Shown here piece by piece: positions 1 to 64,000 of a DNA stretch of 64,000 nucleotides. The stretch spans positions 32,001 through 96,000 of the forward strand of contig JALGVJ010000011.1 in assembly GCA_029838195.1 (NCBI GenBank), written 5' to 3'. The position numbers were made by a program, and so were the translations under genes. Numbering within the stretch: the first letter of the stretch is position 1; each line of letters begins with the position of its first letter. Source of the stretch: Promethearchaeota archaeon (GTDB lineage Archaea; Asgardarchaeota; Lokiarchaeia; Sigyniarchaeales; SOKP01). Below the pieces are notes generated by a model, which saw only the letters and a program-made list of their open reading frames with translations, ran no database searches and had not been told where the DNA came from.

Positions 1-901
1 GTTTTATGTGGGTAAAAAATTCAGAGCACTGTGAAACAGAAAGCACGTGAAACGGCGGAGAAGGACAATATAAAAAAGGAGGTGAAATAGATTCCCAAGA
101 AGAAAAACCGTTCTTAGAAAAAAATTTATTGAATTTTTTAAATTTAGCAAGAAAAAGATTGTTCGCTTGCACGCGAGAACTCAAGAGGAGCGGATGGTAA
201 ATGAATTTTATTATTTTATCATTGAAAAAGAAAAATGGTTTATTTAAGAATTCTTTCTGAGAAATGGGAATTCGAAACTGCTCTTGAAGGAATTTAGAAA
301 CATGAGCAGAATAACGCTTTAATTCCTTTTCTAATCGTGTTTTCGCAAAAATATCTGTAGAGAGGGGAATTTTTTTTGAATCTTTTTCCCGCAAGACAAG
401 TAAAGAACCTTTTTCAATAGTAAGAGATAATTTAGATTCATTAATAATAATAGGAAAAAGAGATAAAACAGAAAACAAGGGAGAAATCGGGATGATAAGA
501 ATAACTATTATATCAATTATACTTTCTTTTAGTTCCATGAAGTTCATGGTGGGTGTTATTTTTTGTTTCAACATCTCCTTGAGGGTATATATTAGGTGTT
601 CTCGCTCTAATAATGTAAGTTTTTCTTCAGGGTTGAGTCCCATCTTCGAGAATAAGGAAATTTTTCTATCAAAACTTTTTTTTTTAGCCTTTACGTTTCG
701 TTCTTGACATTTTACATATTCATTAAGTGTTTTTTGACGTGCCCTTATTTTAATGATAAGATTTCGTGAATTCAAGAAAGCATGGTTATTATCATGATGA
801 GAATTATTATCATGATGAGAATTACTATGGGCATCTAAAATAACTTGTTTTTTGTATTCTTTATTATTATTTTCTTTTTTATTAGAAGATCGCATGTCCA
901 T
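1..901 (-). CDS. Partial hypothetical protein (>=300 aa, runs off the left edge; not in the ORF track) with a PIP-box-like motif
   Basis: ATG at 901-899 opens a stop-free frame to position 2 (MDMRSSNKKENNNKEYKKQVILDAHSNSHHDNNSHHDN...RQKTLNEYV...); T-tract promoter 20 nt upstream. Confidence 0.7.
   Translation of the reverse strand, partial: MDMRSSNKKENNNKEYKKQVILDAHSNSHHDNNSHHDNNHAFLNSRNLIIKIRARQKTLNEYVKCQERNVKAKKKSFDRKISLFSKMGLNPEEKLTLLEREHLIYTLKEMLKQKITPTMNFMELKESIIDIIVILIIPISPLFSVLSLFPIIINESKLSLTIEKGSLLVLREKDSKKIPLSTDIFAKTRLEKELKRYSAHVSKFLQEQFRIPISQKEFLNKPFFFFNDKIIKFIYHPLLLSSRVQANNLFLAKFKKFNKFFSKNGFSSWESISPPFLYCPSPPFHVLSVSQCSEFFTHIK
786..821. repeat. Tandem 18-bp repeat x2 (ttattatcatgatgagaa), in-frame duplication encoding SHHDNN on the minus strand
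   Basis: 786-803 is identical to 804-821. Confidence 0.9.
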
Positions 902-921
902 TTCCTTATTTTCTTCCCTTC

Positions 922-936
922 TATATAAAGAAAAAA
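922..936 (-). promoter_or_regulatory. T-tract/TATA promoter (T6-C-TTTATATA) for the minus-strand ORF starting at 901
   Basis: Seen directly; TATA ends 20 nt before the ATG (leaderless spacing). Confidence 0.7.
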
Positions 937-976
937 TTCAGTTGAATGAAATTCAAGAAAAAGCGCAATTTTACTA

Positions 977-991
977 TTTTTTATTTAAATA
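977..991 (+). promoter_or_regulatory. T-tract/TATA promoter (T6-A-TTTAAATA)
   Basis: 22 nt before the in-frame ATG at 1014. Confidence 0.7.
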
Positions 992-1001
992 AAACGATTG
1001 G

Positions 1002-1304
1002 ATGATATCATTAATGACCGTTTCAATACATCAAACAAAAACCTCAATTAAAAAGAGAAAAAAGTATTCTTGTCCGTATTGTCACGCCCCAATTGAAATT
1101 AATTTTAATGAAATCGAGCAATCTAAACAGAGAACAGGAGGGCTCTATACCACATGTTATTTACACGGTGATCCCTTACATGCTTTTATTCTTTACATTG
1201 ATTCTGATGGCAAGGTAAGAGGACATGAAATCATCACGAACATTTTCATTACAAAAGAATCAGAAACTCTCAATACGCTATTAAAGAAATGGGCTAAAGG
1301 ATAA
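1002..1304 (+). CDS. Small putative Zn-binding protein (CPYC...H...H); true start probably ATG 1014
   Basis: CPYC plus HGDPLH and LYIDSDGKVRG; promoter spacing favours 1014. Confidence 0.65.
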   Translation: MISLMTVSIHQTKTSIKKRKKYSCPYCHAPIEINFNEIEQSKQRTGGLYTTCYLHGDPLHAFILYIDSDGKVRGHEIITNIFITKESETLNTLLKKWAKG

Positions 1305-1405
1305 TTAATAACATGTTTTTTCATTTATTTTTTTAATTTTTAATTTACAATGAATTTATTGAATCTATTAAAATTTATAAAAGGTTAATTGAAATATCCA
1401 TTATC

Positions 1406-4015
1406 ATGACTTCCAAGCAAGATTCTTCGAAAAATTCTAAAAAACAATTAATAAAACAAGAAGCCGTTAAAAAGTATAACACAGAAACTCTTCCTTTTGA
1501 TGCAGTTTCCGATGAACCAAGGGAAACAAGAAAATCTACTTTAGAAATTGATAAATACATCTCGGATAAACGGATTTTACGTGTATTACTAGAAAACAAT
1601 ATTTTCGAATTAAGAGAAATCCAAAAAGTTGCCATCAAGCAAGGTTTATTTTTCCAAAAATCGTTTTTAATTTGTGCCCCATCCGGAAGTGGTAAAACTC
1701 TAATCGGAGAATTGTGCGCCATCCACAACATTCTCGAGGATTTCGGAAAATCCATCTATCTCGTGCCTTTCAAGGCCTTAGCAACGGAAAAATACATTCA
1801 TTTCAAAAAGAATTATTCCCGATTTAATATTAAGATAGGGCTCAGTATCGGAGACTTTGAACTAAATGAAGAAGAGCTGAAAAAATCGGACCTTATCGTT
1901 ACCACCTACGAGAAAATGGACTCCATTTTAAGAAATTTCAATGAAAAAGATTGGATTCACGAAATTTCCACCATAATAATTGATGAAATTCACATGATAG
2001 GCGAAGAGGTACGAGGGCCCCGACTTGAATCTCTCATCATCCGATTAAACGAATTTCTTTATCATCCTCAAATCATTGGCCTTTCGGCTACTATCGCAAA
2101 TCCCGAATTTTTTAATGCATGGCTAAGTTCTTTAGGAAATAAGACCACTTTAATCAAATCAGATGTTCGACCTGTACCCCTTCATTACCGCATTGAAATC
2201 TCGGGCAATAAAACGGCTACCATTCGCAAGTATATCAAGGCTATCTTGAGTCAAGAAGGGCAAGTATTAATATTCGTGAACACCCGAAAAGATTCGCAAG
2301 TGCTCGCTCAAGAATACATGAAACTAATTCCACACTTTTTAAAACCCGAAGAAAAAGAAATATGTAAAAGATTGAGCAAGAAACTCGAAAAAACGAATGG
2401 AAATAACAAGGAATTGGAACGCATGGTTTCTCACGGCATCGCCTTTCACCACGCGGGACTATTACCAAAAGAACGCAAGCTCGTAGAGGATAATTTTCGA
2501 AAACGCAATATAAAAGTCATTTGCTGCACGACCACGCTTTCTGCAGGTGTGAACACGCCGGCACGATTAGTCATCCTAAAAAAATTCAAGAAACACGTTA
2601 CTTCCGGGTATAATCTTACCAATTTTTCCGGCTATTTCGAAACGGGCGATGGCTTTTCTTTTTTCAAACCTTTTTCTGCTAATGAAGTATTCCAAATGCT
2701 CGGAAGGGCAGGACGACCAGGTTTAGATCCCCTTGGCTATGGTATTATTTTAGTTAAAAATTTAGATGAAAAGCTATGGGTGGAGGATAACTATTTTCAG
2801 CCTTTGGGTTCTGATTATATTCTTAAACCTAAATATAATGATTTAGTTTCCACGCTTAACGACGTGAGCGTGCTAACCGAACAAGTCTTACTACGGATAT
2901 ATGAAGAAAAGCGGATTTCCTTAGAAAAGCTCAAGCAATTTTTTGAACGCACCTATTTTTATCATGAATTCAAAAATAGGGCTTCACGTCAAAATATTTC
3001 CATTCCCATTGAACAGCTCCTCATGATTAAGGAAATCAAGCCTGTAAACATTTTAAAAATGTATTCCGCAAGCAAGAATTTAGTTAATATTAAAAAGAAA
3101 ATAAAAAAAATCCAATTAAATGGTGTAACCAGTAGCAAGATTAGCGGCTATCTTCAAACGCAGTACGGCGTGTTCGAATGCTCGTTTCACGTAAGCCGGG
3201 GAATCACCTGCTCGTGTGGGTTTAAAAATGGATTTTCCGATAATTTTGGAAATACAAAAAACTTATTCGAGTTTTGCGAACACGTGCTTGCATTTTTGAT
3301 ATATCTCATTGAATATCCAGATCCGAAGGTCCAAAAATATGTTGAAGACATCATTCCAAAATCACTTCGAAGGCAATACATTCTAAATTATCTTTTAGAA
3401 AAGGGATTACTCAAGAAAGACGAAAAAAACACGTTTTTTTGTACGGCCTTCGGAAAATTAGTAATTCAACTCTACATTGCTCCTTCCTCTGCAGTGTTGA
3501 TTCGGAAAAAATTGGAAAATAAAAGCATCAACACCTACATGGAACTACTAAAAGAAGCATTTAACATTTTAAAAGAAGAGGGTAAAGTGAGGAGAGATGA
3601 CTTTTTCGAACCCTTATTAGATTGGTGCGATGAAGTTCCTTTAGATGAAATTTTAGATCGATATAACATCATGGCGGGAGATTTGTTCACGCTCAGAGAA
3701 AACGTGGTTAGGAACATTATTTTCATTCAAAAAATTGCCGAATTTTTATCCCGGACTGGCACGGACTTGCGCGAATCTATGTTTAACGTGATGGAAATGG
3801 CAGAAACGCTCAGCATTCGAGTAGAACATGGCATAAAAGAAGAGCTATTCGATTTAGTACTACGCTTAAATCAAGTGGGGCGAGTTCGGGCAAGAATTTT
3901 ATTCAATGCAGGGTATAAAAATGCTTCTGAAGTAAGAAAAGAAACTCCCTACACGCTTCACATAAGAACGGGTCTGGGAATTAATCTATGTAAGGCTATA
4001 TTAAAAAGTAAATAA
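1406..4015 (+). CDS. hel308: Ski2-like DEIH-box helicase (Hel308/Hjm) with an inserted SWIM Zn finger
   Basis: APSGSGKT, DEIH, LSAT, HHAGL, TTTLSAGVN, QMLGRAGRPG; C-terminal HhH (VGRVRARILFNAGY); CSC-x19-CEH insertion. Confidence 0.9.
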   Translation: MTSKQDSSKNSKKQLIKQEAVKKYNTETLPFDAVSDEPRETRKSTLEIDKYISDKRILRVLLENNIFELREIQKVAIKQGLFFQKSFLICAPSGSGKTLIGELCAIHNILEDFGKSIYLVPFKALATEKYIHFKKNYSRFNIKIGLSIGDFELNEEELKKSDLIVTTYEKMDSILRNFNEKDWIHEISTIIIDEIHMIGEEVRGPRLESLIIRLNEFLYHPQIIGLSATIANPEFFNAWLSSLGNKTTLIKSDVRPVPLHYRIEISGNKTATIRKYIKAILSQEGQVLIFVNTRKDSQVLAQEYMKLIPHFLKPEEKEICKRLSKKLEKTNGNNKELERMVSHGIAFHHAGLLPKERKLVEDNFRKRNIKVICCTTTLSAGVNTPARLVILKKFKKHVTSGYNLTNFSGYFETGDGFSFFKPFSANEVFQMLGRAGRPGLDPLGYGIILVKNLDEKLWVEDNYFQPLGSDYILKPKYNDLVSTLNDVSVLTEQVLLRIYEEKRISLEKLKQFFERTYFYHEFKNRASRQNISIPIEQLLMIKEIKPVNILKMYSASKNLVNIKKKIKKIQLNGVTSSKISGYLQTQYGVFECSFHVSRGITCSCGFKNGFSDNFGNTKNLFEFCEHVLAFLIYLIEYPDPKVQKYVEDIIPKSLRRQYILNYLLEKGLLKKDEKNTFFCTAFGKLVIQLYIAPSSAVLIRKKLENKSINTYMELLKEAFNILKEEGKVRRDDFFEPLLDWCDEVPLDEILDRYNIMAGDLFTLRENVVRNIIFIQKIAEFLSRTGTDLRESMFNVMEMAETLSIRVEHGIKEELFDLVLRLNQVGRVRARILFNAGYKNASEVRKETPYTLHIRTGLGINLCKAILKSK

Positions 4016-4051
4016 CAAATCTAATATTATAAATCTATTAATATGATTTAA

Positions 4052-6271
4052 TTAAATCTTCTCCTTTTTCTTTTTCTTTTTATTATATTCATAAAGGTTA
4101 TGAATCATGAACAATAACTCTTGAGAATCATCAAATATGAGATAATGAATCCCATGACTCTTGCAAAAGTGTTTTATTTTTTCTTTTACGACGATTTTTT
4201 CTCCTGATACGTGTTCTGAATAATTAGTGAAATCCATCGCCCAAAAGACTAACACGTACTTTTCTTGTAAGGTTTTATTCTGGAGTAGAAGCTCATGAAA
4301 ATTCATAGTAGATGGTTTCATGATTCGAATCAAAATACGGTCAAGTAAAATGATATCTGAGCTGGAAATAGTATCATTCAATCCATATTGTATTTTTTTT
4401 CGTTGTAAATATTTGCGGAGGCCATATTGAACGGTAAATCGAGAAGAAATCAAAATTCTGGAAAATTCTTTAGAAAAACTTAAAGAAGAATTTTTTATCA
4501 CGTATCTTTCTTGATCTTTTATCTCTTGACAAGAAGAGTTCATGAAAGAAGTTAATCGTGTTTGCGTCTTTTGGATTTTATATTTTTTTTTAGAATTTAA
4601 AACGGAAGTAGTAAAAGAAATATCTTTAGAAGTCGTATCTAAAAGAAAAAGGTGCCCCGAAGGGGAGGTTTTAGGCGCATTTGATTTTAATGTTCCTTCC
4701 ATGTGTTTTAGTTTTTTTAGTGCCACCATTAAATATACCTCATCATTAGTATCTTTCGTATAGAGCATGATAACTTTCCCTTCCCTATGACGAGCAGTGC
4801 GTCCTTTTCTCTGAATTAACCGAATTTCCGATGCCACGATATCATAAAAAATAACTATATCGCATTCGGCAATGTCCAAACCCTCCTCTCCTACGTTCGT
4901 GCTTACCAATACATTATACTTTCCATCCTTGAAATCTTGAAGTATTTTAATCTGTTCTTTTTGGCTCAAACCCTTATCGGCCTTTTTAGACGCTTGCCCC
5001 ACGAACCGCTTGGGCTGAATGCTCGGAAGCGATTTCAATTTTTCCACGATATTTTTCACGGAATCTCTTAACTTCACGAATACGATCACGCGAGATTCTG
5101 GATTAATAGTGAATTGTTTGGCTAATATTTTTTTTAAAAGGATGAGCTTGGGATGTAATAACATCTCTGATTTAAATACTTGATATTTTTTTAATTCCAA
5201 GAGTAAAGCAGTAAGCTTGGGATTGCTCGCAAGATATCTTTGAGCTTTGGAACTATTACTTTTCTTGGCTTCTGATTTTAATTTTTCCAAATAGACCAAG
5301 AGAATGTCTAATCCTTGTTGTTCGACAAGGGATTCCATGTGATACAAAATTAACGCTTGAGCTATGATGGATAAGGCTACATACACGTTCTTGCTGGGAA
5401 TACCTTGCTGGGTCATGGCAACGAGTTCAGAGCGTAATTCCACGAGTTTCTTTCTATATATTTTATCCTCAATATTTTGACTGTTTTTATCACTTTTAGA
5501 GGGAGGAATTACTCCCAAGCGATCCAAATAATATAATCGCTCTTTTATTAATTCGTGTATCACGTCCAGAGCTTTTTTCATGAGATCCGTGAGAGATACT
5601 CCCATCTTAATGACATCCATGGGCTTGATATACGATTTCACGTCAGCATCCGCACGTGAGCGGTAATGGATGTTCTCTAAAGGCACGTGCAAGATTTCGC
5701 ATAAATTTTCCACACTCTCGCGGGTGGCACCAGGGGATGCCGTAAGTGCAAGAATGTTTCCCTCTGGGTTTTGGATCATGTACTCGCTTGCCAAATACAC
5801 GTACGCATAATCTCCCGTGGCGTGATGAGCTTCATCAAAAATCATCAAGCACACCTGAAATAAGCTGTATTTTTGTTTCACAATGTCGTTTCGCAAGGTC
5901 TGTGGCGTGTAAAATAATATTTGATTTTCCGAAAAAAGCAAAGGACGTTCCTTAGGAGATGTCCTTCCCGTCAATATCACGAACTTCTCGGGAGGAATGT
6001 TTAAAAATCGTAAGAAAAATTCGTGGTGTTGGTCTATTAAGGGACGAGTTGGTGCCATTAAAATGATTTTACTGTCGGGAGGATAATATTCTAAAGTTTT
6101 TGCTGCGACCAATAAAGCAATGATGGTTTTTCCCAAGCCCGTGGGAATGATCACCAATGAATTCTTGTTCACGCATTGTTCCGCAATAGAAAGCTGATAT
6201 TCTCGCTTTTCAAGAAGCTCTTCCCTTAAATATTTGAATTCCTTTAACCGCAAATCTTCACTCGTTACCAT
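4052..6271 (-). CDS. hef: Hef/FANCM-family DEAH helicase with a degenerate C-terminal ERCC4-like domain
   Basis: REYQ, PTGLGKT, DEAHH, LTASPG, RFVGQ, GEEGLDI, QRKGRTAR; C-terminal domain lacks the ERK motif; QTRLTSFM PIP-like box. Confidence 0.9.
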   Translation of the reverse strand: MVTSEDLRLKEFKYLREELLEKREYQLSIAEQCVNKNSLVIIPTGLGKTIIALLVAAKTLEYYPPDSKIILMAPTRPLIDQHHEFFLRFLNIPPEKFVILTGRTSPKERPLLFSENQILFYTPQTLRNDIVKQKYSLFQVCLMIFDEAHHATGDYAYVYLASEYMIQNPEGNILALTASPGATRESVENLCEILHVPLENIHYRSRADADVKSYIKPMDVIKMGVSLTDLMKKALDVIHELIKERLYYLDRLGVIPPSKSDKNSQNIEDKIYRKKLVELRSELVAMTQQGIPSKNVYVALSIIAQALILYHMESLVEQQGLDILLVYLEKLKSEAKKSNSSKAQRYLASNPKLTALLLELKKYQVFKSEMLLHPKLILLKKILAKQFTINPESRVIVFVKLRDSVKNIVEKLKSLPSIQPKRFVGQASKKADKGLSQKEQIKILQDFKDGKYNVLVSTNVGEEGLDIAECDIVIFYDIVASEIRLIQRKGRTARHREGKVIMLYTKDTNDEVYLMVALKKLKHMEGTLKSNAPKTSPSGHLFLLDTTSKDISFTTSVLNSKKKYKIQKTQTRLTSFMNSSCQEIKDQERYVIKNSSLSFSKEFSRILISSRFTVQYGLRKYLQRKKIQYGLNDTISSSDIILLDRILIRIMKPSTMNFHELLLQNKTLQEKYVLVFWAMDFTNYSEHVSGEKIVVKEKIKHFCKSHGIHYLIFDDSQELLFMIHNLYEYNKKKKKKEKI

Positions 6272-6295
6272 GACTATATCTTATTTTTTTCGATG

Positions 6296-6310
6296 TATAA
6301 AAATAAAAAA
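6296..6310 (-). promoter_or_regulatory. T-tract/TATA promoter variant (T6-A-TTTTTATA) for hef
   Basis: 24 nt before ATG 6271. Confidence 0.6.
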
Positions 6311-6402
6311 TCACGAAAAAATCGAAAATACAAGAAAATGATTGCATTTTAGAGAAGTAAAAAAATAGAAAAATAATAGTAAAAAAATCTATTTTATTAT
6401 AA

Positions 6403-9400
6403 TTACTCCGCACCCAATCGTTTCTTAATATACCACGAGCTAATGATAGTTAACCCCGGAGTAGACAACAACCCAATCGTTAAAGGCAACACGAAATTGG
6501 TATTTTCTAATACTTGAGGAATTCGTGGTGTTGTGGAATTTGAGGGATGATCAGTGTCATCAGGAGGAGAGGAGTCATCATTATTTCCTCCTTCTTGTCC
6601 ACCTGAAGGATCAGAATCATCTAAAGAACAATTAAACACTTGCTTTATAACGGTAATAGAAGTTTGATAGTAATTGCCCGCCGTATCGTTGGAATGAAAC
6701 GTGATGATAATTGTGGCATTTTCGTATGAATTCCACGCTTCCTTGTTAATGATTCCGCTATATTCATTGGACGTGAGATAATATCGATTCAAGCTTCCAT
6801 TGAACATATACCACGTTTCATGAACATTCCAATCTTCCACCTCAATTTTATATGAAGGCGCTTGCTCGCCGAAAATTAAATTATCTTTCGATGGCTGAAG
6901 GATCGTGATTATAGGTAGGATATTATCCTTTTGCAATCGTATGGTAGCATTAGAGCACGTGCCTGCCTTGTTTTTCACGATAAATGTTAAATCAATGCTT
7001 TCATTTCCAAACCGATTCCAGTGAGCTTGAGAAATTTGTCCTTGAACGTAATCATTCACGGAGTAATAGGGACTTTGAAGAGTAAGATGCGAGTTATTTA
7101 TCACGTACCAAAACGATTCCAAGATTTTGCCATTTAATTCAATTTCATAGCGTGGAGCTTGAATGCCGTGTAGCGACCCCTCGATAGGGGAATGAATAAT
7201 AATTGATGGATGAGAAAGCTCTTTATATAGAGTAATCACATCCGTACCATTATTTTTTTGAATGTCAGTGGCTTTAATTGTCAACGTGAGCGTACCATTT
7301 CCGAAAAAGTTCCAATCATCTTCAAAAATAGAATCATTGAATGTCCAAATCCCTTCTATCCGTTTCATTTCATTCAAGGATATCCATCGCTCTCTCTCAT
7401 GAGTGCCATTAGATAGCATTAAATACACCGCATCTAAATAGGTTTCGTTCACGTGGAAAACAAGAGAAGGTGTTTGCCAAGCATGATACGATTGATTCAG
7501 GGGGTTCTCAATCGACACCAACGGAATTTGCGTGTCATTGATAATCAACCCCAAAGAAACACTCATATCTGCCACCCAAGAGAGTGAAGCTTGAGGCACG
7601 TAAAATTTATCCCTTGTTCTATAAAATGAATGAAGCGAAGTAGAGTAGGTATTTAAAATTAAATTCCGGACCAGTGTGCTATTAAAAAACATGCCCAAAT
7701 CAAGCAATTCATTGATCTTATAAACGAGATATAACTCTTCCAGATTTGAATAAATTAGACAAGATTCTGCGTAATTCTTGATTTTTTGAGGATCAATCAA
7801 GCTTTCATTTACTAATTTCAATATGGCAAGTGATTGATAAGTCGTTTCCAGAATTTCTAAAGAATCCTCAGCTTCGGTACGATAAGTAGGCTGAAAGTAA
7901 AGTTCATCGGTAGTTTCCACCGCGTGAGAAAGAACGTAGTTTGTTAGGGCAGTCGTGTTTATATTCGTGTCAGAAATGTTTCCCAAGTTTAAATAACGAG
8001 CCAGCAAGTCCAAAGTCAATACAGAATAATAGGAATGTTCCAAGTATACATAGCTGTTTCTCAACTCGTTGGAAAGGTAAACATGAAATCCATCGGGAGA
8101 AAAGCCGCCCGTATTAGAATAGCCGGGTTCCATGAACTGACACGATTCAATATAACCCAAGATATCATTTATGGAGATCCCCGTTTCCAGTTCAAACTCA
8201 TCAAACAAGTCCAATTTGTAGAGCGTGTCAAGAGCATGATACATGGAGCGGGCGTTCACGGGAGCATTTAACTCGTGGACTCTCTCATGCGTGCCTCTCG
8301 TGTCGAATTCAAAAGGATGAGAATGATAGTATAGCTCGCCGCCGTCTATGTTCGTGAACAAGCTAAATTGATACACGTCAAACTGAGAATAATCCTTGAA
8401 GGATTGCTTGAATTGAGATAAGAGATAAGGAGCATCTAATTGGGTTAATAAGTTGTAATCATAATAATAAAATGCATTTATCAAGGAATTTAATTTCTCC
8501 AGGGTTGTATAATCGGGAGACATTAAGGAATATCCTCCATGAAACTTGAAAGATTCGAGTCCTTGAGCAATTTCATCTTTAACATCTTCAGTAAGAGAAT
8601 TCATAAAACCCGTCTCATTAATGGAACGAATAATCTGGTAAGTGTAAATGATTTCGTGATAAGGTATTTCCGTGGATTTATCCCAAATTCCCATGCTGTT
8701 TCGATGCGAGAGGAGGTAATTCGTGATTTCCGTGCTATTAATGTTCGGATTGTTGGCAAGACTGCCGAGATCCAATCCAAGAGCAGTTGCCACGAGATTG
8801 CAGTAATCCATATTAAAGTATTGTGAATGTGGGGCAATGACAAAGTAATCTTCTTGAGCATTGTATAAATAATCTAAATAAGAATTGAAATTAACCATGT
8901 TTATTTGATCCAAGCTATTTAGCAATTCTAACGATTTCACGCAATAATAAGAGGCTAATAAATTGGTTTCTTTAATAACAAGAGAATTGAACGAGGAATC
9001 CAAATCGTTGTAAAAGCCTCCTAAATGAATGCCCGCAACTGTTTCTTGTAAGCTTGCTAACCAAGAAATCAGTTCATTCTTCTCTTGAGCATGCGTGCTC
9101 CAATCCTCTCCTAATAAAAGCAGTGTTTTAATAGCAAAATAAGTGTTATCAGCGGTAGGCAAGGCTAGCTCTCCCGTGAGCGTGTCATCATAAGGTTGCC
9201 CGAGAAAACCGTGCTTTAATGGATGATAACAGCTCCAAATAAAATCAATAATGTTTTGTACATTAATCTGGTCCAATTCATTGAAAATACCAAGAGATAA
9301 AGTGGCATGGCAATTTATTTCCAAGTAAGAAGTCAATGGTGGGGGATCATCTTTAGCTAAATCAGTATCCAAATATCTATCGGAATAAGAATCCGAGAAA

Positions 9401-11241
9401 AGACCCGAACTAACATTATAGTGGACCATGATGTATTCCATAATTTCTTGCGTATTTATTTCATCAAGCTTTCCGATGCTCTGAAGGATGTATAAAGCAT
9501 AATACGTGGCATGAAGTGAGGGAGGATGAATAGTAGGATAATATCCTTGCCCTTGTTCTTGCTCTTGCTGATCGTAGTAATTTATATTATATTTTAAGGA
9601 ATCTTGAATGATTTGCTCGATTGCTAAATAATACTGCTCTGAAGTCACTACATCAGGAGAATATTTTAAAATAAAAGCATCATTTTCATGAATTCCAAGG
9701 AAATCAAATTTTCCTAAAATGAAAAGGTTTCCCGAAAAATCTTTAATAATCGCATTTCCCGAAATAACATTTGAAGCTCCCCAGGTGGTATTCCATCTCA
9801 TTATTTCTAAAGAATTATCCACCTCTCCAATAAGTACGCTTTTTTCTGAGATAGAATAACGAACATATCCCGTGAGAATGAGATGTTCCTCAGCAGATTG
9901 AAATATATTCCTCAAATAGGCCCCTTGCTCACTTGACCACGTGAATTCTTTATTCAATTCTCCCGTTTCATTAAAGCTGACCATAAATATACTATCTCTT
10001 CCATTCACTTGAAAACTCTCTGTATCTCCTCCGATAATAATATCATCATCCTTATCAATCGTTAAGGAATATAAAATATCATCTGCCATCCCTCCCCAAG
10101 TTCGATTCCATTGCTCTTGCCCTTGGTTATTATATTTAATTAACAAGGCATCATAATTTCCCGCTCCCAAACTCTTGGTAGTAGCTCCCACGTACACGTT
10201 TCCCTTCGAATCTACCTCAAGAGCCGAGCTAAATATGAGATCTTGGTCATTTCCGTGCCATGCTCTCTCCCAAATGATTTCTCCTGTAATATCATATTTA
10301 TTAATGATGATATCATTTAGCGTGCTTGACCATCCCCCCATATAAATCGTATTGGAATCTTCCAGTGCAATGGCATTTCCAAGAGTACCTTCTTCGGCTA
10401 AAATGGTCCACGCAATTGTTCCGTTCGGATAAATTTTACTTAGCCCCGCATGATGAAGATTGCTTCCAGCAGAAAAATTCCACGTTCCCACGATATATAC
10501 ATTTCCTTGAGAATCACATGCAACATCACTTCCAAAATCAAAATTATCCGTTCCTAATGTAATGTTCCACTGTTCCATACCCGTTGAATCAAATTTTACC
10601 AAATAAATATCATCATTTCCGTGAGGGCCGTTTTTCATCGTCCCGATTTGATACATGTTTCCCGAAAGATCGAGGGCAATTCCGTTTCCTTCCGTGCTTT
10701 TCTCATTTCCCCAGAAAATTTCTTGCTCCAAGTGATAAGATGTTTTTAAAATATCAATTTCAAACGAGTAGATTTCTGATGACGTGATATTTACTCCATC
10801 TGACACGTTTACGTACCATTGGTATTTTTTACCGTGATGCAATCCCATCCACGTTAAACTCACTCGCTGATTGCTGGGAGTGTTTTCCACCCTTCCTATT
10901 TCAGAATTATCGGAAGCATCATGAAATATAACCGTATAGCTCTCATCATCAGGGTCTGCCACGTAAATGCTCAAGGTCGGGTTCAGTCCGGCAATGACTT
11001 CACCGTCCGCAGGAGATGGACTTAAAATTTCTAGCTCCGTGATATGAGCTGATTTAGGAACCTCTTGAGAGAACATGGGTTTAGAAGATGATTGATTATT
11101 GGATTGGGTTATTCCGTCATCGTTTATCCGAGTATTATTGAAAACGCTTATTTGCATATTTGAACTCAAACTAATTACTAATAGTAGCACGATCAAGGAG
11201 CTAATCATTACATGACTGATTCTTTTCATGACGATCACCAT
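6403..11241 (-). CDS. Large membrane-anchored surface protein: signal peptide, Ig-like domain, SBBP-type beta-propeller, prenyltransferase/squalene-cyclase-like alpha-alpha repeats, Ig-like repeats, D/S/P linker, C-terminal TM
   Basis: N-terminal hydrophobic segment; repeats such as GIALDLSGNMY, DVACDSQGNVY, EVDSKGNVY with QWNRTWGG; GGF...YY-helix repeats; C-terminal TM followed by KKR. Confidence 0.75.
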   Translation of the reverse strand: MVIVMKRISHVMISSLIVLLLVISLSSNMQISVFNNTRINDDGITQSNNQSSSKPMFSQEVPKSAHITELEILSPSPADGEVIAGLNPTLSIYVADPDDESYTVIFHDASDNSEIGRVENTPSNQRVSLTWMGLHHGKKYQWYVNVSDGVNITSSEIYSFEIDILKTSYHLEQEIFWGNEKSTEGNGIALDLSGNMYQIGTMKNGPHGNDDIYLVKFDSTGMEQWNITLGTDNFDFGSDVACDSQGNVYIVGTWNFSAGSNLHHAGLSKIYPNGTIAWTILAEEGTLGNAIALEDSNTIYMGGWSSTLNDIIINKYDITGEIIWERAWHGNDQDLIFSSALEVDSKGNVYVGATTKSLGAGNYDALLIKYNNQGQEQWNRTWGGMADDILYSLTIDKDDDIIIGGDTESFQVNGRDSIFMVSFNETGELNKEFTWSSEQGAYLRNIFQSAEEHLILTGYVRYSISEKSVLIGEVDNSLEIMRWNTTWGASNVISGNAIIKDFSGNLFILGKFDFLGIHENDAFILKYSPDVVTSEQYYLAIEQIIQDSLKYNINYYDQQEQEQGQGYYPTIHPPSLHATYYALYILQSIGKLDEINTQEIMEYIMVHYNVSSGLFSDSYSDRYLDTDLAKDDPPPLTSYLEINCHATLSLGIFNELDQINVQNIIDFIWSCYHPLKHGFLGQPYDDTLTGELALPTADNTYFAIKTLLLLGEDWSTHAQEKNELISWLASLQETVAGIHLGGFYNDLDSSFNSLVIKETNLLASYYCVKSLELLNSLDQINMVNFNSYLDYLYNAQEDYFVIAPHSQYFNMDYCNLVATALGLDLGSLANNPNINSTEITNYLLSHRNSMGIWDKSTEIPYHEIIYTYQIIRSINETGFMNSLTEDVKDEIAQGLESFKFHGGYSLMSPDYTTLEKLNSLINAFYYYDYNLLTQLDAPYLLSQFKQSFKDYSQFDVYQFSLFTNIDGGELYYHSHPFEFDTRGTHERVHELNAPVNARSMYHALDTLYKLDLFDEFELETGISINDILGYIESCQFMEPGYSNTGGFSPDGFHVYLSNELRNSYVYLEHSYYSVLTLDLLARYLNLGNISDTNINTTALTNYVLSHAVETTDELYFQPTYRTEAEDSLEILETTYQSLAILKLVNESLIDPQKIKNYAESCLIYSNLEELYLVYKINELLDLGMFFNSTLVRNLILNTYSTSLHSFYRTRDKFYVPQASLSWVADMSVSLGLIINDTQIPLVSIENPLNQSYHAWQTPSLVFHVNETYLDAVYLMLSNGTHERERWISLNEMKRIEGIWTFNDSIFEDDWNFFGNGTLTLTIKATDIQKNNGTDVITLYKELSHPSIIIHSPIEGSLHGIQAPRYEIELNGKILESFWYVINNSHLTLQSPYYSVNDYVQGQISQAHWNRFGNESIDLTFIVKNKAGTCSNATIRLQKDNILPIITILQPSKDNLIFGEQAPSYKIEVEDWNVHETWYMFNGSLNRYYLTSNEYSGIINKEAWNSYENATIIITFHSNDTAGNYYQTSITVIKQVFNCSLDDSDPSGGQEGGNNDDSSPPDDTDHPSNSTTPRIPQVLENTNFVLPLTIGLLSTPGLTIISSWYIKKRLGAE

Positions 11242-11310
11242 TATTCAATTTTTTATTAAAGTGAATTTTTTGAAAATAGATGAACTCATGAAAGAGAGAT
11301 TCAATGAGCA

Positions 11311-11329
11311 TATTTAAAGGAAAAAAAAA
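11311..11329 (-). promoter_or_regulatory. T-tract/TATA promoter (T9-CC-TTTAAATA) for the surface protein
   Basis: About 70 nt upstream of the start, correct orientation. Confidence 0.6.
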
Positions 11330-11583
11330 TAAAGGACATTCAAAAATGGTTTAAAAAAATAGACATGTAATGAGTAAAACTACAATTTTTAATTAAATAA
11401 ACAAGATATAAATTAAATACATGAATAAGAGAAGTCATCTTAAATGTACCTTTTTTTATGAATTTGATTTTTATGGCTTAATATTAATGTCTCCATTTTT
11501 TATTATTTTTCCTTGTGAAAGATGACCCTTCTCTTATTTCCTTTTTTTCCTATTTGAAAATCTTTTTTTTTAATCCTCTAATC

Positions 11584-11602
11584 TTTTTTTTTTCTTTAAA
11601 TA
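11584..11602 (+). promoter_or_regulatory. T-tract/TATA promoter (T10-C-TTTAAATA) for radA
   Basis: Followed by SD GGTGA (11643-11647) and TTG start at 11658. Confidence 0.7.
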
Positions 11603-11657
11603 AACATGTCATAAATTTTAGATCAAAAAATAAATATACAAAGGTGATGGAAAAAAT

Positions 11658-12914
11658 TTGACAGATCTCAGCCAGGTAAAAGGAATCAATGCCAGACAAA
11701 TCAAGCTACTTCAGGAAAACGGAATTGGAAGTGCCGAAGCTTTGGCCATGTCTCCTTTTAGCGTGGTGGCAGAAATAAAAGGCTTAGGAGAAGCCACTGC
11801 CAAGAAGCTCATTTGGAACGCTCGCAACGGCTTGGGCATGACGGAATTTTCTCCAGCTTCTGAAATCAATGAAAATGTGGAATACATCACCACGGGCTCG
11901 GCAGCATTAGACGGAATTTTTCAAGGAGGAATTCACACGGGAAAGCTCACGGAAGTGTTTGGACCTTTTAAATCGGGAAAAACGAATCTTTCACATACGC
12001 TTTCCGTGACAACTCAGCTTCCAAAAGAAAAAGGAGGAGTGGAAGGTGCGGTCATCTACATTGATACGGAAAATACTTTTTCAAAAAACAAGATTACCCG
12101 CATTGCTAAGCGATTTGAATTAAATCCTAATGAAGTACTTTCACACATTTTTCAAGCACGTATATATAGCTCTGACCATCAATCGCAAATGATAACGAAA
12201 GCGGAAGCATTTTGTAAGAATCGAAACGTGCGTTTGATTGTAGTTGACAGCCTGATGGCCCTCTTGCGAGCGGAATACATGGGGATTGGCATGTTAGCAA
12301 AACGGCAAGGTGTTTTAAACGGCATGATACACGCACTTTCTCGGATTGCCGAAACCTATAACGTTGCGGTCCTTTTGACAAATCAAGTGGCAACGAAAAT
12401 GATGGGCATGTTTGCGGCGGATGATGCCATCGGAGGAAATATCGTGGCGCACGGCTGCCATTTCCGTATCATGTTCAAGACTAAAGGATTCTCTTCCAAC
12501 TCTTCTTTAAAGAGAAAAGCCATTATCGTGGATGCTCCTGACCTTCCGCCAAATGAATGCGAGTTCTATATTACCGGTGCGGGTATTGCAGATACTGAAG
12601 AAATATCAATTCCCAAAAGCTCTTCAGATGTATTTGATGTGACAGAATTTTATGAACAAGGCGATGATGCTTTAGAAGTAGAGGAAAATAAAGAGGTAGA
12701 AGGAAGTGATGGAAATGGTGGCAAAAGCATGAACATTAACTTAACGGATGTAAAAGGAATTGGAAAAGGAACGGCAAAGCAGTTGAATGATCAAGGTATT
12801 CTTACAATCCAAGATTTATTGGTTCAATCGCCTGAAGATTTGGCTGAAAAAATTTCGGGCATCTCTTCAAAGAAGGTAAGAGAATGGCAAAGAAATGCTA
12901 AAATCCTTATCTAA
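11658..12914 (+). CDS. radA: RadA/Rad51-family recombinase with an acidic linker and an extra C-terminal HhH domain
   Basis: N-terminal HhH domain, FxxA (FSPA), Walker A GPFKSGKT, YIDTENTF, Walker B IVVDS, LTNQV, GGNIVAH, DAPDLP. Confidence 0.92.
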   Translation: MTDLSQVKGINARQIKLLQENGIGSAEALAMSPFSVVAEIKGLGEATAKKLIWNARNGLGMTEFSPASEINENVEYITTGSAALDGIFQGGIHTGKLTEVFGPFKSGKTNLSHTLSVTTQLPKEKGGVEGAVIYIDTENTFSKNKITRIAKRFELNPNEVLSHIFQARIYSSDHQSQMITKAEAFCKNRNVRLIVVDSLMALLRAEYMGIGMLAKRQGVLNGMIHALSRIAETYNVAVLLTNQVATKMMGMFAADDAIGGNIVAHGCHFRIMFKTKGFSSNSSLKRKAIIVDAPDLPPNECEFYITGAGIADTEEISIPKSSSDVFDVTEFYEQGDDALEVEENKEVEGSDGNGGKSMNINLTDVKGIGKGTAKQLNDQGILTIQDLLVQSPEDLAEKISGISSKKVREWQRNAKILI

Positions 12915-13012
12915 TAAAACTTATTACCATTTTTTTAAAGTCAAATTAATTTTATTTTTTCTTATTTTTTTAAAGAATGTTTTTTTATGATTTTACTTTT
13001 TAATCGTGATAA

Positions 13013-13027
13013 TTTTTCTTTTAAATA
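13013..13027 (+). promoter_or_regulatory. T-tract/TATA promoter (T5-CT-TTTAAATA)
   Basis: Upstream of 13079, probably co-transcribed with 13431. Confidence 0.6.
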
Positions 13028-13078
13028 GAATGACTGATCTTTAAGTAATAAACATGTAATTAATTAAGAGATTTTAAA

Positions 13079-13396
13079 ATGAAAAAAATCGAAGAGATTG
13101 GAACATGTCCCATTTGTGAGAGTATTTTATTTCTCTATAAAACAAGTAATTACAAGCGATTTGTAAAGTGCGAGGCATGTGGAATCTCTTATCCAGTACC
13201 GAAACGGGGGAAGATCGAGATTTCGGGTTTGAATTGTCCAAAATCGAACATGCCCCTCCTCATCATAGAGAAAAAAGAAGGAAAATCGTACTTTTGGGCA
13301 GCTGAACCGTGTTTCAATTGCCTCACTAGAAGTTCTTGCGAATCTGTTCAACTTCTTATTAAAGAATTTGAAGAATTAAACATTCACGGGTATTAA
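13079..13396 (+). CDS. Stand-alone topoisomerase I C4-type Zn-finger-like protein
   Basis: CPIC...RFVKCEACG.SYP.PK.G.I....CPK, resembling TopA C-terminal Zn ribbons; additional CFNC...C. Confidence 0.7.
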   Translation: MKKIEEIGTCPICESILFLYKTSNYKRFVKCEACGISYPVPKRGKIEISGLNCPKSNMPLLIIEKKEGKSYFWAAEPCFNCLTRSSCESVQLLIKEFEELNIHGY

Positions 13397-13430
13397 AAAA
13401 GAAAATACAGGAAAAAAGGAAGGATAAAAA

Positions 13431-13643
13431 ATGGACCTGGAATTATGGATGGAAGTATTTGAGTTTTTACTTGCTGTAGGTTCGATTTTAGGATTAATTG
13501 GATTTATTGTAGGTCTCCTCATCTTGTTTTTCTCAGGCCCCCGTAGCAAAGAAAAATTTATTCCCTTCCTCTTGATTTGCTTGCTTTTATTAATTATTTG
13601 CGGATGGAATGCGGGCTTGCGATATTTTAGAATTAATTTTTAA
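13431..13643 (+). CDS. 70-aa two-TM-helix membrane protein (paralog of 29565)
   Basis: Two hydrophobic helices; shares EFL.AVGS..GL.G and CGW..GLRYF with 29565. Confidence 0.8.
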   Translation: MDLELWMEVFEFLLAVGSILGLIGFIVGLLILFFSGPRSKEKFIPFLLICLLLLIICGWNAGLRYFRINF

Positions 13644-13707
13644 TTATTTCACTTGTATTTTTTCTTTTTTTAATTATTAGTACTCTTTTCATAGCTCATT
13701 GATATAA

Positions 13708-13722
13708 TTTTTTGTTTAAAAG
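13708..13722 (+). promoter_or_regulatory. T-tract/TATA promoter variant (T6-G-TTTAAAAG) for rpa
   Basis: About 75 nt upstream of ATG 13798. Confidence 0.5.
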
Positions 13723-13797
13723 GATTGAAAGAATAAGAATAACTTGAACATAATTGTAAAAAAAATATAAAAATTAAATTTAAAGCGGTGAAAGAGA

Positions 13798-14745
13798 ATG
13801 GAAAACAATTGCGAAATCCATTCCAATGGTTCCATTGAGATGATCAAGGCTTCTTTGCTTCAAGCGGGTTTTAGTGAGGAGGAGCTCGAAAAAGAGGTGG
13901 AGCGCAAGCGAGAGGAATTTGGCGGGTTCATTTCCGAAAAGGGTATCTTATTTTTGATTGCGAAAGACCACGACCTCCCTATCCGCTCTCCCGATATTGA
14001 TAGATCTTTATATGACTTGGTTGAACAAGAAGAAATCGATTATGACGAATTTAGGATTGATATTGCTCAGCTTGAGGAAGGGTTATCTAACGTGGTGATC
14101 ATCGGTAGAATTGTTAAAACTTATCCCATTCATTATTTTGCCCGTAAGGATGGCACCACGGGAAAAATAAGCTCATTCTTGCTTCAAGATAACTCTGCCA
14201 TGATTAAGGTGGTCATGTGGGACGACCTTGCGGATATTGTCAATGAAGAGGCATTTGAAGTGAATCAAGGGATTCGAGTTATTGGAGGTTATACCAAGAT
14301 GAATAAGGACCGCTTGGAAGTCCATTTAGGGAAAAAAAGCAGGCTGATGTTCCTCTCAAAAGAAGAAGCACGGGAGAAACAGCTCAGAGAAGCATCCGAA
14401 ATGCTTCCTTATGTTTCTCACACGAAAAACAATAAGGTCAGTGAGAAAAAACTATCTAAAAATGCCTATCTACCTTATCTTTCAGGCAAAGTACTGAATT
14501 TTACTTTTAAGGAATTTGATAGAAAGAAAATGGAAAAATCGTTTCTCTTAAAAATTACGATATTAGCGGAGGAAAACAAGGAATACATCGTGAATTTTTG
14601 GAAATTTGATGCTATAGAAGTCTTGAAGCTCATCGAAAAAGGCAATCTTATTTATTTAACCAATTTAAAAAGTAAAGAAAATCCCTATACTAAGGAAAAA
14701 GAATTTCATTATACGGATCGTTCTACTCTGAATATTTTAAATTAA
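13798..14745 (+). CDS. rpa: Replication protein A-like ssDNA-binding protein (N-terminal helical domain plus two OB folds)
   Basis: EFGGFISEKGILFLIAK N-domain; OB fold FARKDGTTGK...LQDNSAMIKVVMWDD. Confidence 0.8.
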   Translation: MENNCEIHSNGSIEMIKASLLQAGFSEEELEKEVERKREEFGGFISEKGILFLIAKDHDLPIRSPDIDRSLYDLVEQEEIDYDEFRIDIAQLEEGLSNVVIIGRIVKTYPIHYFARKDGTTGKISSFLLQDNSAMIKVVMWDDLADIVNEEAFEVNQGIRVIGGYTKMNKDRLEVHLGKKSRLMFLSKEEAREKQLREASEMLPYVSHTKNNKVSEKKLSKNAYLPYLSGKVLNFTFKEFDRKKMEKSFLLKITILAEENKEYIVNFWKFDAIEVLKLIEKGNLIYLTNLKSKENPYTKEKEFHYTDRSTLNILN

Positions 14746-14788
14746 TGGGATTCTTTTTATCGAAAGTATCTTAAAAAATGAATTAATT

Positions 14789-15472
14789 TCATGAATTTGT
14801 CTTGTTTTTCGGAAGTTTAATGATTTCTCCCGTGTTGAGCTTGAGTATCACGTGTGTCGATGTTTCCATTAAGATTTTTGTTTTATTTTTTGGAGGAGCT
14901 TGATTTATTTTTTCGTTTTTCGAGGAATTAAGTTTTTCTTTTTTTATTAGATGATGTGTTTGATAATTAGGATTGTTAGTTTTTTCCATTAATCGTTGAC
15001 TTTTTCTTTTATTAGAATGTTTTTGAGATAATAAAGAATTTTTCTTTTTTGATCCGTGAAAAGTTGTTGCGGATTCGATCTTTTCTTGAAGAACATGGTT
15101 CATTAGCATGGAAAGAATGGTTATTTCAGGTTGAGAAAGTAATTTTTTGTACGTTCCTACTTGAATCATGACTATATAATTTCCACTTTTTTCGCTTTTT
15201 TTCCTATACACGTGAATGGGCGTTCCTTTCTCCTTGTATTGATGATATCCTTTCCATTCCTTTGAGTTGCCTTCTAATACCGAAAGAATTTGTGCTTGTT
15301 CCTCTAAAGATAATCGAACCACGCTGCCCTCTTGTTGCGAAGGCTTTTCCCACGTGCCGCTTTCTTTCTTTCGAATCATACGGAAAAACACGTAGGGAAG
15401 CGTATTTTTAGCAGAGTCGAAGAAAAGAGCGGTTTTCTGACCGAAAAAATTATAAATGTGTTGATCTCCCAT
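14789..15472 (-). CDS. Hypothetical protein, possibly a Whirly/PC4-like ssDNA-binding fold with a basic tail
   Basis: GQKTAL...W.....VRLSLEE...I pattern resembles Whirly; Lys-rich C-terminus; convergent with rpa. Confidence 0.45.
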   Translation of the reverse strand: MGDQHIYNFFGQKTALFFDSAKNTLPYVFFRMIRKKESGTWEKPSQQEGSVVRLSLEEQAQILSVLEGNSKEWKGYHQYKEKGTPIHVYRKKSEKSGNYIVMIQVGTYKKLLSQPEITILSMLMNHVLQEKIESATTFHGSKKKNSLLSQKHSNKRKSQRLMEKTNNPNYQTHHLIKKEKLNSSKNEKINQAPPKNKTKILMETSTHVILKLNTGEIIKLPKNKTNS

Positions 15473-15493
15473 GATAAAATTATTTTATTGTTA

Positions 15494-15510
15494 TATATAA
15501 AAGAAAAAAA
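15494..15510 (-). promoter_or_regulatory. T-tract/TATA promoter (T7-CT-TTTATATA)
   Basis: 21 nt before ATG 15472. Confidence 0.7.
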
Positions 15511-15570
15511 TTAAGATCCTCGATAATGATCTCATTACTTTTTTTAATGCAATAATGGAATATTCCGTCA

Positions 15571-15586
15571 TTTTTTTCTTTAAATA
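15571..15586 (+). promoter_or_regulatory. T-tract/TATA promoter (T7-C-TTTAAATA) for mglBA
   Basis: Upstream of the 15638/16203 operon. Confidence 0.7.
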
Positions 15587-15637
15587 AAAAGGCCCCAAGA
15601 AAAAATAATAATATTAAAAAAAAAGAAAAGTGAGGAT

Positions 15638-16183
15638 GTGAAAAACATGCAAAAAACTCAATTGTGGAATAATGAAATCACTAAGATTTTAGATGCCATG
15701 AGATATGAATACAGCAAGCTGATTCGAAAAGGATATATTCACGGCTTAATCGTGGTTGACCAAGACGCTAAATTAATCGCCATGGATTCGCATTTCGACA
15801 AGTCTTTAAATTATTGGGACTTGAGTGCCATTGGGGCCGCTTTTTACGGTGTTGCCCGACAAGGCCAAGATTTTTTTGAAGCGTCCGAATTAGAACGAGC
15901 CAGCATCATTTATAATGACCTGCAGTTATTCGTGAAATCAATTGGAAAAGTTCAAATCGTTCCTAACAAAAAACGTGAAATTTTAATCGTAATTCTTTCC
16001 GATCGGGCTGTAAATTTAGGGCTTCTCATTCTCCAGATGAATCGATTTGCTCCCGAAATCAAAGAAGGCATTGAGAAAAATGCCTCCATTAAAAAAACTT
16101 TATCCATGAATGAAACAGAACTAAAAGAATATATCAAACAACTGAAGAACGGTTTATTTAATAATGCAGAAACTATACTATAA
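15638..16183 (+). CDS. mglB: Roadblock/LC7-domain protein (MglB-like)
   Basis: GLIVVDQDAKLIA, LSAIGAA helix, VNLGLL; immediately upstream of an MglA GTPase. Confidence 0.75.
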   Translation: MKNMQKTQLWNNEITKILDAMRYEYSKLIRKGYIHGLIVVDQDAKLIAMDSHFDKSLNYWDLSAIGAAFYGVARQGQDFFEASELERASIIYNDLQLFVKSIGKVQIVPNKKREILIVILSDRAVNLGLLILQMNRFAPEIKEGIEKNASIKKTLSMNETELKEYIKQLKNGLFNNAETIL

Positions 16184-16202
16184 GGGGTGAGCTAAAAAAA
16201 AA

Positions 16203-16823
16203 ATGAATTCTTCCTTGACATCTAAAGATGTATTTGACTTTGGCTCAAGCCTTCTTCAGTTAAAAGTGGTATATTGGGGTCCCGGCGAATCGGGAAAAAC
16301 CACGAGTTATAACGTGCTCAAAGAAGAGCTTCGTTCTAAGAAGATTTCTCGAAGTATATCCGTGGAAACCACCGATGGCAGAACGCTCTGGAAGGATTGC
16401 ATGTATTTATCCTTTTCATTAAAGCTAAATAAGTTCACGTTTGATGTCGTCGTCCAGGTGGTCACGTGTACGGGTCAAGAACGGTTTCTCTCCACCCGGG
16501 AATACGTGTTAGATGGAGCTGATGGGATCGTTTTCGTGGCAGACTCCTCACCTTTAAAGCGAGAAGAAAACAAGCGGAGTTTTCGGGAACTCATGAGCTT
16601 CACGGCTTCGAATAACGTTCCTTACGTGGTTCAATTGAACAAGCGGGATTTATCTGATGCGATTTCTGAAGAAGAGTTTAAAAAAGATCTGGAATTACCG
16701 GAGGAAAAAGCGTATCCGGACGGCACGTTGGTGGTATATCCTACCATTGCCACGGAAAAAGTCAATGTTTTATATTGTTTTAAAGACTTATTGGGGCTTA
16801 TTTTATTTAAAAACTTCTTATGA
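16203..16823 (+). CDS. mglA: MglA-family small GTPase
   Basis: KVVYWGPGESGKTT, DGRTL (intrinsic Arg finger), TGQ, GADGIVFVADS, QLNKRDL. Confidence 0.88.
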   Translation: MNSSLTSKDVFDFGSSLLQLKVVYWGPGESGKTTSYNVLKEELRSKKISRSISVETTDGRTLWKDCMYLSFSLKLNKFTFDVVVQVVTCTGQERFLSTREYVLDGADGIVFVADSSPLKREENKRSFRELMSFTASNNVPYVVQLNKRDLSDAISEEEFKKDLELPEEKAYPDGTLVVYPTIATEKVNVLYCFKDLLGLILFKNFL

Positions 16824-16899
16824 ATAAATACATGATTTTATAAAGTTTTTTTATAATCTTTTTTCTATTTCATGATACCTATAATTCAGTAACTTAGAA

Positions 16900-16916
16900 T
16901 TTTTTTTATTTATATA
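16900..16916 (+). promoter_or_regulatory. T-tract/TATA promoter (T8-A-TTTATATA)
   Basis: Too close to TTG 16919, which implies the real start is ATG 16982. Confidence 0.65.
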
Positions 16917-16918
16917 GT

Positions 16919-17572
16919 TTGACTAAAAACTTCAGATTAAATAATAATATTCAATTAATCATTTACCACCTCGAAAGAAAAATGCCTTCTCTCATAGAAT
17001 ATCCTTCATTAAGTTATAAGGCAAAAAAAAAGCTGAAAATTGAAATTCTTGACCATTCGTTCAGGAAATATAATTTTCTAATGGAATCCTTGAGCATCTC
17101 CCGATTTGCCAAAATTCTACACCATTCTTTTTCTGAACATGATATTTCTGAAATACAAGAAGTTTTAAATAATTTTTCCGATGATTGGAAACGATACAAG
17201 ATTCGTTTTCAACTCACTACTAAATTATTACCCTTCCACGGAGAACCCCATTCAGTGCACGATTTGATGGAATATCGGTTCAATGTGTTACAGCAGCATT
17301 TAAAAGAACTATATCATATCGCTCCCATTTTCAATTTACAGCGGGCCACTCATAATGCAAAAGTATTATTAACAATGTTGGATCAAAAAAATTATTGTCC
17401 TGTCCTTAGCACGCAGTTGGCATTAATTTTATTTGTCACAGACACTCGAGACTCGTTGGTCAAGGAGGGTAAAAAGAAACCGATTTTACAAGTTAATATT
17501 CGGAATTTATGTAAAACTTCTGCTTACGCCTTTCATAGAGCACGAAACAAGTTAGGAATAAGTCGATTTTAA
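16919..17572 (+). CDS. TFB/TFIIB cyclin-fold-like protein without Zn ribbon (probable start 16982)
   Basis: C-terminus QLALILFVTD...ILQVNIRNLCKTSAYAFHRARNKL aligns by eye with the last TFB cyclin repeat and HTH. Confidence 0.55.
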   Translation: MTKNFRLNNNIQLIIYHLERKMPSLIEYPSLSYKAKKKLKIEILDHSFRKYNFLMESLSISRFAKILHHSFSEHDISEIQEVLNNFSDDWKRYKIRFQLTTKLLPFHGEPHSVHDLMEYRFNVLQQHLKELYHIAPIFNLQRATHNAKVLLTMLDQKNYCPVLSTQLALILFVTDTRDSLVKEGKKKPILQVNIRNLCKTSAYAFHRARNKLGISRF

Positions 17573-17650
17573 TCAACTTTGTCTTATTTTTATTCTTTAT
17601 TTATAATTTTTCACATTTTTAGTCTTTAATGAAAAAATATCACGTGATAT

Positions 17651-19687
17651 TTAAAAAAGCGTAACTAACTTTTCATATAAGAGAGATAAATACTGGAAAA
17701 TTTTTTCATATTTTTCACTACTGATAGAGATGGATTCTCCTTGAAGTAATTTTTTGTAGAGTGATTCCACGTACTTGATATTGGAAATCGGTGTCAAACG
17801 TTTTTTTAACATGTATTCTAATCCCATGAACGTTTCGGCAAGGTTCATAGTATCGATTTTTTCGGGAGCGATATAAGAGGGAGGCTGACTGCCGTTGAAA
17901 AATTTCTTGAATAATAATTTCATGAGTAATCCTAATGCCAACATCATGGTGCGAAAAGAGGGCTCATTCTCTCCTTGAGAAAAATATTTCTGACCCTGAC
18001 AAAAAATGGATTTAACTTCTTCTAATTTATCGTAAATATCAGTATTTTTTTCCCTCTCAGAATCCCTTTTTTCATGGACTTGCCGTGAGGTAGAAATACC
18101 ATTAGAAATGGGTATTTCATAATTTTTTAATTGAGATAAGCGTTCTTGTAATTGTTTTATTTTTTGATCAATAGAGTTCATGTGGAATCGGAGCGATCGT
18201 TCAAGTTCTAACAATGAAGGGACTTTTGGAACTTCAGATTTCTTAAGAATTTTTTGCTCTATTGGAGATGAATTTTCTTGTAAAGATGGAGAATGTTTTT
18301 CTTTGATTTGAGGAGAGAGAGCAGGCTCTTGTTTGATTTGGATGGGAGCGGATTCTTGAATGGATCCTTTTCCATTTGAGATGGTTTCATCAGCAAGATT
18401 AGAATCAGAATCTAAAGAATCAATATCAATGTGCTGAATTTCTAACTCAGGAAAAAAAGTTTTCATGTTATTTTCAAGATCATCTTTTTTAAGAAAAGAT
18501 TTTCTCTTTTCTTTTTCTTTTTTAACACGTTCACGTTTCTTATACGTTAATTCTTGAGGAAAATAATCCTCTTTTGGAGTAAAATTATTAAGATATGTCG
18601 AGCTTGATAGGGAAGTAAAAATGGAATCTATTTTATTTGGAGCAAGACCTAATGATTGTAAAAAAGAGTGAAGATCAAGCACGTGAGCTTCGCAAGGAAC
18701 AGATTTCAGCCATGTTCTTAAAAAATCTTCGGGCAATCCAAGTTTCCAATGATGTTGCCGCAAGTAGAGATATCGATTTTCGGGATTAATGAGAACCTTG
18801 TCTTCCAAATTTGCTGTATTTACATGTTCCAAACAGTATTCTTCCATGCAAGAAACGAACATTCGCTTGATAGTTGCTGGTAAATTTTTAAGGGCTCGAT
18901 ATTCCTCTCTATATTGCTGCAAAGGATCCTTTTTCTGAAGGAGTGGGTCACTTTTACTAATTTTTTCAATAGAAATGGAATCATCATCATTCAAAGAAGA
19001 AGCTTTTTTAAGAAGATGGCAAATACGGACATCATAAAAATGCTCCATAAACCTCAAGATTTTCTCTTGTTCATTCTCATCCTCATGGGATTTAGAAAGA
19101 AATTTTTGAATGCTTTTTATTGATTTTCCTTCATTTAACAAAATAAAAATCTGTCCTGCTAAATTTTTGATTTTTAAAAGATCATCCCGTAGGAGGTCAA
19201 GAGTCGGACACCTTTCAATTATTTTTTTTTCAAACGATAAATCTCTCGCAATAAAATCGTAATTTAAAAATTTTTTAGTCTTCTTATTATAAAGAATGAG
19301 AGGTTGTGAAGTAAGATTTTCAGAAGTGGCAGAAGAAGGAGATTGAATTGATGGAACAGCGAGTTTAGGGATAAGTTCTTTGGCATTTTCGCTGGTATTT
19401 AAGATGTAATGCAATGAAGGGTATTGCATGATTGCATAGATGTCTTTTAGATTTAGATTGTAGATGAGATAGAAATTGGGGATCGTGGAGTAGACATTCG
19501 CTTCTAAAATGTCATTCACGCTGGTTAGAGCCGTCGCATCGATGGGAATGAATGTATATCCTACGGTAAAAATCTCTAAAGCATTTAAGTATTTTAAGTC
19601 CACGTGGGGATAAATGAGCACGTTCCTCTGCTTGAAAAAAATTAAGTGTAGAAATTGGGCCGTGATGAAGTCGCTTTCCGTGTCCAT
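17651..19687 (-). CDS. Hypothetical 678-aa protein: globular N-terminus, low-complexity linker, coiled coil, possible HEPN-like helical C-domain
   Basis: Long ORF; SIDQKIKQLQERLSQLK coiled coil; C-terminal helical bundle without RxxxxH. Confidence 0.6.
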   Translation of the reverse strand: MDTESDFITAQFLHLIFFKQRNVLIYPHVDLKYLNALEIFTVGYTFIPIDATALTSVNDILEANVYSTIPNFYLIYNLNLKDIYAIMQYPSLHYILNTSENAKELIPKLAVPSIQSPSSATSENLTSQPLILYNKKTKKFLNYDFIARDLSFEKKIIERCPTLDLLRDDLLKIKNLAGQIFILLNEGKSIKSIQKFLSKSHEDENEQEKILRFMEHFYDVRICHLLKKASSLNDDDSISIEKISKSDPLLQKKDPLQQYREEYRALKNLPATIKRMFVSCMEEYCLEHVNTANLEDKVLINPENRYLYLRQHHWKLGLPEDFLRTWLKSVPCEAHVLDLHSFLQSLGLAPNKIDSIFTSLSSSTYLNNFTPKEDYFPQELTYKKRERVKKEKEKRKSFLKKDDLENNMKTFFPELEIQHIDIDSLDSDSNLADETISNGKGSIQESAPIQIKQEPALSPQIKEKHSPSLQENSSPIEQKILKKSEVPKVPSLLELERSLRFHMNSIDQKIKQLQERLSQLKNYEIPISNGISTSRQVHEKRDSEREKNTDIYDKLEEVKSIFCQGQKYFSQGENEPSFRTMMLALGLLMKLLFKKFFNGSQPPSYIAPEKIDTMNLAETFMGLEYMLKKRLTPISNIKYVESLYKKLLQGESISISSEKYEKIFQYLSLLYEKLVTLF

Positions 19688-19742
19688 GATAAAAATAATA
19701 TTTTGATATCTTAGTTCTTTTATCTTTAAAATTCAACGGATC

Positions 19743-19757
19743 TTTAAAAAGAAAAAA
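19743..19757 (-). promoter_or_regulatory. T-tract/TATA promoter variant (T6-C-TTTTTAAA)
   Basis: 55 nt upstream of ATG 19687. Confidence 0.45.
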
Positions 19758-19795
19758 TTTATTTTAGCTTCTAAGACTAATTTCTAAAATAATTT

Positions 19796-20896
19796 TTATA
19801 TTGATTTATTCGAGAAAATCTCATCTAATGTAAGCTGAACATGCTTGGATTTTTTTCTGAATGTTTCAAACGCAGAAATACAAGAATGATATTTATTAAT
19901 TAACTTATTTAAATTGTTTTCTACTCGAGCTTGATTGAGATGATGGTCTTTACAAAGAAAGGCACGCACTTTTTCTCTTATGGGAGCCGTCCAAGTGAAC
20001 GGTTCTTTTGGCGTGATTACTTCAGGAAAGAGAAAAATGTTCCGAACCTTAAAAATTATTTCAGGCGTGAGAGAGGAGAAATAATAATTTTTATTTCTTT
20101 CACGGTCAATGATATTTTCAAGTGTTTCATGAGCTTTTATTAATTTCAAGGCGGTTTTTGATCCAACATGTTTGATGCCCGGAAAATAATCCGTTTTTAA
20201 TAATAAGACTAAATCAATGAGTTGAAAGTAATTAATTCCCATTAATTTAAGGCTTTTCTTGAGGTCATATAACTTAGGCTCAATTTTTTGATAAACCCAT
20301 TTATTTTTGATCTTTCTTCTCATGGACTTTGTTAAATTCTGAATGACGTGAGGACTTCCGAACAAGAGCGAATCAAAATCTTGAGAGTTCATGTAATCCA
20401 CGAGATGACTTTTTACTAAATGAGCACATTGAGCTTCAGCGGAAGAAGGAGATTCAATATAAGGTACACCCAATAAACTTAATAAAATTTTAGATTCTTC
20501 TACAACGGAAGGCCATAAAAATTCCTTGCTCAATCCGATTTGACGAGCTGTTTTCCAATCCTTGTTTTTTAAGGCTTTTTCGTGCATGCGTTTCGCATAT
20601 CGGAAGTCATTGAGTTGATCTTTAGTAATGATGCGTTTTAACTCCGAGACTTTGCCATCAAAACAAAACACAGGAAGAATCCGCTTTGAATACAAGAATA
20701 AAATCTTGTATAAAATTCCATAAAGGTGATTGATGACTCGCTGCGTTCTGTCAATGAATAAGGAATCGGTATTCTTAGCAGTGAAATTTAACGTGCTAAA
20801 TAAAAAATTAGGAGTATCAATTGCAATGACTGTTCCTTCCAAGGAGGTGAGAGAAATAGGTTCAGCATGGAGTAGGTCAGCAATTTTCACTCCCAT
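19796..20896 (-). CDS. fen: Flap endonuclease 1 family nuclease (divergent)
   Basis: MGVK start, IAID, FDGK, AEAQCA, SQDFDSLLFG, TDY..GI..VG.KTALKLI H3TH, C-terminal PIP QLTLDEIF. Confidence 0.88.
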   Translation of the reverse strand: MGVKIADLLHAEPISLTSLEGTVIAIDTPNFLFSTLNFTAKNTDSLFIDRTQRVINHLYGILYKILFLYSKRILPVFCFDGKVSELKRIITKDQLNDFRYAKRMHEKALKNKDWKTARQIGLSKEFLWPSVVEESKILLSLLGVPYIESPSSAEAQCAHLVKSHLVDYMNSQDFDSLLFGSPHVIQNLTKSMRRKIKNKWVYQKIEPKLYDLKKSLKLMGINYFQLIDLVLLLKTDYFPGIKHVGSKTALKLIKAHETLENIIDRERNKNYYFSSLTPEIIFKVRNIFLFPEVITPKEPFTWTAPIREKVRAFLCKDHHLNQARVENNLNKLINKYHSCISAFETFRKKSKHVQLTLDEIFSNKSI

Positions 20897-20917
20897 GACC
20901 TATCTGTTTTATCCTCA

Positions 20918-20932
20918 TATTTAAAGAAAAAA
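20918..20932 (-). promoter_or_regulatory. T-tract/TATA promoter (T6-C-TTTAAATA) for fen
   Basis: 21 nt before ATG 20896. Confidence 0.75.
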
Positions 20933-20952
20933 TCAGTATTAGGGAAAAATCA

Positions 20953-20966
20953 TTTTTATTTAAATA
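20953..20966 (+). promoter_or_regulatory. T-tract/TATA promoter (T5-A-TTTAAATA)
   Basis: 22 nt before ATG 20989; back-to-back with the fen promoter. Confidence 0.75.
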
Positions 20967-20988
20967 AATTTAATGAGTAGTTAAGAGG

Positions 20989-21624
20989 ATGATGGAAAAT
21001 GTAAATTATATTGAAAAAAAATTTCATGAAAACAATGTTAATGGAAATTTTATAAACCTTGGTGCGACTGATTTCAACCAAGAAATAGATAAACATGATG
21101 TAATAAATGTTCTATTACGTTATTTCTCTATTCCTGTCCTTAGAGCTTCTTCTAACCGCATGAAAACAGCAATGGTATCATTTTTAGCTCGAATTCTTAA
21201 TAAAAATAAATCATGGATTCGTGATTCTATAAACGAATTTTTAGAAAACTGCCAATCGTTTAAAGAGATTCTAAAACAAGAATTAAAAAAGTTGAAATTG
21301 GACGGATGCTTCGACCCCATCGAAACGCACATTAACCTCTTGAATCGCTTTCTCGAACAACTTCATTCCTTTACAAATGCGTTCGATATGGAACGTGCCA
21401 AGATAAACATGTTAATCCTCATTGATAAATTAGACGCTAAATCTAAGTTCATGCCTCTTTTTAACCTAAACATTCATCTTGCTTTTTTGATATATATTAC
21501 CGATGTTAAGGATTACGAGGTTTTGAGAGCTAATATTTCTCCTCTTAAGTTAGAAAATATTTGCTACATGACAAATTGTAAAGAAAAACAATTGTTTCAA
21601 TTAAAGGCGATCCTTTCTCCTTAA
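20989..21624 (+). CDS. TFB/TFIIB cyclin-fold-like protein, distant paralog of 16919
   Basis: HLAFLIYITD...LKLENICYMTNCKEKQLFQLKAIL versus QLALILFVTD...ILQVNIRNLCKTSAYAFHRARNKL. Confidence 0.5.
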   Translation: MMENVNYIEKKFHENNVNGNFINLGATDFNQEIDKHDVINVLLRYFSIPVLRASSNRMKTAMVSFLARILNKNKSWIRDSINEFLENCQSFKEILKQELKKLKLDGCFDPIETHINLLNRFLEQLHSFTNAFDMERAKINMLILIDKLDAKSKFMPLFNLNIHLAFLIYITDVKDYEVLRANISPLKLENICYMTNCKEKQLFQLKAILSP

Positions 21625-21652
21625 AGTCAATTAAAGGCGATCCTTTCTCCTT
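21597..21652 (+). repeat. Perfect 26-bp direct repeat (tcaattaaaggcgatcctttctcctt), 30-bp period, duplicating the 3' end of ORF 20989
   Basis: 21597-21622 is identical to 21627-21652. Confidence 0.95.
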
Positions 21653-21691
21653 GAAAAAACTCATTTTATCTAATTATATTTATTACTTAAA

Positions 21692-22447
21692 CTATGGCAA
21701 ATAAAAGGTAATGCCTTGATCAGTAATTTCAAATTTTAACGAAATCTTTTTCTCATTATAATGGATGATTAACCTTCTAAGCCTACCATGTGAATGAGCT
21801 TCCATGAGATGAGGTGGAAAAAGCTCAAGAGTCACTCCCTTTATCCTCTCAAATAAAGAGGAATAAAAAACATTATCCTGAGAAGTAGTCGGATTCGTAG
21901 AAAACTCATGAATGAGAAATACAAGAATATTTTTAAATGAACAATAAAATAAGAGAGGCACCAATTGCTTTTCAAAAAAATCATTAATAATAACTTCTCT
22001 TATATTCATGTCCTCTTCCATGGATAAACGCAATCGCAAGTGATGAGAGATGTTATCCACGACCATACATTTGAGATAAGGAATATTAGGCAAGTATTTT
22101 TCAAGAAGTCCTTGAAAAAGTAATTCTTGTTTTTCATATGAAAGGAGGACAGAACGAGCCGGAAAAATGAAAAAGCGCTCATGAAGGGATGAAGATTTAT
22201 TATTATAAAATATTTCTAATTGTTTGAGTCGCTTAACGGGAAAATGTTCGGAAGCTTGAATCCACGCGCACGCATGACGTGATCCGAGTAAATGATAGAC
22301 TAAATAGAGAACAAGATTAGTTTTTCCGCTTCCTGCTTTCCCCTTTACATGAATGACATTTTCTCTTTTTAAAATAAGAGAAATAATTTCCAAGAGGTCT
22401 TTTTCATTCAAAATCTTTAAACTTCTTTTTTCTTTTTTTCGAGCCAT
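21692..22447 (-). CDS. radB: RadB-like / Rad51-paralog RecA-fold ATPase
   Basis: GKAGSGKT, WIQASEHF..KRL.Q, MVVDNIS; no N-terminal HhH domain. Confidence 0.65.
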   Translation of the reverse strand: MARKKEKRSLKILNEKDLLEIISLILKRENVIHVKGKAGSGKTNLVLYLVYHLLGSRHACAWIQASEHFPVKRLKQLEIFYNNKSSSLHERFFIFPARSVLLSYEKQELLFQGLLEKYLPNIPYLKCMVVDNISHHLRLRLSMEEDMNIREVIINDFFEKQLVPLLFYCSFKNILVFLIHEFSTNPTTSQDNVFYSSLFERIKGVTLELFPPHLMEAHSHGRLRRLIIHYNEKKISLKFEITDQGITFYLP

Positions 22448-22763
22448 TATTATTTTCTCTTAAAGCTTGTAAAACCCTTTTCTCAAGATTATCATGAGAT
22501 CTGTTAGGCAAGATAATAGTATTATCACGCTTGGAAGAATTGTTTTCCGCATTTTTAAGGTTCATGGCTAATAACATTAAGGGTAACCATTTATCCGTTC
22601 CATCAGAAGAATTTCCTTTTATTTTCAAGTGTTTTTTGTATTTCACGAACAGGAAATAGACGATAATGACGCACGTGATATAAATGACATATTGGGGATT
22701 GGTTTGAATGAACACGATTAAGAACATTATCAAGATTAGATAGAATAAACATTTAAATGTCAT
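22404..22763 (-). CDS. Small two-TM membrane protein overlapping the radB-like gene (start revised from 22805 to 22763)
   Basis: SD AGGAGGTA (22775-22782) precedes ATG 22763; the promoter at 22808 makes the 22805 start unlikely. Confidence 0.6.
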   Translation of the reverse strand: MTFKCLFYLILIMFLIVFIQTNPQYVIYITCVIIVYFLFVKYKKHLKIKGNSSDGTDKWLPLMLLAMNLKNAENNSSKRDNTIILPNRSHDNLEKRVLQALRENNNGSKKRKKKFKDFE

Positions 22764-22807
22764 TTTTTTGATACTACCTCCTGTATAGTATTTAAATACA
22801 TTCATTC

Positions 22808-22823
22808 TATATAAAGAAAAAAA
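22808..22823 (-). promoter_or_regulatory. T-tract/TATA promoter (T7-C-TTTATATA) for the membrane protein-radB operon
   Basis: Seen directly, followed by SD and ATG. Confidence 0.7.
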
Positions 22824-23385
22824 GTTCTATCACGCAAATAGAAGAAAAAATACCCAATTGAACAATGTTTATTTTCTTATGAGAAATTGTATTAAAGAAA
22901 AGATTTTATAGAATTGGTTTAATTTAATATAGATCAATCAGTTTTTGGAAATATTTTTTATTCAATATGCCAAAAAAATGGAAAAAATAAAAGAAAATTA
23001 TTATTAAACCGTTTTCCTTAAGGATTCAAAAAAGCTCATATTATTAAAATTCTAATATTTCACGATGTCTTTCTACACCTAATATTTTGAGAGAAGAACC
23101 CAAATTCTCACCAAGATCATCAAATCAAGAAGAGAAGAATTACATTAAGAAGCCTAATTAATTCTGGATTTTGGAAGAGTGTATATTTATATTTAAGAAA
23201 TGAATTAATGATTAACACATTTAAAAGAATAGCTTTAATTTAAAAAATTTTGATCTCAAAACAAGCCCAAAAGTGATCAACACTTTTTGTGAGATTGATT
23301 TTTTGCTAAATATTGTTCATTTATTAGGACATTAAATGAAATAATTCCATCATAAATATAAAGGATATTAAAAATGAGGTCAAAA

Positions 23386-23401
23386 CCGTAAAGTTTAAAA
23401 G
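23386..23401 (+). promoter_or_regulatory. Canonical archaeal BRE-TATA (CCGTAAAG-TTTAAAAG) for the tfb paralog
   Basis: Purine-rich BRE before TATA, about 60 nt upstream of ATG 23460. Confidence 0.6.
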
Positions 23402-23459
23402 GCACACTCCCCCCAGTATATTTCCTTAAGAAAAAATGTAAAATGAGTTGTAATAAAAA

Positions 23460-24851
23460 ATGGCATCTAAAACTAATAAAAATTTGGTTTTTACGGAATT
23501 CTTAACTTGTGATATTTGTGGCTCGACTGATATTGTCGAAACAATGGAAGGTTATACCTGTAGAAATTGCGGTATTGTACTCAACATGCAACGTTTAGAA
23601 TATCACAGGCCATATAACGAAGCTTGTTTACAGCACGCACCTCTTAATTCAACCCAAATTGGAACTAAACAAGAACGCTTGAATCATACAAGATCTCCCC
23701 ATTTACAGAGATTAAATAAACTTCATTCTATTTCCTCGATATCAAATGAAAAATTTATAATTGAAACCGCCAGAAAAGAAATCTCTCGTCTTTTAGAGAT
23801 TCTTGGTTATTCTACTTCGGAGATGAATCAAGATATCTTGAAAAATGTTAAAACTATTTGGCAAAAAATAGAAAAAGGAACAAAATTTAGAAATGTTGAG
23901 AAATTAATCCCTGCCGTGATCTACGTTTATTTTAAGATTAAATGCCTCTTCATTAATTGGTCCAAACTTTTAGAGAATTCTAAACTCTCGAAAGAAGAAT
24001 TTCGCGCTGCTTTAATGACCGTCATTCGATTTCTAGACCATGAGGTGAGAATTGCTTATCTCAAGGGAACGAGAAAACGATATTGCGAGCGAAAAATTTT
24101 ACGAATAGCAGAAGAATTTGGTTTGGGAATGGACTTTTATCATCAAGCCGTGGCGCTCATGTATAAATTATGGAACATTATTCAAAATACGAAAGAAGAT
24201 GTCATCGTGGGAGTAACATGCAGTCTCATTGCTCTCACATCCGCTTATCGAGAGAAAATTTCTGTTTCTAAAATATGCTCTTATGTAGGCATTCAGATGT
24301 CCACTGTTCAAAGTCAGGTAAAAAAACGCATCATTGAGAGGTTCAAGATTCCCGGATTTATAAGTCTTGTTAAATCTGCAAACCTCATTGAAAAAATCTT
24401 AAAAAAATTGGGCATTTTAAAAGAAAAACTCACTCATCGGAGACAGAAAAAAATTCATGATGATGAGAAACAAGCTGAAGAGAAACAAGATATCAAAAGA
24501 AATTCGGAGATTAGTTTAGAAGAAGAGGAGAAGGATGCCATTAGAATAATTAAATCATTTGAATTAGAATTCATGGTTTCAAAAAATAATAACGCCAAAA
24601 AGGCATGTTATATTTTAAAGAGCAGTAATGGAAAACACGGATATTTATTGTTACTTGATGAAAACGATAAAAAACAAGGTCATTTTCAAGGCTTTAAAAA
24701 ACGATTTCAGAAAAAATCAATTAGATTAGTAAATCATCAAACAAAATTTTTTAATAATCCCTTGATACAAGTTAATGCGATTTTAAAATTTAAAACGGGT
24801 AAAGGACCTCCTGAAAAAGAACATATAATTTCATTTCACTTCATCAGATAA
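23460..24851 (+). CDS. tfb: Divergent transcription factor B (TFB/TFIIB) paralog with a long C-terminal extension
   Basis: Zn ribbon CDIC...CRNCG.V, divergent B-reader, two cyclin repeats (KLIPAVIYVYFK; VIVGVTCSLIAL), HTH VSKICSYVGIQMSTVQSQVKK. Confidence 0.82.
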   Translation: MASKTNKNLVFTEFLTCDICGSTDIVETMEGYTCRNCGIVLNMQRLEYHRPYNEACLQHAPLNSTQIGTKQERLNHTRSPHLQRLNKLHSISSISNEKFIIETARKEISRLLEILGYSTSEMNQDILKNVKTIWQKIEKGTKFRNVEKLIPAVIYVYFKIKCLFINWSKLLENSKLSKEEFRAALMTVIRFLDHEVRIAYLKGTRKRYCERKILRIAEEFGLGMDFYHQAVALMYKLWNIIQNTKEDVIVGVTCSLIALTSAYREKISVSKICSYVGIQMSTVQSQVKKRIIERFKIPGFISLVKSANLIEKILKKLGILKEKLTHRRQKKIHDDEKQAEEKQDIKRNSEISLEEEEKDAIRIIKSFELEFMVSKNNNAKKACYILKSSNGKHGYLLLLDENDKKQGHFQGFKKRFQKKSIRLVNHQTKFFNNPLIQVNAILKFKTGKGPPEKEHIISFHFIR

Positions 24852-24864
24852 TAAATGAAGTGAA
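24835..24864 (+). terminator. 10-bp stem hairpin spanning the tfb stop, followed by T-rich tracts
   Basis: ttcacttcat (24835-24844) pairs with atgaagtgaa (24855-24864). Confidence 0.5.
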
Positions 24865-25029
24865 CTTTTATTTCTCTCCTTCCCTCTATTCTTTCACTTT
24901 TTCTTTTTATTTTTATCTTTAATTTTTCTATTTTTTATTTTCTATTCTAAATTTTTATAACATGAAAAAAATAAATTTATAAACATGAATAATTATATTA
25001 AAATAAATATAAAATAAACTAAAAAACAA

Positions 25030-25178
25030 GATTCTCCTCCTAAACGAGAAACTTGGATTTTTGTCTTTTGGTTAGCATGCTAAGGCATGCTCTTTTGCGA
25101 CTTTCTTTTCTATTATATATTTTGATGGGCACTCTTGTTTGGCCCCTTAACCCGTTTAGGGGAGAATCATTCTTTTTT
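25030..25178 (+). ncRNA. Candidate structured ncRNA (~150 nt) closed by a 16-bp stem
   Basis: 25030-25046 pairs with 25153-25168 (one bulge); internal hairpin 25074-25091; TATA TTTATAAA at 24976-24983 upstream; T-run downstream. Confidence 0.45.
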
Positions 25179-25281
25179 AGGAGCGTATAATTTTTAATAA
25201 TTATTTTAAATGATTATTAGGTAACCATCAACTTTCAAATGATTTTTTTAAAAGAAATATCGGGAACTATTTTTTTAACTA

Positions 25282-25296
25282 TTTTTTATTTAAATA
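25282..25296 (+). promoter_or_regulatory. T-tract/TATA promoter (T6-A-TTTAAATA) facing an unannotated small ORF
   Basis: Followed by SD GGAGGTGA at 25350-25357. Confidence 0.6.
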
Positions 25297-25369
25297 TGAT
25301 TGATGATCTTATTTTATTGCTAATCAAAAAGTATTCCTAAAAACAGAAGGGAGGTGATGGACTCGAAAC

Positions 25370-25525
25370 GTGCTGGGAATATTTTTTGGGCTTCTTTTTT
25401 TTTTATTATTGTTATATCTTGTTGCCACTTTATTTTTGAGAAGTCAAGGATGGGTATTGCTTTTCAAAAAATTCATTAAACAATTTAACATTTTTATAAG
25501 AATTAGTAATAGAGTCCCATTCTAA
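25370..25525 (+). CDS. Candidate 51-aa single-TM peptide (MLGIFFGLLFFLLLLYLVATLFLR...), overlapping the 3' end of the convergent 1214-aa gene
   Basis: Promoter, perfect SD, GTG start, hydrophobic N-terminus. Confidence 0.35.
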   Translation: MLGIFFGLLFFLLLLYLVATLFLRSQGWVLLFKKFIKQFNIFIRISNRVPF

Positions 25526-28500
25526 TGTAGTTAGAGGGTTATATTGTTTTAATTCTTTTTCTGAAAAAGGAAGGATTTCAGGAACATCAATAAGATCCGT
25601 GAGAAACATAAATTTTTTTATTCCCATGGAGATGAGTACTTGTTCGAAGGAGGAAATAAGATCTTTGAGGTCCGTGCCCATTGGAATCCAAAAAGAGATA
25701 AAAAACCCTTGGAAAAGCGTGAATTTTTGATCACCATAAACGTAAGACTTTCCTGAAATCTCTTTAATAAATCCAAAATTAAAATATTGAAAAATGGAGA
25801 TTAATAAATTCTTTTTATCCTTAGGAATGTTTAAAATAAGAAGGTGAATTTCTTCCGATAAATTTAAATTTTTCAAGTTCATGTAGGGATGAATCAATTT
25901 TTTTTTTAATAGAAGGGATAATGCGTCATGTTGTTCTTTCGAGCATTTATCTGGAGTAAAAATAAAAGAAGATAAGTCTTTAGGTGTTAATCCATGAACT
26001 TTTAATAGAGCAGAAAATTCTTCTGAATTTGGAGGATAAACATCATTAGAAGGGTATAATGAAAAAGCATGATGCTCGCGGTGTTCACGGTGCTTCTCTG
26101 TTAATATGAGGTTAGCGTGGGCTCGAAAATTTTCCGTATTAATCCTCCATTCTCCTGCGCTGAAATTATGATCGAAATTGAATATTTCGTGAATGACTTC
26201 AGTTTTGAAAAGAATGCATTCTTTTATGGCTTTTTTTGAAAATAACAACCACTTTAAATAGCTCAGATTGGGCAAGTCTTGGGGAAATAAATAGGAGATA
26301 AAAAACATTGCATCAGGACAATATTCCGCCGCTGAAATTTGAACGGTTTGAAAAGTATTGGATAATAATAATTTAAAATCAAGTGTTTCAGGAGAAGTGT
26401 CTATAACCCTAATATATAAATAATATTGTTCCAAGCTAAACGCTTTATAATTTGTGAAAAAAAGAAGGGATTGCAAGTGCGATTGTAATGTTTTTATTAA
26501 ATTTTCATAATGAAATGGTTTTTTTAAAATATCCTTTAGATTTTCTCTAATTATTCTTAATTCTCGAATTATATCCATTGATATTAAATGATACTTGTTT
26601 TCATTTTCTTTTTGAAGCTTTAAAACACACGCTTGTAATTTTTCATTATTTAATGCCATCAGATTGTCGTAAACGGAAGGGAAATGGGCTTGAAAATGGT
26701 TAATCTTGGGTAAAGAAGAGAGATTTGTAATATTGTTCGCTTTCAATAAATATTTGACGTATTTATTGAGTTCCTTGAATAAAGAAGCATCGTAAATGAA
26801 TTCTTTTTTACCAAAATCGTAGAAATTATGGCTTGTTTGAAAAGAAAAAAATCCATCTGAAATTCCACGATAATAAAATTTAATATCTTTTCCAAAATAA
26901 TTCAAAAAAAACAAAAACCATTCTTTTTTATTTGAAAGAACGGAAAGATAACCTCCAATTTGTTTTTCCTTATTATTTTTAAATATAGAAACAAGTAAAC
27001 GAGGGATTAATTTATTAAATTGAGTTAATTTCTGATTAAAAGAATTAAAATTATCAGGAGAGAGAATTGCATCAAATATATATTGACAAAAATGGCTTAC
27101 TGATAAGGTGTTAATAAAAAAAGGCGCTATTACTTTATTTTTAAGATATTTTTCATAGAGATGGGTGAGATATTTAATAGTAATTTTACCACTTAAATTT
27201 TCTTCTTGAATTTTTTTTAAATATATATTTTTCTGAATTAAAAATTTTTGAAATATAGGGGGTTTTCGGATATATTGAATCACGGTATTAACATCAAAGA
27301 CATTTAATGCTTCTAAGGATGTAATAAAATTGAATAATAAATCAATCTGTGATTTATCTTGAATATCCGATAAAAAAGGTAAGTTTTTTGAAATTAAAAA
27401 ATCCGTATTTTTTAAGCATGCTAATTCCATGATGATGTTTTTTTGTTTTTTTCCCTTTTTTTGAATCAAAGTTTCAAAAGAAGGGGATTCAGAAAAATCT
27501 TTTAATAAACATATTATTTCTTTTAAATGAAAAAAACCACCTTTAACTGATTTTAAAATGGAAAAAAAAAAGGAGCGAACATATTTATTATTTACAATGC
27601 CATCATGTCCCAATTTCAAATTCATAAGATTGCTCTTTAAACTACTTAAAGCTTCATTTAAATACTTTTGTAGCGTAATAATAGCATCTTTTATATAAGA
27701 TTGAAAAGAAAACCCCGAAGGCCCCCAATTATTTAATCGATTTAAAAAAGTATATTCTATTAAATTTAATGAGAGATCTGATTGGTTATTACGTTTAAAT
27801 TTTCTCTTCAAAATGAATCGATTTTCTATTAATTTCTCTTGAATTAATTTATTTAAGAATTCATGATAGTTCATTTTAAAATAGTTTAAATTCAAGCAGT
27901 TTTCTGTTTCAATGCTCTCTTTCAAAGAATAGGAGCAAATATTTAATTTATTTAATTGAATTAAAAATTGTTTTAAATCTCCTACAAATGTGGAGGGAAT
28001 TACGAAAAATCCCCAATATCGATTTTCTAAAGAATTTAACACTTGATAATTATATCCATAAAAGGGCATATGTTGTATAATTTTTTTAGGAATTGAATTT
28101 AGCAAGGAAGGATGGAATTGAAAAAAACAATAAAAGACCTTTATTCCAATTCTCGACCAATCGATAAAATAAGAAGGAGAAAGAGGAGAATATTGAATTA
28201 ATCTTAAGTTTTTACTAAATTTGCGTAAAGAAAGAGAAGTGTTAATTTTTCCTACGGATTTATATTCTTTAAATAAAGATTTATATTCTTCATTTGAGGT
28301 AAAAATTTTTTTATTGTAAAAAATTTGGGATAAAGCCCAAATAGTTTCGATTAACTCTTGATTCCCGTGCATGTTCTTAAAGAAATCCCGAATTTGATCC
28401 TTGAATATTAAATCATAAAATTGATCGTTAATGGCAGAAATTTTATCTCCATGAAGTTGAAAATACTGAAGTATAGCACGTTCATTAGAACTCACATCAT

Positions 28501-29074
28501 TGGATAATGGAACGTCTTGGAACCATTTGTGTAAAAATAAAGCGGAATATTCTCCTGAAAATAAAGACAATGCTTCTTGGTTCATGTATGCTGCATCCAA
28601 TTCGTTGAAAAAAGACTTGGGAAGAAATCTTAATTTTTTTAATTGAGCTATAGAAAGATGATATAGAGTTAAGGAAATTACCATTAAATGGGATAATTCT
28701 GGAGGTATGAAACAATAATAAATTTCTCGTATTAAGATAAAAGGTAAAAATGGAATCATGGTTTCTGGAATACGGATTTCATGAAGTTCCATTCCCTTTA
28801 AATCGTTTATAACTTTTCTGATAATTCCAAAATCCATTAAATTTAAATTTAAATTTAAACCATTTTCTTTCACATCTGGTGCATTAGAATTAGAAATAAA
28901 TACAAATTTAACATGATGGAAGGTTTTTAAAGGATCCAATTCTTTCTTTTTAATTTCTAAGATTTTATTAAAACTTTTTTCGAGAAAACAGCTATCTATT
29001 TCAGCAGCCTGCTCTTTTATTTTCTCCAAAATAAATTTTAGATCGTTTTCTAAATCTTTTACTTCATTAAGCAT
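25430..29074 (-). CDS. Large hypothetical protein with repeated wHTH/Lrp-AsnC-like segments
   Basis: 1214-aa ORF; repeated patterns IDWSRIGIKVFY, TNYKAFSLEQYY, MNLKNLNLSEEI like Lrp-family linkers; canonical promoter. Confidence 0.6.
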   Translation of the reverse strand: MLNEVKDLENDLKFILEKIKEQAAEIDSCFLEKSFNKILEIKKKELDPLKTFHHVKFVFISNSNAPDVKENGLNLNLNLMDFGIIRKVINDLKGMELHEIRIPETMIPFLPFILIREIYYCFIPPELSHLMVISLTLYHLSIAQLKKLRFLPKSFFNELDAAYMNQEALSLFSGEYSALFLHKWFQDVPLSNDVSSNERAILQYFQLHGDKISAINDQFYDLIFKDQIRDFFKNMHGNQELIETIWALSQIFYNKKIFTSNEEYKSLFKEYKSVGKINTSLSLRKFSKNLRLIQYSPLSPSYFIDWSRIGIKVFYCFFQFHPSLLNSIPKKIIQHMPFYGYNYQVLNSLENRYWGFFVIPSTFVGDLKQFLIQLNKLNICSYSLKESIETENCLNLNYFKMNYHEFLNKLIQEKLIENRFILKRKFKRNNQSDLSLNLIEYTFLNRLNNWGPSGFSFQSYIKDAIITLQKYLNEALSSLKSNLMNLKLGHDGIVNNKYVRSFFFSILKSVKGGFFHLKEIICLLKDFSESPSFETLIQKKGKKQKNIIMELACLKNTDFLISKNLPFLSDIQDKSQIDLLFNFITSLEALNVFDVNTVIQYIRKPPIFQKFLIQKNIYLKKIQEENLSGKITIKYLTHLYEKYLKNKVIAPFFINTLSVSHFCQYIFDAILSPDNFNSFNQKLTQFNKLIPRLLVSIFKNNKEKQIGGYLSVLSNKKEWFLFFLNYFGKDIKFYYRGISDGFFSFQTSHNFYDFGKKEFIYDASLFKELNKYVKYLLKANNITNLSSLPKINHFQAHFPSVYDNLMALNNEKLQACVLKLQKENENKYHLISMDIIRELRIIRENLKDILKKPFHYENLIKTLQSHLQSLLFFTNYKAFSLEQYYLYIRVIDTSPETLDFKLLLSNTFQTVQISAAEYCPDAMFFISYLFPQDLPNLSYLKWLLFSKKAIKECILFKTEVIHEIFNFDHNFSAGEWRINTENFRAHANLILTEKHREHREHHAFSLYPSNDVYPPNSEEFSALLKVHGLTPKDLSSFIFTPDKCSKEQHDALSLLLKKKLIHPYMNLKNLNLSEEIHLLILNIPKDKKNLLISIFQYFNFGFIKEISGKSYVYGDQKFTLFQGFFISFWIPMGTDLKDLISSFEQVLISMGIKKFMFLTDLIDVPEILPFSEKELKQYNPLTTLEWDSITNSYKNVKLFNEFFEKQYPSLTSQK

Positions 29075-29480
29075 GGTAAATTCTAATCTTTAAAAATTAT
29101 CTTGCCCGTTAATTCTTATATTAACCTTTATTAAAATGATTTATAAATGTTTTCTTCTATTATTTTTTCTATATTTTTTTTATTATATTTTCTATTTTCT
29201 TTTTATAAAAACTTCTTATAATTCTTCACGGTAACCAAAAGAATAAAATTTAAGCGCCATTTTGATTAGGAGATTTTTTAAATTTCAAAAAAGAGAGAAA
29301 GAAGAAAAAGATAAAAAATAATGAATTTCTTAATGAAGATCATATAAAAAATAGATTCCTTCTAATAACGGATAATTCGAAAGATTAAATAAAAATATAC
29401 TTGATAGAAACTCATTATTTTGATATATTGTTTTGTTATTCTATTTATGGAAAAAATTTTCTTTAAAATGGAACATCTAA

Positions 29481-29498
29481 TTTTTTTTCATTTAAATA
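29481..29498 (+). promoter_or_regulatory. T-tract/TATA promoter (T8-CA-TTTAAATA)
   Basis: Upstream of ATG 29565. Confidence 0.6.
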
Positions 29499-29564
29499 AT
29501 AAGAGTAAAAAAAAGATTCAATAAAGGAATAATGAAGAAAAAATAAAATAAAAAGGGAATTATC

Positions 29565-29786
29565 ATGATATTAGATTATTATTCTCGTGTTTTAGATGGT
29601 GTAGAATTTCTCATTGCCGTTGGCTCTCTCGTGGGCCTTTTTGGTGTTATCATTGGATTTATTTTATTCATTTTTGGTTCTACTAGATACCGTTTACGTA
29701 TTTTATTTTTTATTATTATTAGTTGTCTATTATTAATCGCATGTGGATGGGCCACTGGTTTACGTTATTTTCATATTCGAATATAA
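29565..29786 (+). CDS. 73-aa two-TM-helix membrane protein (paralog of 13431)
   Basis: EFLIAVGSLVGLFG...ACGWATGLRYF. Confidence 0.8.
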   Translation: MILDYYSRVLDGVEFLIAVGSLVGLFGVIIGFILFIFGSTRYRLRILFFIIISCLLLIACGWATGLRYFHIRI

Positions 29787-29861
29787 ATCAATTTTTTATT
29801 TATATAGATTTATCGTCTTAGTATTATAGATCTAAATTCATTAATAATTCTTCCTGAGTCC

Positions 29862-30161
29862 GTGGATAAGATGAGTATTAAATTAAAAAATACAAATAAA
29901 TCTACTAAAAAATCATCATTAAATGTTAAACATTCTTTCTCAGAAAAAAATAAAACAAGAAAAAACCAAGAGAAAATTTTTTTTTTAGACTTAACAATAA
30001 TTTTTGAAACTTGTCGCTATTATATTGAAGGGAAGAAAATAAAAGCATCTAATATTAAATATTTAATCCGATTACAAAATTCTCCTCGAAAAAAGAATCT
30101 GCCCCCTTTTTTTAATTATTTACTTCATGAATTTTTAAATAATAGAATAAAATCCAGATAA
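29862..30161 (+). CDS. Hypothetical basic protein (uncertain)
   Basis: ORF only. Confidence 0.3.
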   Translation: MDKMSIKLKNTNKSTKKSSLNVKHSFSEKNKTRKNQEKIFFLDLTIIFETCRYYIEGKKIKASNIKYLIRLQNSPRKKNLPPFFNYLLHEFLNNRIKSR

Positions 30162-30432
30162 TTCTTTTTTTAAAATTTGCTTAATTTGATTTTTAATTTC
30201 TTTTGGAGCATTACTAAATTCCGAGCCAATTGAAAAATCAATTATTTTCTTAAATTCTTCTCTTTTCTTTATTTTTTTAATTTTTTCTATATTCTTCTTT
30301 TTAATAGAAGAAGAATAGATAAGAATATATTGAGAAAAAGCAAAAATTTCCGCCTAATTGCAAGCTGACAAGAGTGTTTAAAAATGGGAACATTCAAATT
30401 GAATATACGCCTACTAAATTTGACCGAAAAAA

Positions 30433-30645
30433 GTGGAAAATGAACAAGTTCAGGAGTTATTGAACAAATTAATCAAAGAAACTTTAAAAGGACCAAAAGA
30501 ATGGACCATTCCGAGCTCGTCAGAAGAAGGTAAATATTATACAGTAAAAGTAGATGCTACCGGGAAATGGTCCTGCACATATCCTCAATTTATTTATCGT
30601 AAAAAAGAGTGCAAGCACATCGTGGCGTGTAAAAAAGAATATTAA
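30433..30645 (+). CDS. Stand-alone SWIM Zn-finger protein (second Cys replaced by Tyr)
   Basis: SSSEEGKYYTV...WSCTYPQFIYRKKECKHI, compared with the CxC-xn-CxH consensus. Confidence 0.7.
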   Translation: MENEQVQELLNKLIKETLKGPKEWTIPSSSEEGKYYTVKVDATGKWSCTYPQFIYRKKECKHIVACKKEY

Positions 30646-30679
30646 TTGTATTTATTATTTTTTTTATTACTCATGCTAA

Positions 30680-30850
30680 TTAAGCATGTATCACGGGCCT
30701 AATTAAGGGAGAACTTTTTTTTGATTTAAATTGTTTCGAGCATTTATGATCCATCTCTCGCTTTTTTCCACAATGATCGCCCCCTAATTTTTGACACGTG
30801 CGGCTTGTTTTTTCATAGTACGTGCAGGTAGCATTATATTTACATTTCAT
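30680..30850 (-). CDS. 56-aa Cys-rich protein not in the ORF track (MKCKYNATCTYYEKTSRTCQKLGGDHCGKKR...)
   Basis: ATG 30850 to TAA 30680; SD GAGGGT (30861-30866); T-tract promoter at 30935-30949. Confidence 0.65.
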   Translation of the reverse strand: MKCKYNATCTYYEKTSRTCQKLGGDHCGKKREMDHKCSKQFKSKKSSPLIRPVIHA

Positions 30851-30934
30851 TTATCTTAATACCCTCTTTTTTTTAATTCTATTTTAATCATTAATAATTG
30901 CAATATAAAATGCAATAGTAATTATTCATGAATT

Positions 30935-30949
30935 TATTTAAAGGAAAAA
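30935..30949 (-). promoter_or_regulatory. T-tract/TATA promoter (T5-CC-TTTAAATA)
   Basis: Faces the 56-aa Cys-rich ORF. Confidence 0.6.
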
Positions 30950-31179
30950 TTTTTTTAAAAACGTGCTCCGTGAAAGGATTTCTCAATACAATGAATTAAT
31001 CTTGCTTTTTTTCTTACTTTTTATTATTTTAGTTTAATAAAAAGCATAAATTAATAACAGGAAGGAAAAAAAAGGAGGGAGGAGATTGAAAAAGATGGAC
31101 TAAAAAAAATAATATTATTAAGATATGAAAATATTAATTTTAATTTTAAATTTTTAAAAATTTTGCGATGGAGAATTTC

Positions 31180-31193
31180 TTTTTATTTAAATA
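31180..31193 (+). promoter_or_regulatory. T-tract/TATA promoter (T5-A-TTTAAATA)
   Basis: Upstream of ATG 31258. Confidence 0.6.
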
Positions 31194-31257
31194 AACAAGA
31201 TGATAAATATATATAATCTAATTAAAAAATAATTAAATTTAAGAACTACAGGAAAAA

Positions 31258-31461
31258 ATGGAAGAAAACATGATTATTGATGATTGGATGGATTTTTCCA
31301 ATATTAAAAAAATGGACCGGAATACCTATGAAATCTCGGGAATAGTGTGGGAGAAAACGTGGACTGAGGACGAGGAATTTATTGATCAATTTGTTGAAAT
31401 TTTAGATCAATATAAAGGGAAAAAAATTAAGGTTAATATAAAGATAGAACTCCAATCCTAA
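31258..31461 (+). CDS. Small acidic hypothetical protein
   Basis: 67-aa ORF with promoter and AGGA upstream. Confidence 0.6.
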   Translation: MEENMIIDDWMDFSNIKKMDRNTYEISGIVWEKTWTEDEEFIDQFVEILDQYKGKKIKVNIKIELQS

Positions 31462-31556
31462 AATTGTTATTTCAAAGAGTTTTCTAAATTTTTACTATTA
31501 TTTGTTTTTTATATTTTTAATTCTTTCCACATTTTAAAGCTATTTTTAATTTTAAT

Positions 31557-31859
31557 TTAATCTAATTCTAGTTCACGAAAAATTTGTTTTTGATCAAAAG
31601 AGGGAGAAATTTTATAATATTTTTTAGAATAGGAAAATATACCTTCTCGAAAGAGAAATCCATGAGCTTCGAGAATATCTAATGTCTTCCAAAGGAAATA
31701 AAGATAGGAGCGCTCATTGGAAGGAATGTTAAAATAATACCACAATTTTTTCGTGTTAATGAAATTTTCGCCTTGTTCATGTAATAGGTTAATAGTTGAG
31801 ATAATTTTTTTCATTCGTGTCTTTTTAATGTTTTTAATTTTTTTTAATTGAGGTTCCAC
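31557..31859 (-). CDS. Probable winged-helix DNA-binding protein
   Basis: FINTKKL...FLWKTLDILEAHGFL...KYYKI; SD GAGGAG upstream. Confidence 0.55.
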   Translation of the reverse strand: MEPQLKKIKNIKKTRMKKIISTINLLHEQGENFINTKKLWYYFNIPSNERSYLYFLWKTLDILEAHGFLFREGIFSYSKKYYKISPSFDQKQIFRELELD

Positions 31860-31994
31860 TAAGCTTCTCCTCTTTTGGTGGAATTCTTGAGAAGATGAGA
31901 TACAAATTATCTATTATTTTAAAAAAGTTTGAAATGCGAGAAGAAATAATAAGAAATCTTTTTTTTAATCAATTTTGAATTTTTTCTTTCCTCA

Positions 31995-32009
31995 TTTTTT
32001 ATTTAAATA
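31995..32009 (+). promoter_or_regulatory. T-tract/TATA promoter (T6-A-TTTAAATA); 8-bp hairpin at the predicted 5' end (32037-32060)
   Basis: tctcgtga/tcacgaga inverted repeat just after the expected TSS. Confidence 0.6.
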
Positions 32010-32129
32010 GATTGGTTGAAAAAGGGTTCTTAATCGTCTCGTGACTAAGTTTTCACGAGATCTCATGATAATGAAGAAAATAACATGAAAAAATGAATAA
32101 AAAAATAAAACTTCGAGGGATAACTTTTT

Positions 32130-33365
32130 ATGACCTTACAAGTTAAATCCGTGTCAAGTTTTCGTTTTGATGAGTTATTTCATGACTATATTAATCAATT
32201 TCATGAAAATCTCTATCATGTCATTCCTGATGTGAAAAGTGGTTCTACATTACCATTACAATTAGTTAGGAACTCTCCCGTGAAAAAATATAATCCTATT
32301 ATTCAAGCAGCTTCTCCCGATCATGCTCAAGAAATCGTGAACATCTACAGAGATATTTACGGAAACACGTATCCGTATAAGGAAATGACGGACGTAGAAG
32401 AGGTCAGACGAATGTTGAAAAATAAGGATTATACCTTCATCTTATTTAAGGATAAAAATGATATCATAATGGGTTGCTTCACGTTCGTGTTTGATTTTGT
32501 CCATCGCCGAGCCTACATGCGGGGATATAACGTGAAACGGAAATATCAGAAGTATTTTGACGTGGTAAAAGGGTTCATTGGATCACTTCTTGCCATGATT
32601 CATGAGCATCAAGATCGAATATTGATGTGGTATGCGGAAAATCGAACGGCACATTCTGCCTCACAATATTTTTGTCAAGTAGCCGGCGTGAAAAACGTGG
32701 CGTTTCTTCCTAATAAAGATATTTTTTTAAATAAAATTGAATCTGACATGATGCACGTGGGTTATCACGAGACCATGCTAAAAACCTTGCGATCATCTCG
32801 CTTTTTTTGCATTCTTCCGGAAGTCGTGCCGTGTTTTACCTTCATTTCTCAACGATATTCCTTTCTTGCCCATTCAATTAATGTTGTAAACCCCGATTTA
32901 TTCCTAGATCACATCCGAGTTCATGAAAATGTTCATCGTATAACAAGATGCATGAAAATGGATGCGTTCGGACATGTGACGTTTACCTTTAAAATTAGGG
33001 GTTCTGACAGCTTTTTAAAAGGTTTGTATACCTCTACCATAAAAAACATGGAAAAAATTAAATATCACGCGGAGTCTTTGGAAGAATTATCCGCATTCTT
33101 AATCCATCTGCAACATTTAAGAGAATCTTTAGGCGTGCGATACGTGGAGTGCATGGTATCGGCTCGAGAACCATTGCATCAGCGGATATTTTTAAACCAC
33201 GGATTTTATCCCAGGGGATACATGCCCTCATGGGAATTTGATGAAGACGAAAAGAAATTTTACGATTGCATTCTATTTAATTGGTTCCTTCCTCCTCTTG
33301 CTCCCGATTTAAAACTGATAGATGAGGGGTGGATGTTATTACGCTATTTGAACTTTATTAATTGA
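32130..33365 (+). CDS. Tandem GNAT-fold acetyltransferase-like protein
   Basis: IVNIYRDIYGNTYPY, NVKRKYQ, ENRTAHSASQ, second GNAT with GFYPRGYMP. Confidence 0.7.
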   Translation: MTLQVKSVSSFRFDELFHDYINQFHENLYHVIPDVKSGSTLPLQLVRNSPVKKYNPIIQAASPDHAQEIVNIYRDIYGNTYPYKEMTDVEEVRRMLKNKDYTFILFKDKNDIIMGCFTFVFDFVHRRAYMRGYNVKRKYQKYFDVVKGFIGSLLAMIHEHQDRILMWYAENRTAHSASQYFCQVAGVKNVAFLPNKDIFLNKIESDMMHVGYHETMLKTLRSSRFFCILPEVVPCFTFISQRYSFLAHSINVVNPDLFLDHIRVHENVHRITRCMKMDAFGHVTFTFKIRGSDSFLKGLYTSTIKNMEKIKYHAESLEELSAFLIHLQHLRESLGVRYVECMVSAREPLHQRIFLNHGFYPRGYMPSWEFDEDEKKFYDCILFNWFLPPLAPDLKLIDEGWMLLRYLNFIN

Positions 33366-33853
33366 CATTACTCCAATGTTATTTTCATGAATTATTTAAC
33401 TTGATGCTTCGACTTCTTTTTTTTCAGTGAATCTTTTAGATTAATAATGGCTTTGGAAATAATTGGGTTTTTTGATGGTCTAAGAAGAGAGAGCCCAGAA
33501 AGAATGGATCTTACCTGCTAATAATCCCGGAAGGTCTTTCACGATGAACAAATTAGCATGCATCCAACAAGAAATCCAGGATTCATGTTGGCGGCATCGA
33601 GCATCCATTACATTCGGATGATAAGTTCACGCAATAAATCCTTAGTAAATGAATTCGCACCTTCCGAATATGTGCTTTCGAATGACGGATATTCTTAAGA
33701 AAAGCAAAGTAAGGCGTTATTTTAAAAGTTTGTCGCTAGGGGATTTTTGATTTTTTAATGAATTGATTTTAATCATTAATTCTGAGTTTAATACCATTTG
33801 TAGATCATTCTTAATCTTTTAAAGATTTCTTCTAGAATTCCAAGAAAGGAGTG

Positions 33854-34165
33854 TTAATTTCTTTGGGAATGAACGGGTGCCGGAAATCTTCCTTGTCGAT
33901 TTATGAAAGAATCACATGAAATTTTCTTCACTGGTATGACCACGAAACATCCTAATAATCCTCCGAATTCCACCACTTCCCCCGCTTCTTTACCAATAAC
34001 GAGTATAATTCTAATTTTCGTGGTTTTCCCGTTAATCATGCCAATGGCGGCTTCGTCCGCAATAATTCCAGCAATTTTGCTTGATGGTGTGGAGCTGAGG
34101 ATGCAAATCATATCGAGACCTACGGAACAGACGCTAGTCATGGCTTCTGATTTTTCGAGCGTGCC
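33854..34165 (-). pseudogene. C-terminal remnant of a UPF0210/DUF711 (PFL-like) gene
   Basis: [18 protein letters not shown]...[16 protein letters not shown]...VEFGGLLG...PAPVHS matches the family C-terminus; in-frame stop just upstream; most of the gene is missing. Confidence 0.8.
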
Positions 34166-34499
34166 TCTTAATCAATTCCTTTTTGACTTCTTTTTTCCGG
34201 CGTATAAGACTAATTTCGAGGGGAACATGCGGCGAGCAGTGAGCCAAGCACAGCTTCGTTCCCAACTCAAGATACTTTTTAGCTGAAATGAAGAGCCCGA
34301 AAATTAATAAAAAATGAAGAATATAATAAACTAACGTGTTATGGAGATATTACATGTCTTGGCATAATGATTTACGTGCTATTTTAAAAGAACGAAAATA
34401 TATTAAGTAAAGCTAAACAAAAAGAGAGAGTATTTCTAATTAAATAACTTGTTAATCTAAAATAAACTTAAATTAACTCAAATTATTTGAAATAATATC

Positions 34500-35033
34500 A
34501 TGACATTTGATTTTAAAAAAGAAATAAAAGGGATCATCTCTGTTATCGGAGCAAGTGAAGTAGATGAAAATATTGAGAAAAAAGCTTTACAAATGGGGCG
34601 TTTACTCGCTAAAAATGGTTTTGCTGTAGCGTGTGGGGGATTGTCTGGCGTCATGGAAGCTGTCTGCAAGGGTGCTAAAGAAGGAGGCGGTTTAACAATA
34701 GGAATCATTCCTTATAAGGATAAAAGTGCTGCCAATCCGTTTGTTGATATTGCTATTCCCGTTCCCTTCTCTCAAGCCAGAAACATTGTGGTAGTTCTAA
34801 CGGGAGATATTTGCGTGGCTATTGGAGGAAAAGCGGGCACATTAACGGAAATTGCCTTGGCATGGATATATGGGAAACCAATAATAGCTTTAACTAGCGT
34901 GGAAGGATGGTCCTCAAAAATAGCGGAGCAAAAAATTGATGACCGCCGTTCGGATAAAATTCATGGCGCTGAAACTCCGGAAGTCGTTATAAATAAAATT
35001 CATGAAATTTTAAAAAACCACACCATGAAATAA
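34500..35033 (+). CDS. LOG/SLOG Rossmann-fold protein (TIGR00725-like)
   Basis: CGGLSGVMEAVCKGAKE.GG.TIGI.P, ARN, GGKAGTLTEI. Confidence 0.88.
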   Translation: MTFDFKKEIKGIISVIGASEVDENIEKKALQMGRLLAKNGFAVACGGLSGVMEAVCKGAKEGGGLTIGIIPYKDKSAANPFVDIAIPVPFSQARNIVVVLTGDICVAIGGKAGTLTEIALAWIYGKPIIALTSVEGWSSKIAEQKIDDRRSDKIHGAETPEVVINKIHEILKNHTMK

Positions 35034-35136
35034 CATGCTTCACCTTTTTTAGAAAAAAAAAACCTAAATGTTTTTATTCTCTTCATCAGTGCACGAATTT
35101 AATAAATAAGGAACTATATTTGCTAAAAACTAAAAA

Positions 35137-36459
35137 ATGAAAATAAATTTTAAAGAATTTTTCATAGTCCATTTAAACTGGTTTAAATTACAATTAAAAA
35201 TAATTTTTGCATCTCTTCTCTTAGGAGTAGTGTGCGGCTTCGTAATGGTGGGATTTACATTTTTATATAATTTTTTCAAATTTGGATTTTCCTTTTTACC
35301 TTACTTTACAACTCCCATGATAGCAGGAATCTTAACGGGCATGTTAGTAAAATATGGAAAAATGGAACAAGTTTTAGGTACGGGAGTATCGAGATTTGTT
35401 AGAGATGCGAATTTTATTGATTTTTACCACTTACTTGACAAGCAAGAATGGAAACAAAGAATTAAAAATACAATAGGCAAGACATGTGCAACATCTTGGA
35501 CATATGGCTCGGGCATGTTATGCGGATTAGAAGGGCCCGGGCTTTTTATAGGTTCTAGCGTTGGATTCATATTTGCCAAATTTAAAAAATTAGGAATTAC
35601 CATGAAAGATGGCTTTTTCATTGGAGCTAGTGCTTGTACGGGAGCCATCTTGAGAAGTCCGATTAGTGGGGCATTATTTTGTGCTGAATTACCCTACTAT
35701 AATAACATTCGCTATCAATCATTGCTTCCCTCCATTTTTGCGTCTGTTATTGCTTTTTGCATACATGGAATATTTTTTGGCTTTAAACCTTTTATAGAGA
35801 CGACTTTTCTTAATCAAAGTTTCTTAATCGTGAATTTTTTAGATCTTCTTATTTATCTCATGGTTTTTGGAACGATAATGGGGATTTTCGTATTAGTATT
35901 CATGTCTATTTTAAAATTTTATATGAACGCATTAAAAACTAATTTTTCTAATGCATCTAAAATATGGATTCTTCCCATTTTGGGGTCAATTGGCTATAGT
36001 ATTTTATTATTGATTAGCATGCCATTCCTTTCAATTGAAAATCAAGAACTTCTCTTTTATTCGGGATCCCATTTTATTTCTTTTTTAATGTATTTCTATA
36101 GTTCGAATGGAGACATTTGGATAATATATCTAATTTTTTTATCATTGTTTATCTTGGCAATATTTTTATCAATTGGTACTTATAATTCAGCCGGAATTAT
36201 CTCACCCCTCCTCTTATTAGGAGCTCTGTGTGGAGGGCTTTTTGGAGCAGTATTTTATCCAGAATTTATTGAATTATTCATCTTATTAGGGATGTCCGCC
36301 GTATTAGGAGCGGCATTAAATAATCCCATAACTGCGATTTTTATAATAATAGAAATGACATGGGCTCCTTTCTTATTCCTTCCCGCCGGAATTACCACGA
36401 TAATCGCATATATTTTTTCCGGGCCAACCACGATTATTCCAGCTCAGAGAAAAGATTAA
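35137..36459 (+). CDS. ClC-family chloride channel/antiporter
   Basis: GTGV, GLEGP, PISGALFCAE, AGIISP, multiple TM helices. Confidence 0.85.
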   Translation: MKINFKEFFIVHLNWFKLQLKIIFASLLLGVVCGFVMVGFTFLYNFFKFGFSFLPYFTTPMIAGILTGMLVKYGKMEQVLGTGVSRFVRDANFIDFYHLLDKQEWKQRIKNTIGKTCATSWTYGSGMLCGLEGPGLFIGSSVGFIFAKFKKLGITMKDGFFIGASACTGAILRSPISGALFCAELPYYNNIRYQSLLPSIFASVIAFCIHGIFFGFKPFIETTFLNQSFLIVNFLDLLIYLMVFGTIMGIFVLVFMSILKFYMNALKTNFSNASKIWILPILGSIGYSILLLISMPFLSIENQELLFYSGSHFISFLMYFYSSNGDIWIIYLIFLSLFILAIFLSIGTYNSAGIISPLLLLGALCGGLFGAVFYPEFIELFILLGMSAVLGAALNNPITAIFIIIEMTWAPFLFLPAGITTIIAYIFSGPTTIIPAQRKD

Positions 36460-36759
36460 ATAACGAAAGAGAGCAGAAATCTAGTTTAGAATTTTAAATT
36501 TTATCCCCCATGAATTATCAAATTTATTGAATTGAATTTAGAAATAGAAGTGTTTTTCCTAAAAAAAGAGTGTAAACAATAGAATTAGGAAAAAATGATC
36601 AACCACAATATCTTTAAATCTAAAAATTCAAAAGAAATGTTTTTATTTTAAAAATTATCCTATATCGTGTTTTATTTTTAAGTAATTCAATGATTTTTGA
36701 ATTAGGGTTGATTGGCAAATTGGATAAAGTAAAATTACACGGTAAAAAGGTTAAAAACA

Positions 36760-38118
36760 ATGATAAAATTTCATTCTACAAATAGAAATACTAAAGATGT
36801 TGATTTCAAAACCGCCATTTTGCGGGGACAAGCTTTGGATAAAGGGCTTTACATGTTAAATGAAATACCTAAATTGTCCCTCGTAGAAATTCAAGATCTA
36901 AAATCAAAGACAATAACTGAAATCGGATTTGACATTCTCTCTAAGATCATTGGAACGAGCATTCCTGAGAATAAATTAACAGAAATCATAACTGATGCTT
37001 TAAATTTTGAAGTGCCGGTGGAGCAAATCGATGGTAATGATTATATTTGCTACTTAGATCGAGGTCCAACTTGCAGTTTTAAAGATTTTGGGGCGCGCAT
37101 TTTAGCTCGCATGATGGAATATTTCTTAGAACTGGAAAATAGAGACATTATTATCTTAACGGCCACTTCAGGTGATACGGGGGGAGCAGTTGCGCATGCT
37201 TTTCATAAAATGAAAAGGATCAATGTAGTGGTCCTTTATCCACGTGAAGAAATCAGCGAATTGCAGCGAAAACAAATGACCACTTTAGGAAAAAATGTTC
37301 TTGCTATTGGAATCCATGGAAAATTTGATGATTGCCAGCGATTGGTTAAAATGGCATTTGCCGACCCTGATTTAAAACATTTAAACCTTTCTTCAGCAAA
37401 TTCGATTAATTTTGGTCGCTTACTTCCCCAAACCTTGTATTATTTTTGGAGTTATTCAAGAATTACAAATAAAAATAATGAACAGGTTATTTTTTCAGTA
37501 CCCTCAGGAAATTTTGGAAACTTAATGGGAGGTTTAATTGCTCACGAAATGGGGCTACCTGTTAAAAAATTTATTGCGGCCGTAAATGAAAACAATGAGT
37601 TTCCAAGATTTTTAGAAACAGGTATTTATGAAAAAGTAGAACCCTCTAAAAATTGCATTTCTAATGCCATGAACGTGGGGCATCCCTCCAATTTGGCAAG
37701 AGTTATCGATCTGTATGGTGGAGAAATAGATGAATTGGGAAATATCAAAAACATGCCGGACATGGAAAAGTTAAGACGGGAGATTATATCATATTCTATA
37801 TCAGATGAATTAACTAAAGAAACAATAAAGAATTTTTACATTAAATATGAGAAAATCCTCGAACCACATGGTGCTGTTGGTTGGGCTGCTTTGAGAAAAT
37901 ATCGTCATACTAATCCTCAAGATAATATTTATAAAGCTGTATCTTTTGAAACCGCAGATCCTGCCAAATTTCCGGAGGAAATCATTTCACTTATCAAAAT
38001 ATATCCTAAAATGCCGATATCATTGAAATCGATTCAGGAAAAGGAAGAACACATCGTTTCAGAAAAAATCTCCTCTTATGAAGATTTTAAGAAATTTCTT
38101 AAAAAAAATTATTCATGA
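36760..38118 (+). CDS. thrC: Threonine synthase
   Basis: GPTCSFKDFG, ATSGDTG, SANSINFGR, PSGNFGN, SNAMNVG.PSN. Confidence 0.93.
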   Translation: MIKFHSTNRNTKDVDFKTAILRGQALDKGLYMLNEIPKLSLVEIQDLKSKTITEIGFDILSKIIGTSIPENKLTEIITDALNFEVPVEQIDGNDYICYLDRGPTCSFKDFGARILARMMEYFLELENRDIIILTATSGDTGGAVAHAFHKMKRINVVVLYPREEISELQRKQMTTLGKNVLAIGIHGKFDDCQRLVKMAFADPDLKHLNLSSANSINFGRLLPQTLYYFWSYSRITNKNNEQVIFSVPSGNFGNLMGGLIAHEMGLPVKKFIAAVNENNEFPRFLETGIYEKVEPSKNCISNAMNVGHPSNLARVIDLYGGEIDELGNIKNMPDMEKLRREIISYSISDELTKETIKNFYIKYEKILEPHGAVGWAALRKYRHTNPQDNIYKAVSFETADPAKFPEEIISLIKIYPKMPISLKSIQEKEEHIVSEKISSYEDFKKFLKKNYS

Positions 38119-38138
38119 AACTTGATAAATAAGCTTTT

Positions 38139-39059
38139 TCAACGTTCGATGATCTTCTTTAATTGAACCTTAAACTCTTCGATATACGAATCATTTATTT
38201 GCTCATTATCATTTTTAAGTAGAATCAAGTAATAAATCATATCCAATCCGTCAAAATGGAGTTGTTTAAAAATGAAAAACCTTCCATTATATTCAATAAT
38301 CATATCTTTAGCAGGTTCGGAAAACTTTTCTTCAGAAGATACGAAAGAATCATTTAAAAATAATAAATAAGCCATTGACTTATAAAGAATGTTTTTAATT
38401 TCTTCAGAAACGTGAAATTCCGCCACGATTAAAGAGTTATCATCTAATAAGATGGCCCCTTGCGCATTCATGGCGATAGACAATTTTTCGATTTGTTCAT
38501 TTATTAATCCAGATTTTGGATGGAGTTCTAAAAAGATCTCAGACATCACTCGAATTAAATGTTCAAAATCATAAATTGAGGTTTTATAATAATGAATTTT
38601 GTCATAACGTGTTTCTTCAATAATTTTTGATTTAATATAATTGCATCTCTTTTCAAACTCTTTCTCATGGATCTCTTTCAATTGAGGGTCATATTTATGA
38701 AAAAAAATGTAAATAATCGGGTGTAAATTTAAAGCCGTGTATTTTAATAAAATCTCTTTAAAATAAGCAAGAGATTCCGGAATTCTCTCTTCATTCTGAA
38801 TATCGATGGTATATATACATATCGCTGTATTATCAAGAAACTTATCAGGATTATTTAAATAGGTGATACGAAAGGACGTTTGTCCTCCTAAGTCATGTTC
38901 AATTATTTTTTCTCCGAAAAATGAGAAGATCCTTCTCTCAATCCCTCTTGTAGGTCTGAGATAGGCAATCTTAGATAATTCTCTTTTAAGTACTAAAATA
39001 ATGGACGTCTTTCCTGCATCATCTAATCCCATGAATACGATTTTTTTCAATGGATACAC
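38139..39059 (-). CDS. Arf/Rag-like small GTPase with a C-terminal roadblock/longin-like domain
   Basis: GLDDAGKTS, PTRG, DLGGQ, HKYD, TSI; C-domain GAILLDDNSLIV. Confidence 0.85.
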   Translation of the reverse strand: MYPLKKIVFMGLDDAGKTSIILVLKRELSKIAYLRPTRGIERRIFSFFGEKIIEHDLGGQTSFRITYLNNPDKFLDNTAICIYTIDIQNEERIPESLAYFKEILLKYTALNLHPIIYIFFHKYDPQLKEIHEKEFEKRCNYIKSKIIEETRYDKIHYYKTSIYDFEHLIRVMSEIFLELHPKSGLINEQIEKLSIAMNAQGAILLDDNSLIVAEFHVSEEIKNILYKSMAYLLFLNDSFVSSEEKFSEPAKDMIIEYNGRFFIFKQLHFDGLDMIYYLILLKNDNEQINDSYIEEFKVQLKKIIER

Positions 39060-39492
39060 GCCACTTTTTAAAATTTTTTTAAAAAAGAAATCAAATTATA
39101 TCCTCAATCTTAAATTAAAAATGCGATTATTTATTTTTATTTTTTTAATTTTGATTTATTACATGCTTCATTAAATTAACATCCTTACTTTTTTACTTCA
39201 GTTTTTTAGCATTTTAATTAACATGAAATTTAATTATTTTTAAAATTAAATTAAAAAAACATGTATTTGCCCAAGATTTTAATTAATCAAAGTAGCTTGT
39301 ATAAATTTAAATAGAACTCATTATTACTTCTTCTGTAAAAATTCTAAGTGTTGAAAATTTTACAGCTATAAATTATTAATTATCAGAAAAATTATTTTTA
39401 AATCATTTTCATGATTCTACTTGTGTCTTGAATTATTCCATCAAAAAACTCATGATACTATAAAATTCCCCGATAACATGAATATATGAGAA

Positions 39493-40725
39493 ATGCGGAT
39501 TAAAAAAAATGGTATAAAGAGTTGCAAGGATATTTTCGTTCTTTTTTTGATATTCAGTCCAATCCTATTATTTTTTGGGTTCATGTTCATTTATCAACGT
39601 TCCTTCCCCGATGAAAAGAAGCCATTTGTTCAATTTTCCGGTAAAAATCCCAATGTTGAAGCGATAATTACTTGGGAAACCACTACTGATGGAAATTCCA
39701 TTGTATGGTATGGAATTTCAAGAGATTCTCTCAATTGGAAAAAAGTCTCTGATGAGAAGGTTTTCATTCATCGAGTTCTTCTTACTGGCTTAAAACCGGA
39801 CACTCTCTATTTCTATCGAGTGGGTTCAATAAATGTGGATTCTGGTGAAACCATTTTTCGGAGTTTCATTAATTCCTTTAGAACAGCGCCTCTAGAGAAG
39901 AAAAAATTTCAATTTATAGCTTATTCCGATTCACAACAAATTGTTGGAATTGGTTGGCATGCACGGATTTGTAACGCAATTGCTAAGCATTCTGATATTA
40001 GTTTCGTAGCAGATGTTGGAGATCTCTGCCAAAATTGGGATTACAAACCTGATTGGAATCAATTCTTTTATGAGGCTTCCGTCTACATGAATAAGACTTC
40101 TTTTGTTCCCTGTCTGGGAAACCATGATGGCTATTATCCTGAAGAAGAAGGGGAAGAGAGACTCCATTATTATAAACAATATTTTGGAACCCCTACTGAC
40201 ATGGATAGATTTTATTATAGTTTTGAATGGGGCCATGTTTTATTCGTAATAGGAGAGATCTCCACGACTTCCGATGAAGATCCTTCACAATTAAGGAACA
40301 TGGCTCACGATCTTTGGCTGAATAAAACCCTTGAAAAAGGCCAGGATAAAACTTTCCGGATCTTGATGTTCCATCGACAAGTCTTTAGTGCAGAAAAAAA
40401 TAATGAGCAACTTATTTCTCGCATCACTCCGATTGTAAAAAAATATAATGTATCATTAGTTTTATATGGTCATCATCATCATTATGAAAGATTTTTACAT
40501 GAAGGACATACCTATGTATGCTTGGGAGGAGGGGGTGGACAACAATTTGGTTCGAATTGTTTTCGTCCCACGGAATTCACGAAAGCGTTTGCCATGGGGC
40601 CTTCCTATACTAAAATATCCATATCATTAGAAAAAATAAACGTTATTACCTATTCTGCTGAAAATGAGATAATTGATAATTGTACTTTAATTTTAACGCA
40701 AAATAATACCCTCTTGCTTGAATGA
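39493..40725 (+). CDS. Membrane-anchored purple acid phosphatase-family metallophosphoesterase with an FN3-like domain
   Basis: LTGLKPDTLYFYRV, SDSQ, GDL, GNHD, GHHHHYER. Confidence 0.88.
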   Translation: MRIKKNGIKSCKDIFVLFLIFSPILLFFGFMFIYQRSFPDEKKPFVQFSGKNPNVEAIITWETTTDGNSIVWYGISRDSLNWKKVSDEKVFIHRVLLTGLKPDTLYFYRVGSINVDSGETIFRSFINSFRTAPLEKKKFQFIAYSDSQQIVGIGWHARICNAIAKHSDISFVADVGDLCQNWDYKPDWNQFFYEASVYMNKTSFVPCLGNHDGYYPEEEGEERLHYYKQYFGTPTDMDRFYYSFEWGHVLFVIGEISTTSDEDPSQLRNMAHDLWLNKTLEKGQDKTFRILMFHRQVFSAEKNNEQLISRITPIVKKYNVSLVLYGHHHHYERFLHEGHTYVCLGGGGGQQFGSNCFRPTEFTKAFAMGPSYTKISISLEKINVITYSAENEIIDNCTLILTQNNTLLLE

Positions 40726-40767
40726 ATAAAAAAAAGATATAGACAATTAATAAAATTAAGAACGCTC

Positions 40768-41454
40768 ATGTTTTGGATTCCAAATATCACAACTCTCGTG
40801 CTGGCTTGGCTAATTCAATGTATCATCCTCTCAAGATTCATTTTAACTCGTCATTTTACATGGATTAATCAAAATACTAAGCATTGGTTAATAAAAGGTG
40901 GTAAAATCTTCTTTCAATTGACATTAGCCAATTTTTCATTGATATTATTAGATACGAGCGTGAAATTAATAATTCTTTTAATAAGATACGATACTCCTCT
41001 TGCCCCTCATCTTTCTTCGATTATATTAACATGCTTCTTAGCAATAGAACTCTTAACCCTTATTCTTGTATTAACCCCTAATTTGAAAAAGATAATTATT
41101 TTTAGTGTCATGCTAATAGTTTTCCTCATGGTATTCGAATTCTATTTGAATGTCGCCAATTTAGACGAATTAAATGTTTTCGGCTCTAAATATTCTCCCA
41201 TGCTATTTGGAATGGGAGTTCCCCTCATGTTTGGGATAATGACCTCCATCTTTTTTACCTTGACAAGGATATTTTTTAAAAATTGCCAAAATTTACTCGC
41301 AAGATTAACTACTCCATTTTGGAACAAAACCGAAAAGATGAATAAAATCTGGAAAGAAAAGCCCCAATTTATCATTTGGATTTTATTATCAGGAGAAGTA
41401 ATCTTAAATCTTCAAGGCCTCTCTTTACTATCATGGATTGCATTCCTCATTTAA
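40768..41454 (+). CDS. Multi-pass membrane protein
   Basis: About 6 hydrophobic segments. Confidence 0.7.
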   Translation: MFWIPNITTLVLAWLIQCIILSRFILTRHFTWINQNTKHWLIKGGKIFFQLTLANFSLILLDTSVKLIILLIRYDTPLAPHLSSIILTCFLAIELLTLILVLTPNLKKIIIFSVMLIVFLMVFEFYLNVANLDELNVFGSKYSPMLFGMGVPLMFGIMTSIFFTLTRIFFKNCQNLLARLTTPFWNKTEKMNKIWKEKPQFIIWILLSGEVILNLQGLSLLSWIAFLI

Positions 41455-41757
41455 AAGATCTTGCTCTTTTAATTAAGATTAACGCATGATGATTTTTCAT
41501 CCATGTAAAAAGAAGAAAATAACTCAACATGGAAGTATGTTTATTTCACGAGTAATTTATATGCATTTCGCATGTTGTTCGTTGAATCCAACCATTAATT
41601 GTAAACAAGAATGGAATAAAGAAGATTTTTCATTTCAATCGAATTTTCAATCTCTTTAAAGCGAAGTAAATTTTTAATTATATAAAAATAGATGAAAGAT
41701 AAATTTAAGTAAGCTTAATTTTATAATTAATGAAATATTTAAAACTTAGAAATAATA

Positions 41758-42717
41758 ATGAGCATCCCTCATCTTGGTGTGAAAAAAAAAGAGGCTGAGG
41801 AATCCGAGAAGATTCTATTCACGGGTTTAGATAATGCCGGGAAAACAACAATCATTTATGCATTACAACGCGAATTTTCGAAAATAGCTCTTTTAAAACC
41901 TACAAGAGGCGCGCAGAGACGCATTTTTGATTTTTTAGGTAAAGAGATTGGTGAATGGGACCTTGGAGGACAATTAAAATACCGTATTAGTTATTTAAAG
42001 AATCCAAGCAAGTATTTTGATAAAACTTCAATTTGTATATATGTCATAGATATCTTGGCAAAATCACGCTATAGAGAATCCATCGATTATTTAAAAGATG
42101 TCATTAAAAAATTCGAAGAATTTAAAATTTCGCCTCCTGTATATATTTTACTTCATAAATATGATCCTGCCCTAGTGAAATCCGCCGCAAATAAGATGAA
42201 AACGTTAGAGCAAGACATTAAAACGATGGTTAAAAAAGACATTAATTATGACAAGATCTTTTTTTATAATACCACGATATTTGACTTACCCCATATTATT
42301 CACGTGATGTCAGAAATTTACTTGAATTTATATCCTAAATCTGAATTAATAGATAAGCTTATTAAGGATTTTGCCATTAAAGTGTTAGCAAATGGAGTGG
42401 AAATCATTGACAACAATTCCTTAATTATTGGTTCGTATTATGATAATGAGGAAACAAAGAGCTTAACCTCTCGTTCTAACCCTTATTTTCTAACTTTAAA
42501 TGAATCTTTTAAAAAAGGAGAAGGAAGGGGAATGAGTACTGAAATGAGAAACCATATTTTAGTCCAACGATTTCAAAAATATTTCATTTTCAAGGAAATA
42601 TCTCTTGGTTCGGAAACGCCCCCCTATTATCTGTTAATTTTGAAAAACAATCCTAATTTTAACATTGAGGATTTTGAATCGCTCGCTAATTTATTAAAAG
42701 AGATATTATACAAGTGA
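41758..42717 (+). CDS. Arf/Rag-like small GTPase with a C-terminal roadblock/longin-like domain (paralog of 38139)
   Basis: GLDNAGKTT, PTRG, WDLGGQ, HKYD; strong similarity to 38139. Confidence 0.85.
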   Translation: MSIPHLGVKKKEAEESEKILFTGLDNAGKTTIIYALQREFSKIALLKPTRGAQRRIFDFLGKEIGEWDLGGQLKYRISYLKNPSKYFDKTSICIYVIDILAKSRYRESIDYLKDVIKKFEEFKISPPVYILLHKYDPALVKSAANKMKTLEQDIKTMVKKDINYDKIFFYNTTIFDLPHIIHVMSEIYLNLYPKSELIDKLIKDFAIKVLANGVEIIDNNSLIIGSYYDNEETKSLTSRSNPYFLTLNESFKKGEGRGMSTEMRNHILVQRFQKYFIFKEISLGSETPPYYLLILKNNPNFNIEDFESLANLLKEILYK

Positions 42718-42928
42718 GTAGTTTCCATTCCCTATTAATCCCTTACGTTCAGTGTAAGAGGTGATGCCATGCCATGGATTACCATTGAACTCAATTAAAA
42801 AAAATTAAAATAAATTTATATTTCTAATATTTTATCTTTTATTTAGAGATAAGGATAATCATTTGATAATTTTATAATTTTTATAACGCTTTTTTTTTTT
42901 AAAAAAGAAGAAATAAGGTAAGGAATAC

Positions 42929-44119
42929 ATGCGAATTTGCCCTAATTGCGGTGCAACGAATTCTGAAATGAATGGCAACACGTGTAGGAAATGTGGAGCA
43001 CTCCTTCCCGTATCGTTTCAACCTCCTCGCTTGAAAATTAATTTAGGGAAAAAAAAAGAACCCGCAACCCTTTTACCAGAAAATAACTTTAATGAGCAGG
43101 GAGAAAATCAAGAATTAACTCCAGGAACCCAACCCATTCCGGGAGAATTAAAATTTTTTGCCGGTATACAAAAAACCAAGGCACCTACTGAACAAGTTAA
43201 CTTAGATTTAAGTCCCATCCCTCAAGAATCCAACAATAATAAAAATGAAATGGAGGTTTTTAAAGAAGAGATTTCTAATGAATCCTTTCAGTCCGAAGAA
43301 CGGAAGCCTCCTCCAGAAGAGGGGCTATCTCAAGATAAAAACTATTTAAAAGAAGTCTCACCTCCTCCTTTTGAAGGATCGTTAATCATTAAAAAGGGAA
43401 TTTTTAGACCCCTTGCTACTAAAATTAATAGAGAGGATGAAAGTAAATTAAAAGAAGATTTGCCCAAAATTGCCGAAGGGCTCTCAGAAGAAGTGCCTAA
43501 AATCATTATCCCGAATATAAAAACCCCGCCTAGCGAAAATAAGCCAATAGAAAGAATTCAACCACCAAATGCATCCGAAAACTTCTCCGAAGAGTTAATA
43601 AAAGATATGAGATCCCTCCTTTCAAATCTATCAGAAAAACTAAAGGTACCGGAAGATAAACGGAAAGAAGAAATCCGAAATCAGCAAAAAGTAACTGCTA
43701 AGAAAATAATTCCTCCTCAAAACATGAATGATATTTTAAAAAAATTATTATCTTTGGATTTACAGATTGAAGCAGCGGCAATAATTAAAACTGATGGAAC
43801 TATTTTAGCATCCGCTATTTCTTCCATGATTTCCGATGAGATCTTCATTACAATCAGCAAGAATTTAACTGATATTGGTAATGATATAATCAATTGGTTA
43901 AACGCGGGTCCTTTAGAAATGGTTTCCATCAAAGGGAAACAAGGGATTTTAGACTTGGCACTTCTCGAAGAAAACATACCGGAGCTTCGAGATTTGATTT
44001 TAATTATCTTTTCTCATCCAAAAGCAAAAAGAGGCGTGATTAGTTTAGCTATTAATATCGTTAAGAAGCAAGTATTCGAATATTTAGGAATTATAAAAAA
44101 AAATTCTCAAAATAATTGA
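42929..44119 (+). CDS. Zn-ribbon + P/E-rich linker + roadblock/LC7 domain protein
   Basis: CPNCG...CRKCG; IEAAAIIKTDGTILAS. Confidence 0.75.
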   Translation: MRICPNCGATNSEMNGNTCRKCGALLPVSFQPPRLKINLGKKKEPATLLPENNFNEQGENQELTPGTQPIPGELKFFAGIQKTKAPTEQVNLDLSPIPQESNNNKNEMEVFKEEISNESFQSEERKPPPEEGLSQDKNYLKEVSPPPFEGSLIIKKGIFRPLATKINREDESKLKEDLPKIAEGLSEEVPKIIIPNIKTPPSENKPIERIQPPNASENFSEELIKDMRSLLSNLSEKLKVPEDKRKEEIRNQQKVTAKKIIPPQNMNDILKKLLSLDLQIEAAAIIKTDGTILASAISSMISDEIFITISKNLTDIGNDIINWLNAGPLEMVSIKGKQGILDLALLEENIPELRDLILIIFSHPKAKRGVISLAINIVKKQVFEYLGIIKKNSQNN

Positions 44120-44895
44120 GCCTGATAAGATAACCTATTAACCTTAACCTTGCAGAAATGAGGAAGATTAAGATAAAATTCTTGGAGAAAAGCATTGAAT
44201 TGATAAATAGATACTAATGGAATGTTTTGTTCATTAAATCGTGAAGTATTATCTTCTAATGTAACCATGATTGGTACCAAGAAAAATGGCAATCTCAGTC
44301 TTTTCATTTTCGACATGCCAATTAAACCTTGAAGCATTGCCGATAAAATATTTGGATTATGTTGTAGAGCAAGAATTCTTTGGAATTGTAAATTTGCCGC
44401 CTTATTTATTGAAGCATATGAATCCTTTTTTCGCCATTGCTTTGCATCAATGCATAGCATGTATTTATTGTTAAATCCAATGACATCTATCTCGTATTTC
44501 TTTTGTTTCGTTTTATTTTTGAAATTAGATTTATCAGAAAAATGAAAATTTCTTAAAGAATAATACCCATTCCTTTTTAAGATTTCTTGGATTAATACTT
44601 CAAATCCATGACAATCTAATAATTCAGAGAGAACTTGCAAATCTTTTCTTAAAAACTCCATTGCTTCTAAAATAAACGCAATTTTATCTATCGAGATGTA
44701 GTTCCACCTTTCTTTTCTAATAAACGGAATTTGCCTCAAAAATTGATCTCGTTGATATTCATCAAATTGCTTTAAAAATTCGATCTCTGAACAACTAATC
44801 CAAGGATTTCTTAATTCTACATCGGATTTAGAGAGAAACCAAAAGATTTCTAAAAAGAAATCCTTGAGATCAAGACGAGAAGGAAAAAATTTCAT
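44107..44895 (-). CDS. PD-(D/E)XK restriction-endonuclease-like (Mrr-cat) protein
   Basis: GFEVLI..IL...GY, EIDVIG, IDAKQW. Confidence 0.75.
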   Translation of the reverse strand: MKFFPSRLDLKDFFLEIFWFLSKSDVELRNPWISCSEIEFLKQFDEYQRDQFLRQIPFIRKERWNYISIDKIAFILEAMEFLRKDLQVLSELLDCHGFEVLIQEILKRNGYYSLRNFHFSDKSNFKNKTKQKKYEIDVIGFNNKYMLCIDAKQWRKKDSYASINKAANLQFQRILALQHNPNILSAMLQGLIGMSKMKRLRLPFFLVPIMVTLEDNTSRFNEQNIPLVSIYQFNAFLQEFYLNLPHFCKVKVNRLSYQAQLF

Positions 44896-45139
44896 GGGAT
44901 ATCTAAGTCATAAATTAATATTTAAATCTTAAGGGCGTGCTTTCCACCTAATTAATATATACAATAATTATATTAAACGTTTTTTTGTTGATAAAAGATT
45001 CTTTTCAAATCACGTGAGCTCGTGTTAATTTTTAATTAAATTTTATAACCTAAGCCATTAATAATATTGTTTATCTTTTTACAAATTATATGATCTTTTA
45101 TAGAGATTAATTGTAATAAAAAAGAAAAGAAGGCGTTTC

Positions 45140-46960
45140 ATGGAGTTTTTACCTAAAATTTTACCTAAAGTGTATAGAACGGAAGGCGATATGGTGGATT
45201 TTGATCCCTCTAAAATATTTGAAAGCATAGTAAAAGAAACGGGCATGGATGAGAAAAATGCGAATAAAATTACAGAATTAACTACCCGGCGAATTATCAG
45301 TTCTGGCATAAAATTCCTGTCAGGCCCACACATTCGCGAAATTGTATGTTCGATTTTATCCGAGCAACATTTTGAAAAAGAGAGGAAATTGTATACAAGA
45401 ATTGGAATGCCTCTCATGGATTATGAAGAGATATTAGAGCATCCTCCCGAAAAATTAGGAGCTTTCCCAGAAAGCGTGCATCAAATTGCAGCTAATCAGC
45501 TATCCTTGGAATATACTCATTTGAGGATCTTGAGTGAAGAAGAGTCAAAGGCTCATTTATATGGAGATATTTACATTCATGGCTTAGAGAATTTTGAGTT
45601 GAAACCTACTAATCAATATTGGGATCCCCGCTTAATTTTAAAGAATGGGTTGCCACCCTTGAAAAATTATCGAAACGGATGTAGACATGCTCCCGCACGC
45701 ACAATTGAAGAGGCTATTTTGCATCTTACAAAATGGTTGGCCATGACTTTCCATGAATTTAATGGCATTCAAGGGTATCTATTCCTGAATGATTTTCTTG
45801 CGCCTTATATTAGGGGATTGGATGATGAGCACGTTAAAAGAACAATGAAATTGTTAATACATGAACTAAATCAATTAAATCTCACGACAGGGCGTAGGTT
45901 ACCCATTACATTCATTTCTACTTATCCAGGAATAGTTTCTTCTCTCGAAAAGCTTCCGGCAATAGGGCCAAAAGGAGAGGAAAAAGGAATATTGGGAGAT
46001 TTTTCAGAGGAAGGTTTGAAATTATATAATATCATAGTAGATCTATTCAAAAAGGGTTGCATTGAGAAAAAACCATTAGTAACACCGAGACACTTCATTT
46101 ACCTTGATGACCATGTTGTTAAACAAGAAAATGATCATGGCTTTTTCCAAACCACATGGGAGGAGAGCTTAGGGCCTAACATTCCAATATTCATCAATCT
46201 TAGAGGGGGCCAACTTCAAGAATTAAAGGAGGAATTTAAAAATCCACAGAAATTCTATAATCACGGAATTCTTCAGAAAATAACGTTAAATCTACCGAGA
46301 TATGCATATTTAAGCAGAAATGAAGATGAGTTTCGGGAAATTTTACGGGAAAAAATGGAATTAAGTTTGGGTATTTTAAAGAAAAAAAAAGAACTCATTC
46401 AGAAAAGGCTGTTAAATAGGCAATTACCATTATGTAGTAGTGAACATGAACAAAATGAAAAAATATATAATTTGGAAGATCAAATCCTCGGCATTGGATT
46501 TATCGGATTGAATGAAACAGTTAAAATATTAATTGGTGAAGAGCTTCACGAATCGGAAAATGCATTCGAATTAGGATTGAAAATAGTCAGAGAAATAAAG
46601 AAATATTGCACGGAATATTCAACCATTAGGTCCATGAATCTTGCTCTTTTTGATTGTAATTCGCAAAAAGTCACTTCGAGATTCACAAATTTGGATCTCA
46701 AGCATTTTTCTGATAAAATTCAATTACCGCTCAATGGTATCACAAGAGTTTACAGCCAATCAAGCAAATTTAATGAGGAAGTAGAAACCGAACTCTTGAC
46801 ATGGATTAAAAAGCAAGGTCAATTTCATGAATTAATTAACCGAGAAGTCATGGAATATTTCCCTAAAAAGTTCATTGAAGGTTCCATAGAGGAGTTTAAA
46901 AAATTTGCTCTTGTTTCACTTAAAGAATCCAAGCTTGGTGCATATACTTTTAGATTTTAA
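45140..46960 (+). CDS. ATP-cone + class III RNR (NrdD)-like protein lacking the catalytic Cys residues and glycyl-radical domain
   Basis: FDPSKI ATP cone, AHLYGDIYIH, TLNLPR, IGFIGLNE, RF..LD; ends without a RITGY-type motif. Confidence 0.75.
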   Translation: MEFLPKILPKVYRTEGDMVDFDPSKIFESIVKETGMDEKNANKITELTTRRIISSGIKFLSGPHIREIVCSILSEQHFEKERKLYTRIGMPLMDYEEILEHPPEKLGAFPESVHQIAANQLSLEYTHLRILSEEESKAHLYGDIYIHGLENFELKPTNQYWDPRLILKNGLPPLKNYRNGCRHAPARTIEEAILHLTKWLAMTFHEFNGIQGYLFLNDFLAPYIRGLDDEHVKRTMKLLIHELNQLNLTTGRRLPITFISTYPGIVSSLEKLPAIGPKGEEKGILGDFSEEGLKLYNIIVDLFKKGCIEKKPLVTPRHFIYLDDHVVKQENDHGFFQTTWEESLGPNIPIFINLRGGQLQELKEEFKNPQKFYNHGILQKITLNLPRYAYLSRNEDEFREILREKMELSLGILKKKKELIQKRLLNRQLPLCSSEHEQNEKIYNLEDQILGIGFIGLNETVKILIGEELHESENAFELGLKIVREIKKYCTEYSTIRSMNLALFDCNSQKVTSRFTNLDLKHFSDKIQLPLNGITRVYSQSSKFNEEVETELLTWIKKQGQFHELINREVMEYFPKKFIEGSIEEFKKFALVSLKESKLGAYTFRF

Positions 46961-47137
46961 TAGATCCCTCTTGCAAGTGAATTTTTACCGAAAATGTTAA
47001 TATCAAAAATTTTATATTTTTTTAATTTACATTATTTTTAAAGAACCCAGAATTAATAACTTTTAAGTTATTAAAAGGAACTTCAATCGACCATGCCTCT
47101 TGAATTAAGGGTTCTTTAACCATCAGGAGATATAAAC

Positions 47138-48553
47138 ATGAATGGTAAAAATGACCAAAACCTCATTCAATCTATTGTATTGAGCATTTTCGAAGAAAAT
47201 GGGCCTACTTTCGTAAATAAGTGGCCTTCTAGTCTAAGTGAACAAGACGCACTTCTTATAGCGATAAAGACAATAAGTCTCTTGATGGGAGATAAAGTAT
47301 ATCAATCGGGAACAGATATTGAGGGCATGAACTATTATGGAATTCTTCCTTTTCCAGATTTAGAATTAAATGGGCTTACTTATTTTTTCTTAATCCCCGA
47401 TAAAATGGCTAGAGGAAATGCTAAAGCTGCTACGATAACCATTTTAATACGGGAAGAAAATAACACGTTCTTTTATGATAACATGAATTATTTACGCATC
47501 CTAATGGATGAAACCGCCTCTAAAATTCAGAAGATTCCCAATGGCACGAAATACCAAAAAGAAATGGAACACTTTAGATTAGAATTACTGGAATATACCA
47601 AGAATTTAAAAGAGATTTTTTCCTCGAGCCGAAAAATTAAAATCCTCATAAGTGGTTTGGACCAAGCTGGTAAAACGAGTTTTTTATTGGGCGTTAAGAA
47701 AAAGTATTCGGAAATTATAAAATCCACACCAACAAAGGGCATATCCCGCACCTCGGAAAAAATCTTTGCCGATCAGCAGTCCATAATTTCCATTTGGGAT
47801 TTAGGAGGGCAAAAGAGGTACAGGGAGAAATTTCTAGAACAATATAAAGTCTATCTGTATAATATTGATCTTCTATTTTATTTTATTGACATCCAAGATG
47901 AAAATCGAATTGAAGAAGCCCTTTTGCTCTATAAAACCCTAATTCAAAAATTGAAAGAATTAAATGAATTTCCTTCGATAGTAGTTGTATTAAATAAATT
48001 TGACCCCGATCTAAAAGAATCCATTCCTACTCGAAAACGGGCAGAATACATTAAAAAGGAAATAAAAAATTATTCTGACACCTTTTTCGTAAAGGTGTTT
48101 GAGACTTCAATTTTCGATCAATGGTCTTTAATTTCAGCCTACTCATTTGGGCTTTCTCACTTAAGTCCAAACAGAACATTGTTTAAAAATCAGTTAAAGC
48201 AGTTGGCAGAAGAAACTAATTCTAGTGCATTTTTACTGTTAAATGAAAATGGAATAATCTTATCGGATTATGCCATGGATCAAATATCCGGAAAAGTGTT
48301 TGAAATATCGGCGCCTCATTTTCAGACCCTCTACAAAACATTTAAAGAATTCAAGATGTTAAAACAAGATTTTATCGTATCTTCGGGCGTCGCGGATGAA
48401 GGTAAAAAAATAGTATTCAAAAGAATTAAAGTCGGAAAATACGATTTATACCTGCTGTTTCTTCTTGAAAAAGGCGTGGAGATCCAACAATTTGACGATT
48501 CGCTCAGAAAATTCTCTCAAAATATTAAATCACTCATTACCATGTACATTTAG
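47138..48553 (+). CDS. Longin/uDENN-like domain + small GTPase + roadblock-like domain
   Basis: SIFEENGP, ARG N-domain; GLDQAGKTS, WDLGGQ, NKFD, ETSI; LLNENGIILS. Confidence 0.85.
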   Translation: MNGKNDQNLIQSIVLSIFEENGPTFVNKWPSSLSEQDALLIAIKTISLLMGDKVYQSGTDIEGMNYYGILPFPDLELNGLTYFFLIPDKMARGNAKAATITILIREENNTFFYDNMNYLRILMDETASKIQKIPNGTKYQKEMEHFRLELLEYTKNLKEIFSSSRKIKILISGLDQAGKTSFLLGVKKKYSEIIKSTPTKGISRTSEKIFADQQSIISIWDLGGQKRYREKFLEQYKVYLYNIDLLFYFIDIQDENRIEEALLLYKTLIQKLKELNEFPSIVVVLNKFDPDLKESIPTRKRAEYIKKEIKNYSDTFFVKVFETSIFDQWSLISAYSFGLSHLSPNRTLFKNQLKQLAEETNSSAFLLLNENGIILSDYAMDQISGKVFEISAPHFQTLYKTFKEFKMLKQDFIVSSGVADEGKKIVFKRIKVGKYDLYLLFLLEKGVEIQQFDDSLRKFSQNIKSLITMYI

Positions 48554-48691
48554 GCCTTAGTATTTCTTAAAGATCCAAATGAGATGTTATTGATATTTTC
48601 AGGCGTTTTGGGAATGTAAAATATTAAAAAGAAGGCGTTATATTCGATAGAATTAAAAATATTAAATTCCATTATCAATGTAAAAAAGCAT

Positions 48692-49360
48692 TTGAATCTA
48701 TTCATAGTGATATATAAAATCTTTTTAATTGATGGGGAGAGCGGGATAGCTGTTTTAGAAGTGAGTTTTAAAGAATTCAAAAAACGTAATATAACCAGAA
48801 CCATTATATTTCCGAACTTCTTCCGTGCTATTAATGATACGATTGATAATATCCATGCGGCAATGGCAAAAGGAAGAAAAATAAATGAAATGCTGCGACT
48901 CATTGAATCTGAAGATGCTACCATGCTCATTTTTTATCATCCCCTTTCGAGAATATTATGTTGTTCCATTTCGGACGCAGATGATGATCTCGAACAATTA
49001 AAAACAGCCATTCAACAAATAGGGTCACGGTTTTGGAAAAAACATTCTTCTGATATTGAATTTTTCAGAACAACGGGAGAAAAAAGCCGATTTTCAAGCT
49101 TTATTATAGATGTTGAAATTCTTACCATGGGAGGTAAAATTGCGGAAAAGTTCCCTAAATCCCTTTTAAGTAAGAATGTATTGGATAAAGTTTATTCCAT
49201 GGGAATTATTGATGATTTAGAATATAAGATTGCCTTGGCTTGCACGGGAGAGGCATCCTCGCTTAAGATTGCACGCCAATTTCAAAAACCCAGGAAAGAA
49301 ATTGAAGAAATATTAAAAAAATTAGAAAAATTGGAAATAATCATTGAAGAACGCAGATAA
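48692..49360 (+). CDS. Longin-like domain + C-terminal winged helix
   Basis: FLIDGESGIAVL strand pair; C-terminal HTH SSLKIARQF...EIEEILKKLEKLEII. Confidence 0.6.
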   Translation: MNLFIVIYKIFLIDGESGIAVLEVSFKEFKKRNITRTIIFPNFFRAINDTIDNIHAAMAKGRKINEMLRLIESEDATMLIFYHPLSRILCCSISDADDDLEQLKTAIQQIGSRFWKKHSSDIEFFRTTGEKSRFSSFIIDVEILTMGGKIAEKFPKSLLSKNVLDKVYSMGIIDDLEYKIALACTGEASSLKIARQFQKPRKEIEEILKKLEKLEIIIEERR

Positions 49361-49537
49361 ATTTTGTATTAATCTCTCTTTACATTATTCTATATTTAAA
49401 AATGCCTCAGCCAAAATATTAATATTTTTAATCGAAAACACATGGCTTTTTATCTTTAGATATGGTTAAAGGGAAAAAATTAATAATTATCAATAATTAG
49501 TGTACATGTTTCTCTAAGAAAAACGAGGTTACTTGAG

Positions 49538-50179
49538 ATGTCAGAAAAGGTTGTTGCCATGGTAAAATCCTCCTCACGCGATAAACATTTACGAGAAGGA
49601 AAAGGATTTTCTTTACCAGAAATACGAGAAACAGGAAAAGATATTAAGCTCCTTAAAGAATTAGGGTTAAGAATAGATTATCGGAGAAAAACTATACACG
49701 ATTTCAACGTGAGTAAACTTAAGGCTCTAGAGGTTCCTAAAAAGAAAACTGCTAAGAAAGAACCGTTTAAACCTAAAGAAAAGAAGAAGAAAAAGAAAAA
49801 AATTAAACCACTAAAAGAAAAAGAAGAAATAAAAGAAACTCCAGAAGAAACGGGTAAAAAGAGAAAGGCAAAAAAAGAAAAGGAAAAGAAAGTAAAAGTT
49901 GAACCTAAGAAAAAAGTCCCCGAACAAAAAGAAGAAATCATTGAAAAGCCCAAAAAAGAAAAGAAAAAAGAGGAAATTCCTGCAGAGGAGCCTATTCCTT
50001 TAACAAAACTTCCCGGTTGCGGGCCTGCTACTGCTAAAAAGCTTGCAGAGATCGGAATTTCCTGCGTTCAAGATTTAATTGAAGAAGACCCCGAAGAAAT
50101 TGGAATGTTAATAAAAGGAGTTTCCGCTGAGCGTGTAAAAGAATGGCAAGAAGAAGGAAAAAAATTAATAAATAAATAA
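49538..50179 (+). CDS. rpl13e: Ribosomal protein L13e fused to a K/E-rich linker and an HhH domain
   Basis: REGKGFSLPEI, LGLRIDYRRKT.H..NV..L; C-terminal LPGCGPATAKKL. Confidence 0.85.
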   Translation: MSEKVVAMVKSSSRDKHLREGKGFSLPEIRETGKDIKLLKELGLRIDYRRKTIHDFNVSKLKALEVPKKKTAKKEPFKPKEKKKKKKKIKPLKEKEEIKETPEETGKKRKAKKEKEKKVKVEPKKKVPEQKEEIIEKPKKEKKKEEIPAEEPIPLTKLPGCGPATAKKLAEIGISCVQDLIEEDPEEIGMLIKGVSAERVKEWQEEGKKLINK

Positions 50180-50492
50180 TTACATCTTTAAATTTTTTAT
50201 TATTCTTGTTTCTTAAGAAAATTAAATGTTTTACTCAATGATTTTTTTATTTTTAAAATTTAATCCGGATTTTTAACTAAAACATCATGATTTTTCAAAA
50301 AAAAATATCTTTTTACTCTTAAATGAAAGAACTTCTCATGACATGAAATGAAAAAAGAAATTCCCTCTAAAAATGCTTTTCTTCTTTTAATGTCTCAACA
50401 CCTATTAAAAAATTTTCGCTTTTTTAAAATTACAAATAAATTTAATAAATTGATACATTTTATTCTTTCTAAAAATAATGAACTAACCCAAA

Positions 50493-50990
50493 ATGCCGCT
50501 GGAAAAAACCACGTATTTTTATGAAAAACCAGAATCTAACATTAGCATTACAAAAATGCCCATTTGGTTTGAAGAAACTTCCGCAGAAGGAGATCCGGAA
50601 AATGGCTATATTTCATGGGAAACTGTTAATCAATACGACGAGATCTGGGGCGCTATGGCTAAAATTGATTTACAATATTCAAAATTAGAACGGTTTAAAT
50701 TCTTTCATCCAAAAGAAGTTCAAAAAACCATCGAACAATTCAATGCGATTAATATTACCGTGTCTAAAAAAGAAAATGATTGGATAAACACCCATGAATT
50801 AACGATCTGGTATGGAAAACGCAATAAGTTAATAAGGAAGCGATTTTATAGAGAAAATTCCATTCATGCGATTTTTTATTGCGACATGTCTGAACGCCTT
50901 TTCTCCATTCATGCGTCCCTGATCGAGGAGCATTATGAAGGATTTAAACCGTATATTATTAATGCGTTTAAATCCATTAATTGCCATTAA
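50493..50990 (+). CDS. Hypothetical protein
   Basis: 165-aa ORF with protein-like composition. Confidence 0.65.
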   Translation: MPLEKTTYFYEKPESNISITKMPIWFEETSAEGDPENGYISWETVNQYDEIWGAMAKIDLQYSKLERFKFFHPKEVQKTIEQFNAINITVSKKENDWINTHELTIWYGKRNKLIRKRFYRENSIHAIFYCDMSERLFSIHASLIEEHYEGFKPYIINAFKSINCH

Positions 50991-51069
50991 ATAATTAATT
51001 GGAGAAATTTATATCATTAATTTACTCATTCTATAATTTCTTTTCATTTTCGGGAGGATTTCTCTCGCT

Positions 51070-51828
51070 TTAAGCATCAAAATGGTTTTTTTCATTCCAT
51101 TCTCTTTTTTTAGCTAAAATAAAATAATTATCTTCCTGAGTAGGACCCCCACTACGTTGAAATTCTATAATCTCAAATTTGGCAAAATAATTCTTAATTT
51201 CTCTTTTCGAAAATAGATGATAAAATCGCGGATGGGTTTCCCTTGTCTTACTTGAAGTCCATCCAACAAGAATGTCTCCAAATTCAAAAAGGTTCTTTTC
51301 TCGCTGTTTTTGAGAATAGCCAGGAATCAAAAAGCGTTTTACCGCATCTCCAATGAAATAATTTTTAAAATTTTTTTGCCATCTTCGCCAAACTGTCATT
51401 AAGAGATAACCATCATCCTTTAAGATTTTATAAATTTGATTTATTACGGATACTCTTTCCGATTTTCCTCGGATGTGATGAAAAGCAGCGATGGAAAAAA
51501 TATTCTCCACAGAATTTTCCCGAAATGGAAGATTTAATATATCTGCTTGTAAGAGATGAATGATCCTTTTTTCTTCTTCATTTAAATCATCGCTATTTTT
51601 GAGAGTATTTAATGCGATATTTAATAAGTTCCAAGAATTATCCACTCCAATTACCGTTTTACAAATAGTTTTAAACAAGTGAAAATGTCGACCATGAGCA
51701 CATCCAAGATCAATTAAAATCCCTTTAAAATTAGCACCTTCTTCCCTGACTTTACTTAAAAATTTTACCAAAGGCCTCCAAGGTTTACTACGCTTGCGGG
51801 CATAATCGTCAGCAATAGCATCAAACAT
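51070..51828 (-). CDS. Class I SAM methyltransferase, Trm9/ALKBH8-like
   Basis: FDAIA..Y...R.KPW, DLGCAHGR, IAAFHHI, GDILV.W, RFYHLF. Confidence 0.85.
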   Translation of the reverse strand: MFDAIADDYARKRSKPWRPLVKFLSKVREEGANFKGILIDLGCAHGRHFHLFKTICKTVIGVDNSWNLLNIALNTLKNSDDLNEEEKRIIHLLQADILNLPFRENSVENIFSIAAFHHIRGKSERVSVINQIYKILKDDGYLLMTVWRRWQKNFKNYFIGDAVKRFLIPGYSQKQREKNLFEFGDILVGWTSSKTRETHPRFYHLFSKREIKNYFAKFEIIEFQRSGGPTQEDNYFILAKKREWNEKNHFDA

Positions 51829-52068
51829 GGGAAATTCAAATTTAAATTTTCGATGAAAATTCCATTACATTATCATGAATCCATGAAATTAAAATGTGGA
51901 AAAATAAAAAATTCTCTGCTGTTCTTTCTCCACTAATAAACCATAGCCCCTTCTTAAATCAAGATTTTACCTTTAAATCGAATGTAGCAAGTAGATTTTT
52001 TAATCAGGATAATTCAAATTCAAATTATAATTAAAAAAAAAGAAGGTTTTAATTTATTGTTTTACTTT

Positions 52069-52836
52069 CTACTGATTGCGATTTTTTAATTTCTTTCTTA
52101 CCATTAATCCTCGAGAAGAAAACACCAGAGTATAAATTCCAGTAGAAGAAGAAAAAATCGTAAAAAAACCCCGCTCGATTAACCATGCTAACGCTGCAAA
52201 TAAAGTTAACCATTCCGAAAATTTCACGATTTCCTCTGTAATAAAAGGGATTACTAAAGCACCAAGAGCAATAATATTATAATAAAAATAAAACAAGCTA
52301 ACGATAAATCCAAAAACAACTTGAAATTTTGGTATTTTTCGTGACTTCCGTTCTAGTAACGTATACAAAACACACCAGAAAAAGCTTCCATAGAAATAAA
52401 AAGAAGCTGCAATACCATGAAGCGTGGTGGAAAAATCTAATGGAAATACGCCCACAAAAAATAATCCGGATAAGGAACAAATGCAAGAAATCCAAGTAAG
52501 CGTTCTCAGTTTCTTTTGAATCTGTTGCTTTTTTAAATCTTTCATTAGGTAATAATGAAAAAAGAACATTAAACAACTCGTACTCATGACGCCCAAATTA
52601 AAAACGATACTCGCTCCATTCGGTCCCCTCCCTAAATCGCTAATCCAATTAGTGAAAAAATTAAACTCCTCTACGGAAGAGTATAATTTAAATGCGATTC
52701 CTATGGAAAGTGCGCTTGTAAGAGCAGAGAATAAGGCAAAATATCCCCCATTTAAGTATTTGTATACCAAGTCTAATCTAAAATTTGAATTAAAAATAAA
52801 AGCCGATAACTCCTTTATTTTTTTTCTCCTATTCAA
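52069..52836 (-). CDS. DUF998 / Frag1-DRAM-Sfk1-like membrane protein
   Basis: NWISDLG, FNLG, VGVFP, LHGIAA, EW. Confidence 0.75.
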   Translation of the reverse strand: MNRRKKIKELSAFIFNSNFRLDLVYKYLNGGYFALFSALTSALSIGIAFKLYSSVEEFNFFTNWISDLGRGPNGASIVFNLGVMSTSCLMFFFHYYLMKDLKKQQIQKKLRTLTWISCICSLSGLFFVGVFPLDFSTTLHGIAASFYFYGSFFWCVLYTLLERKSRKIPKFQVVFGFIVSLFYFYYNIIALGALVIPFITEEIVKFSEWLTLFAALAWLIERGFFTIFSSSTGIYTLVFSSRGLMVRKKLKNRNQ

Positions 52837-53024
52837 GCTTAATAACCCCTACCAATTGACTGAAAAGATATATTTCATACTAAATTAATAACTAATACTT
52901 TTAATATTAGGTCAAATATTTAATGAAAAAAAAAGTATTTAAATTTAACGAAATGAGAAAATCATGGTGCCCATATGTTCTCGTTTTTCCATGGCAAGGA
53001 GAATTCTGAACTGAAAGGAGAATT

Positions 53025-53843
53025 TTAAGAATCCTCTTGCTTAAGCTCCTGAGGTTTTCTCAATTTTAGTCGAGCAGTAAGTTTTTTAAAAGTAGCCGAA
53101 TATCTATTTATAATTAGGGAAAGAACTATTATAAGGATGATGCTTCCGAGCATTGCTCCGGAAATCCAATAATCATTGAATAGGAGATACGAAAGAGGAA
53201 AGATTGGAAGACAATAACATGCAATTTGAATGATAATAACCTTTTTCTTTGGTAAAACTATAAGCGCATATCCCACGGCTAACATGACAAGAACTACCAA
53301 TAATATACTATAGAGTTCCACGTTTTTTAAAGAAAATTCATCTGCTTTTTCTACTATTACATATAAAATTGCAATAAAAGATGCAATGGAAATTCCTGCT
53401 CCCACGATCGGAATTAATAATAAGAAAATTAAGATAATGACTCCTGCTATTAATTGGAAATAGTAATCTTGAGTTCTGGGGCCGACATAAATTGTTATTG
53501 AATTAATAATTAATAATATTAAAGGTAATAAATATATAAGCGATTGTCCTACAAAAAGAGCTTTAATTGGACGATGCTCAAATTTTCGCATTAAATATAA
53601 ATAGAAAAAAGAGAACCCGATTAAAAGAAGCATCAAAAAGCTAATATGAATGTCCTTATCAATGGATCCGCTTATTACGAGAAAATTTTCAACCGTTAAG
53701 ATGCCGATAAAAATTATCAAGGAAATGATGATTCCGGCAATGGGAATGATCATTAATAGTGCCAAGATAATGATGAAAAAAAGAATGCTTTCAATAGAAC
53801 CCGGACGACTGGTAAAAAGATCTAAGAAATTTTGATATAACAT
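53025..53843 (-). CDS. Multi-pass membrane protein with an internal duplication
   Basis: LLMIIPIAGIIIS repeated as LLLIPIVGAGIS; about 9 TM helices. Confidence 0.7.
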   Translation of the reverse strand: MLYQNFLDLFTSRPGSIESILFFIIILALLMIIPIAGIIISLIIFIGILTVENFLVISGSIDKDIHISFLMLLLIGFSFFYLYLMRKFEHRPIKALFVGQSLIYLLPLILLIINSITIYVGPRTQDYYFQLIAGVIILIFLLLIPIVGAGISIASFIAILYVIVEKADEFSLKNVELYSILLVVLVMLAVGYALIVLPKKKVIIIQIACYCLPIFPLSYLLFNDYWISGAMLGSIILIIVLSLIINRYSATFKKLTARLKLRKPQELKQEDS

Positions 53844-53965
53844 TATGACCCTTTATTCTTTATTTCCTATTCGTATTCTTTTTCGCATTCCCTATTCGAT
53901 TAATTAATAAAATACGGCTTGCTTAATAAAGAGAGTAATTTTTTAGATTAATATTGCAAGATGTT

Positions 53966-54601
53966 TTAATCTTCGTGCGGATCTTCCTCCAATTGGAATA
54001 TTAATAGGAGAAAATTATCCACTAAAGGTCGTATTTTACCTTCTTTAACGGCTACATTCCAGTTATTTAATAATACCGCATTAGCATTCATTTCCTCAAT
54101 GGTGATTTTTCCGATTTCAATCCATTGTCGCTCATCAATTTTCGGGGAGTCCCTGCTTATTCCCACACAATACTCTTTTGCTTTTTCCGCATACCCCATT
54201 TTAATTTTCCCCCTTGTTTTATCGTTTTTATTGAGGAGGAGCTGAAAAGTAAAGGGAAAGGTTCGACAAAACATCGGCCTATCCGGATAAATTTTACATC
54301 TTTTTCCCACCTCATCATAAAAATAACAAGCACCAGAGGGTTTTTTTAAAAGGCCGATATAGGCCATTCCTCTTTCGGTTTTGAGGGGAGTTAAAACCAA
54401 CTTTCGAGCGTTCTCTTCAGTGATTTGTTCTTCCATCACGTAAAAACCTAAAACAGCTTTTAGTTCTTCAAAATTTAAATTTAAAGCGTTCTTTATGCGT
54501 AAAATATCTAAATACGTGACATTCACTAAAGTATTTTTATCCGTGCAGCATTTTCCGCATCTTTTACATTCAAATCTAAAATCTTTAATCTCTTCGGCCA
54601 T
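53966..54601 (-). CDS. YkgJ-family CxxCxxCC cysteine-cluster protein
   Basis: CKRCGKCC, C.FY...C.IY..RP..CRTFPF. Confidence 0.88.
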   Translation of the reverse strand: MAEEIKDFRFECKRCGKCCTDKNTLVNVTYLDILRIKNALNLNFEELKAVLGFYVMEEQITEENARKLVLTPLKTERGMAYIGLLKKPSGACYFYDEVGKRCKIYPDRPMFCRTFPFTFQLLLNKNDKTRGKIKMGYAEKAKEYCVGISRDSPKIDERQWIEIGKITIEEMNANAVLLNNWNVAVKEGKIRPLVDNFLLLIFQLEEDPHED

Positions 54602-54953
54602 TGTTATTTCTTTATTTTTTATTCAAGCGTACAACAAGCTTTCCTCTAAATTTTTAAAATTTTTAATTTCAATTATCCTTTACCTTAAAATTTAATTTGA
54701 TTTGGCTCAGTTTTTATCATGTTTCAGGTTTGTTTCTTTTATTAATAAACTTCTTCAAAAAGCACTTGAATCTCCGTTTTATTTAATTCTCATGCCGATC
54801 TAATTTATTAAATTGTTGAAGTTTTGATTTTTTTAAAAAATCCTTAATTTTCAATAATCATCCCGTTCATAAATTATTTAAAAACAGGCATGTTATTTAT
54901 CTCTGGAAAGTTTAATTTTTTAAAATTAATTAGAGGGGGATGGAGAATCTACC

Positions 54954-55235
54954 ATGACTAACTTGAAAGAAAACGCCATGAAAATTTATAAAGCTATATT
55001 TGAAGGAAAAAAGCACGTAAACATTGACGGAATAGAATATTCCATTAAAAAATTTTCTAGCGGGATAAAGTATTTAGATTTATTTGGATACAGGTTTATT
55101 GAACAGAATCGAAATAAAAAATCAGAATGGGCTAAAAAAACAAGAGAAGGACATGAAATCATGTGGGTGTTAAAAGGTCGAAGATATGTCGCGAGAATAA
55201 TGGATGGTACCTACACGGATCTAATAAAAAAATAA
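54954..55235 (+). CDS. Small hypothetical protein
   Basis: FIEQN..KKSEWAK...GH.IMW; SD present. Confidence 0.7.
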   Translation: MTNLKENAMKIYKAIFEGKKHVNIDGIEYSIKKFSSGIKYLDLFGYRFIEQNRNKKSEWAKKTREGHEIMWVLKGRRYVARIMDGTYTDLIKK

Positions 55236-55302
55236 ATTTAGGTGTCAAGCCCATTTACGCAGGCGTCATGATTATTTTCTAGAGTCCATATCATATCGTT
55301 AA

Positions 55303-55959
55303 TTAATAAATTTTTGGAATAAGCTTGTATTTCACGCAATTTCTATAATCCACATATCCTTCTAATCCCTTGATGAGTAATTCTTCTTCAAATTTTATCC
55401 TGACAATGAGACTAATAACGCCGATTGCAGCTGGAATGAATGAAATCCAAGATCCTAAGGCGAGGGGAATTGCTATAATCATTAAGATGGCTCCCGAATA
55501 GAGAGGGTGTCGAACATGGGCATATGATCCCGTATCGATGAGTTTTTGATCTTCTTCGAGATCTAATAATTTAGACGCATGAGGATTTTCTAACATGGTA
55601 AGATACATGATTAGGAGTCCGATATTTGCCACAATAAGACCAAAAATCGTCAGAAATAAAGGAACTCTCGTCCATTGAAAGCGGTAATCCAGAGCTGGTA
55701 ATAAAAATGCACCTATAAATCCAATTGAAATTAAAGGAAAAATAATTTTATCCGAGCCAGCAGCTTTACGTGTTTGTTCCGTGATTCTTTCGTTTTTAAC
55801 TTTCATGCGACTTCGGAGAACTTGAGGGTTCTTCTTATTAATAATATGGAAATTTATTGAAATATTTAGCGTGAAAGTTATTATAAAGAGCCAAGCTTCA
55901 ATCCATATCCAAACACCAGCAATGAGAAAAAGGGGTAATCCAATATAGATTAATATCAT
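55303..55959 (-). CDS. Isoprenylcysteine carboxyl methyltransferase (ICMT/PEMT) family
   Basis: EN, LIDTGSYAHVRHPLYSG, RIKFEE..L, Y..Y...VKYKLIP. Confidence 0.88.
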   Translation of the reverse strand: MILIYIGLPLFLIAGVWIWIEAWLFIITFTLNISINFHIINKKNPQVLRSRMKVKNERITEQTRKAAGSDKIIFPLISIGFIGAFLLPALDYRFQWTRVPLFLTIFGLIVANIGLLIMYLTMLENPHASKLLDLEEDQKLIDTGSYAHVRHPLYSGAILMIIAIPLALGSWISFIPAAIGVISLIVRIKFEEELLIKGLEGYVDYRNCVKYKLIPKIY

Positions 55960-56186
55960 CTTTTCTCTTATAAAAAATATTTAAATATTACGAAAATTAA
56001 AAATTAGCTCTCATTCTCAATTGTGAACAATTTTTTTTAAATCTTGAAGAAGAAAAAGAAAAGAAGAGAAGAATTAGAGCATGCCCTTGAATCAATTAAA
56101 GCTTAATAAATTTAATAAGAGGCTAAAAAATAATTTTATTTGGCACCTTAATTTTTAATAAAATTGATATAAATTGCTTAAGTTAA

Positions 56187-56636
56187 TTGTCAACCTCGCT
56201 TTATTTTAAAATGCTATTTGTAACAAATCACTTGCAGTCTAAATGGGGATTTAAAGATGGAAAAATCTTTAATGATTTATTAAAAGAGAATATTCCTGAA
56301 ATCTTTGAAAAAATGAAAGAAGAAATTGAGGCAGATTTGCCTTGGAAAGATGCCATAGCGATCCAATTTCCTGACCGTCTTTTGGAAATAATTATTAGAA
56401 AATATATTTTACCTAAATTGCCCAATAAAATCATTTTACAAAATTGGATAGGGCATAATCCCATACGAGCCAAAAGAATAGATGATGTTAGAATTATATT
56501 AGATGAGGAGCCACCCCAGTTCGATTTGAAACCCTCCTATATTAAAGTTGAAGATAACATTATTTTAGAGGAGGCATGGAAATTATGGAGAAATCCAAAT
56601 TACATTAACATTATTAGAAAAGAATTTTCAGAATAA
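56187..56636 (+). CDS. Hypothetical protein
   Basis: SKWGF.DG, HNPIRA. Confidence 0.6.
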   Translation: MSTSLYFKMLFVTNHLQSKWGFKDGKIFNDLLKENIPEIFEKMKEEIEADLPWKDAIAIQFPDRLLEIIIRKYILPKLPNKIILQNWIGHNPIRAKRIDDVRIILDEEPPQFDLKPSYIKVEDNIILEEAWKLWRNPNYINIIRKEFSE

Positions 56637-56937
56637 TTAAGAAGACGATAAAAATTATTTTCATTTGACGATATTGTTTTCTAATTAATTAAGAAAATTG
56701 TCTACGTGAATTCTCACCATAAAGATTTAATCTTGAAACATACTATTTTAATCCAATAATATTATAATAAACAAAATTGTCACGAGTTCAAAACCTTCTA
56801 CGAAGGAAAAATGAAAGAAAAGAGAAATTATTACATGCCCTCAAGTCTATTAAAGCTCAACTTATTAAGTTCGGAGCTAAAAATATTTAAGAGAAGGTGA
56901 AAATTAAATTTTTGATCATGAAGAATATAATCGTTGG

Positions 56938-57720
56938 ATGAAAGAAGCAGAGAATACTTACAAATCAGCGATTGTTGATAAAGAAAATGGGTTTTATAAT
57001 TGGTGTTGCTTTAAATGCCAACAAGCTGCTGAATTTGCATTGAAAGCAATATTATATGGTTTTGGATTAACTCCATTCGGGCATTCTCTAACTAAATTGC
57101 TAAGAATCCTCGAAAATCAGAACGTTGATATATCATCTATATCTATTGCTTGTAAAGTATTAGATTTACATTATATCCCATCTCGCCATGTGAATGCACA
57201 TTCATCTGGCTCGCCTCATGAATATCATGATGAGCAAATAGCTGATCTTGCGCTAAAAAATGCTAAAAAAATAATCATATTTATTAAAAAAATAAATAAA
57301 ATAAATGATAAAGTTAAAGAGAGCTATAATAGGATAAAACATTTTACCGAAAATCTCATTGAAACTCTAAATCCAAAATGTATTATATTATACGGTTCCT
57401 TCGCAAGAGGAGATTTTAATGAGCGTAGCGATATCGATATCATCGTAATCGCTAAAAATTTACCTGAAAATTATTTTGAGCGAACAAAATTATTATATGA
57501 ACAAATAAAAACGCCCGTTCCAATTGAACCATTAGGATACACCCCCTCTGAATTCATTAAGATGATTTATAAAAGACGTTGCACGAGTTTATTTGCCATG
57601 TCTGAGGGGATCCCTCTGCACGGGAAAAAATATTTCTTCTCATTAAAGAGAATTCACGACAAAATAATGAAAAAATATAATATTATTAAAAGCGAATCTG
57701 CTTGGATTCCAAAACTTTAA
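56938..57720 (+). CDS. HEPN + minimal nucleotidyltransferase (MNT) fusion
   Basis: CF.CQQAAEFALKA, GHSL, YIPSR; LYGSFARGDF.ERSDIDIIVI. Confidence 0.85.
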   Translation: MKEAENTYKSAIVDKENGFYNWCCFKCQQAAEFALKAILYGFGLTPFGHSLTKLLRILENQNVDISSISIACKVLDLHYIPSRHVNAHSSGSPHEYHDEQIADLALKNAKKIIIFIKKINKINDKVKESYNRIKHFTENLIETLNPKCIILYGSFARGDFNERSDIDIIVIAKNLPENYFERTKLLYEQIKTPVPIEPLGYTPSEFIKMIYKRRCTSLFAMSEGIPLHGKKYFFSLKRIHDKIMKKYNIIKSESAWIPKL

Positions 57721-57781
57721 TCTAAAACGATGGTTAACAAGCTCCAATTTTAAAAATGCCATTTAATAAACCTGTTCTTAA

Positions 57782-58621
57782 TTAATTATCTCTTTTTCCA
57801 AACCAGATAAGACTTGTTTGTTTTTGTTTTTCAAATTCAATTGTTTTTCGAATTTTCGAGATTAAGTAATCCACGCAATAAATTAGGTGAGCATCATTTT
57901 TGTAATCATTAATGAAGGTAAGAAAATGTTGCGTTTTTCTATTACTTAGTCTTATCTCAAAATCTAATGCTTCATTAACAAGTTGGACGTGTTCCCAATT
58001 TCCTTTTTTAACTTCTTTTTGAAACTCGGCAATTTTCTCAGTTTCTTGTAATATGTTTTCATTTTTCGCAATTAATTTATTATCTTCATCATAAATCCCA
58101 ATTTGAGTAAAATTATTCGAATCGCTTAAAGATAATAAGAAATCATCTAACGTGTTTTTTTTGAACTTGTGATGATTATGATATAATGAATATTTAAAAC
58201 TAAAAGCATCTATTTTTTGCAATCTTTCTATTATCTCATTAGCTGCTTCATTCTTCAAAATTTTTTTGCTATAAAAGCACAAGATTCCTTTTTGTTTATT
58301 AAAAATTAACTTGATGAGCATGGGGTATGTATAAACTCGGTCTTGTTCATTACGTCCTTCTTCAAGGAGTTTAAAATAAGATAATTCAGAATTCTTAGAA
58401 GGATATATCTTTGTTTCCTTTCGAAAATAATTTGCCACGTGATATCCTGTATTTTCAATTTCATGAAAAATGCGCCCATCCATGCTGTAAAATCCGGAAT
58501 GGGTGATTTCATCATTTTTATCAAAATGGGCAAAATTATCCGGATTTAAAAATAGTTTTTCTTCTATTTTTGATAAATCATTATCAAAATGAGCATCTAA
58601 ATAAATTCGTAAGGTAGGCAT
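57782..58621 (-). CDS. Hypothetical protein with a C-terminal PIP-box-like motif
   Basis: Ends KQKQTSLIWFGKRDN. Confidence 0.6.
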   Translation of the reverse strand: MPTLRIYLDAHFDNDLSKIEEKLFLNPDNFAHFDKNDEITHSGFYSMDGRIFHEIENTGYHVANYFRKETKIYPSKNSELSYFKLLEEGRNEQDRVYTYPMLIKLIFNKQKGILCFYSKKILKNEAANEIIERLQKIDAFSFKYSLYHNHHKFKKNTLDDFLLSLSDSNNFTQIGIYDEDNKLIAKNENILQETEKIAEFQKEVKKGNWEHVQLVNEALDFEIRLSNRKTQHFLTFINDYKNDAHLIYCVDYLISKIRKTIEFEKQKQTSLIWFGKRDN

Positions 58622-59176
58622 GTGAATTATTCTCTTGGTATTTGAATTTAAGAATTAATTATCAATAATTCTAATATAATTTTTCATTTAAAAATTCGTG
58701 GATACCTTAATAATAATTTTATTTTTAATCTTTTATGAACACGTCTTAATCCGAAATTTCTTTCTTAGAGCCATTAAAGAATTTTAACTTATTTCATGCT
58801 ATCCTCCAGAATTTTCTAGTTTCTTTTTTGCTATTCGGACTGTTCATTTCAATTTTTAATTTATATCATGCTCATGGTATTTATAAAACTTGCAAAAAGT
58901 GTAGATTTTCTCTCGATTGGGAAACTTGTCTTGGAATTAAAAAATATAAGGAAGCACTTAAAAAAATTTTAATTAGAAAGAGATTAAAGTATCTGAAATT
59001 AAATTTTTATTAATATAATGGTGGTTTTTTTTTTTTACCTTGACTGCTTAAAATAGCTAAAATTTTTCCAAGATTATTCTATTTTCTTAATAGGGTCTAA
59101 AAATTTATTAAAATATCTTTTTCTATTAAAAATAGCAATCAAAAATAATTTGAATTAAATAAATATTTTATTTATC

Positions 59177-60043
59177 ATGTTTCAAAAGATAAATAGGCGA
59201 TTTGTACATGAGAACATCGAAAATCTAAAAGAACACTCGTGGAGTTTTATTTTTTTAACCTATATTCTTTATGGTAGCTTGCTTATTTTCATAATTTTTG
59301 TCATATATCAATATGATTTACTCACGTTCATTCAAATTCAGACATTCCATCTCATCCAATTGACACTCCTCATGAGTTTATTGCTTTTTTTCTTAGTGGT
59401 ATGGTTAGCTATCATTAAAATAGGAAAACTGAGCGTTCGAGAGCTCGGATTGAAAAAAGAGCAACTAAAAGGAGGGATCTTATTTTACCTCGTACTCTAC
59501 TTACTTTTAAATCTCGTTTTACTTCTCATTAATTTAATATCCTTTGGCTCACCATATTATTATCCCTATTGGACCGAGCGGGGCTTAATTTATTCTATAG
59601 GAGCTTTATTTGCTCAAATTTTCGGCAATGTATTAGTTGAAGAAGTATATTATCGGGGATATCTTCTCAATCAAATTACAGGTAAATTTTATAATAAAAA
59701 TACAGGGAATAATAAAGCCGAGTTCAAAAGTATATTTAAAGGCGTGGTTTTAAGTAGTACGATGTTTGCATTTCTTCATATTCCAATTAGAATATTTACA
59801 GGCGTTTTAGGACTAAATCTCGTGTTAAATATTCTTTTGCTTATTGGAATAGGCGTAATAATTGGCCTCATCTATGTCTTTTCCACTAATCTTTTCTTTG
59901 CGATGGCAGTCCACGTCATTTCCAATATCTCGTTTGTACTTTTTGCTCCTGTAGGATATTTGCCATTTTTAAGTTATGGTTTAAGCTTTCTCATAATATT
60001 TTGTTTGATTCGATTGAAATATAGATCAAATCCATTAGAATGA
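59177..60043 (+). CDS. CPBP (CAAX/Abi) intramembrane metalloprotease
   Basis: EEVYYRGY, FAFLH, HVISN. Confidence 0.88.
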   Translation: MFQKINRRFVHENIENLKEHSWSFIFLTYILYGSLLIFIIFVIYQYDLLTFIQIQTFHLIQLTLLMSLLLFFLVVWLAIIKIGKLSVRELGLKKEQLKGGILFYLVLYLLLNLVLLLINLISFGSPYYYPYWTERGLIYSIGALFAQIFGNVLVEEVYYRGYLLNQITGKFYNKNTGNNKAEFKSIFKGVVLSSTMFAFLHIPIRIFTGVLGLNLVLNILLLIGIGVIIGLIYVFSTNLFFAMAVHVISNISFVLFAPVGYLPFLSYGLSFLIIFCLIRLKYRSNPLE

Positions 60044-60095
60044 ATACTTCTCAATACATTCTAGCTTCAATGGAAGAGTTTCATTATTTTTAGAG

Positions 60096-61214
60096 TTAAA
60101 AATGCCGAAAGATCATTTCTTTTTTGATACGCTCTTCATACCAACTTAGGAATAATTCATTTATTTCATATTTGGAAGGATTTCCGGGCGTTTTATGGAA
60201 AAAGCCTTTTTTAGTCATTTTTTCGAGATATTTCCAGGCTACAGAATGTTCAATATCAAATTCCATTAAATGAGACGTAGTAATGAATTTTCCGGGAAGA
60301 GAAAAATAAATGCGCAATATTTCTGCTTCTTTTTTGGTTATTCTTTGGTTTTTCAATTCGATTAATGGGGGCAAAATGGATTTGATAAAAGCACCATCGA
60401 TAACCCGTACATTCTTGATGAGGGCCTTTTGGTGCAATAATTCGAAAACTAAAAACGCGATTTTTAAATTCCCATTACAATATGAGGCAATTTCCGGAAG
60501 CACGTATTTTTTTAAATTTTCTTTATATTTTTCTGTTAGCTGATCCTTTATTAAAAAAGCCTCTACTCTTTTGGTGAAGATATCTATTATTTCTTGCCTC
60601 GAATAATTTCGAAAAAATATTTCTTTATTTATTTGAAGATTACCGGTAATTAAATAATCATGAAGGGCCCAAATGGAAAAAATTAATCTTGTATTTTCTC
60701 GATACTTGTTTAAATTACGAATGAAAGAAGCGGAAAGAAAAGAAGGACAAGAAAGAATTCGAACATCAAAAGAGTCATTATTAAGCTTTTTTAATTGCTT
60801 ATCCGAGAGCTCTTCATTCGTTAAGAAATCAAATCCTGTAAGATCATAAAATGCGATGTTAATATTCGGATGTGTCTCCGAGAGGATTTGACAGGTAATC
60901 TTAAATGTAAGATGCTTACCAATGCCAACTGGTCCGATAATAGCAACATGTAATGCTGCCGGCAAGTCTTTAACGGCTCCTATATATTTTGAAATCCATT
61001 TTATCTCAGAATGGCGATTTACGTAGAGATTTATTAATTCCGCTGTTAAGCGAGTTTCAGGGTTAAAAGCTTCTAATGGATGAGTCGTATAATTAAAATA
61101 TCTAAACCAGTATGGCGTGATTGTATTTAATAATTCCCTTGAATCTACTCCCTCTTCCACTGATTTTTTTATGAAATCCTTTAGCTCTTGATAAAAATCA
61201 TTTTTAGGCGTCAT
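60096..61214 (-). CDS. Divergent Cdc6/Orc1-like AAA+ protein with a C-terminal winged helix
   Basis: GPVGIGKH, F..YS..EI.DI..KR, GNLKIA lid, C-terminal wHTH; no acidic Walker B. Confidence 0.6.
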   Translation of the reverse strand: MTPKNDFYQELKDFIKKSVEEGVDSRELLNTITPYWFRYFNYTTHPLEAFNPETRLTAELINLYVNRHSEIKWISKYIGAVKDLPAALHVAIIGPVGIGKHLTFKITCQILSETHPNINIAFYDLTGFDFLTNEELSDKQLKKLNNDSFDVRILSCPSFLSASFIRNLNKYRENTRLIFSIWALHDYLITGNLQINKEIFFRNYSRQEIIDIFTKRVEAFLIKDQLTEKYKENLKKYVLPEIASYCNGNLKIAFLVFELLHQKALIKNVRVIDGAFIKSILPPLIELKNQRITKKEAEILRIYFSLPGKFITTSHLMEFDIEHSVAWKYLEKMTKKGFFHKTPGNPSKYEINELFLSWYEERIKKEMIFRHF

Positions 61215-61536
61215 TTATCTCAAATAAAAATGCCATATTATATTAATTCGCAAATACAAATTTAAACCTAGTGATTTTAAAATATAACGACTTTCATCAT
61301 CTTTTTTTAAACCAAATATTTATATATGATTTATACCATATTATGATATATATTTTTAAATATTAATTTAAATAAAAAGACTTAATGAAAGAAACTGTTA
61401 TTAAGATTATTCAAGAATTCCATGAAATGTAATATTAATAATATTTACTTCAATCATAATATAAAACAATAATAGGCAATATTATAAATTTTGAGAAAAT
61501 TAGATCCCAAAAGATAAAATAACCAAATTAAAATTA

Positions 61537-63414
61537 GTGATGTATAAAATGGTAAAAAAATATCCTCCGACGATAGAAGATCTCAAAAAGCGTAGAGAAA
61601 AAATCCCCACCTCAGAAATAATATTTTATAAACTATTAGACAGCTTATCTGATAAATGGTATTCGTGGCATTCCATTAGCTGGGAAAACATGAAAGATGC
61701 TACGAGCGGAGAAACCGATTTTCTGATATTTCATCCCGAAAAAGGTTTTATCGTGGTGGAAGTGAAGGGTGGGATCATTAGCGTGGAAGATTCCATTTTT
61801 TACTCCACGAATTCCATTACGGGAGTAAAAACAAAATTAGATAAAGATCCGTTTGATCAAGCAAAGAATTCGATGTATCAAATCTTGAATTATTACGTGA
61901 AAGTGGCTAAAAAGGAACCGGATCCCGACCTCTTATTAAAAGAAAGCCGACAAGGACTTTATTTTCCCTTGAATTTTGATTACATGGTATTTTTTCCAAA
62001 TACGCACTTTAAGGAGGAGTTCACCTATTTCCAATATGAAAATGATCATGTTTTTGACGAATCGGATTTAAAGCGTCAGCAAGAATGGGAAAACGGTGGA
62101 AAAGTGGGAATCTCTCCCTTGGAGCAACAGTTGATTACCCTCTTGGATAAACATGAGTTCTATCGCGTTTATAAACCGGACGTGAAACGTTTCTTCATTA
62201 AATTTTTAGGGACCAACATCCGAAATTATGTTTCTCTTCAAAATTATTATCAAATTAGAGAAGAGGAGCTCGCCAGGATTAATGAGGTTCAAGACTTTTT
62301 ACTGAACGTGCTCTCCGAAAAGAAAGAATGCTTTTTTAAGGGAAGTGCCGGTTCCGGCAAGACCTTTATCGCCATGAAAAAAGCGCTCATGAATTACCGG
62401 CACGGGATAAAAACGTTATTCCTTTGTTTTAATCGAGAATTGAGAGATTTTATTGAACAATTCCTTGCAAAACAACTGGACCTTGCTCCTGAGCAATTAA
62501 AAGGGAATATTGATGTATATTCCATTAATTTATTTCTTTCAAGCCTCCTACTAAAAGGAACTTTTGATATATATACTGAAAAATATTTGCGAAAATGCCT
62601 AGAACAATTCAAATACGCACCCATTTCTCAAAAACTCCAAGAACTAAAAGATACAATCCCCTTGAGTTTTAAATATGATGCCATATTAATCGATGAAGCT
62701 CAAGATATTGATGAAAGTCTCTGGAATATATTCTCTATTTTCTTTAATCATCCTGAGGAAGGTATATTTTATGTATTTTTTGATGAAGCTCAAACCATTT
62801 TCCGAGAAAATTTTTATCCGAAAAAATTCGGCATGGATGAGAAAAAAGATTTATTAATTTTGAATCGGAATTTAAGAAATACCGTCCAAATTGCGTCATG
62901 GATTCAATCGGAGACCCATTTAGGAAGTTATGAGGCTTTTTCAGGCATTCACGGCTTCGACGTTACCCACGTGAGGGTTCCGTCAAGACAAGAAGCTCTT
63001 GAAAGAGCGATTAAAATGATTAAAAATCGTTTTTATAGCCAAGCAATCAACCCGGAAAAAATCATCATTCTATCGTATCATAAATTAAAAACTCTTTATC
63101 CGGCTTGTACCTCAAATAAAAAGGCAGATTATTATACCTCTCAGGTAGAAAGAGACGTGATCGTAATTGAACCTCACAGTTTATTTACCATCGAAGAGAA
63201 CCAGCACTCCAAAGAAATTCAAGGAAAAAACGTGATATATTTTAAAACCATCACTGCGTTCAAGGGATTGGAGCGTGATATCATTTTCCTCCTGATTCCG
63301 ACTATTGAAAAATTTAAAAAAACGAATCCCGAACGATATGATAATTTTATCAAGCAAATTTACGTGGGAGCTTCACGGGCGAAATTTAAATTACACGTTA
63401 TTGAATATGATTAA
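61537..63414 (+). CDS. NERD nuclease + SF1 (UvrD-like) helicase
   Basis: ETDF...VEVKGG, P.DQA; GSAGSGKT, DEAQD, NLRNT, FKGLE, YVGASRA. Confidence 0.88.
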   Translation: MMYKMVKKYPPTIEDLKKRREKIPTSEIIFYKLLDSLSDKWYSWHSISWENMKDATSGETDFLIFHPEKGFIVVEVKGGIISVEDSIFYSTNSITGVKTKLDKDPFDQAKNSMYQILNYYVKVAKKEPDPDLLLKESRQGLYFPLNFDYMVFFPNTHFKEEFTYFQYENDHVFDESDLKRQQEWENGGKVGISPLEQQLITLLDKHEFYRVYKPDVKRFFIKFLGTNIRNYVSLQNYYQIREEELARINEVQDFLLNVLSEKKECFFKGSAGSGKTFIAMKKALMNYRHGIKTLFLCFNRELRDFIEQFLAKQLDLAPEQLKGNIDVYSINLFLSSLLLKGTFDIYTEKYLRKCLEQFKYAPISQKLQELKDTIPLSFKYDAILIDEAQDIDESLWNIFSIFFNHPEEGIFYVFFDEAQTIFRENFYPKKFGMDEKKDLLILNRNLRNTVQIASWIQSETHLGSYEAFSGIHGFDVTHVRVPSRQEALERAIKMIKNRFYSQAINPEKIIILSYHKLKTLYPACTSNKKADYYTSQVERDVIVIEPHSLFTIEENQHSKEIQGKNVIYFKTITAFKGLERDIIFLLIPTIEKFKKTNPERYDNFIKQIYVGASRAKFKLHVIEYD

Positions 63415-63591
63415 TTATAGTAGAGTCCATCCCGCCATGCTCCCTTGAAATAAAAAACATGAAATGAATCTAAAGAAAAACAAAAATATTTAAAAATGAA
63501 TTTGATAAGAATTATAAAAAAATTAGTAATAAGGGAATTCGGCCGGAAAAGGCGGCTCATTCATGAGGTATGAAAAAGAGGAGAGAAATTC

Positions 63592-64000
63592 ATGAATAAT
63601 TGGAAAGAAAGTTCGGAAGAAATTTTTGAATTTAAAAAAGAAAAAGAGCTCGAGTCTCCCTTGAGATCTTGTATCGAATTTCTCCAAGCGCATAAAAATG
63701 AATTTCAAAACGATGACGTGCCCCATGTCTTGGGTTCGGGAGATAAAGTATTTCAAATTTCAGATGAGCGTATTTTTAAACTTCCTGATTGTAATGAGCC
63801 CAAAAGAATTGGGTTTGTGGATGGAGGAAACGCTCCTGTATTGAAAAGTGCTGATTTTTGTATCTGTTTAAATCGAGTTGCGGGAGCTCTTTTCAATGAA
63901 AACAAGTATGAACAACTCAGCCAAATGCCTGAGGTAATCGAGTTCTATAGCGTGACCATATTAACTCGTAAAGTGAGCGGCCCCGTGCAATTTGTTACAA
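63592..64000 (+). CDS. nurA: Partial NurA-family nuclease-like protein (runs off the right edge; not in the ORF track)
   Basis: SD GAGGAG, ATG 63592, frame open to the end; RIGFVDGGN...LNRVAG. Confidence 0.55.
   Translation, partial: MNNWKESSEEIFEFKKEKELESPLRSCIEFLQAHKNEFQNDDVPHVLGSGDKVFQISDERIFKLPDCNEPKRIGFVDGGNAPVLKSADFCICLNRVAGALFNENKYEQLSQMPEVIEFYSVTILTRKVSGPVQFVT

Follow-up and report, generated by a model that had tools for sequence, protein, structure and literature searches.

A T-tract promoter class and a divergent TFB paralog in an optional, co-inherited gene set of a Lokiarchaeia-type archaeon

Genes and promoters of the island

The window (the whole stretch of 64,000 nucleotides that was analysed) contains part of an island of genes preceded by promoters of the form T5-6-[C/A]-TTTAWATA, here called T-tract promoters, in which TTTAWATA is the TATA part (Table 1). 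RadA, FEN1, Hel308, a Hef-type helicase and RPA are each represented in the gene set by a second, divergent copy, alongside a small GTPase and a RadB-like NTPase; the canonical FEN1 is located on contig C46. The set also includes large surface proteins, many small membrane proteins and a protein anchored in the membrane whose ATPase fold is HerA/TrwB-like. The earlier note had named one gene pair mglBA, and of these two the small GTPase has a family match while the 181-aa “MglB” partner has none. A second XPF nuclease is encoded inside the island, with no T-tract copy seen before its gene. The 1214-aa gene, which has an A-rich BRE, and the DUF169 and saccharopine dehydrogenase genes, which have no motif copy nearby, are probably not members of the T-tract set.

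Table 1 Transcription units and promoters of the island (window coordinates; T, T-tract promoter; NM, near-match promoter).
Feature	Position	Strand	Promoter	Remarks
ORF	2-901	-	T 922-936	Gene extends upstream of the window; TATA end 20 nt before ATG (leaderless)
100-aa ORF; Hel308-like helicase	1002-1304; 1406-4015	+	T 977-991	Promoter is divergent partner of the 922 copy
Hef-type helicase	4052-6271	-	NM 6296-6310, T6-A-TTTTTATA	Lacks nuclease domain
1612-aa surface-type protein	6403-11325 incl. promoter	-	T 11311-11325	Prenyltransferase-like toroid and beta-propeller repeats
Divergent RadA paralog	11658-12914	+	T 11588-11602	Extra C-terminal HhH domain
105-aa Zn-ribbon protein; 70-aa membrane protein	13079-13396; 13431-13643	+	T 13013-13027	
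RPA-like OB-fold ssDNA-binding protein	13798-14745	+	NM 13708-13722, T6-G-TTTAAAAG	
227-aa protein	14789-15508 incl. promoter	-	T 15494-15508	No assigned function; TATA end 21 nt before ATG
181-aa protein; small Arf/Ras-type GTPase	15638-16183; 16203-16823	+	T 15572-15586	
~200-aa protein	16902-17572 incl. promoter	+	T 16902-16916	Paralog of ORF 20989-21624
678-aa protein	17651-19757 incl. promoter	-	NM 19743-19757	No assigned function
Divergent FEN1 paralog	19796-20896	-	T 20918-20932	Leaderless (21 nt)
211-aa protein	20953-21624 incl. promoter	+	T 20953-20966	Divergent partner of the FEN-like gene
133-aa ORF; RadB-like NTPase	22404-22805; 21692-22447	-	T 22808-22822	Operon
Divergent TFB paralog P0001, 463 aa	23460-24851	+	23388-23410: purine-rich BRE, TTTAAAAG, CA(A/C)ACTCC box; no T-tract	Zn ribbon, two cyclin repeats, HTH, C-terminal extension of ~140 aa
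40-aa hydrophobic ORF	25357-25479	+	T 25282-25296	Unannotated; Shine-Dalgarno before ORF
1214-aa gene	25430-29074			Probable non-member
73-aa membrane protein	29565-29786	+	T 29484-29498	
99-aa ORF	29792-30161 incl. promoter	+	T 29792-29806	Promoter copy added here
56-aa Cys-rich ORF	30850 down to 30680	-	T 30935-30949	Unannotated
67-aa ORF	31180-31461 incl. promoter	+	T 31180-31193	
411-aa GNAT-like protein	32130-33365	+	T 31995-32009	Last member, right edge of island

All 16 motif copies listed in the earlier note were found again, with T-runs starting within a few bases of where it had placed them, and so were its three near matches, in which T6-N is followed by a variant TATA box; one further copy, upstream of the 99-aa ORF, had been overlooked. 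The earlier note had also seen the motif point to ORFs absent from its ORF track; the 40-aa and 56-aa ORFs of Table 1 are unannotated. We counted 12 to 15 copies in the window against 0.4 to 0.6 expected from shuffles, and the observed count was reached by none of the shuffles. At 33-64 kb of the window no strict copy was found, and the statement that TATA boxes in this part have purine-rich upstream bases holds weakly (2 of 23 by our criterion). The 25 copies in the island are all intergenic and each is directed at an ORF, and 14 of them lie in seven divergent pairs where each gene has its own copy.

ORFs were called with a crude ORF caller, and spacing was tallied automatically as the distance after TATA to the first ATG opening an ORF of 40 codons or more. 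Six cases with 20-24 nt between TATA and ATG had been proposed, and the automatic tally of the island copies gave 6 at 20-29 nt, with about 10 in-frame ATG codons at 20-25 nt when inspected by eye. The distance is bimodal, with one group at 20-29 and another at 45-59 nt, and it is flat in the opposite direction. At positions outside the search pattern there is a purine at +6 (92%) and a Py-A at +21/+22 (A 75%), and this Py-A about 22 nt after TATA has the appearance of an Inr-like signal.

The divergent TFB paralog

The gene at 23460-24851 encodes a genuine TFB, although a divergent one. Searched against PDB sequences, the profile of its family hits TFIIB/TFB (E 4e-6), alignment with the eight canonical TFBs of the genome by hhalign reaches 97.5% probability over residues 16-289, and an AF2 model compares to the P. 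woesei TFB core (1ais/1d3u) with a TM of 0.81. Counterparts of the B-reader and B-linker, for polymerase recruitment, are kept. The BRE is usually A-rich (PMC7289017) and is read in the major groove by the HTH of the second cyclin repeat, which sets direction (PMC4581349, PMC7289017). All eight canonical TFBs have TE(V/A)TxRxR in the recognition helix, and in the paralog (MSTVQSQVKK, residues 280-289) the two Arg are changed to Gln (Gln284 and Gln286). This helix is the part of the protein most changed relative to the canonical TFBs, and within the paralog family no block is more conserved than MST(I/V)QxQVK. The CA(A/C)ACTCC box in the promoter of the paralog gene is conserved in at least 35 genomes. 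TBP is present in a single copy in the genome.

Distribution in the genome and in relatives

The genome has a GC content of 33%. Genome-wide there are 34 perfect copies of the motif, and 15 of these (44%) lie in contig C89 at 5.7-64 kb, which makes up 1.3% of the genome. A T-tract is present on 25 of 42 intergenic TTTAWATA boxes in the island versus 44 of 1296 elsewhere (OR 42, p 8e-24); the motif is thus not general, and the claim of the earlier note withstood this refutation test of its own, as it did those on gene 3' ends and on conservation at orthologous loci. As to 3' ends, over half of the island copies lie between divergently transcribed genes, at places without any gene end. The cluster spans C89:5720-64009, of which about 26 kb is upstream of the window, and possibly reaches past the contig end. 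The regulon had been put at about 32 kb, which is too small, as it extends over at least 58 kb here and continues on contigs C49 and C50, where two smaller motif clusters contain paralogs of the genes found here; each of these clusters has a TFB paralog as well. Of the 86 relaxed matches beyond the main island about half are not followed by an ORF, and therefore some isolated copies are chance occurrences.

The gene set is optional and co-inherited, and about 100 relatives of this Lokiarchaeia-type archaeon carry it. The relatives compared below are related genomes and hence not independent samples. The TFB paralog is found in 97 of 134 genomes (72%) of the same taxonomic family, with 35-60% identity and 1-6 copies per genome. 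Around the paralog in 80 foreign loci we found 138 perfect motif copies, corresponding to 11 per 100 kb versus 0.75 per 100 kb genome-wide here, an approximately 15-fold enrichment with a reversed control of 0. In five genomes 35 of 108 perfect motifs are at most 30 kb from TFB-paralog genes, in 3.1% of the sequence. The motif is also conserved at orthologous loci in dozens of other genomes, as it is kept upstream of the Zn-ribbon gene in 26/26, the RadA-like gene in 28/37, the FEN-like gene in 9/16, the 181-aa gene in 9/9 and the gene at 16902-17572 in 6/6 cases; upstream of the TFB-paralog gene itself it is present in 1/80.

In the closed genome G059 three sites far apart hold the orthologs, and the motif copies gather at the same three. 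The TFB paralog and the FEN-like and RadA-like genes are all absent from G036, G038 and G044 (97-99% complete), and these genomes have no motif excess (25 versus 27 in the control). On contig C9 of G040, at 515-615 kb, all 8 motif copies are in segments absent from the same-genus genome G044, and the conserved backbone between these segments has none. A motif excess was seen in some genomes where our query found no TFB paralog (G144, 13 vs 1; G074, 15 vs 4), and RadA-like orthologs are present in G029 and G105, which may reflect assembly loss. In genus g12, perfect copies are often few even where a genome has the TFB paralog.

Readings of the T-tract and comparison with known systems

The earlier note had proposed that an alternative basal factor reads one regulon, and a candidate is now at hand in the TFB paralog, which lies inside the block and is co-inherited with motif and genes. 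We regard it as probable that the T-tract promoters and the divergent TFB constitute a sigma-factor-style switch for the optional gene set. The TTTAWATA box would be bound by the single TBP, and the 7 bp directly upstream read TTTTTT[C/A] in place of the usual A-rich BRE. The TFB paralog, made from its own canonical promoter, would pair with TBP on these promoters and most likely recruit RNA polymerase to them like an alternative sigma factor. The start of transcription would lie about 22 nt downstream of TATA, so that an mRNA would be leaderless or would have a 25-35 nt leader containing a Shine-Dalgarno sequence, and the promoter class would drive approximately 25 transcription units in the island and others on C49 and C50. 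Co-inheritance, adjacency and the altered helix together suggest, with reasonable likelihood, that the paralog itself reads the T-tract. Co-expression and the biological role of the gene set are inferred.

It is rather unlikely, although the regulon would then still be real and conserved, that the T-tract is read by something else and that the paralog has another role. The reader could be another set member with an activator or repressor function, such as the small proteins at 16919-17572 or 20989-21624, or a canonical TFB assisted by T-tract DNA being rigid in shape. If another set protein read the T-tract, the same co-inheritance and adjacency would be expected. Some genomes keep the motif excess where no TFB paralog was detected, and a C50 protein adjoining a motif cluster, itself a candidate reader, weakly matches the TFIIB repeat (E 0.002); in G020 and G018, moreover, short TFB-paralog copies devoid of the Zn ribbon are located directly behind T-tract promoters. 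Against this, the T-tract sits exactly at the TFB HTH contact site, 7 bp abutting TATA, and the paralog retains the Zn ribbon, both cyclin folds and the B-reader and B-linker counterparts. The recognition helix is where it departs most from the canonical TFBs, which have all retained the Arg-containing helix that fits the usual BRE.

We find it improbable that the island represents a conjugative or virus-like mobile element that has integrated, with its own factor and promoters and with the regulon being simply the genes of the element, a reading that is compatible with a sigma-like mechanism. The distribution is patchy even inside one genus, up to 6 copies occur per genome with three related clusters in the same MAG, and a presence/absence difference is seen between conserved flanks in the same-genus comparison; that comparison, between G040 and G044, nevertheless reveals three segments interleaved with conserved backbone and no single insert, and in G059 the three distant sites each have motifs. 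The set includes the TrwB/HerA-like-fold membrane protein, small membrane proteins and giant surface proteins, and its members are all extra paralogs or genes of no assigned function, but no integrase match turned up among the island ORFs scanned, ten ORFs of no assigned function had no PHROG match, and a stretch of 96 kb has no tRNA gene. Presence in 72% of the family genomes at 35-60% identity suggests long vertical residence. Finally, chance in AT-rich DNA, or T-run terminators abutting TATA boxes, is a very remote explanation, and for the clustered copies it is ruled out: the base composition and the relaxed outside matches with no ORF behind them would favour it, but it is contradicted by the shuffles, the reversed control (0 vs 138), the TATA-box enrichment, the divergent intergenic copies (14/25), the conserved spacing to start codons, the Inr-like signal outside the search pattern and the conservation before orthologs.

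The sigma-like switch that we prefer would resemble the alternative sigma factors of bacteria, with phage and sporulation factors among them, in that a swappable factor, whose gene is read by the housekeeping factor, redirects polymerase to dedicated promoters and reads an upstream anchor (-35 or BRE) with a C-terminal HTH; TFB HTH2 is regarded as a homolog of sigma region 4 (PMC4581349). The machinery here is TBP plus TFB and not sigma, and the conserved box in the TFB-gene promoter is the sole hint of an anti-factor or cascade. In haloarchaea several TFBs per cell confer some promoter specificity and separate regulons (PMC7289017 and references therein), whereas here we have one paralog family, a 15-bp consensus sharply unlike the general promoter, a co-inherited gene set and a single TBP. 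In Sulfolobus acidocaldarius the full-length paralog TFB2 is a programme switch for the cell-cycle D-phase regulon, and its promoters differ from those of TFB1 in spacing, with near-identical TATA boxes and BREs that “appeared similar” (bioRxiv 10.64898/2026.09.06.749720). A full-length TFB paralog is tied to a specific promoter set in both cases, but here T6[C/A] replaces the BRE and the recognition helix is rewritten. The Sulfolobales paralog TFB3 controls a UV/DNA-damage set for DNA exchange and repair (Ups pili, Ced importer), with membrane proteins and a HerA/VirB4/CedB-type ATPase bound to the membrane among its products (PMC6101591). The two factors are not orthologous, and ours, from an Asgard lineage, is a full-length TFB with an HTH, the special element lying in the BRE position itself; the likeness is in the gene set, which here too combines recombination and repair paralogs with a HerA/TrwB-like-fold membrane protein.

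The T-tract promoter and the island it marks

All 16 copies of the motif reported in the earlier note (T5-6, one or two nucleotides, then TTTAWATA) were recovered, every one of them within the first 32 kb of the window, and the region between 33 and 64 kb held no copies. One T-tract copy was found beyond those listed (see the table), and the three near matches turned out to consist of T6-N followed by a variant TATA box. In all, 12-15 matches were seen, compared with 0.4-0.6 in dinucleotide-preserving shuffles. Alignment of the copies gave a tight 15-mer, TTTTTT[C/A]TTTA[A/T]ATA, usually preceded by an A. The TATA box of this 15-mer is of the archaeal consensus type (TTTAWATA; box centre expected about 26 nt before the start), with a leaderless ATG or an Inr-like Py-A 21-23 nt past its end. 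The BRE departs from the archaeal norm, which is an A-rich or purine-rich sequence directly upstream of TATA (PMC7289017): the 7 bp abutting the box are T6 followed by C or A. The distance from TATA to ATG is bimodal, with one peak at 20-29 nt, as in leaderless mRNAs, and another at 45-59 nt, as with short leaders; the opposite direction is flat. The earlier note had named as an alternative that the T-runs could be terminators of upstream genes abutting a TATA box; this is excluded for 14 of the 25 copies in the island (C89:5720-64009), which are arranged as seven divergent back-to-back pairs.

The window corresponds to C89:32001-96000. The genome assembly (4.5 Mb in 94 contigs, 33.5% GC, completeness 96.6%, contamination 7.9%) contains 111 matches to a relaxed pattern, and 25 of these lie in the island, so that the T-tract block reaches approximately 26 kb to the left of the window start; it may also run past the end of contig C89. 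The island makes up 1.3% of the genome and holds 15 of the 34 perfect 15-mers, and perfect copies are nearly all intergenic and aimed at an ORF. The rarity of the motif elsewhere is clear from the intergenic TTTAWATA boxes, which carry the T-tract in 25 of 42 cases in the island versus 44 of 1296 outside (odds ratio 42, Fisher p 8e-24); inside island coding regions it was found on none of 40 boxes. A position profile over all upstream regions returned only the Shine-Dalgarno signal, because most genes have leaders, and k-mer counts returned only A-richness. Smaller T-tract clusters are present on contigs C49 (6-29 kb) and C50 (40-55 kb). Isolated perfect copies outside the clusters precede LRR, sulfatase, histidine kinase and MFS genes; these share no theme, and we treated the copies as chance or unrelated occurrences.

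Besides the genes in the table, the island encodes a Hel308-like helicase, a Hef-type helicase devoid of a nuclease domain, an RPA-like OB-fold protein, a FEN1-like nuclease, a RadB-like NTPase and a small Arf/Ras-type GTPase, together with very large proteins, one of which has repeats of the prenyltransferase-like and beta-propeller kinds, numerous small proteins of membrane or Zn-ribbon type, and genes of unknown function. An XPF nuclease is encoded as a separate gene, and the scans that were run gave no T-tract copy upstream from it. The three DUF169 genes and the saccharopine dehydrogenase gene have no motif copy in their vicinity. On the island RadA, the alignment to the NCBIfam RadA model begins at residue 2 and takes in the N-terminal HhH domain; another HhH domain spans residues 359-415. 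The recombination and repair genes of the island are extra copies: two RadA genes, on contigs C7 and C1, score above the island RadA, a further FEN1 is located on C46, and BLASTP showed other relatives of the helicases, RPA and XPF. The island versions fall below the NCBIfam equivalog cut-offs, with the exception of the RadA model NF003301 (334 bits, cut-off 259). The clusters on the other two contigs (C49:6-30 kb and C50:36-56 kb, loci L114-L116) contain paralogs of island genes with 30-90% identity, and each has T-tract promoters and its own copy of the TFB paralog described below (80% and 44% identity, respectively), the C50 copy being devoid of the C-terminal extension. Given the contamination of 7.9%, the C49 cluster could be derived from a co-binned relative and not be a true duplicate.

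Coordinates of features in the window (plain positions) and in other contigs and loci (prefixed)
Feature	Position	Strand	Remarks
TFB paralog gene	23460-24851	+	463 aa
Promoter of the TFB paralog gene	23388-23410		in relatives upstream of the paralog gene, L029-L106
RadA with extra C-terminal HhH domain	11658-12914	+	start probably TTG at 11658
181-aa gene before GTPase	15638-16183
Island protein	16919-17572
1214-aa gene	25430-29074		A-rich BRE, no T-tract
Additional T-tract copy	29792-29806	+
40-aa hydrophobic peptide ORF	25357-25479	+	Shine-Dalgarno; behind T-tract promoter; under 60-aa listing limit
56-aa Cys-rich peptide ORF	30680-30850	-	Shine-Dalgarno; behind T-tract promoter; under 60-aa listing limit
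Folded element, ~160 nt	25020-25180	-	long terminal stem; MFE -50.4 kcal/mol, z -6.7 vs shuffles
1303-aa multi-pass membrane protein	C89:1706-5617 (L001)	-	just left of the window; T-tract promoter at C89:5720
1515-aa protein	L001:14156-18703	+	DUF4011, superfamily-1 helicase and MTES_1575 restriction-endonuclease-like; no T-tract promoter
Three DUF169 paralogs in tandem	L002:7499-10665	-	in the block; 29-43% mutual identity
Short TFB-paralog copy, relative G020	G020:C5:200099-200821		~235 aa
Short TFB-paralog copy, relative G018	G018:C35:110265-110987		~235 aa

Three observations on the table should be added. The 181-aa protein, which had been called MglB-like, gave no match in Pfam, NCBIfam or PHROGs. 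The folded element sits between the TFB paralog gene and the T-tract promoter at 25282 and may represent either a structured RNA or a short inverted-repeat element; a search of the window against Rfam gave no family match, this element included. The 1515-aa DUF4011 protein looks like a defence gene inside the block.

A TFB paralog with an altered recognition helix

The only Pfam match of the TFB paralog is a weak one, to Zn_Ribbon_TF (E 0.0011, under its cut-off); PF08271 is present in some of its homologs. The Zn ribbon is of the CxxC...CxxC type, with C17, C20, C34 and C37 invariant across 40 homologs. A profile of this 40-member family matched cyclin repeat 1 of TFIIB/TFB among the PDB sequences (E 4e-6), and an AF2 model with a pLDDT of approximately 90 over residues 100-320 was aligned by Foldseek to 1ais_B and 1d3u_B (TM 0.81, rmsd 3.2-3.6 Å over 203-210 columns), the P. 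woesei TFB core in TBP/TFB/DNA complexes. The two-cyclin-repeat core typical of the TFB family is thus present, and hhalign against the eight canonical TFBs of the same genome gave 97.5% probability (E 8e-12) over residues 16-289 of the paralog. The B-reader/B-linker region aligns with that of the canonical proteins and has family-conserved residues Y48, P51, Y52, G68, E72 and R73, but its sequence is unlike theirs and the model has a pLDDT of only 40-55 there. The C-terminal extension is approximately 140 aa. From these matches we conclude that the product is a full TFB with Zn ribbon, a probable linker, two cyclin folds and HTH.

Transcription takes its direction from the HTH of the second cyclin repeat, which inserts into the major groove at the BRE (PMC4581349, PMC7289017). 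In the model of the paralog the HTH helices are residues 269-276 and 280-292, and the last of them reads MST(I/V)QxQVK, the most conserved block of the family. The aligned positions are TE(V/A)TxRxR in all eight canonical TFBs, so that both arginines are replaced by glutamine in the paralog. The genome contains a single TBP gene (contig C53) next to the eight canonical TFB genes, which fits the unchanged TATA box of the T-tract promoters. The TFB paralog probably binds TBP-DNA at the T-tract and would recruit RNA polymerase there. The change of helix Arg to Gln, matched with a BRE going from A-rich to T-rich, offers a testable TFB/TFIIB recognition code, for which the T-tract set supplies a ready list of target promoters.

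The gene for the paralog has another type of promoter: at least 35 genomes share, upstream of this gene, a purine-rich BRE (e.g. GAGGAAAAGG) followed by TTTAAAAG, after which come a conserved CA(A/C)ACTCC box and TATATTCTTTAG, approximately 65 nt before the ATG. Because this BRE is purine-rich and not a T-tract, the switch gene is predicted from its promoter sequence to be read by the ordinary machinery. The promoter probably carries an operator, and the CA(A/C)ACTCC box may be the site for a regulator of the switch gene; an ordinary promoter with a putative operator is the arrangement expected of a hierarchical switch. In two relatives, G020 and G018, short copies of the paralog that match residues 97-317, and hence have no Zn ribbon, directly follow perfect T-tract promoters; these copies may be feedback competitors.

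Conservation and joint inheritance of motif, genes and candidate factor

Of the 134 genomes in the same taxonomic family, 97 carry the TFB paralog, mostly in one copy and in up to six, and elsewhere in the order there were weak matches or none; the records carrying it are Promethearchaeota (Asgard) MAGs. Among 31 paralog-bearing genomes of at least 98% completeness the perfect motif exceeds its reversed control approximately 2.6-fold, while the ratio is around 1 in other families of the order. Of the 108 perfect motifs in five contiguous genomes, 35 lie no more than 30 kb from a paralog gene, a zone that makes up 3.1% of the sequence. When 80 foreign loci (1.25 Mb) were scanned, 138 perfect copies were found, or 11 per 100 kb compared with 0.75 per 100 kb in the source genome, and the reversed-sequence control gave none.

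The motif is also kept upstream of orthologs at conserved distances: it precedes 26 of 26 orthologs of the Zn-ribbon gene, 9 of 9 of the 181-aa gene, 6 of 6 of the protein at 16919-17572, 28 of 37 of the RadA-like gene and 9 of 16 of the FEN-like gene, versus 1 of 80 for the gene of the TFB paralog itself. At positions outside the search pattern, 286 foreign copies show a preference for T at -14, for C within the spacer, for purines at +6 (92%) and for a pyrimidine followed by A at +21/+22 (A in 75%), the last being the usual archaeal initiator signature (PMC7289017).

Our first guess for a block of this kind was an integrated virus or mobile element carrying its own promoters. This would agree with the polymorphism between close relatives, as G040 has the set and both G044, of the same genus, and G038 are devoid of it. 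On both sides of the G040 island the sequence is collinear with G044. However, a single insertion does not account for the difference between G040 and G044: G040 carries three additional segments, of approximately 6.7, 39 and 8.2 kb, interleaved as a mosaic with conserved backbone, and all eight motif copies of the compared stretch (contig C9, 515-615 kb) are within them. The hallmarks expected of an element (an integrase or recombinase, an att site or tRNA target, viral or conjugative genes) were not seen either: no integrase was present among the scanned island ORFs (small ORFs covered in part), no tRNA gene was found in 96 kb, and PHROGs gave no matches for ten ORFs of unknown function. Furthermore, in the closed genome G059 the island orthologs are dispersed over three distant sites and motif clusters occur at those same three, which shows that the motif follows the genes rather than a place. 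We have therefore downgraded the mobile-element explanation.

In G036, G038 and G044 (97-99% complete) the TFB paralog, the FEN-like and the RadA-like genes are jointly absent, and the motif count is on a par with the control (25 versus 27). RadA-like orthologs are present in G029 and G105, in part at the ends of contigs, and the TFB paralog of these two genomes may have been left unassembled. We read this as an optional set: gains and losses affect its members, the motif and the candidate factor jointly.

Possible function and comparison with known systems

The 1303-aa membrane protein is conserved in the relatives G040, G059 and G147 and on contig C49. It had no match in Pfam or NCBIfam and its profile gave nothing significant against PDB sequences, but by language-model features it resembles HerA/CedB/TrwB ATPases. 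When residues 540-1010 were modelled (pTM 0.72), the result matched HerA as well as TrwB, a coupling protein of conjugation (E 6e-10, TM 0.42-0.53), and reads as a HerA/TrwB/FtsK-type ATPase fold, although the standard Walker A motif GxxxxGK[ST] is absent from the protein. We regard this model-based match as a lead and not as a family assignment. Taken with the paralogs of ssDNA-binding, recombinase, flap-nuclease and helicase proteins and with the many membrane and surface proteins, the HerA/TrwB-like fold makes a programme of DNA transfer and recombination plausible, though speculative. It is conceivable, if rather improbable in our judgement, that a family of Asgard archaea has a basal-factor switch of the sigma type, in which the TFB with its rewritten helix switches on a complete optional programme of DNA exchange and recombination from T-tract promoters. 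Such a programme would combine a HerA/TrwB-like translocase in the membrane with surface and pilin-like proteins, and with RadA, RPA, FEN1, Hel308 and Hef as a second, dedicated set. If true, mating or repair would be inducible and served by a recombinase of its own, recalling the Rad51/Dmc1 split of eukaryotes.

To our knowledge, archaea are usually said to be without clear sigma-like promoter switching. Asgard archaea are the archaeal lineage closest to eukaryotes, where diversification of the TFIIB family (Brf, Rrn7/TAF1B) is a major topic. The set also points to a putative second recombination machinery under separate control, and to a possible DNA-transfer system, in Asgard archaea.

Of the parallels, the best known is the Ups/Ced response of Sulfolobus, which depends on TFB3 (PMC6101591). 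TFB3 of the Sulfolobales is truncated, without HTH or B-finger, and works with the main TFB, whereas the paralog analyzed here is full length with core and HTH. The targets of TFB3 include a Ced-type DNA importer ATPase; the corresponding candidate here is the 1303-aa protein, with a HerA/TrwB-like fold and no standard Walker A. Alternative TFB regulons are already known, from haloarchaeal paralogs and from TFB3 and TFB2 of Sulfolobus, and the TFB paralogs reported have a similar BRE, partial specificity or no DNA-reading domain (PMC7289017, PMC6101591, bioRxiv 10.64898/2026.09.06.749720). Our literature searches turned up neither a T-rich BRE nor any account of this TFB family. What sets the present system apart from the known TFB paralogs is the combination of a sharply different BRE (T6, not A-rich), altered DNA-contacting residues and a co-varying gene set, across approximately 100 genomes.

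Follow-up and report, generated by a model that had tools for sequence, protein, structure and literature searches.

A conserved recombination-gene island with a resident TFB paralog in one family of Loki-type Asgard archaea: a possible switchable DNA-handling programme

The Ups pili and the Ced DNA importer of the Sulfolobales belong with the TFB3-dependent DNA-damage response, in which TFB3, a truncated protein, acts as a co-activator. Haloarchaea have multiple TFB paralogs that partition the promoters of one genome, and the competence regulons of bacteria (ComK, ComX, sigma-H type) co-induce RecA, SsbB, DprA, ComEA and ComEC. In Asgard genomes, divergent second copies of Fen1 and RadA have been described beside the canonical ones, on long branches (PMC12680538; PMC12722695). 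The accessible parts of these two papers treat the second genes singly, in contrast to the cluster described here, and contain no mention of synteny, neighbourhood or a RadA C-terminal domain for these genes; in the accessible part of the replisome paper of the pair, passages on neighbourhoods and operons concern only priL-priS and the RFC genes.

Our analysis covered a stretch of 64,000 nucleotides (the window; coordinates are window positions unless a contig is named). A preliminary description had claimed that recombination genes cluster at 1406-22447, and every gene that it named is present there; a separate 'putative ssDNA binder' was not identified besides the RPA-like protein. The clustering is not a matter of chance. 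Within one GTDB family, 11 GTDB genomes from 5 genera and 5 further contigs show this neighbourhood again, so that the gene order is shared by at least 16 loci. The unit is also larger than first described. It reaches at least position 33365 of the window on one side and ~30 kb beyond the window start on the other, and the whole island spans ~65 kb of the genome (contig C89, 1.7-65.4 kb, from 30 kb before the window to window position 33.4 kb). The proposal of a dedicated, co-regulated gene set is well supported by the sequences, through paralogs elsewhere in the genome, synteny, a private promoter and a resident TFB paralog. With some reservation, we regard the stretch as central to a regulon conserved within a single family of Loki-type Asgard archaea. 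Its second, altered set of recombination enzymes, beside membrane proteins and a divergent TFB, has the look of a programme that could be switched on to handle and recombine DNA.

In line with the preliminary description, several of the recombination proteins have atypical domains or substitutions. The Hel308-type helicase (1406-4015, + strand) is a long form of 869 aa. The Hef-type helicase (4052-6271, - strand) has intact helicase motifs and a C-terminal ERCC4-like region without ERKxxxD and HhH2, which is a FANCM-like layout. Judged by these residues the cluster Hef is nuclease-dead, and the regulon pairs it with a separate XPF. The RadA paralog (11658-12914, + strand; Walker A GPFKSGKT) has HhH domains at both ends. 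Its second, C-terminal HhH is present in 120/120 of the homologs listed and GPFKSGKT is invariant in 119/120 of them; the homologs are 66-76% identical, suggestive of purifying selection, which we count in favour of a regulon. In the tree, this RadA-HhH sits on a long branch (stem 0.86), and its nearest relatives are Asgard RadAs from genomes that their submitters named Jordarchaeales and Odinarchaeota.

Downstream of radA lies a topoisomerase-type zinc-finger protein of 105 aa (13079-13396, + strand; NCBIfam PRK07220, E 9e-7), whose gene heads an operon in relatives, together with a surface-anchored protein of ~330 aa. The RPA-like OB-fold protein of 315 aa (13798-14745, + strand) is divergent from the 574-aa RPA encoded on contig C37. 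The FEN1 paralog (19796-20896, - strand) retains six of the seven catalytic carboxylates, with one Glu replaced by Ser, and reads SPSSAE where the canonical paralog reads SEGEAQ (11/11 orthologs aligned). The RadB/Rad51-paralog-like ATPase (21692-22447, - strand; Walker A GKAGSGKT) belongs to a family whose profile matches Rad57, RadA, XRCC3 and RadB, and its gene shares one operon with two membrane proteins.

Canonical RadA (two copies), FEN1, Hef and RPA are encoded outside the cluster. The genome has three RadA genes, and against PF08423 the lowest score belongs to the window copy (252 vs. 327 and 320 bits). The NCBIfam scores of the outside copies are all above the cut-offs (FEN1 435, RadA 446 and 433, Hef 903), whereas those of the cluster copies are all below them (FEN1 273, RadA 293, Hef 563). 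Hence, the housekeeping copies sought for these four enzymes exist and score higher. This does not apply to Hel308, for which the cluster copy is the best match in the genome, and the island therefore does not consist purely of spare copies. The outside paralogs lack the special promoter of the island.

This special promoter, TTTTTTCTTTAAATA, consists of a T-tract plus C directly 5' of the TATA box, the position normally occupied by the BRE. It is found at nearly every operon head of the island and is conserved across genera. Examples are the promoters of radA (11588-11602, + strand), which reaches the maximum PWM score, of the operon with the Roadblock-like and GTPase genes (15572-15586, + strand) and of the FEN1 paralog (20918-20932). 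Among orthologs, it precedes radA in 11/13 cases, the gene of the 105-aa zinc-finger protein in 12/14, the Roadblock gene in 7/7 and the polytopic membrane gene heading the RadB-like operon in 10/12, while it precedes no internal operon gene and none of 14 TFB-paralog genes. An A peak lies 22-23 nt 3' of the TATA box, as expected for the start site. The motif is rare in the genome: TTTTTC precedes the TATA box in only 14 of 940 TATA-bearing upstream regions of long ORFs. Its excess over the compositional control in whole genomes is modest, 2.8-fold in the family vs. 1.5-fold elsewhere.

The TFB/TFIIB paralog of the island (23460-24851, + strand) is very divergent, with a recognisable zinc ribbon and cyclin repeat 1. 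Its family profile matches the TFIIB/TFB cyclin repeat (E 7e-5), and the four zinc-ribbon cysteines are invariant or nearly so. Its own promoter is of the ordinary type. The genome has three copies of this paralog, and the motif is concentrated around them. Contig C89 carries 33 of the 290 motif sites. Of the 27 best sites, 10 are found no more than 10 kb away from a TFB-paralog gene, in stretches that make up 1.4% of the genome; the matrix was built without two of these loci.

The membrane and surface genes that the preliminary description saw interleaved with the recombination genes are conserved members of the cluster, and giant secreted proteins have the special promoter too. A 423-aa protein for which a single membrane helix is predicted is represented at the window start by its first 300 residues (2-901, - strand; promoter ~922-936). 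It is followed by a CxxC protein of 100 aa (1002-1304, + strand), the conserved upstream partner of hel308, with the special promoter at ~977-991 and before 3 of 4 orthologs. A canonical promoter had been assigned to hel308, and the TATA box at 1374-1381 is indeed there; in relatives, the special promoter sits before this preceding 100-aa gene. A secreted, very acidic protein of 1612 aa (6403-11241, - strand; promoter ~11311-11325) combines an alpha-alpha toroid (Prenyltrans match) with beta-propeller repeats. The 70-aa protein with two hydrophobic helices (13431-13643, + strand) has paralogs on contig C49 and at 29565-29786 (+ strand), the latter a two-helix membrane protein of 73 aa with the special promoter upstream; these mini-proteins are pilin-like in architecture only. 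Another two-helix membrane protein, of 133 aa (22404-22805, - strand; promoter ~22808-22822), overlaps the RadB-like gene.

The remaining genes include a basic protein of 227 aa (14789-15472, - strand; promoter ~15494-15508), a basic protein of 217 aa (16919-17572, + strand), which in relatives lies between fen1 and rpa, and its 211-aa paralog (20989-21624, + strand). The N-terminal half (~350 aa) of a 678-aa protein (17651-19687, - strand) comes after the GTPase in relatives. That GTPase, a small MglA-like member of the Arf/Ras superfamily (16203-16823, + strand), agrees with the MglA half of the MglAB pair claimed earlier. The evidence for the MglB half is indirect. The 181-aa partner (15638-16183, + strand) gave no Roadblock match and a poor structure model, but a 30%-identical homolog in another family matches Robl_LC7 (E 3.7e-4, under the Pfam cut-off), and by this homology it is probably Roadblock/MglB-like.

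A conserved membrane operon of the island, located outside the window, encodes a HerA-fold protein with a membrane anchor and an HhH protein that has membrane helices. It adjoins hel308, and also hef in one of two relatives. Homologs of two window genes extend this linkage: that of a 1214-aa protein (25430-29074, - strand) is the last gene of the operon in one relative (L038), and that of a 411-aa protein (32130-33365, + strand; special promoter upstream) follows the HerA-fold gene in another (L037). The HerA-fold protein has 1303 aa and predicted membrane helices. Its fold is supported by Foldseek (4D2I, E 1.7e-10), by Atlas look-alikes at 0.92-0.94, CedB among them, and by a weak DUF87 match of a paralog. 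All eight family members have xRE at the GKS/T position, i.e., no P-loop lysine, and on this evidence the protein is a pseudo-ATPase. No intact DNA-translocating ATPase was found in the island, and the bona fide HerA genes of the genome lack the special promoter. The search for VirB4/HerA, ComEC, DprA and fusogen genes suggested earlier thus yielded this HerA-fold protein, which the preliminary description could not see because its gene lies outside the window. ComEC was not found in the genome search, DprA gave a single weak match under the cut-off, HAP2 gave no match in the genome or in its control genomes, and no pilus genes were identified. With no intact translocase and no ComEC found, the proposed role in processing incoming DNA, by import or exchange, is plausible but unproven.

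The TFB paralog occurs in 19 of 20 genomes of the family vs. none of 100 other Asgard genomes, and these forms of RadA-HhH, FEN1 and TFB were found only in that one GTDB family. In the one sister family sampled in the same order (2 genomes), neither the TFB paralog nor RadA-HhH was present. The cluster order is kept in relatives, but the full set turned up in just one of the families sampled rather than throughout the Lokiarchaeia. A second Asgard family has a simpler Hel308-RadB-FEN1-Roadblock-GTPase-RadA cluster. Neither a HerA-fold nor an HhH membrane operon was seen in the 40 kb examined there, and on this showing a set of soluble repair proteins may have been the old core. A beta-pin deletion in FEN1 is present in the copy of this second family and absent in the window copy.

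A possible explanation, which we favour tentatively and with less than even confidence, is that the regulon is a DNA-exchange or import-coupled recombination programme. We infer that the TFB paralog encoded inside the island directs RNA polymerase to the private promoter class TTTTTTCTTTAAATA. Its regulon would combine RadA with two HhH, the RadB-like ATPase, the FEN1 paralog, the RPA-like protein, Hef with a separate XPF and the long Hel308 with the HhH membrane protein, polytopic membrane proteins, the HerA-fold protein, two-helix mini-proteins and giant secreted proteins, and with the Roadblock-like protein and small GTPase. When the TFB paralog is produced, the cell may assemble an apparatus at the membrane for handling DNA, together with a distinct line of recombination. 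DNA moving across the membrane would be held there by HhH proteins, zinc-finger proteins and the HerA-fold ring, processed by Hel308, Hef/XPF and FEN1, and coated by the RPA-like protein, after which RadA-HhH would pair it, with the RadB-like protein as mediator.

Alternatively, though this seems somewhat unlikely to us, the regulon might act on the cell's own chromosome only, as stress- or damage-induced repair and fork restart in which no DNA crosses the membrane. An alternative TFB would then turn on back-up or specialised Hef/XPF, Hel308, FEN1, RPA and RadA, while the role of the membrane proteins would be nucleoid tethering, nucleoid organisation or sensing of the signal. Hef/FANCM and Hel308/HELQ have established roles in stalled-fork and crosslink repair, for which Hef, Hel308, FEN1, RPA and RadA form a classical set. 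The PIP-like C-terminus retained in the FEN1 paralog would suit intracellular repair coupled to PCNA, the HerA-fold protein is a likely pseudo-ATPase, and in the region examined the cluster of the second family consists of a soluble core plus GTPase pair and lacks the membrane operon. There is also a precedent, in the accessible part of PMC6101594, for a DNA-damage response driven by a TFB paralog. What this alternative does not account for is that conserved operons join DNA-binding modules to membrane proteins, by fusion or co-transcription (HhH with membrane helices, zinc finger with surface-anchored protein, RadB-like ATPase with two membrane proteins), that the giant secreted proteins share the promoter and that housekeeping repair already has canonical copies of most of these enzymes.

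It is improbable that the island derives from a mobile element (conjugative or viral) that was domesticated long ago and kept a transcription factor, a promoter grammar and replication and recombination genes of its own. Its own TFB and promoter class would agree with such an origin, as would the long branches of the divergent RadA, FEN1, RPA and helicase copies, a HerA/VirB4-class fold with membrane partners, many ORFans, stretches of lower G+C (25-26% at 26-32 kb) and the duplication of part of the island on contig C49 and partly on C50. Yet, the island occurs in 19 of the 20 family genomes with its order conserved, the ORFs scanned gave no integrase match, the window has no tRNA, and the nearest RadA relatives are Asgard RadAs. 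Moreover, the related cluster in a second family implies that any acquisition was ancient and that the element has since become a trait of the host. Slightly more improbable still is a programme for the cell cycle or for chromosome management. It would serve segregation, the resolution of dimers, gene conversion among genome copies or the clearing of DNA at division or fusion sites, with position given by an FtsK-like membrane ring and a polarity-type GTPase module. The 1303-aa protein does join a HerA/FtsK-superfamily domain to a membrane anchor, two families show a link between the Roadblock-GTPase pair and recombination genes, and a TFB paralog drives cyclic, cell-cycle transcription in Sulfolobus (accessible part of bioRxiv 10.64898/2026.09.06.749720). 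However, the HerA-fold protein lost its P-loop, neither a Xer-type recombinase nor a segregation ATPase was seen among the island genes scanned, and it would be strange for a universal task to rest on a system restricted to one family. We give a negligible probability to a grouping by chance, or to a mixed-genome bin as its source, with no common function. Bin contamination was estimated at 7.9%, and the C49 copy (70-88% identical to the island) could be a second strain, but this explanation is, in our view, ruled out by the same gene order on single contigs of many independent assemblies, the promoter conserved across genera and the same three RadA types in relatives.

The DNA-exchange or import-coupled recombination programme that we favour would be functionally analogous to the TFB3-Ups/Ced response of the Sulfolobales and to bacterial competence regulons. 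As in the former, membrane machinery, including a membrane-anchored HerA/VirB4-class protein and small two-helix membrane proteins, is mixed with DNA-handling proteins. Both also link a gene set for DNA damage or DNA exchange to a TFB paralog (PMC6101594, accessible part). The likeness to Ced proteins was seen in fold and layout, not at the level of sequence. In contrast to the TFB3 system, the island has a full-length TFB paralog (zinc ribbon and cyclin repeat), a distinct, conserved TATA-adjacent promoter element, its own RadA, FEN1, RPA and Hef paralogs, a HerA-fold protein without the P-loop lysine and no recognised pilus genes. Like competence regulons, it has one dedicated transcription factor, one promoter class and a recombinase with an ssDNA binder and membrane DNA-binding parts, among which the HhH protein with membrane helices is an analogue of ComEA. 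It differs from them in the negative ComEC search and the weak, sub-cut-off DprA match, in being known from genes alone and in its archaeal or eukaryote-type components (RadA, RPA, FEN1, Hef, Hel308).

Absence of the beta-pin deletion in the island FEN1 is consistent with reports on the 'Loki-2' clade (accessible parts of PMC12680538 and PMC12722695, on Asgard 'Fen1-2' and second RadA clades), to which we infer that it may belong. A second recombinase beside a general one, with a Rad51-paralog-like mediator, resembles the division of labour among eukaryotic paralogs (RAD51/DMC1, RAD51 paralogs). Likewise, a Hef/FANCM-type helicase with a dead ERCC4 domain and a separate active XPF recalls FANCM-FAAP24 and XPF-ERCC1, and the Hel308/HELQ helicase of the set recalls HELQ. 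However, there is no orthology, since RadA-HhH groups with Asgard RadAs in the tree and Rad51/Dmc1 form their own clade, in agreement with the accessible part of PMC12722695. Finally, as in the multiple-TFB regulons of haloarchaea, TFB paralogs would divide the promoters within one genome, but here a single, extremely divergent TFB lineage lies physically inside the island that it presumably targets, and the targets carry a sharply defined element.

Our results give good support to the view that the window contains part of a dedicated, co-regulated and vertically inherited programme of specialised paralogs, encoded by a conserved island of recombination and membrane genes on the same contig (C89). 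The recombination, zinc-finger and GTPase genes named in the preliminary description are present, as borne out by the ORF listing and by the Pfam and NCBIfam scans that provided the gene identities. The forward strand encodes a Hel308-like helicase (1406-4015), a RadA with HHH_5 domains at both ends (11658-12914; hereafter RadA-HhH), a topoisomerase-type Zn finger (13079-13396), a 70-aa two-helix membrane protein (13431-13643), an RPA-like OB protein (13798-14745), and a 181-aa protein followed by a small GTPase (15638-16823). Encoded on the reverse strand are a Hef-type helicase (4052-6271), a secreted acidic protein of 1612 aa (6403-11241), FEN1 (19796-20896), and a RadB-like ATPase (21692-22447) whose profile matches Rad57, RadA, XRCC3 and RadB.

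The source bin is an Asgard genome of 4.5 Mb (96.6% complete, 7.9% contamination). Alongside the island, the window (C89:32001-96000) encodes Gtr1/RagA-type GTPases and a folliculin-like domain as well as ordinary metabolic genes, and is therefore chromosomal. The three Gtr1/RagA-type GTPases (38139-39059, 41758-42717 and 47138-48553) lie mutually within 10 kb, and one of them is fused to a folliculin-like N-terminal region. The C-terminal HhH of a 213-aa protein (49538-50179) shares 44% identity with the additional one at the C-terminus of RadA, and may be the donor or a relative of that module. An Rfam scan of positions 1-35000 found no family. Profile searches returned noise-level matches only for the 203-aa protein of the hef operon (TFIIH Tfb2, E 0.036) and no match for the 217/211-aa protein pair, so that this search does not support a TFIIB-cyclin-like nature of the pair. 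For the 1214-aa protein, an Atlas look-alike search yielded nothing usable (0.80).

Several of the recombination genes have further copies in the genome. There are six Rad51-family matches, and the full RadA genes on contigs C7 and C1 score above the window copy (327 and 320 vs 252 bits). Searches with tblastn located additional copies of Hef (C91, C19), FEN1 (C46) and RPA (C37), and Hel308-like genes (C70, C42). On the equivalog TIGR03674, the outside FEN1 scores 435 and the cluster copy 273 (cut-off 352); on TIGR02236, the outside RadAs score 446 and 433 and the cluster copy 293 (cut-off 361); and on the NCBI model NF010337, the outside Hef scores 903 and the cluster copy 563 (cut-off 610). 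Conversely, on the NCBI equivalog model for Hel308 the C70 copy scores 186 and the cluster copy 422, neither reaching the cut-off. Hence, the expectation of separate housekeeping copies elsewhere holds for RadA, FEN1, Hef and RPA by score comparison and tblastn; Hel308 is the exception, as no other copy in the genome scores above the one in the cluster. Bin contamination as the origin of the extra paralogs can be ruled out, since all three RadA types recur in relatives, in which the cluster also sits on single contigs.

The cluster copies are altered in specific ways. RadA-HhH is a full-length match to PRK04301 (334 bits vs a cut-off of 259; profile positions 5-315), with Walker A, Walker B (hhhhDS) and N-terminal HhH all present. 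Its Walker A motif reads GPFKSGKT in 119 of the 120 homologs listed, and all 120 have the C-terminal HhH. The cluster FEN1 keeps six of the seven active-site carboxylates. At the first Glu of the canonical SEGEAQ motif, 11/11 aligned orthologs have Ser, and a PIP-like C-terminus (QxTLDxIF) is kept, as in the canonical FEN1 of this genome. In the cluster Hef all SF2 helicase motifs are there (PTGLGKT, DEAHH, TASPG, QRKGRTAR). The catalytic ERKxxxD motif of ERCC4 and the C-terminal HhH2 are missing in all seven aligned cluster orthologs and kept in the C91 paralog; an XPF with an ERCC4 domain is encoded separately, 4 kb upstream of the window.

The homologs of RadA-HhH (66-76% identity) form a single isolated group when clustered at 50% identity; beyond it, the best full-length match reaches 232 bits, as compared with 621. 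In the RadA tree they form a fully supported clade with a long stem (0.86), which is not sister to the other two RadAs of the genome and adjoins RadAs labelled Jordarchaeales and Odinarchaeota by their submitters. Fungal Rad51 and plant Dmc1 form a separate clade. PMC12722695 describes extra RadA clades in Asgard archaea and no Rad51/Dmc1 split in archaea, and our tree agrees with it.

Synteny was assessed in public contigs and 11 GTDB genomes from five genera. The recurring order comprises the 100-aa gene and hel308; the DUF1922 Zn-ribbon gene, hef, the 203-aa gene, the big secreted protein and a transcription factor B (TFB) paralog; a polytopic membrane protein, a 115-aa membrane protein and the RadB-like ATPase; radA; a surface-anchored protein of ~330 aa and the Zn finger; the 70-aa protein, fen1, the 217-aa protein and rpa; and the Roadblock-like gene, the GTPase and a homolog of the N-terminal half of the 678-aa protein (17651-19687). 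In the genome studied here this array is rearranged and scattered across C89:1.7-65 kb. As regards synteny across Lokiarchaeia, the order thus recurs in five genera, but the RadA, FEN1 and long Hel308 orthologs are limited to one GTDB family, that of the window. Among the sampled Asgard genomes, RadA-HhH orthologs of at least 64% identity occur only in this family, all others reaching at most 47%; identities of the cluster FEN1 are 48-53% within the family and ≤42% outside, and those of the long Hel308 55-63% and ≤38%. NCBI submitter labels (Thor, Hermod, Odin, Hod) on proteins of 67-70% identity had prompted the idea of an Asgard-wide range. The GTDB-based sample does not support this range, placing the orthologs in one family only, at odds with the submitter labels.

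Co-regulation is suggested by a repeated element, TTTTTTCTTTAAATA, which was found by reading the upstream regions of the island. This promoter, a T-tract and a C directly before the TATA box (hereafter T6C), occurs at orthologous positions across genera: upstream of radA at 11/13 loci, of the Zn finger at 12/14, of the Roadblock gene at 7/7 and of the RadB-like operon head at 10/12. It is missing before internal operon genes. An A peak 22-23 nt past the TATA box of the T6C promoters likely marks the start site. The exact 14-mer occurs 20 times in the genome, six times on C89 and five times on contig C50. A weight matrix built without the C49 and C50 loci finds 290 sites genome-wide, of which 33 lie on C89, and 10 of the 27 best sites fall within 10 kb of one or other of the three TFB-paralog genes, a span equal to 1.4% of the genome. 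Among 940 long ORFs with a TATA box in the upstream region, only 14 have TTTTTC in front of that box; none of the outside paralogs has it. The excess of the 14-mer over a backwards control, 2.8-fold in genomes of the family vs 1.5-fold elsewhere, lends modest support. Within the island but upstream of the window, a 1515-aa protein (C89:14156-18703, locus L031) combines DUF4011, an SF1 helicase (AAA_11/AAA_12) and an MTES_1575 nuclease; its gene is without a T6C promoter.

The TFB paralog (463 aa, 23460-24851) is a candidate for the factor that reads this element. Pfam Zn_Ribbon_TF matches it below the cut-off (E 0.0011); among 15 orthologs, the zinc-ribbon cysteines C20, C34 and C37 are invariant and C17 is nearly so. 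The cyclin repeat went undetected with PF00382 alone. The family profile of the 15 orthologs matches residues 105-197 of human TFIIB, the first cyclin repeat, at E 6.8e-5, and Pyrococcus TFB (1D3U) at E 0.006. For the second cyclin repeat with the BRE-reading helix-turn-helix, there was no TFIIB/TFB match past profile position 187, a region that is conserved among the orthologs. Judged by its sequence, with a Zn ribbon and a first cyclin repeat, the protein is a divergent TFB. The profile detects it in 19 of the 20 family genomes sampled, but in 0 of 100 from 24 other Asgard families. From this co-location and co-distribution, we infer that the TFB paralog may read the T6C element. The TFB paralog's own gene lacks the T6C promoter at all 14 loci, having one of the ordinary A/G-rich plus TATA type, AAAAGGTTTAAAAAG (about 23380-23440 and orthologous loci). 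Downstream of it, a CAAACTCC box and a pyrimidine-rich stretch are conserved across genera, and are possibly the control point of the switch. In genome G040 (loci L023/L024, genus g4), which has the most divergent TFB paralog, the promoter C is changed to A or G in four of five sites; this may reflect co-variation of factor and element, at numbers too small to count as evidence.

The Pfam TFIIB model (PF00382, two cyclin repeats) identifies eight ordinary TFB genes in the genome, which together with the three divergent ones make up an unusually large complement. One of the further divergent copies lies in a segmental duplicate of the island's membrane and TFB half (C49:14.7-29.2 kb; cf. window 21692-24851; 70-88% protein identity). 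This segment holds the TFB paralog, a 133-aa membrane protein, a truncated RadB-like gene (86 aa) and a 70-aa two-helix protein, and further encodes 354-aa, HhH-678 (an HhH protein of 678 aa), 119-aa, 1303-aa and 468-aa proteins. The segment may be a genuine paralogous copy or may stem from another strain in the bin. The third copy, at C50:38-54 kb, is more distant (45% identity) and has a shorter open frame. Neighbouring genes encode a 1305-aa paralog of the big secreted protein and paralogs of the 411-aa, 354-aa and 119-aa proteins, and this region carries five T6C promoters of maximum score.

The promoter-marked region starts ~30 kb before the window. Its upstream part encodes a 1303-aa protein with predicted N-terminal membrane helices, HhH-678 with an N-terminal HhH domain and two predicted membrane helices, polytopic membrane proteins, a DUF1922 Zn-ribbon protein and an E1-like ThiF protein, together with the XPF and the SF1 helicase-nuclease. 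By language-model similarity, the 1303-aa protein resembles HerA, FtsK and VirB4-class clusters, one of them named CedB (0.92-0.94), and Pfam DUF87 weakly matches its C49 paralog (E 0.003). In Foldseek, the structure predicted for residues 380-1000 (mean pLDDT 61, confident in its core) matches HerA translocases (4D2I) at E 1.7e-10. The P-loop GKS/T is replaced by xRE, without the Walker A lysine, in 8/8 members of the family, and therefore the protein is probably not an ATPase. At the relatives' loci L037 and L038, genes for the HhH protein, ~220-aa and ~290-aa proteins and the HerA-fold protein are co-directional and adjoin the 100-aa gene and hel308. The HerA-fold gene is followed by a homolog of the window's 411-aa protein in L037, where the hef operon also adjoins hel308, and by homologs of a 142-aa protein and the window's 1214-aa protein in L038. 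Therefore, the window's 1214-aa and 411-aa genes belong to the HerA-fold membrane operon. Among the island's predicted membrane proteins are two-helix ones of 70-74 aa and polytopic ones, whose architecture alone would suit a VirB2-like pilin and a VirB6-like component of a Ced/Ted-type importer.

Of the DNA-transport genes raised in the preliminary description, HerA is represented by a HerA-fold membrane protein in the promoter-marked region, but the bona fide HerA genes of the genome have no T6C promoter. ComEC (PF03772) gave no match, and the sole match to DprA (PF02481), at 17.5 bits, was below the cut-off and fell on a SLOG cluster-4 (LDcluster4) protein (34500-35033), which is not a DprA. 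The search for HAP2 found nothing here, nor in control genomes, and is uninformative.

The GTPase of the MglA/MglB-like module matches Arf (E 2.4e-10), Ras and Roc, with Walker A at residue 26. No Roadblock domain was matched in its 181-aa partner, either by a profile against PDB or by a Pfam scan of eight orthologs; the model of this protein has a pLDDT of 41 and the order alpha-beta-beta-alpha-beta-beta. Its homolog in the closed genome G038, of family f18, is 30% identical (E 6e-18) and matches Robl_LC7 at E 3.7e-4 (20.6 bits vs a cut-off of 23), and it is through this match alone that we call the 181-aa protein MglB-like.

Family f18 also clusters these genes (G038, C1:2,517,000-2,533,000, loci L044/L045). 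A packed array encodes a 632-aa protein, Hel308, a Zn-ribbon protein, a RadB-like protein and a 446-aa protein, followed by a TPR protein, FEN1, the Roadblock protein, the GTPase and a 240-aa protein; the third RadA gene of G038 adjoins it on the opposite strand. The Walker A of this RadA, GPAKAGKT, resembles the GPFKSGKT of the window, unlike the canonical GEFRTGKT. The FEN1 keeps the catalytic Glu-Gly-Glu and has a 12-residue deletion at the beta-pin position, which fits the 'Fen1-2' described in PMC12680538. The special promoter was not found at the G038 cluster. The soluble core, i.e., the recombination genes and the Roadblock-GTPase pair, is therefore older than the family of the window, which either added the TFB paralog, promoter and membrane operon or kept what others lost. 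The G038 operon also provides a link, independent of the window's family, between recombination genes and a Roadblock-GTPase pair.

What the programme does is open to several explanations. Our tentative preference is for exchange or import of DNA in conjunction with recombination: membrane proteins are repeatedly found fused to DNA-binding modules or co-transcribed with them, giant secreted proteins have the same promoter, and there are housekeeping copies for ordinary repair. An internal repair or fork-restart regulon is somewhat doubtful, yet a close second: the HerA-fold protein would be a pseudo-ATPase, none of the known uptake genes was found, the cluster FEN1 has a PIP-like tail, and the older core is soluble. 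A domesticated mobile element seems improbable, and a programme of chromosome management slightly more so. Chance or a binning artefact is, in our view, excluded.

A more speculative and rather unlikely version is a facultative sex-like programme in one Asgard family, with an older core common to at least one other. The private TFB would turn on a membrane DNA-transfer apparatus of HerA/VirB4-type descent, placed by the Roadblock-GTPase module. A co-induced recombinase line would consist of RadA-HhH, a Rad51-paralog mediator, FEN1-2, RPA, a FANCM-like Hef with XPF, and Hel308, and the older soluble core would be Hel308, RadB, FEN1, Roadblock, GTPase and RadA.

We found nothing in the literature on the cluster or on its promoter and TFB paralog. 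Fen1-2 and extra RadA clades are known as single genes, and there are precedents for TFB-paralog regulons and for DNA import in archaea; several links within the island are unreported. The island supplies a sharply defined promoter element and a probable factor, hence a promoter code open to in vitro test. It also gives a physiological setting to second Fen1 and RadA copies, so far treated singly as phylogenetic markers. The link of a Roadblock-GTPase pair with recombination genes in two families is unreported, and the coupling of Rad51-family and HerA-fold proteins to the membrane is unusual. For phylogenomics, caution is warranted, since the island FEN1 and RadA are specialised paralogs rather than housekeeping orthologs.

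Compared to bacterial-type competence machinery, the island differs in that no ComEC channel was found and DprA gave only the match below the cut-off. As regards Ced/Ted-type DNA importers, the 1303-aa protein combines a HerA/VirB4-class fold in its model with predicted membrane helices, but lacks the Walker A lysine. If the sex-like version were to apply, the island would parallel the meiosis-specific paralog sets of eukaryotes in function, having evolved independently.

Follow-up and report, generated by a model that had tools for sequence, protein, structure and literature searches.

Which promoters does a TFB serve once its recognition helix has exchanged most of the residues that read the BRE, and why would its gene lie within a block of spare recombination and cell-surface genes? 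A 463-aa protein (P0001) of a Loki-type Asgard archaeon raises this question. Its gene lies in the window, by which we mean the whole stretch of 64,000 nucleotides analyzed here, and the block around it is referred to as the island. On balance, we consider P0001 to be an alternative initiation factor of the TFB/TFIIB family, private to a conserved island of one Lokiarchaeia-type family and probably reading promoters that carry a run of thymines (T-run) beside the TATA box. A literature search returned no description of the divergent TFB family or of the T-run promoter. The gene and the parts of its product are as follows.

23460 to 24851, forward strand: divergent TFB-family gene (463 aa, P0001).
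23508 to 23570, forward strand: C4 zinc ribbon (C17, C20, C34, C37), the four cysteines being invariant in 37 relatives.
23592 to 23744, forward strand: family-specific reader/linker (LEYHRPYN...TQIGT..ER), where canonical TFBs have EWRAF...GLST.
23748 to 24029, forward strand: first cyclin fold, from a profile match to TFIIB/TFB cyclin 1, AF2 and Foldseek.
24039 to 24335, forward strand: second cyclin fold, from Foldseek over both repeats of 1d3u_B and from hhalign.
24264 to 24335, forward strand: HTH with altered recognition helix (M280 S281 T282 V Q284 S Q286 V287 K K).
24336 to 24425, forward strand: family-specific segment following the HTH (RIIERF..GF.SLVKS..L), with no counterpart in canonical TFBs.
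24426 to 24848, forward strand: C-terminal extension (residues 323–463), a charged linker followed by a beta-rich module of ~80 aa.
24801 to 24812, forward strand: KGPP motif near the C-terminus, with P450 and P451 conserved.

P0001 is a real, very divergent member of the TFB/TFIIB family. The start codon at 23460 agrees with the conserved N-terminus of the family (MAxxK). Searched alone, the protein scored 18.9 bits against Pfam Zn_Ribbon_TF (under the cut-off of 29), gave no match to the Pfam TFIIB repeat and, by phmmer against the PDB, returned only chance matches to 14-3-3. Across the 37 family members, 24 matched PF08271 (Zn_Ribbon_TF) and just two matched PF00382. The family profile matched PDB chains of TFIIB/TFB over their first cyclin repeat (E 3.6e-6), and hhalign against the genome's own TFBs gave a 261-column alignment that runs from ribbon to HTH (98.1%, E 7.9e-14). 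The AF2 model of the core (residues 95–320, pLDDT ~90) superimposed on Pyrococcus woesei TFBc (1d3u_B) with TM 0.76 and rmsd 3.5 over 206 columns of 201 residues, and on 1ais_B with TM 0.73 (Foldseek). The zinc ribbon and two cyclin repeats that the initial annotation had recognized from the sequence are thus retained.

The initial annotation had also singled out the HTH, and the alignment bears this out. The HTH string quoted there occupies residues 269–289 and aligns to GVTEATIRNRYKE of canonical TFBs. Seven aligned canonical TFBs of the same genome define the invariant helix positions T, E, T, R and R, which fall on Q279, M280, T282, Q284 and Q286 of P0001: four of the five BRE-reading positions are replaced, and both invariant arginines are glutamine (RxR to QxQ). 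The canonical TExTxRxR is not present, the helix of P0001 reading Q-M-S-T-V-Q-S-Q. These replacements are conserved within the family, which has Q/K/R, M, T, Q and Q at the five positions.

Promoters of a distinct class surround the gene. They take the form A-TTTTTT-C-TTTAAATA, with the T-run spanning -7 to -2 beside the TATA box, that is, the BRE position. Thymine occupies each of these positions in 72–92% of island promoters; other upstream regions of the genome that bear TTTAWATA are mildly A-rich there. Signals outside the search pattern emerged from 319 sites, namely C at -1 (61%), a purine at +13 (91%) and a T/C-A initiator at +28/+29 (A 76%). This initiator, which was no part of the search and lies 29 nt after the TATA start, indicates that the T-run sites are real promoters, and their geometry from TATA box to initiator is canonical. 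The window holds 17 T-run sites, all within 922–32009 (0.61 expected from shuffles), as the initial annotation implied in setting the neighbors' promoters apart from that of the factor.

922 to 936, reverse strand: T-run/TATA promoter before a 423-aa ORF running off the left end of the window.
977 to 991, forward strand: T-run/TATA promoter before a 100-aa ORF and an 869-aa helicase (1406–4015).
11311 to 11325, reverse strand: T-run/TATA promoter before a 1612-aa protein (6403–11241; motif in 34 of 48 orthologues), then a Ski2/Hel308-like helicase (4052–6271).
11588 to 11602, forward strand: T-run/TATA promoter before a RadA/Rad51 paralogue with C-terminal HhH (11748–12914; motif in 26 of 41 orthologues).
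13013 to 13027, forward strand: T-run/TATA promoter before a 105-aa zinc-ribbon ORF (motif in 24 of 25 orthologues) and an OB-fold protein.
15494 to 15508, reverse strand: T-run/TATA promoter before a 227-aa ORF (14789–15472).
15572 to 15586, forward strand: T-run/TATA promoter before 178-aa and 206-aa ORFs.
16902 to 16916, forward strand: T-run/TATA promoter before a 196-aa ORF (16982–17572; motif in 9 of 9 orthologues).
20918 to 20932, reverse strand: T-run/TATA promoter before a FEN1/XPG-like gene (19796–20896) and a 678-aa ORF.
20953 to 20966, forward strand: T-run/TATA promoter before a 211-aa ORF (20989–21624).
22808 to 22822, reverse strand: T-run/TATA promoter before a 133-aa membrane protein (22404–22805) and a RadB/KaiC-like ATPase (21692–22447).
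25282 to 25296, forward strand: T-run/TATA promoter with no ORF of at least 90 aa behind it.
29484 to 29498, forward strand: first of two T-run/TATA promoters upstream of a 96–99-aa ORF.
29792 to 29806, forward strand: second of the two, upstream of the 96–99-aa ORF (29862–30161).
30935 to 30949, reverse strand: T-run/TATA site not closely followed by a called gene.
31180 to 31193, forward strand: T-run/TATA site upstream of a 411-aa ORF.
31995 to 32009, forward strand: T-run/TATA promoter before the 411-aa ORF (32130–33365; motif in 6 of 7 orthologues), the last site of the block.

The island encodes a RadA paralogue, a RadB-like ATPase, two Ski2/Hel308-like helicases and FEN1-, ERCC4- and OB-fold proteins, along with giant proteins, small membrane proteins and zinc-ribbon proteins. 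This gene content suggests that the island may serve recombination or DNA exchange, and, on the same grounds, the factor could be a master regulator with a TFB3-like part in DNA exchange, as first proposed. The 211-aa and 196-aa neighbors were considered as solo TFIIB-repeat proteins and rejected (hhalign 0.2% against the family profile, a weak, single-sequence test). A search of 20–32 kb of the window against Rfam found nothing.

Factor and motif are associated both within and between genomes. The genome encodes eight canonical TFBs, one TBP and three copies of the divergent family, which, given 7.9% contamination of the bin, need not share one cell. Of 111 motif sites in the 4.5-Mb genome, 23 are no more than 10 kb from one of the three copies (1.57 expected, P 2.6e-19). 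In other genomes, motif density reached 25.4 per 100 kb in 80 factor loci compared with 4.5 around the housekeeping TFB (5.6x), while the density of the TATA box alone was equal (89 vs 86). Two genomes with the factor showed an excess over the reversed control (42 vs 17 and 30 vs 9), with clusters adjoining the gene; two near-complete genomes without it showed neither excess (16 vs 14 and 22 vs 18) nor clusters. The co-occurrence of clade and motif that had been suggested as a check therefore appears within the genome, across loci and in the presence/absence comparison. The divergent family was found in a single GTDB family (30 of 40 genomes) and in none of 161 genomes elsewhere. Loose-pattern counts across the 201 genomes exceeded the reversed control only in that GTDB family, these whole-genome counts being too noisy for a correlation with copy number. 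One genome (G159) seems to lack the factor, but its island is broken up into fragments of as little as 2.7 kb, one of which carries the motif before the 105-aa gene, so that the case looks like an assembly gap and no exception. Synteny of the factor with island genes is kept across ~50 loci.

The factor gene itself is the one island gene consistently without the motif. It stands behind 654 bp of intergenic DNA (22806–23459), close to the ~650 bp first estimated, and has a promoter of another kind.

23386 to 23393, forward strand: purine-rich BRE-like element CCGTAAAG of the factor's promoter.
23394 to 23401, forward strand: TATA box TTTAAAAG of the factor's promoter.
23402 to 23414, forward strand: conserved element GCACACTCCCCCC between the TATA box and the predicted start (GCAAACTCCTxCC in orthologues), possibly an operator.

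In orthologues, the BRE-like element recurs at the same place as GAAAAGG (A 65–96% at three positions), and TTTAAAA is 79–92% conserved in 48 anchored upstream regions. The GCAAACTCCTxCC element is present in 48 of 83 orthologous upstream regions and the purine-rich BRE/TATA layout in at least 48 of the 83 loci; a T-run precedes the factor gene in only one of them. The canonical promoter attributed to the factor at 23386–23401 thus holds. It also fits the two-tier cascade of the initial annotation, with a housekeeping TFB acting on the factor gene and the factor on the T-run promoters; the cascade itself we infer.

Could one of the eight ordinary TFBs read the T-run promoters instead? The T-run would then be a style element of the whole island, acting through DNA shape, as an insulating terminator or on promoter strength, and the divergent TFB would have other targets or another job. 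All eight canonical TFBs are intact, and some T-run sites, about a dozen and a half plausible promoters, lie outside islands. Oligo-T is an archaeal termination signal, and a T-run placed before a promoter could therefore insulate it. T-run promoters also persist in subfamilies with different helix residues (MSTIHRQVE, MSTINYQVK, ISIYTVQGYIKK); we looked for co-variation of recognition-helix subtypes with motif variants and, for this reason, saw none, which makes it less certain that the T-run is read by Q284 and Q286 in particular. The lower strict motif counts of the HR subtype stem from TATA variants such as TTTATAAA. Against an ordinary reader, however, the T-run keeps a fixed spacing to the TATA box, and some copies lie between divergent promoters placed back to back, with no upstream gene for them to terminate. 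The motif is moreover rare around housekeeping genes and not in excess in the two genomes that lack the factor, and the factor gene is the only one of the island that it consistently spares. We regard this explanation as unlikely, and a dedicated reader, P0001, as the better account of the T-run promoters.

A different question is what the island is. It may be, or derive from, a mobile or selfish element, with the TFB as a takeover factor that steers the host polymerase to the element's promoters; some archaeal viruses and Asgard mobile elements with TFB homologues would be the parallel. This is compatible with the mechanism that we favor and differs from it on the nature of the island. The factor occurs in one to six copies per genome and was not found in 10 of the 40 genomes of its GTDB family, G+C dips to 25–29% in part of the block compared with 33% for the genome, defence-type genes lie near, and TFB homologues have been described from viruses and mobile elements of Asgard archaea (bioRxiv 10.1101/2021.07.29.453957). 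Nevertheless, no relatives turned up in IMG/VR or GenBank phages, the genes scanned with Pfam gave no integrase or capsid match, and the island and its borders are free of tRNA genes. Gene order is kept across genera, with the island embedded among chromosomal genes. An element origin seems rather improbable on these grounds, and we treat the island as a chromosomal locus with its own factor.

The T-run or its flanks might also be read by another DNA-binding protein of the island, such as the zinc-ribbon proteins of 105 aa and 126 aa, the DUF1922 protein or a 200-aa protein. The divergent TFB would then be a matched basal factor only, or be unneeded. In favor of this, synteny is as strong for several of the small zinc-ribbon proteins as for the TFB, and no helix–motif co-variation was seen. 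Yet the T-run abuts the TATA box, where the HTH of a TFB sits, and most of these small genes carry T-run promoters of their own (24 of 25 in the 105-aa family), which places them downstream in the circuit. We think it quite improbable that the reader is one of them, and return to P0001 as the candidate.

Whether P0001 can still initiate transcription depends on the parts in which it departs most from other TFBs. As first noted, the B-reader has diverged: the canonical B-reader/B-linker sequence is absent, and a shorter family motif, aligned with gaps, takes its place (G68, E72 and R73 invariant; Y48, P51, Y52, Q58, T65 and I67 at least 90% conserved). Initiation competence is thus an assumption, since this region is unlike that of any characterized TFB. 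The segment after the HTH, where canonical TFBs end, is confidently modeled (pLDDT ~90) and has F300, L303 and S306 invariant. The long C-terminal extension of the initial annotation is also real, at about 140 residues. AF2 confidence in it is low, and the module folded alone gave three strands at pLDDT 63. A comparison of residues 340–463 with the protein atlas returned no usable match, and the extension has no detectable likeness to anything by sequence or features. P450 and P451 are at least 90% conserved in one alignment (A1) and invariant in the tail alignment (A2); one paralogue (C50) lacks the extension. P0001 might instead have ceased to initiate and become a TFB-derived repressor or decoy that sits on TBP or on promoters, or have taken up some other task as a cyclin-fold protein. 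This might account for the altered reader/linker and the extra C-terminal module, but is very unlikely: the zinc ribbon and reader/linker rank with the best-conserved stretches in the family, which would suit continued contact with a partner that is itself conserved, and the promoters keep the canonical TATA box-to-initiator geometry.

We hypothesize that P0001 acts as follows. A housekeeping TFB would transcribe the factor gene from its canonical promoter, with a purine-rich BRE, a TATA box and probably a conserved operator. The factor would join the single TBP on the T-run promoters of the island, its altered HTH placed over the T-run at the BRE position, and its zinc ribbon and family-specific reader would recruit RNA polymerase. 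Transcription would begin ~29 nt downstream of the first TATA-box base, and the whole island would be switched on as one unit. More tentatively, and with some doubt, we suggest that one Asgard family has a sigma-like promoter code, in which ordinary TFBs pass over the T-run and a TFB paralogue with a rewired helix takes it as its BRE, so that a spare homologous-recombination set is switched on, as one program, together with giant and membrane proteins. If so, it would be a living example of extended TFIIB-family factors (cf. Brf1, Rrn7) specializing for promoter classes before eukaryotes. The case as it stands makes it possible to ask cleanly whether basal factors of the archaeal type, and by extension of the early eukaryotic type, are able to divide promoters among themselves as sigma factors do, and the putative regulon of spare recombination enzymes, giant proteins and membrane proteins bears on DNA exchange or repair in Asgard archaea.

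Compared with archaeal TFB and eukaryotic TFIIB (P. woesei TFBc, 1D3U, 1AIS), P0001 shares the zinc ribbon, two cyclin folds and an HTH ending repeat 2. It differs in its low identity (~15–17%), its rewritten reader/linker and the replacement of four of five helix positions, and it adds a conserved 30-residue segment and the ~140-residue extension; the promoters associated with it have a T-run where canonical BREs are purine-rich. Haloarchaeal TFB/TBP expansions, on which Turkarslan and colleagues worked in 2011, reportedly comprise many TFB paralogues per genome with partly distinct targets and canonical sequences. The divergent family, by contrast, is far more diverged and physically linked to its putative targets.

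Alternative TFBs are already known, and in the cases compared here the promoter differences are subtle (TFB2) or the DNA-binding core is missing (TFB3). What sets the present case apart is a full-length paralogue with a changed recognition helix, tied physically and phyletically to an element that is plainly of another kind but stands at the BRE position. Sulfolobales TFB3 is truncated and lacks the DNA-binding cyclin core, whereas P0001 keeps the full two-repeat core with a changed HTH, and its associated promoters have their own element. Like P0001, TFB3 is an additional TFB paralogue associated with a defined group of repair/exchange and cell-surface genes, in its case a DNA-damage regulon, and it is described as relying on its zinc ribbon, its coiled coil and further factors (PMC6101594). 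Closer in build is TFB2 of Sulfolobus acidocaldarius, a full-length paralogue with its own cell-cycle regulon, for which near-identical TATA boxes, similar BREs and a main difference in spacing were reported (bioRxiv 10.64898/2026.09.06.749720); the BRE position of the T-run promoters has a quite different sequence.

Bacterial alternative sigma factors offer a functional analogy only. They share the swappable factor, the matching promoter element, the two-tier cascade and the regulator beside its regulon, but belong to an unrelated protein family with a different mechanism of polymerase recruitment. Among eukaryotic factors, Brf1, Brf2 and Rrn7/TAF1B likewise join a ribbon and two cyclin folds to an extension, which in Brf1-type factors bears homology blocks that bind TBP and Bdp1. 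Foldseek matched P0001 to the cores of Brf1 and Brf2, but these matches come after those to TFIIB/TFB and are confined to the core, the extension of P0001 matching nothing detectable. Archaea also have a single polymerase.

The interval flagged by the initial annotation as a divergent TFB corresponds to one ORF, encoding the factor P0001, plus ~75 nt of promoter:

23386-23414, + strand, factor promoter, CCGTAAAG-TTTAAAAG-GCACACTCCCCCC
23460-24851, + strand, factor gene P0001, an ORF of 463 aa

The upstream neighbour lies on the opposite strand and has its end at 22805, leaving 654 bp of non-coding DNA between the two genes. The host bin (4.5 Mb in 94 contigs, 33% G+C, completeness 96.6%, contamination 7.9%) carries three factor copies, on contigs C89 (which contains the window, as C89:32001-96000), C49, and C50. 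At the protein level, the C49 copy is 80% identical to the C89 factor, and the C50 copy ~43% identical and devoid of the C-terminal extension. The genome (G000) further contains one TBP gene and eight canonical TFB genes (on C69, C38, C23, C22, C28, C6, C26, and C49), in each of which Pfam detects two TFIIB repeats above its threshold. Those on C6, C26, and C49 constitute a subgroup with a CCD..C ribbon variant.

Conventional annotation barely recognizes P0001: Pfam yielded a sub-threshold zinc-ribbon match (18.9 bits, cut-off 29) and no TFIIB-repeat match, and NCBIfam and single-sequence PDB searches returned chance matches only. Relatives numbered 77 in a word-indexed search and 315 cluster representatives in an exhaustive search (E <= 0.001), nearly all of them unannotated proteins of ~400-450 residues from Promethearchaeota-type bins. 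Four cysteines (C17, C20, C34, C37) were invariant in an alignment of 37 relatives, and in the PDB the profile built from it matched the first cyclin repeat of TFIIB (human) and of TFB (Pyrococcus), with E 3.6e-6 to 4e-4. The AlphaFold2 model (pLDDT ~90 over residues 95-320) had TFIIB/TFB chains as its top Foldseek matches without exception (P. woesei TFB 1d3u_B, TM 0.76, rmsd 3.5 Å over 206 columns; 1ais_B, TM 0.73), covering the two-repeat core of P. woesei TFB end to end, and the Brf1 and Brf2 cores ranked lower. Profile-profile comparison with seven canonical TFBs of the genome (98.1%, E 7.9e-14) aligned 261 columns, reaching from the zinc ribbon as far as the helix-turn-helix. The invariant cysteines together with these PDB-profile, structural, and profile-profile matches, rather than Pfam thresholds, bear out the claim that P0001 has kept its zinc ribbon and its two cyclin repeats; ORF, fold, and profile evidence likewise confirmed the divergent TFB as a whole. 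Judged by modelled fold and architecture, P0001 belongs to the TFB/TFIIB superfamily; by its sequence, it lacks the features that define canonical TFBs, namely the reader/linker and the BRE-reading residues.

The recognition helix of TFB/TFIIB reads the BRE in the major groove, as seen in TFB/TFIIB-TBP-DNA crystal structures. All eight canonical TFBs of the genome end in (V/I/C)TE(V/A)T(L/I/V)RxRxK, and an alignment of seven of them shows five helix positions without variation (T, E, T, R, and R). P0001 has Q279, M280, T282, Q284, and Q286 there, so four of the five positions are replaced, each by a family-conserved residue (M280 and Q286 invariant, T282 and Q284 at least 90% conserved), and both arginines have become glutamines. 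Between ribbon and core, the canonical reader/linker (EWRAF...GLST.I) gives way in the factor family to a shorter LEYHRPYN..Q.A....TQIGT..ER, one of the stretches that the family conserves best (G68, E72, and R73 invariant). Canonical TFBs stop at the helix-turn-helix, whereas the factor family continues with a conserved, confidently modelled segment (residues 293-322; F300, L303, and S306 invariant). Beyond residue 322 follow a charged linker and a beta-rich module of ~80 residues with an invariant K-G-P-P at its end; this module folded poorly in the model (pLDDT 63), and searches found no matches to it.

Clustering of genes from 83 loci revealed a conserved gene order around the factor, hereafter the island:

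Left of the factor, opposite strand: M50B-like membrane protein; 114-aa membrane protein; RadB/KaiC-like P-loop ATPase; 126-aa zinc-finger protein; RadA/Rad51 paralogue with a C-terminal helix-hairpin-helix
Right of the factor, same strand: giant protein of 975-1612 aa (alpha-alpha toroid, beta-propeller repeats); 200-aa protein; Ski2/Hel308-like helicase; DUF1922 zinc-ribbon protein
Further out: a second helicase

The C89 block is larger, occupying ~5.7-64 kb of the contig, and adds FEN1/XPG-like, ERCC4, OB-fold, and HhH proteins and further giant proteins, interspersed with some unrelated genes. The island RadA/Rad51 copy is a spare paralogue, because other Rad51-family genes of the genome, which has six matches to that family, outscore it against Pfam Rad51. 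Its helix-hairpin-helix occupies residues 332-382 (gene at 11748-12914, + strand); canonical RadA carries this domain at the N-terminus. The C89 block also holds three tandem DUF169 paralogues (L096:3499-6665, - strand; 29-43% identical) adjoining ERCC4 and saccharopine-dehydrogenase-like genes. Two defence-type genes were seen in or beside islands: a 1515-aa DUF4011-helicase-MTES_1575 nuclease protein (L095:14156-18703, + strand) and an OLD-family ATPase-TOPRIM nuclease (L097:311-2053, + strand).

Many island genes are preceded by a T-run at the BRE position followed by a TATA box, searched for as T5-10, one or two bases, and TTTAWATA. The whole genome contains 111 such sites. In the window, where dinucleotide shuffles predict 0.61 sites, we counted 17 distinct ones; they fall between 922 and 32009, leaving its second half empty. 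Of 37 island sites, 34 lie between genes; at least 25 face a gene, 15-200 nt from its start, and these include back-to-back pairs at divergent genes. The motif is usual on the first genes of units (giant protein 71%, RadA paralogue 63%, 105-aa zinc ribbon 96%), and operon-internal genes are without it. When 319 sites of 80 other genomes (loci L015-L094) were combined into a profile, with numbering relative to the first T of the TATA box, signals outside the search pattern emerged: A is preferred at -8 and C (61%) at -1, a purine occupies +13 in 91%, 5-6 nt after the TATA box, and a pyrimidine-A step lies at +28/+29 (A 76%), resembling an initiator at the usual archaeal distance. These signals mark the T-run sites as real promoters, whose geometry is ordinary and whose element at the BRE position is unusual. 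Island promoters have 72-92% T at positions -7 to -2, which are mildly A-rich in the other TTTAWATA-bearing upstream regions of the genome. Several T-run promoters of the genome have TCATGA or GAATGA-like words directly after the TATA box. One T-run promoter (25282-25296, + strand) has no ORF of at least 90 aa downstream, and an Rfam scan over 20-32 kb gave no match. At 26001-32000, G+C falls to 25-26% (genome 33%); this region contains a 1214-aa protein without a Pfam match and several T-run sites before small ORFs only.

The motif is strongly associated with the factor. Windows set beforehand at 10 kb each side of each factor copy (63.7 kb, 1.4% of the genome) contained 23 of the 111 sites (expected 1.57, Poisson P 2.6e-19). 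Across 80 factor loci of other genomes (1.26 Mb), we counted 320 sites (25.4 per 100 kb; at least one in 73/80), compared with 63 (4.5 per 100 kb) at 80 housekeeping-TFB loci (1.39 Mb) from largely the same bins and slightly more A+T-rich. Reversed-sequence controls gave 12 and 16 sites, respectively, and TTTAWATA alone was equally dense (89 vs 86 per 100 kb). Within a 201-genome sample of the phylum, the factor occurred in 30/40 genomes of the GTDB family to which the window belongs and in 0/161 genomes of 26 other families (E <= 1e-20, repeated at 1e-11), and only that same family showed a motif excess over the reversed control. Two near-complete genomes (98-99%) of a factor-free genus, in which neither the profile nor the core alone found the factor, had 16 vs 14 and 22 vs 18 sites (motif vs reversed) and zero clusters; two factor-bearing genomes had 42 vs 17 and 30 vs 9, with 7-9 sites bunched beside the factor gene. 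The initial annotation had named retention of the motif in genomes without this TFB as grounds for refutation; the two factor-free genomes showed neither excess nor clusters, so the idea was not refuted. With few genomes, and related ones, we take this comparison as support rather than proof. In G159, an apparent exception, the island lies on contig fragments as short as 2.7 kb. Shorter family matches beside full-length copies (G147:C5:200171-200821, G040:C35:110265-110915, and fragments in G171 and G129), comprising only the core (~235 aa) or interrupted by stops, may be decaying copies or split genes. Some records with housekeeping-TFB loci (L163 and loci labelled Odin-, Thor-, Hermod-, or Hodarchaeota, L100-L179) differ widely in organism label, one being 'Nanopelagicaceae bacterium', and encode a TFB 73-78% identical to that of the genome; the organism labels or binning of these records look unreliable.

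The factor gene itself is preceded by a T-run promoter in only 1/83 loci. Orthologous factor promoters follow GAAAAGG-TTTAAAA-(A/G)GCAAACTCCTxCC, with the A-rich stretch and TATA box 65-96% conserved and the element after the TATA box present in at least 48/83 loci. This is, by sequence, a canonical purine-rich BRE/TATA with a conserved element where a repressor would sit, and it fits a two-tier circuit in which the ordinary machinery would express the factor and the factor the island. Long upstream spacers are typical among orthologous loci, and the 654-bp spacer (22806-23459) is ~87-90% identical to that of the C49 copy (L097:16610-17305), a conservation no lower than that of the coding sequence (80% protein identity); regulatory sites or a small RNA may lie within this spacer. 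About 25-60 nt before the factor BRE, many orthologous upstream regions (L034, L042, L047, L050, L053, L061, L071, and others) contain a perfect inverted repeat of the GAGAAGAAG-G-CTTCTTCTC type and, after it, a T-rich stretch; this arrangement could terminate an upstream transcript or serve as a binding site.

The most economical reading is that P0001 is a promoter-class-specific TFB, a functional analogue of an alternative sigma factor, and we consider this fairly likely. Upon some signal, the ordinary transcription machinery would produce the factor, which would then open the island promoters. The earlier interpretation is supported in part: strongly for the factor-motif association, while the mechanism remains a proposal. 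Either a housekeeping TFB or another island protein might instead read the T-run: helix subfamilies with H or N for Q284 or Y for Q286 also sit among T-run promoters, and no helix-motif co-variation was seen across these subfamilies; the replaced BRE-reading residues and the lack of motif excess in the two factor-free genomes favour P0001. Alternatively, the factor might serve a mobile element. A mobile origin of the island is possible because the factor shows 1-6 copies per genome and a patchy distribution, and G+C is locally low; the island genes scanned included no integrase match, no tRNA lay in the island or at its borders, and viral collections yielded no factor-family relatives. Finally, the diverged reader might not support initiation, and P0001 could be a decoy, albeit one with a strongly conserved reader/linker.

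Our full-text literature search found neither the factor family nor its island or the T-run promoter described. TFB homologues are reported from viruses and mobile elements of Asgard archaea (bioRxiv 10.1101/2021.07.29.453957); the viral collections searched yielded no member of the P0001 family. Sulfolobales TFB3 is reported to act via its ribbon and a coiled coil, with other factors (PMC6101594), so P0001 is not of the TFB3 type. It also differs from Sulfolobus TFB2, whose promoters keep similar BREs with changed spacing (bioRxiv 10.64898/2026.09.06.749720). The architecture recalls Brf1 and Rrn7, with no link found between their extensions and that of P0001. Alternative TFBs are already known as a kind, of which P0001 is a new variant, and its interest lies in offering a direct test of whether a basal factor of archaea partitions promoters.
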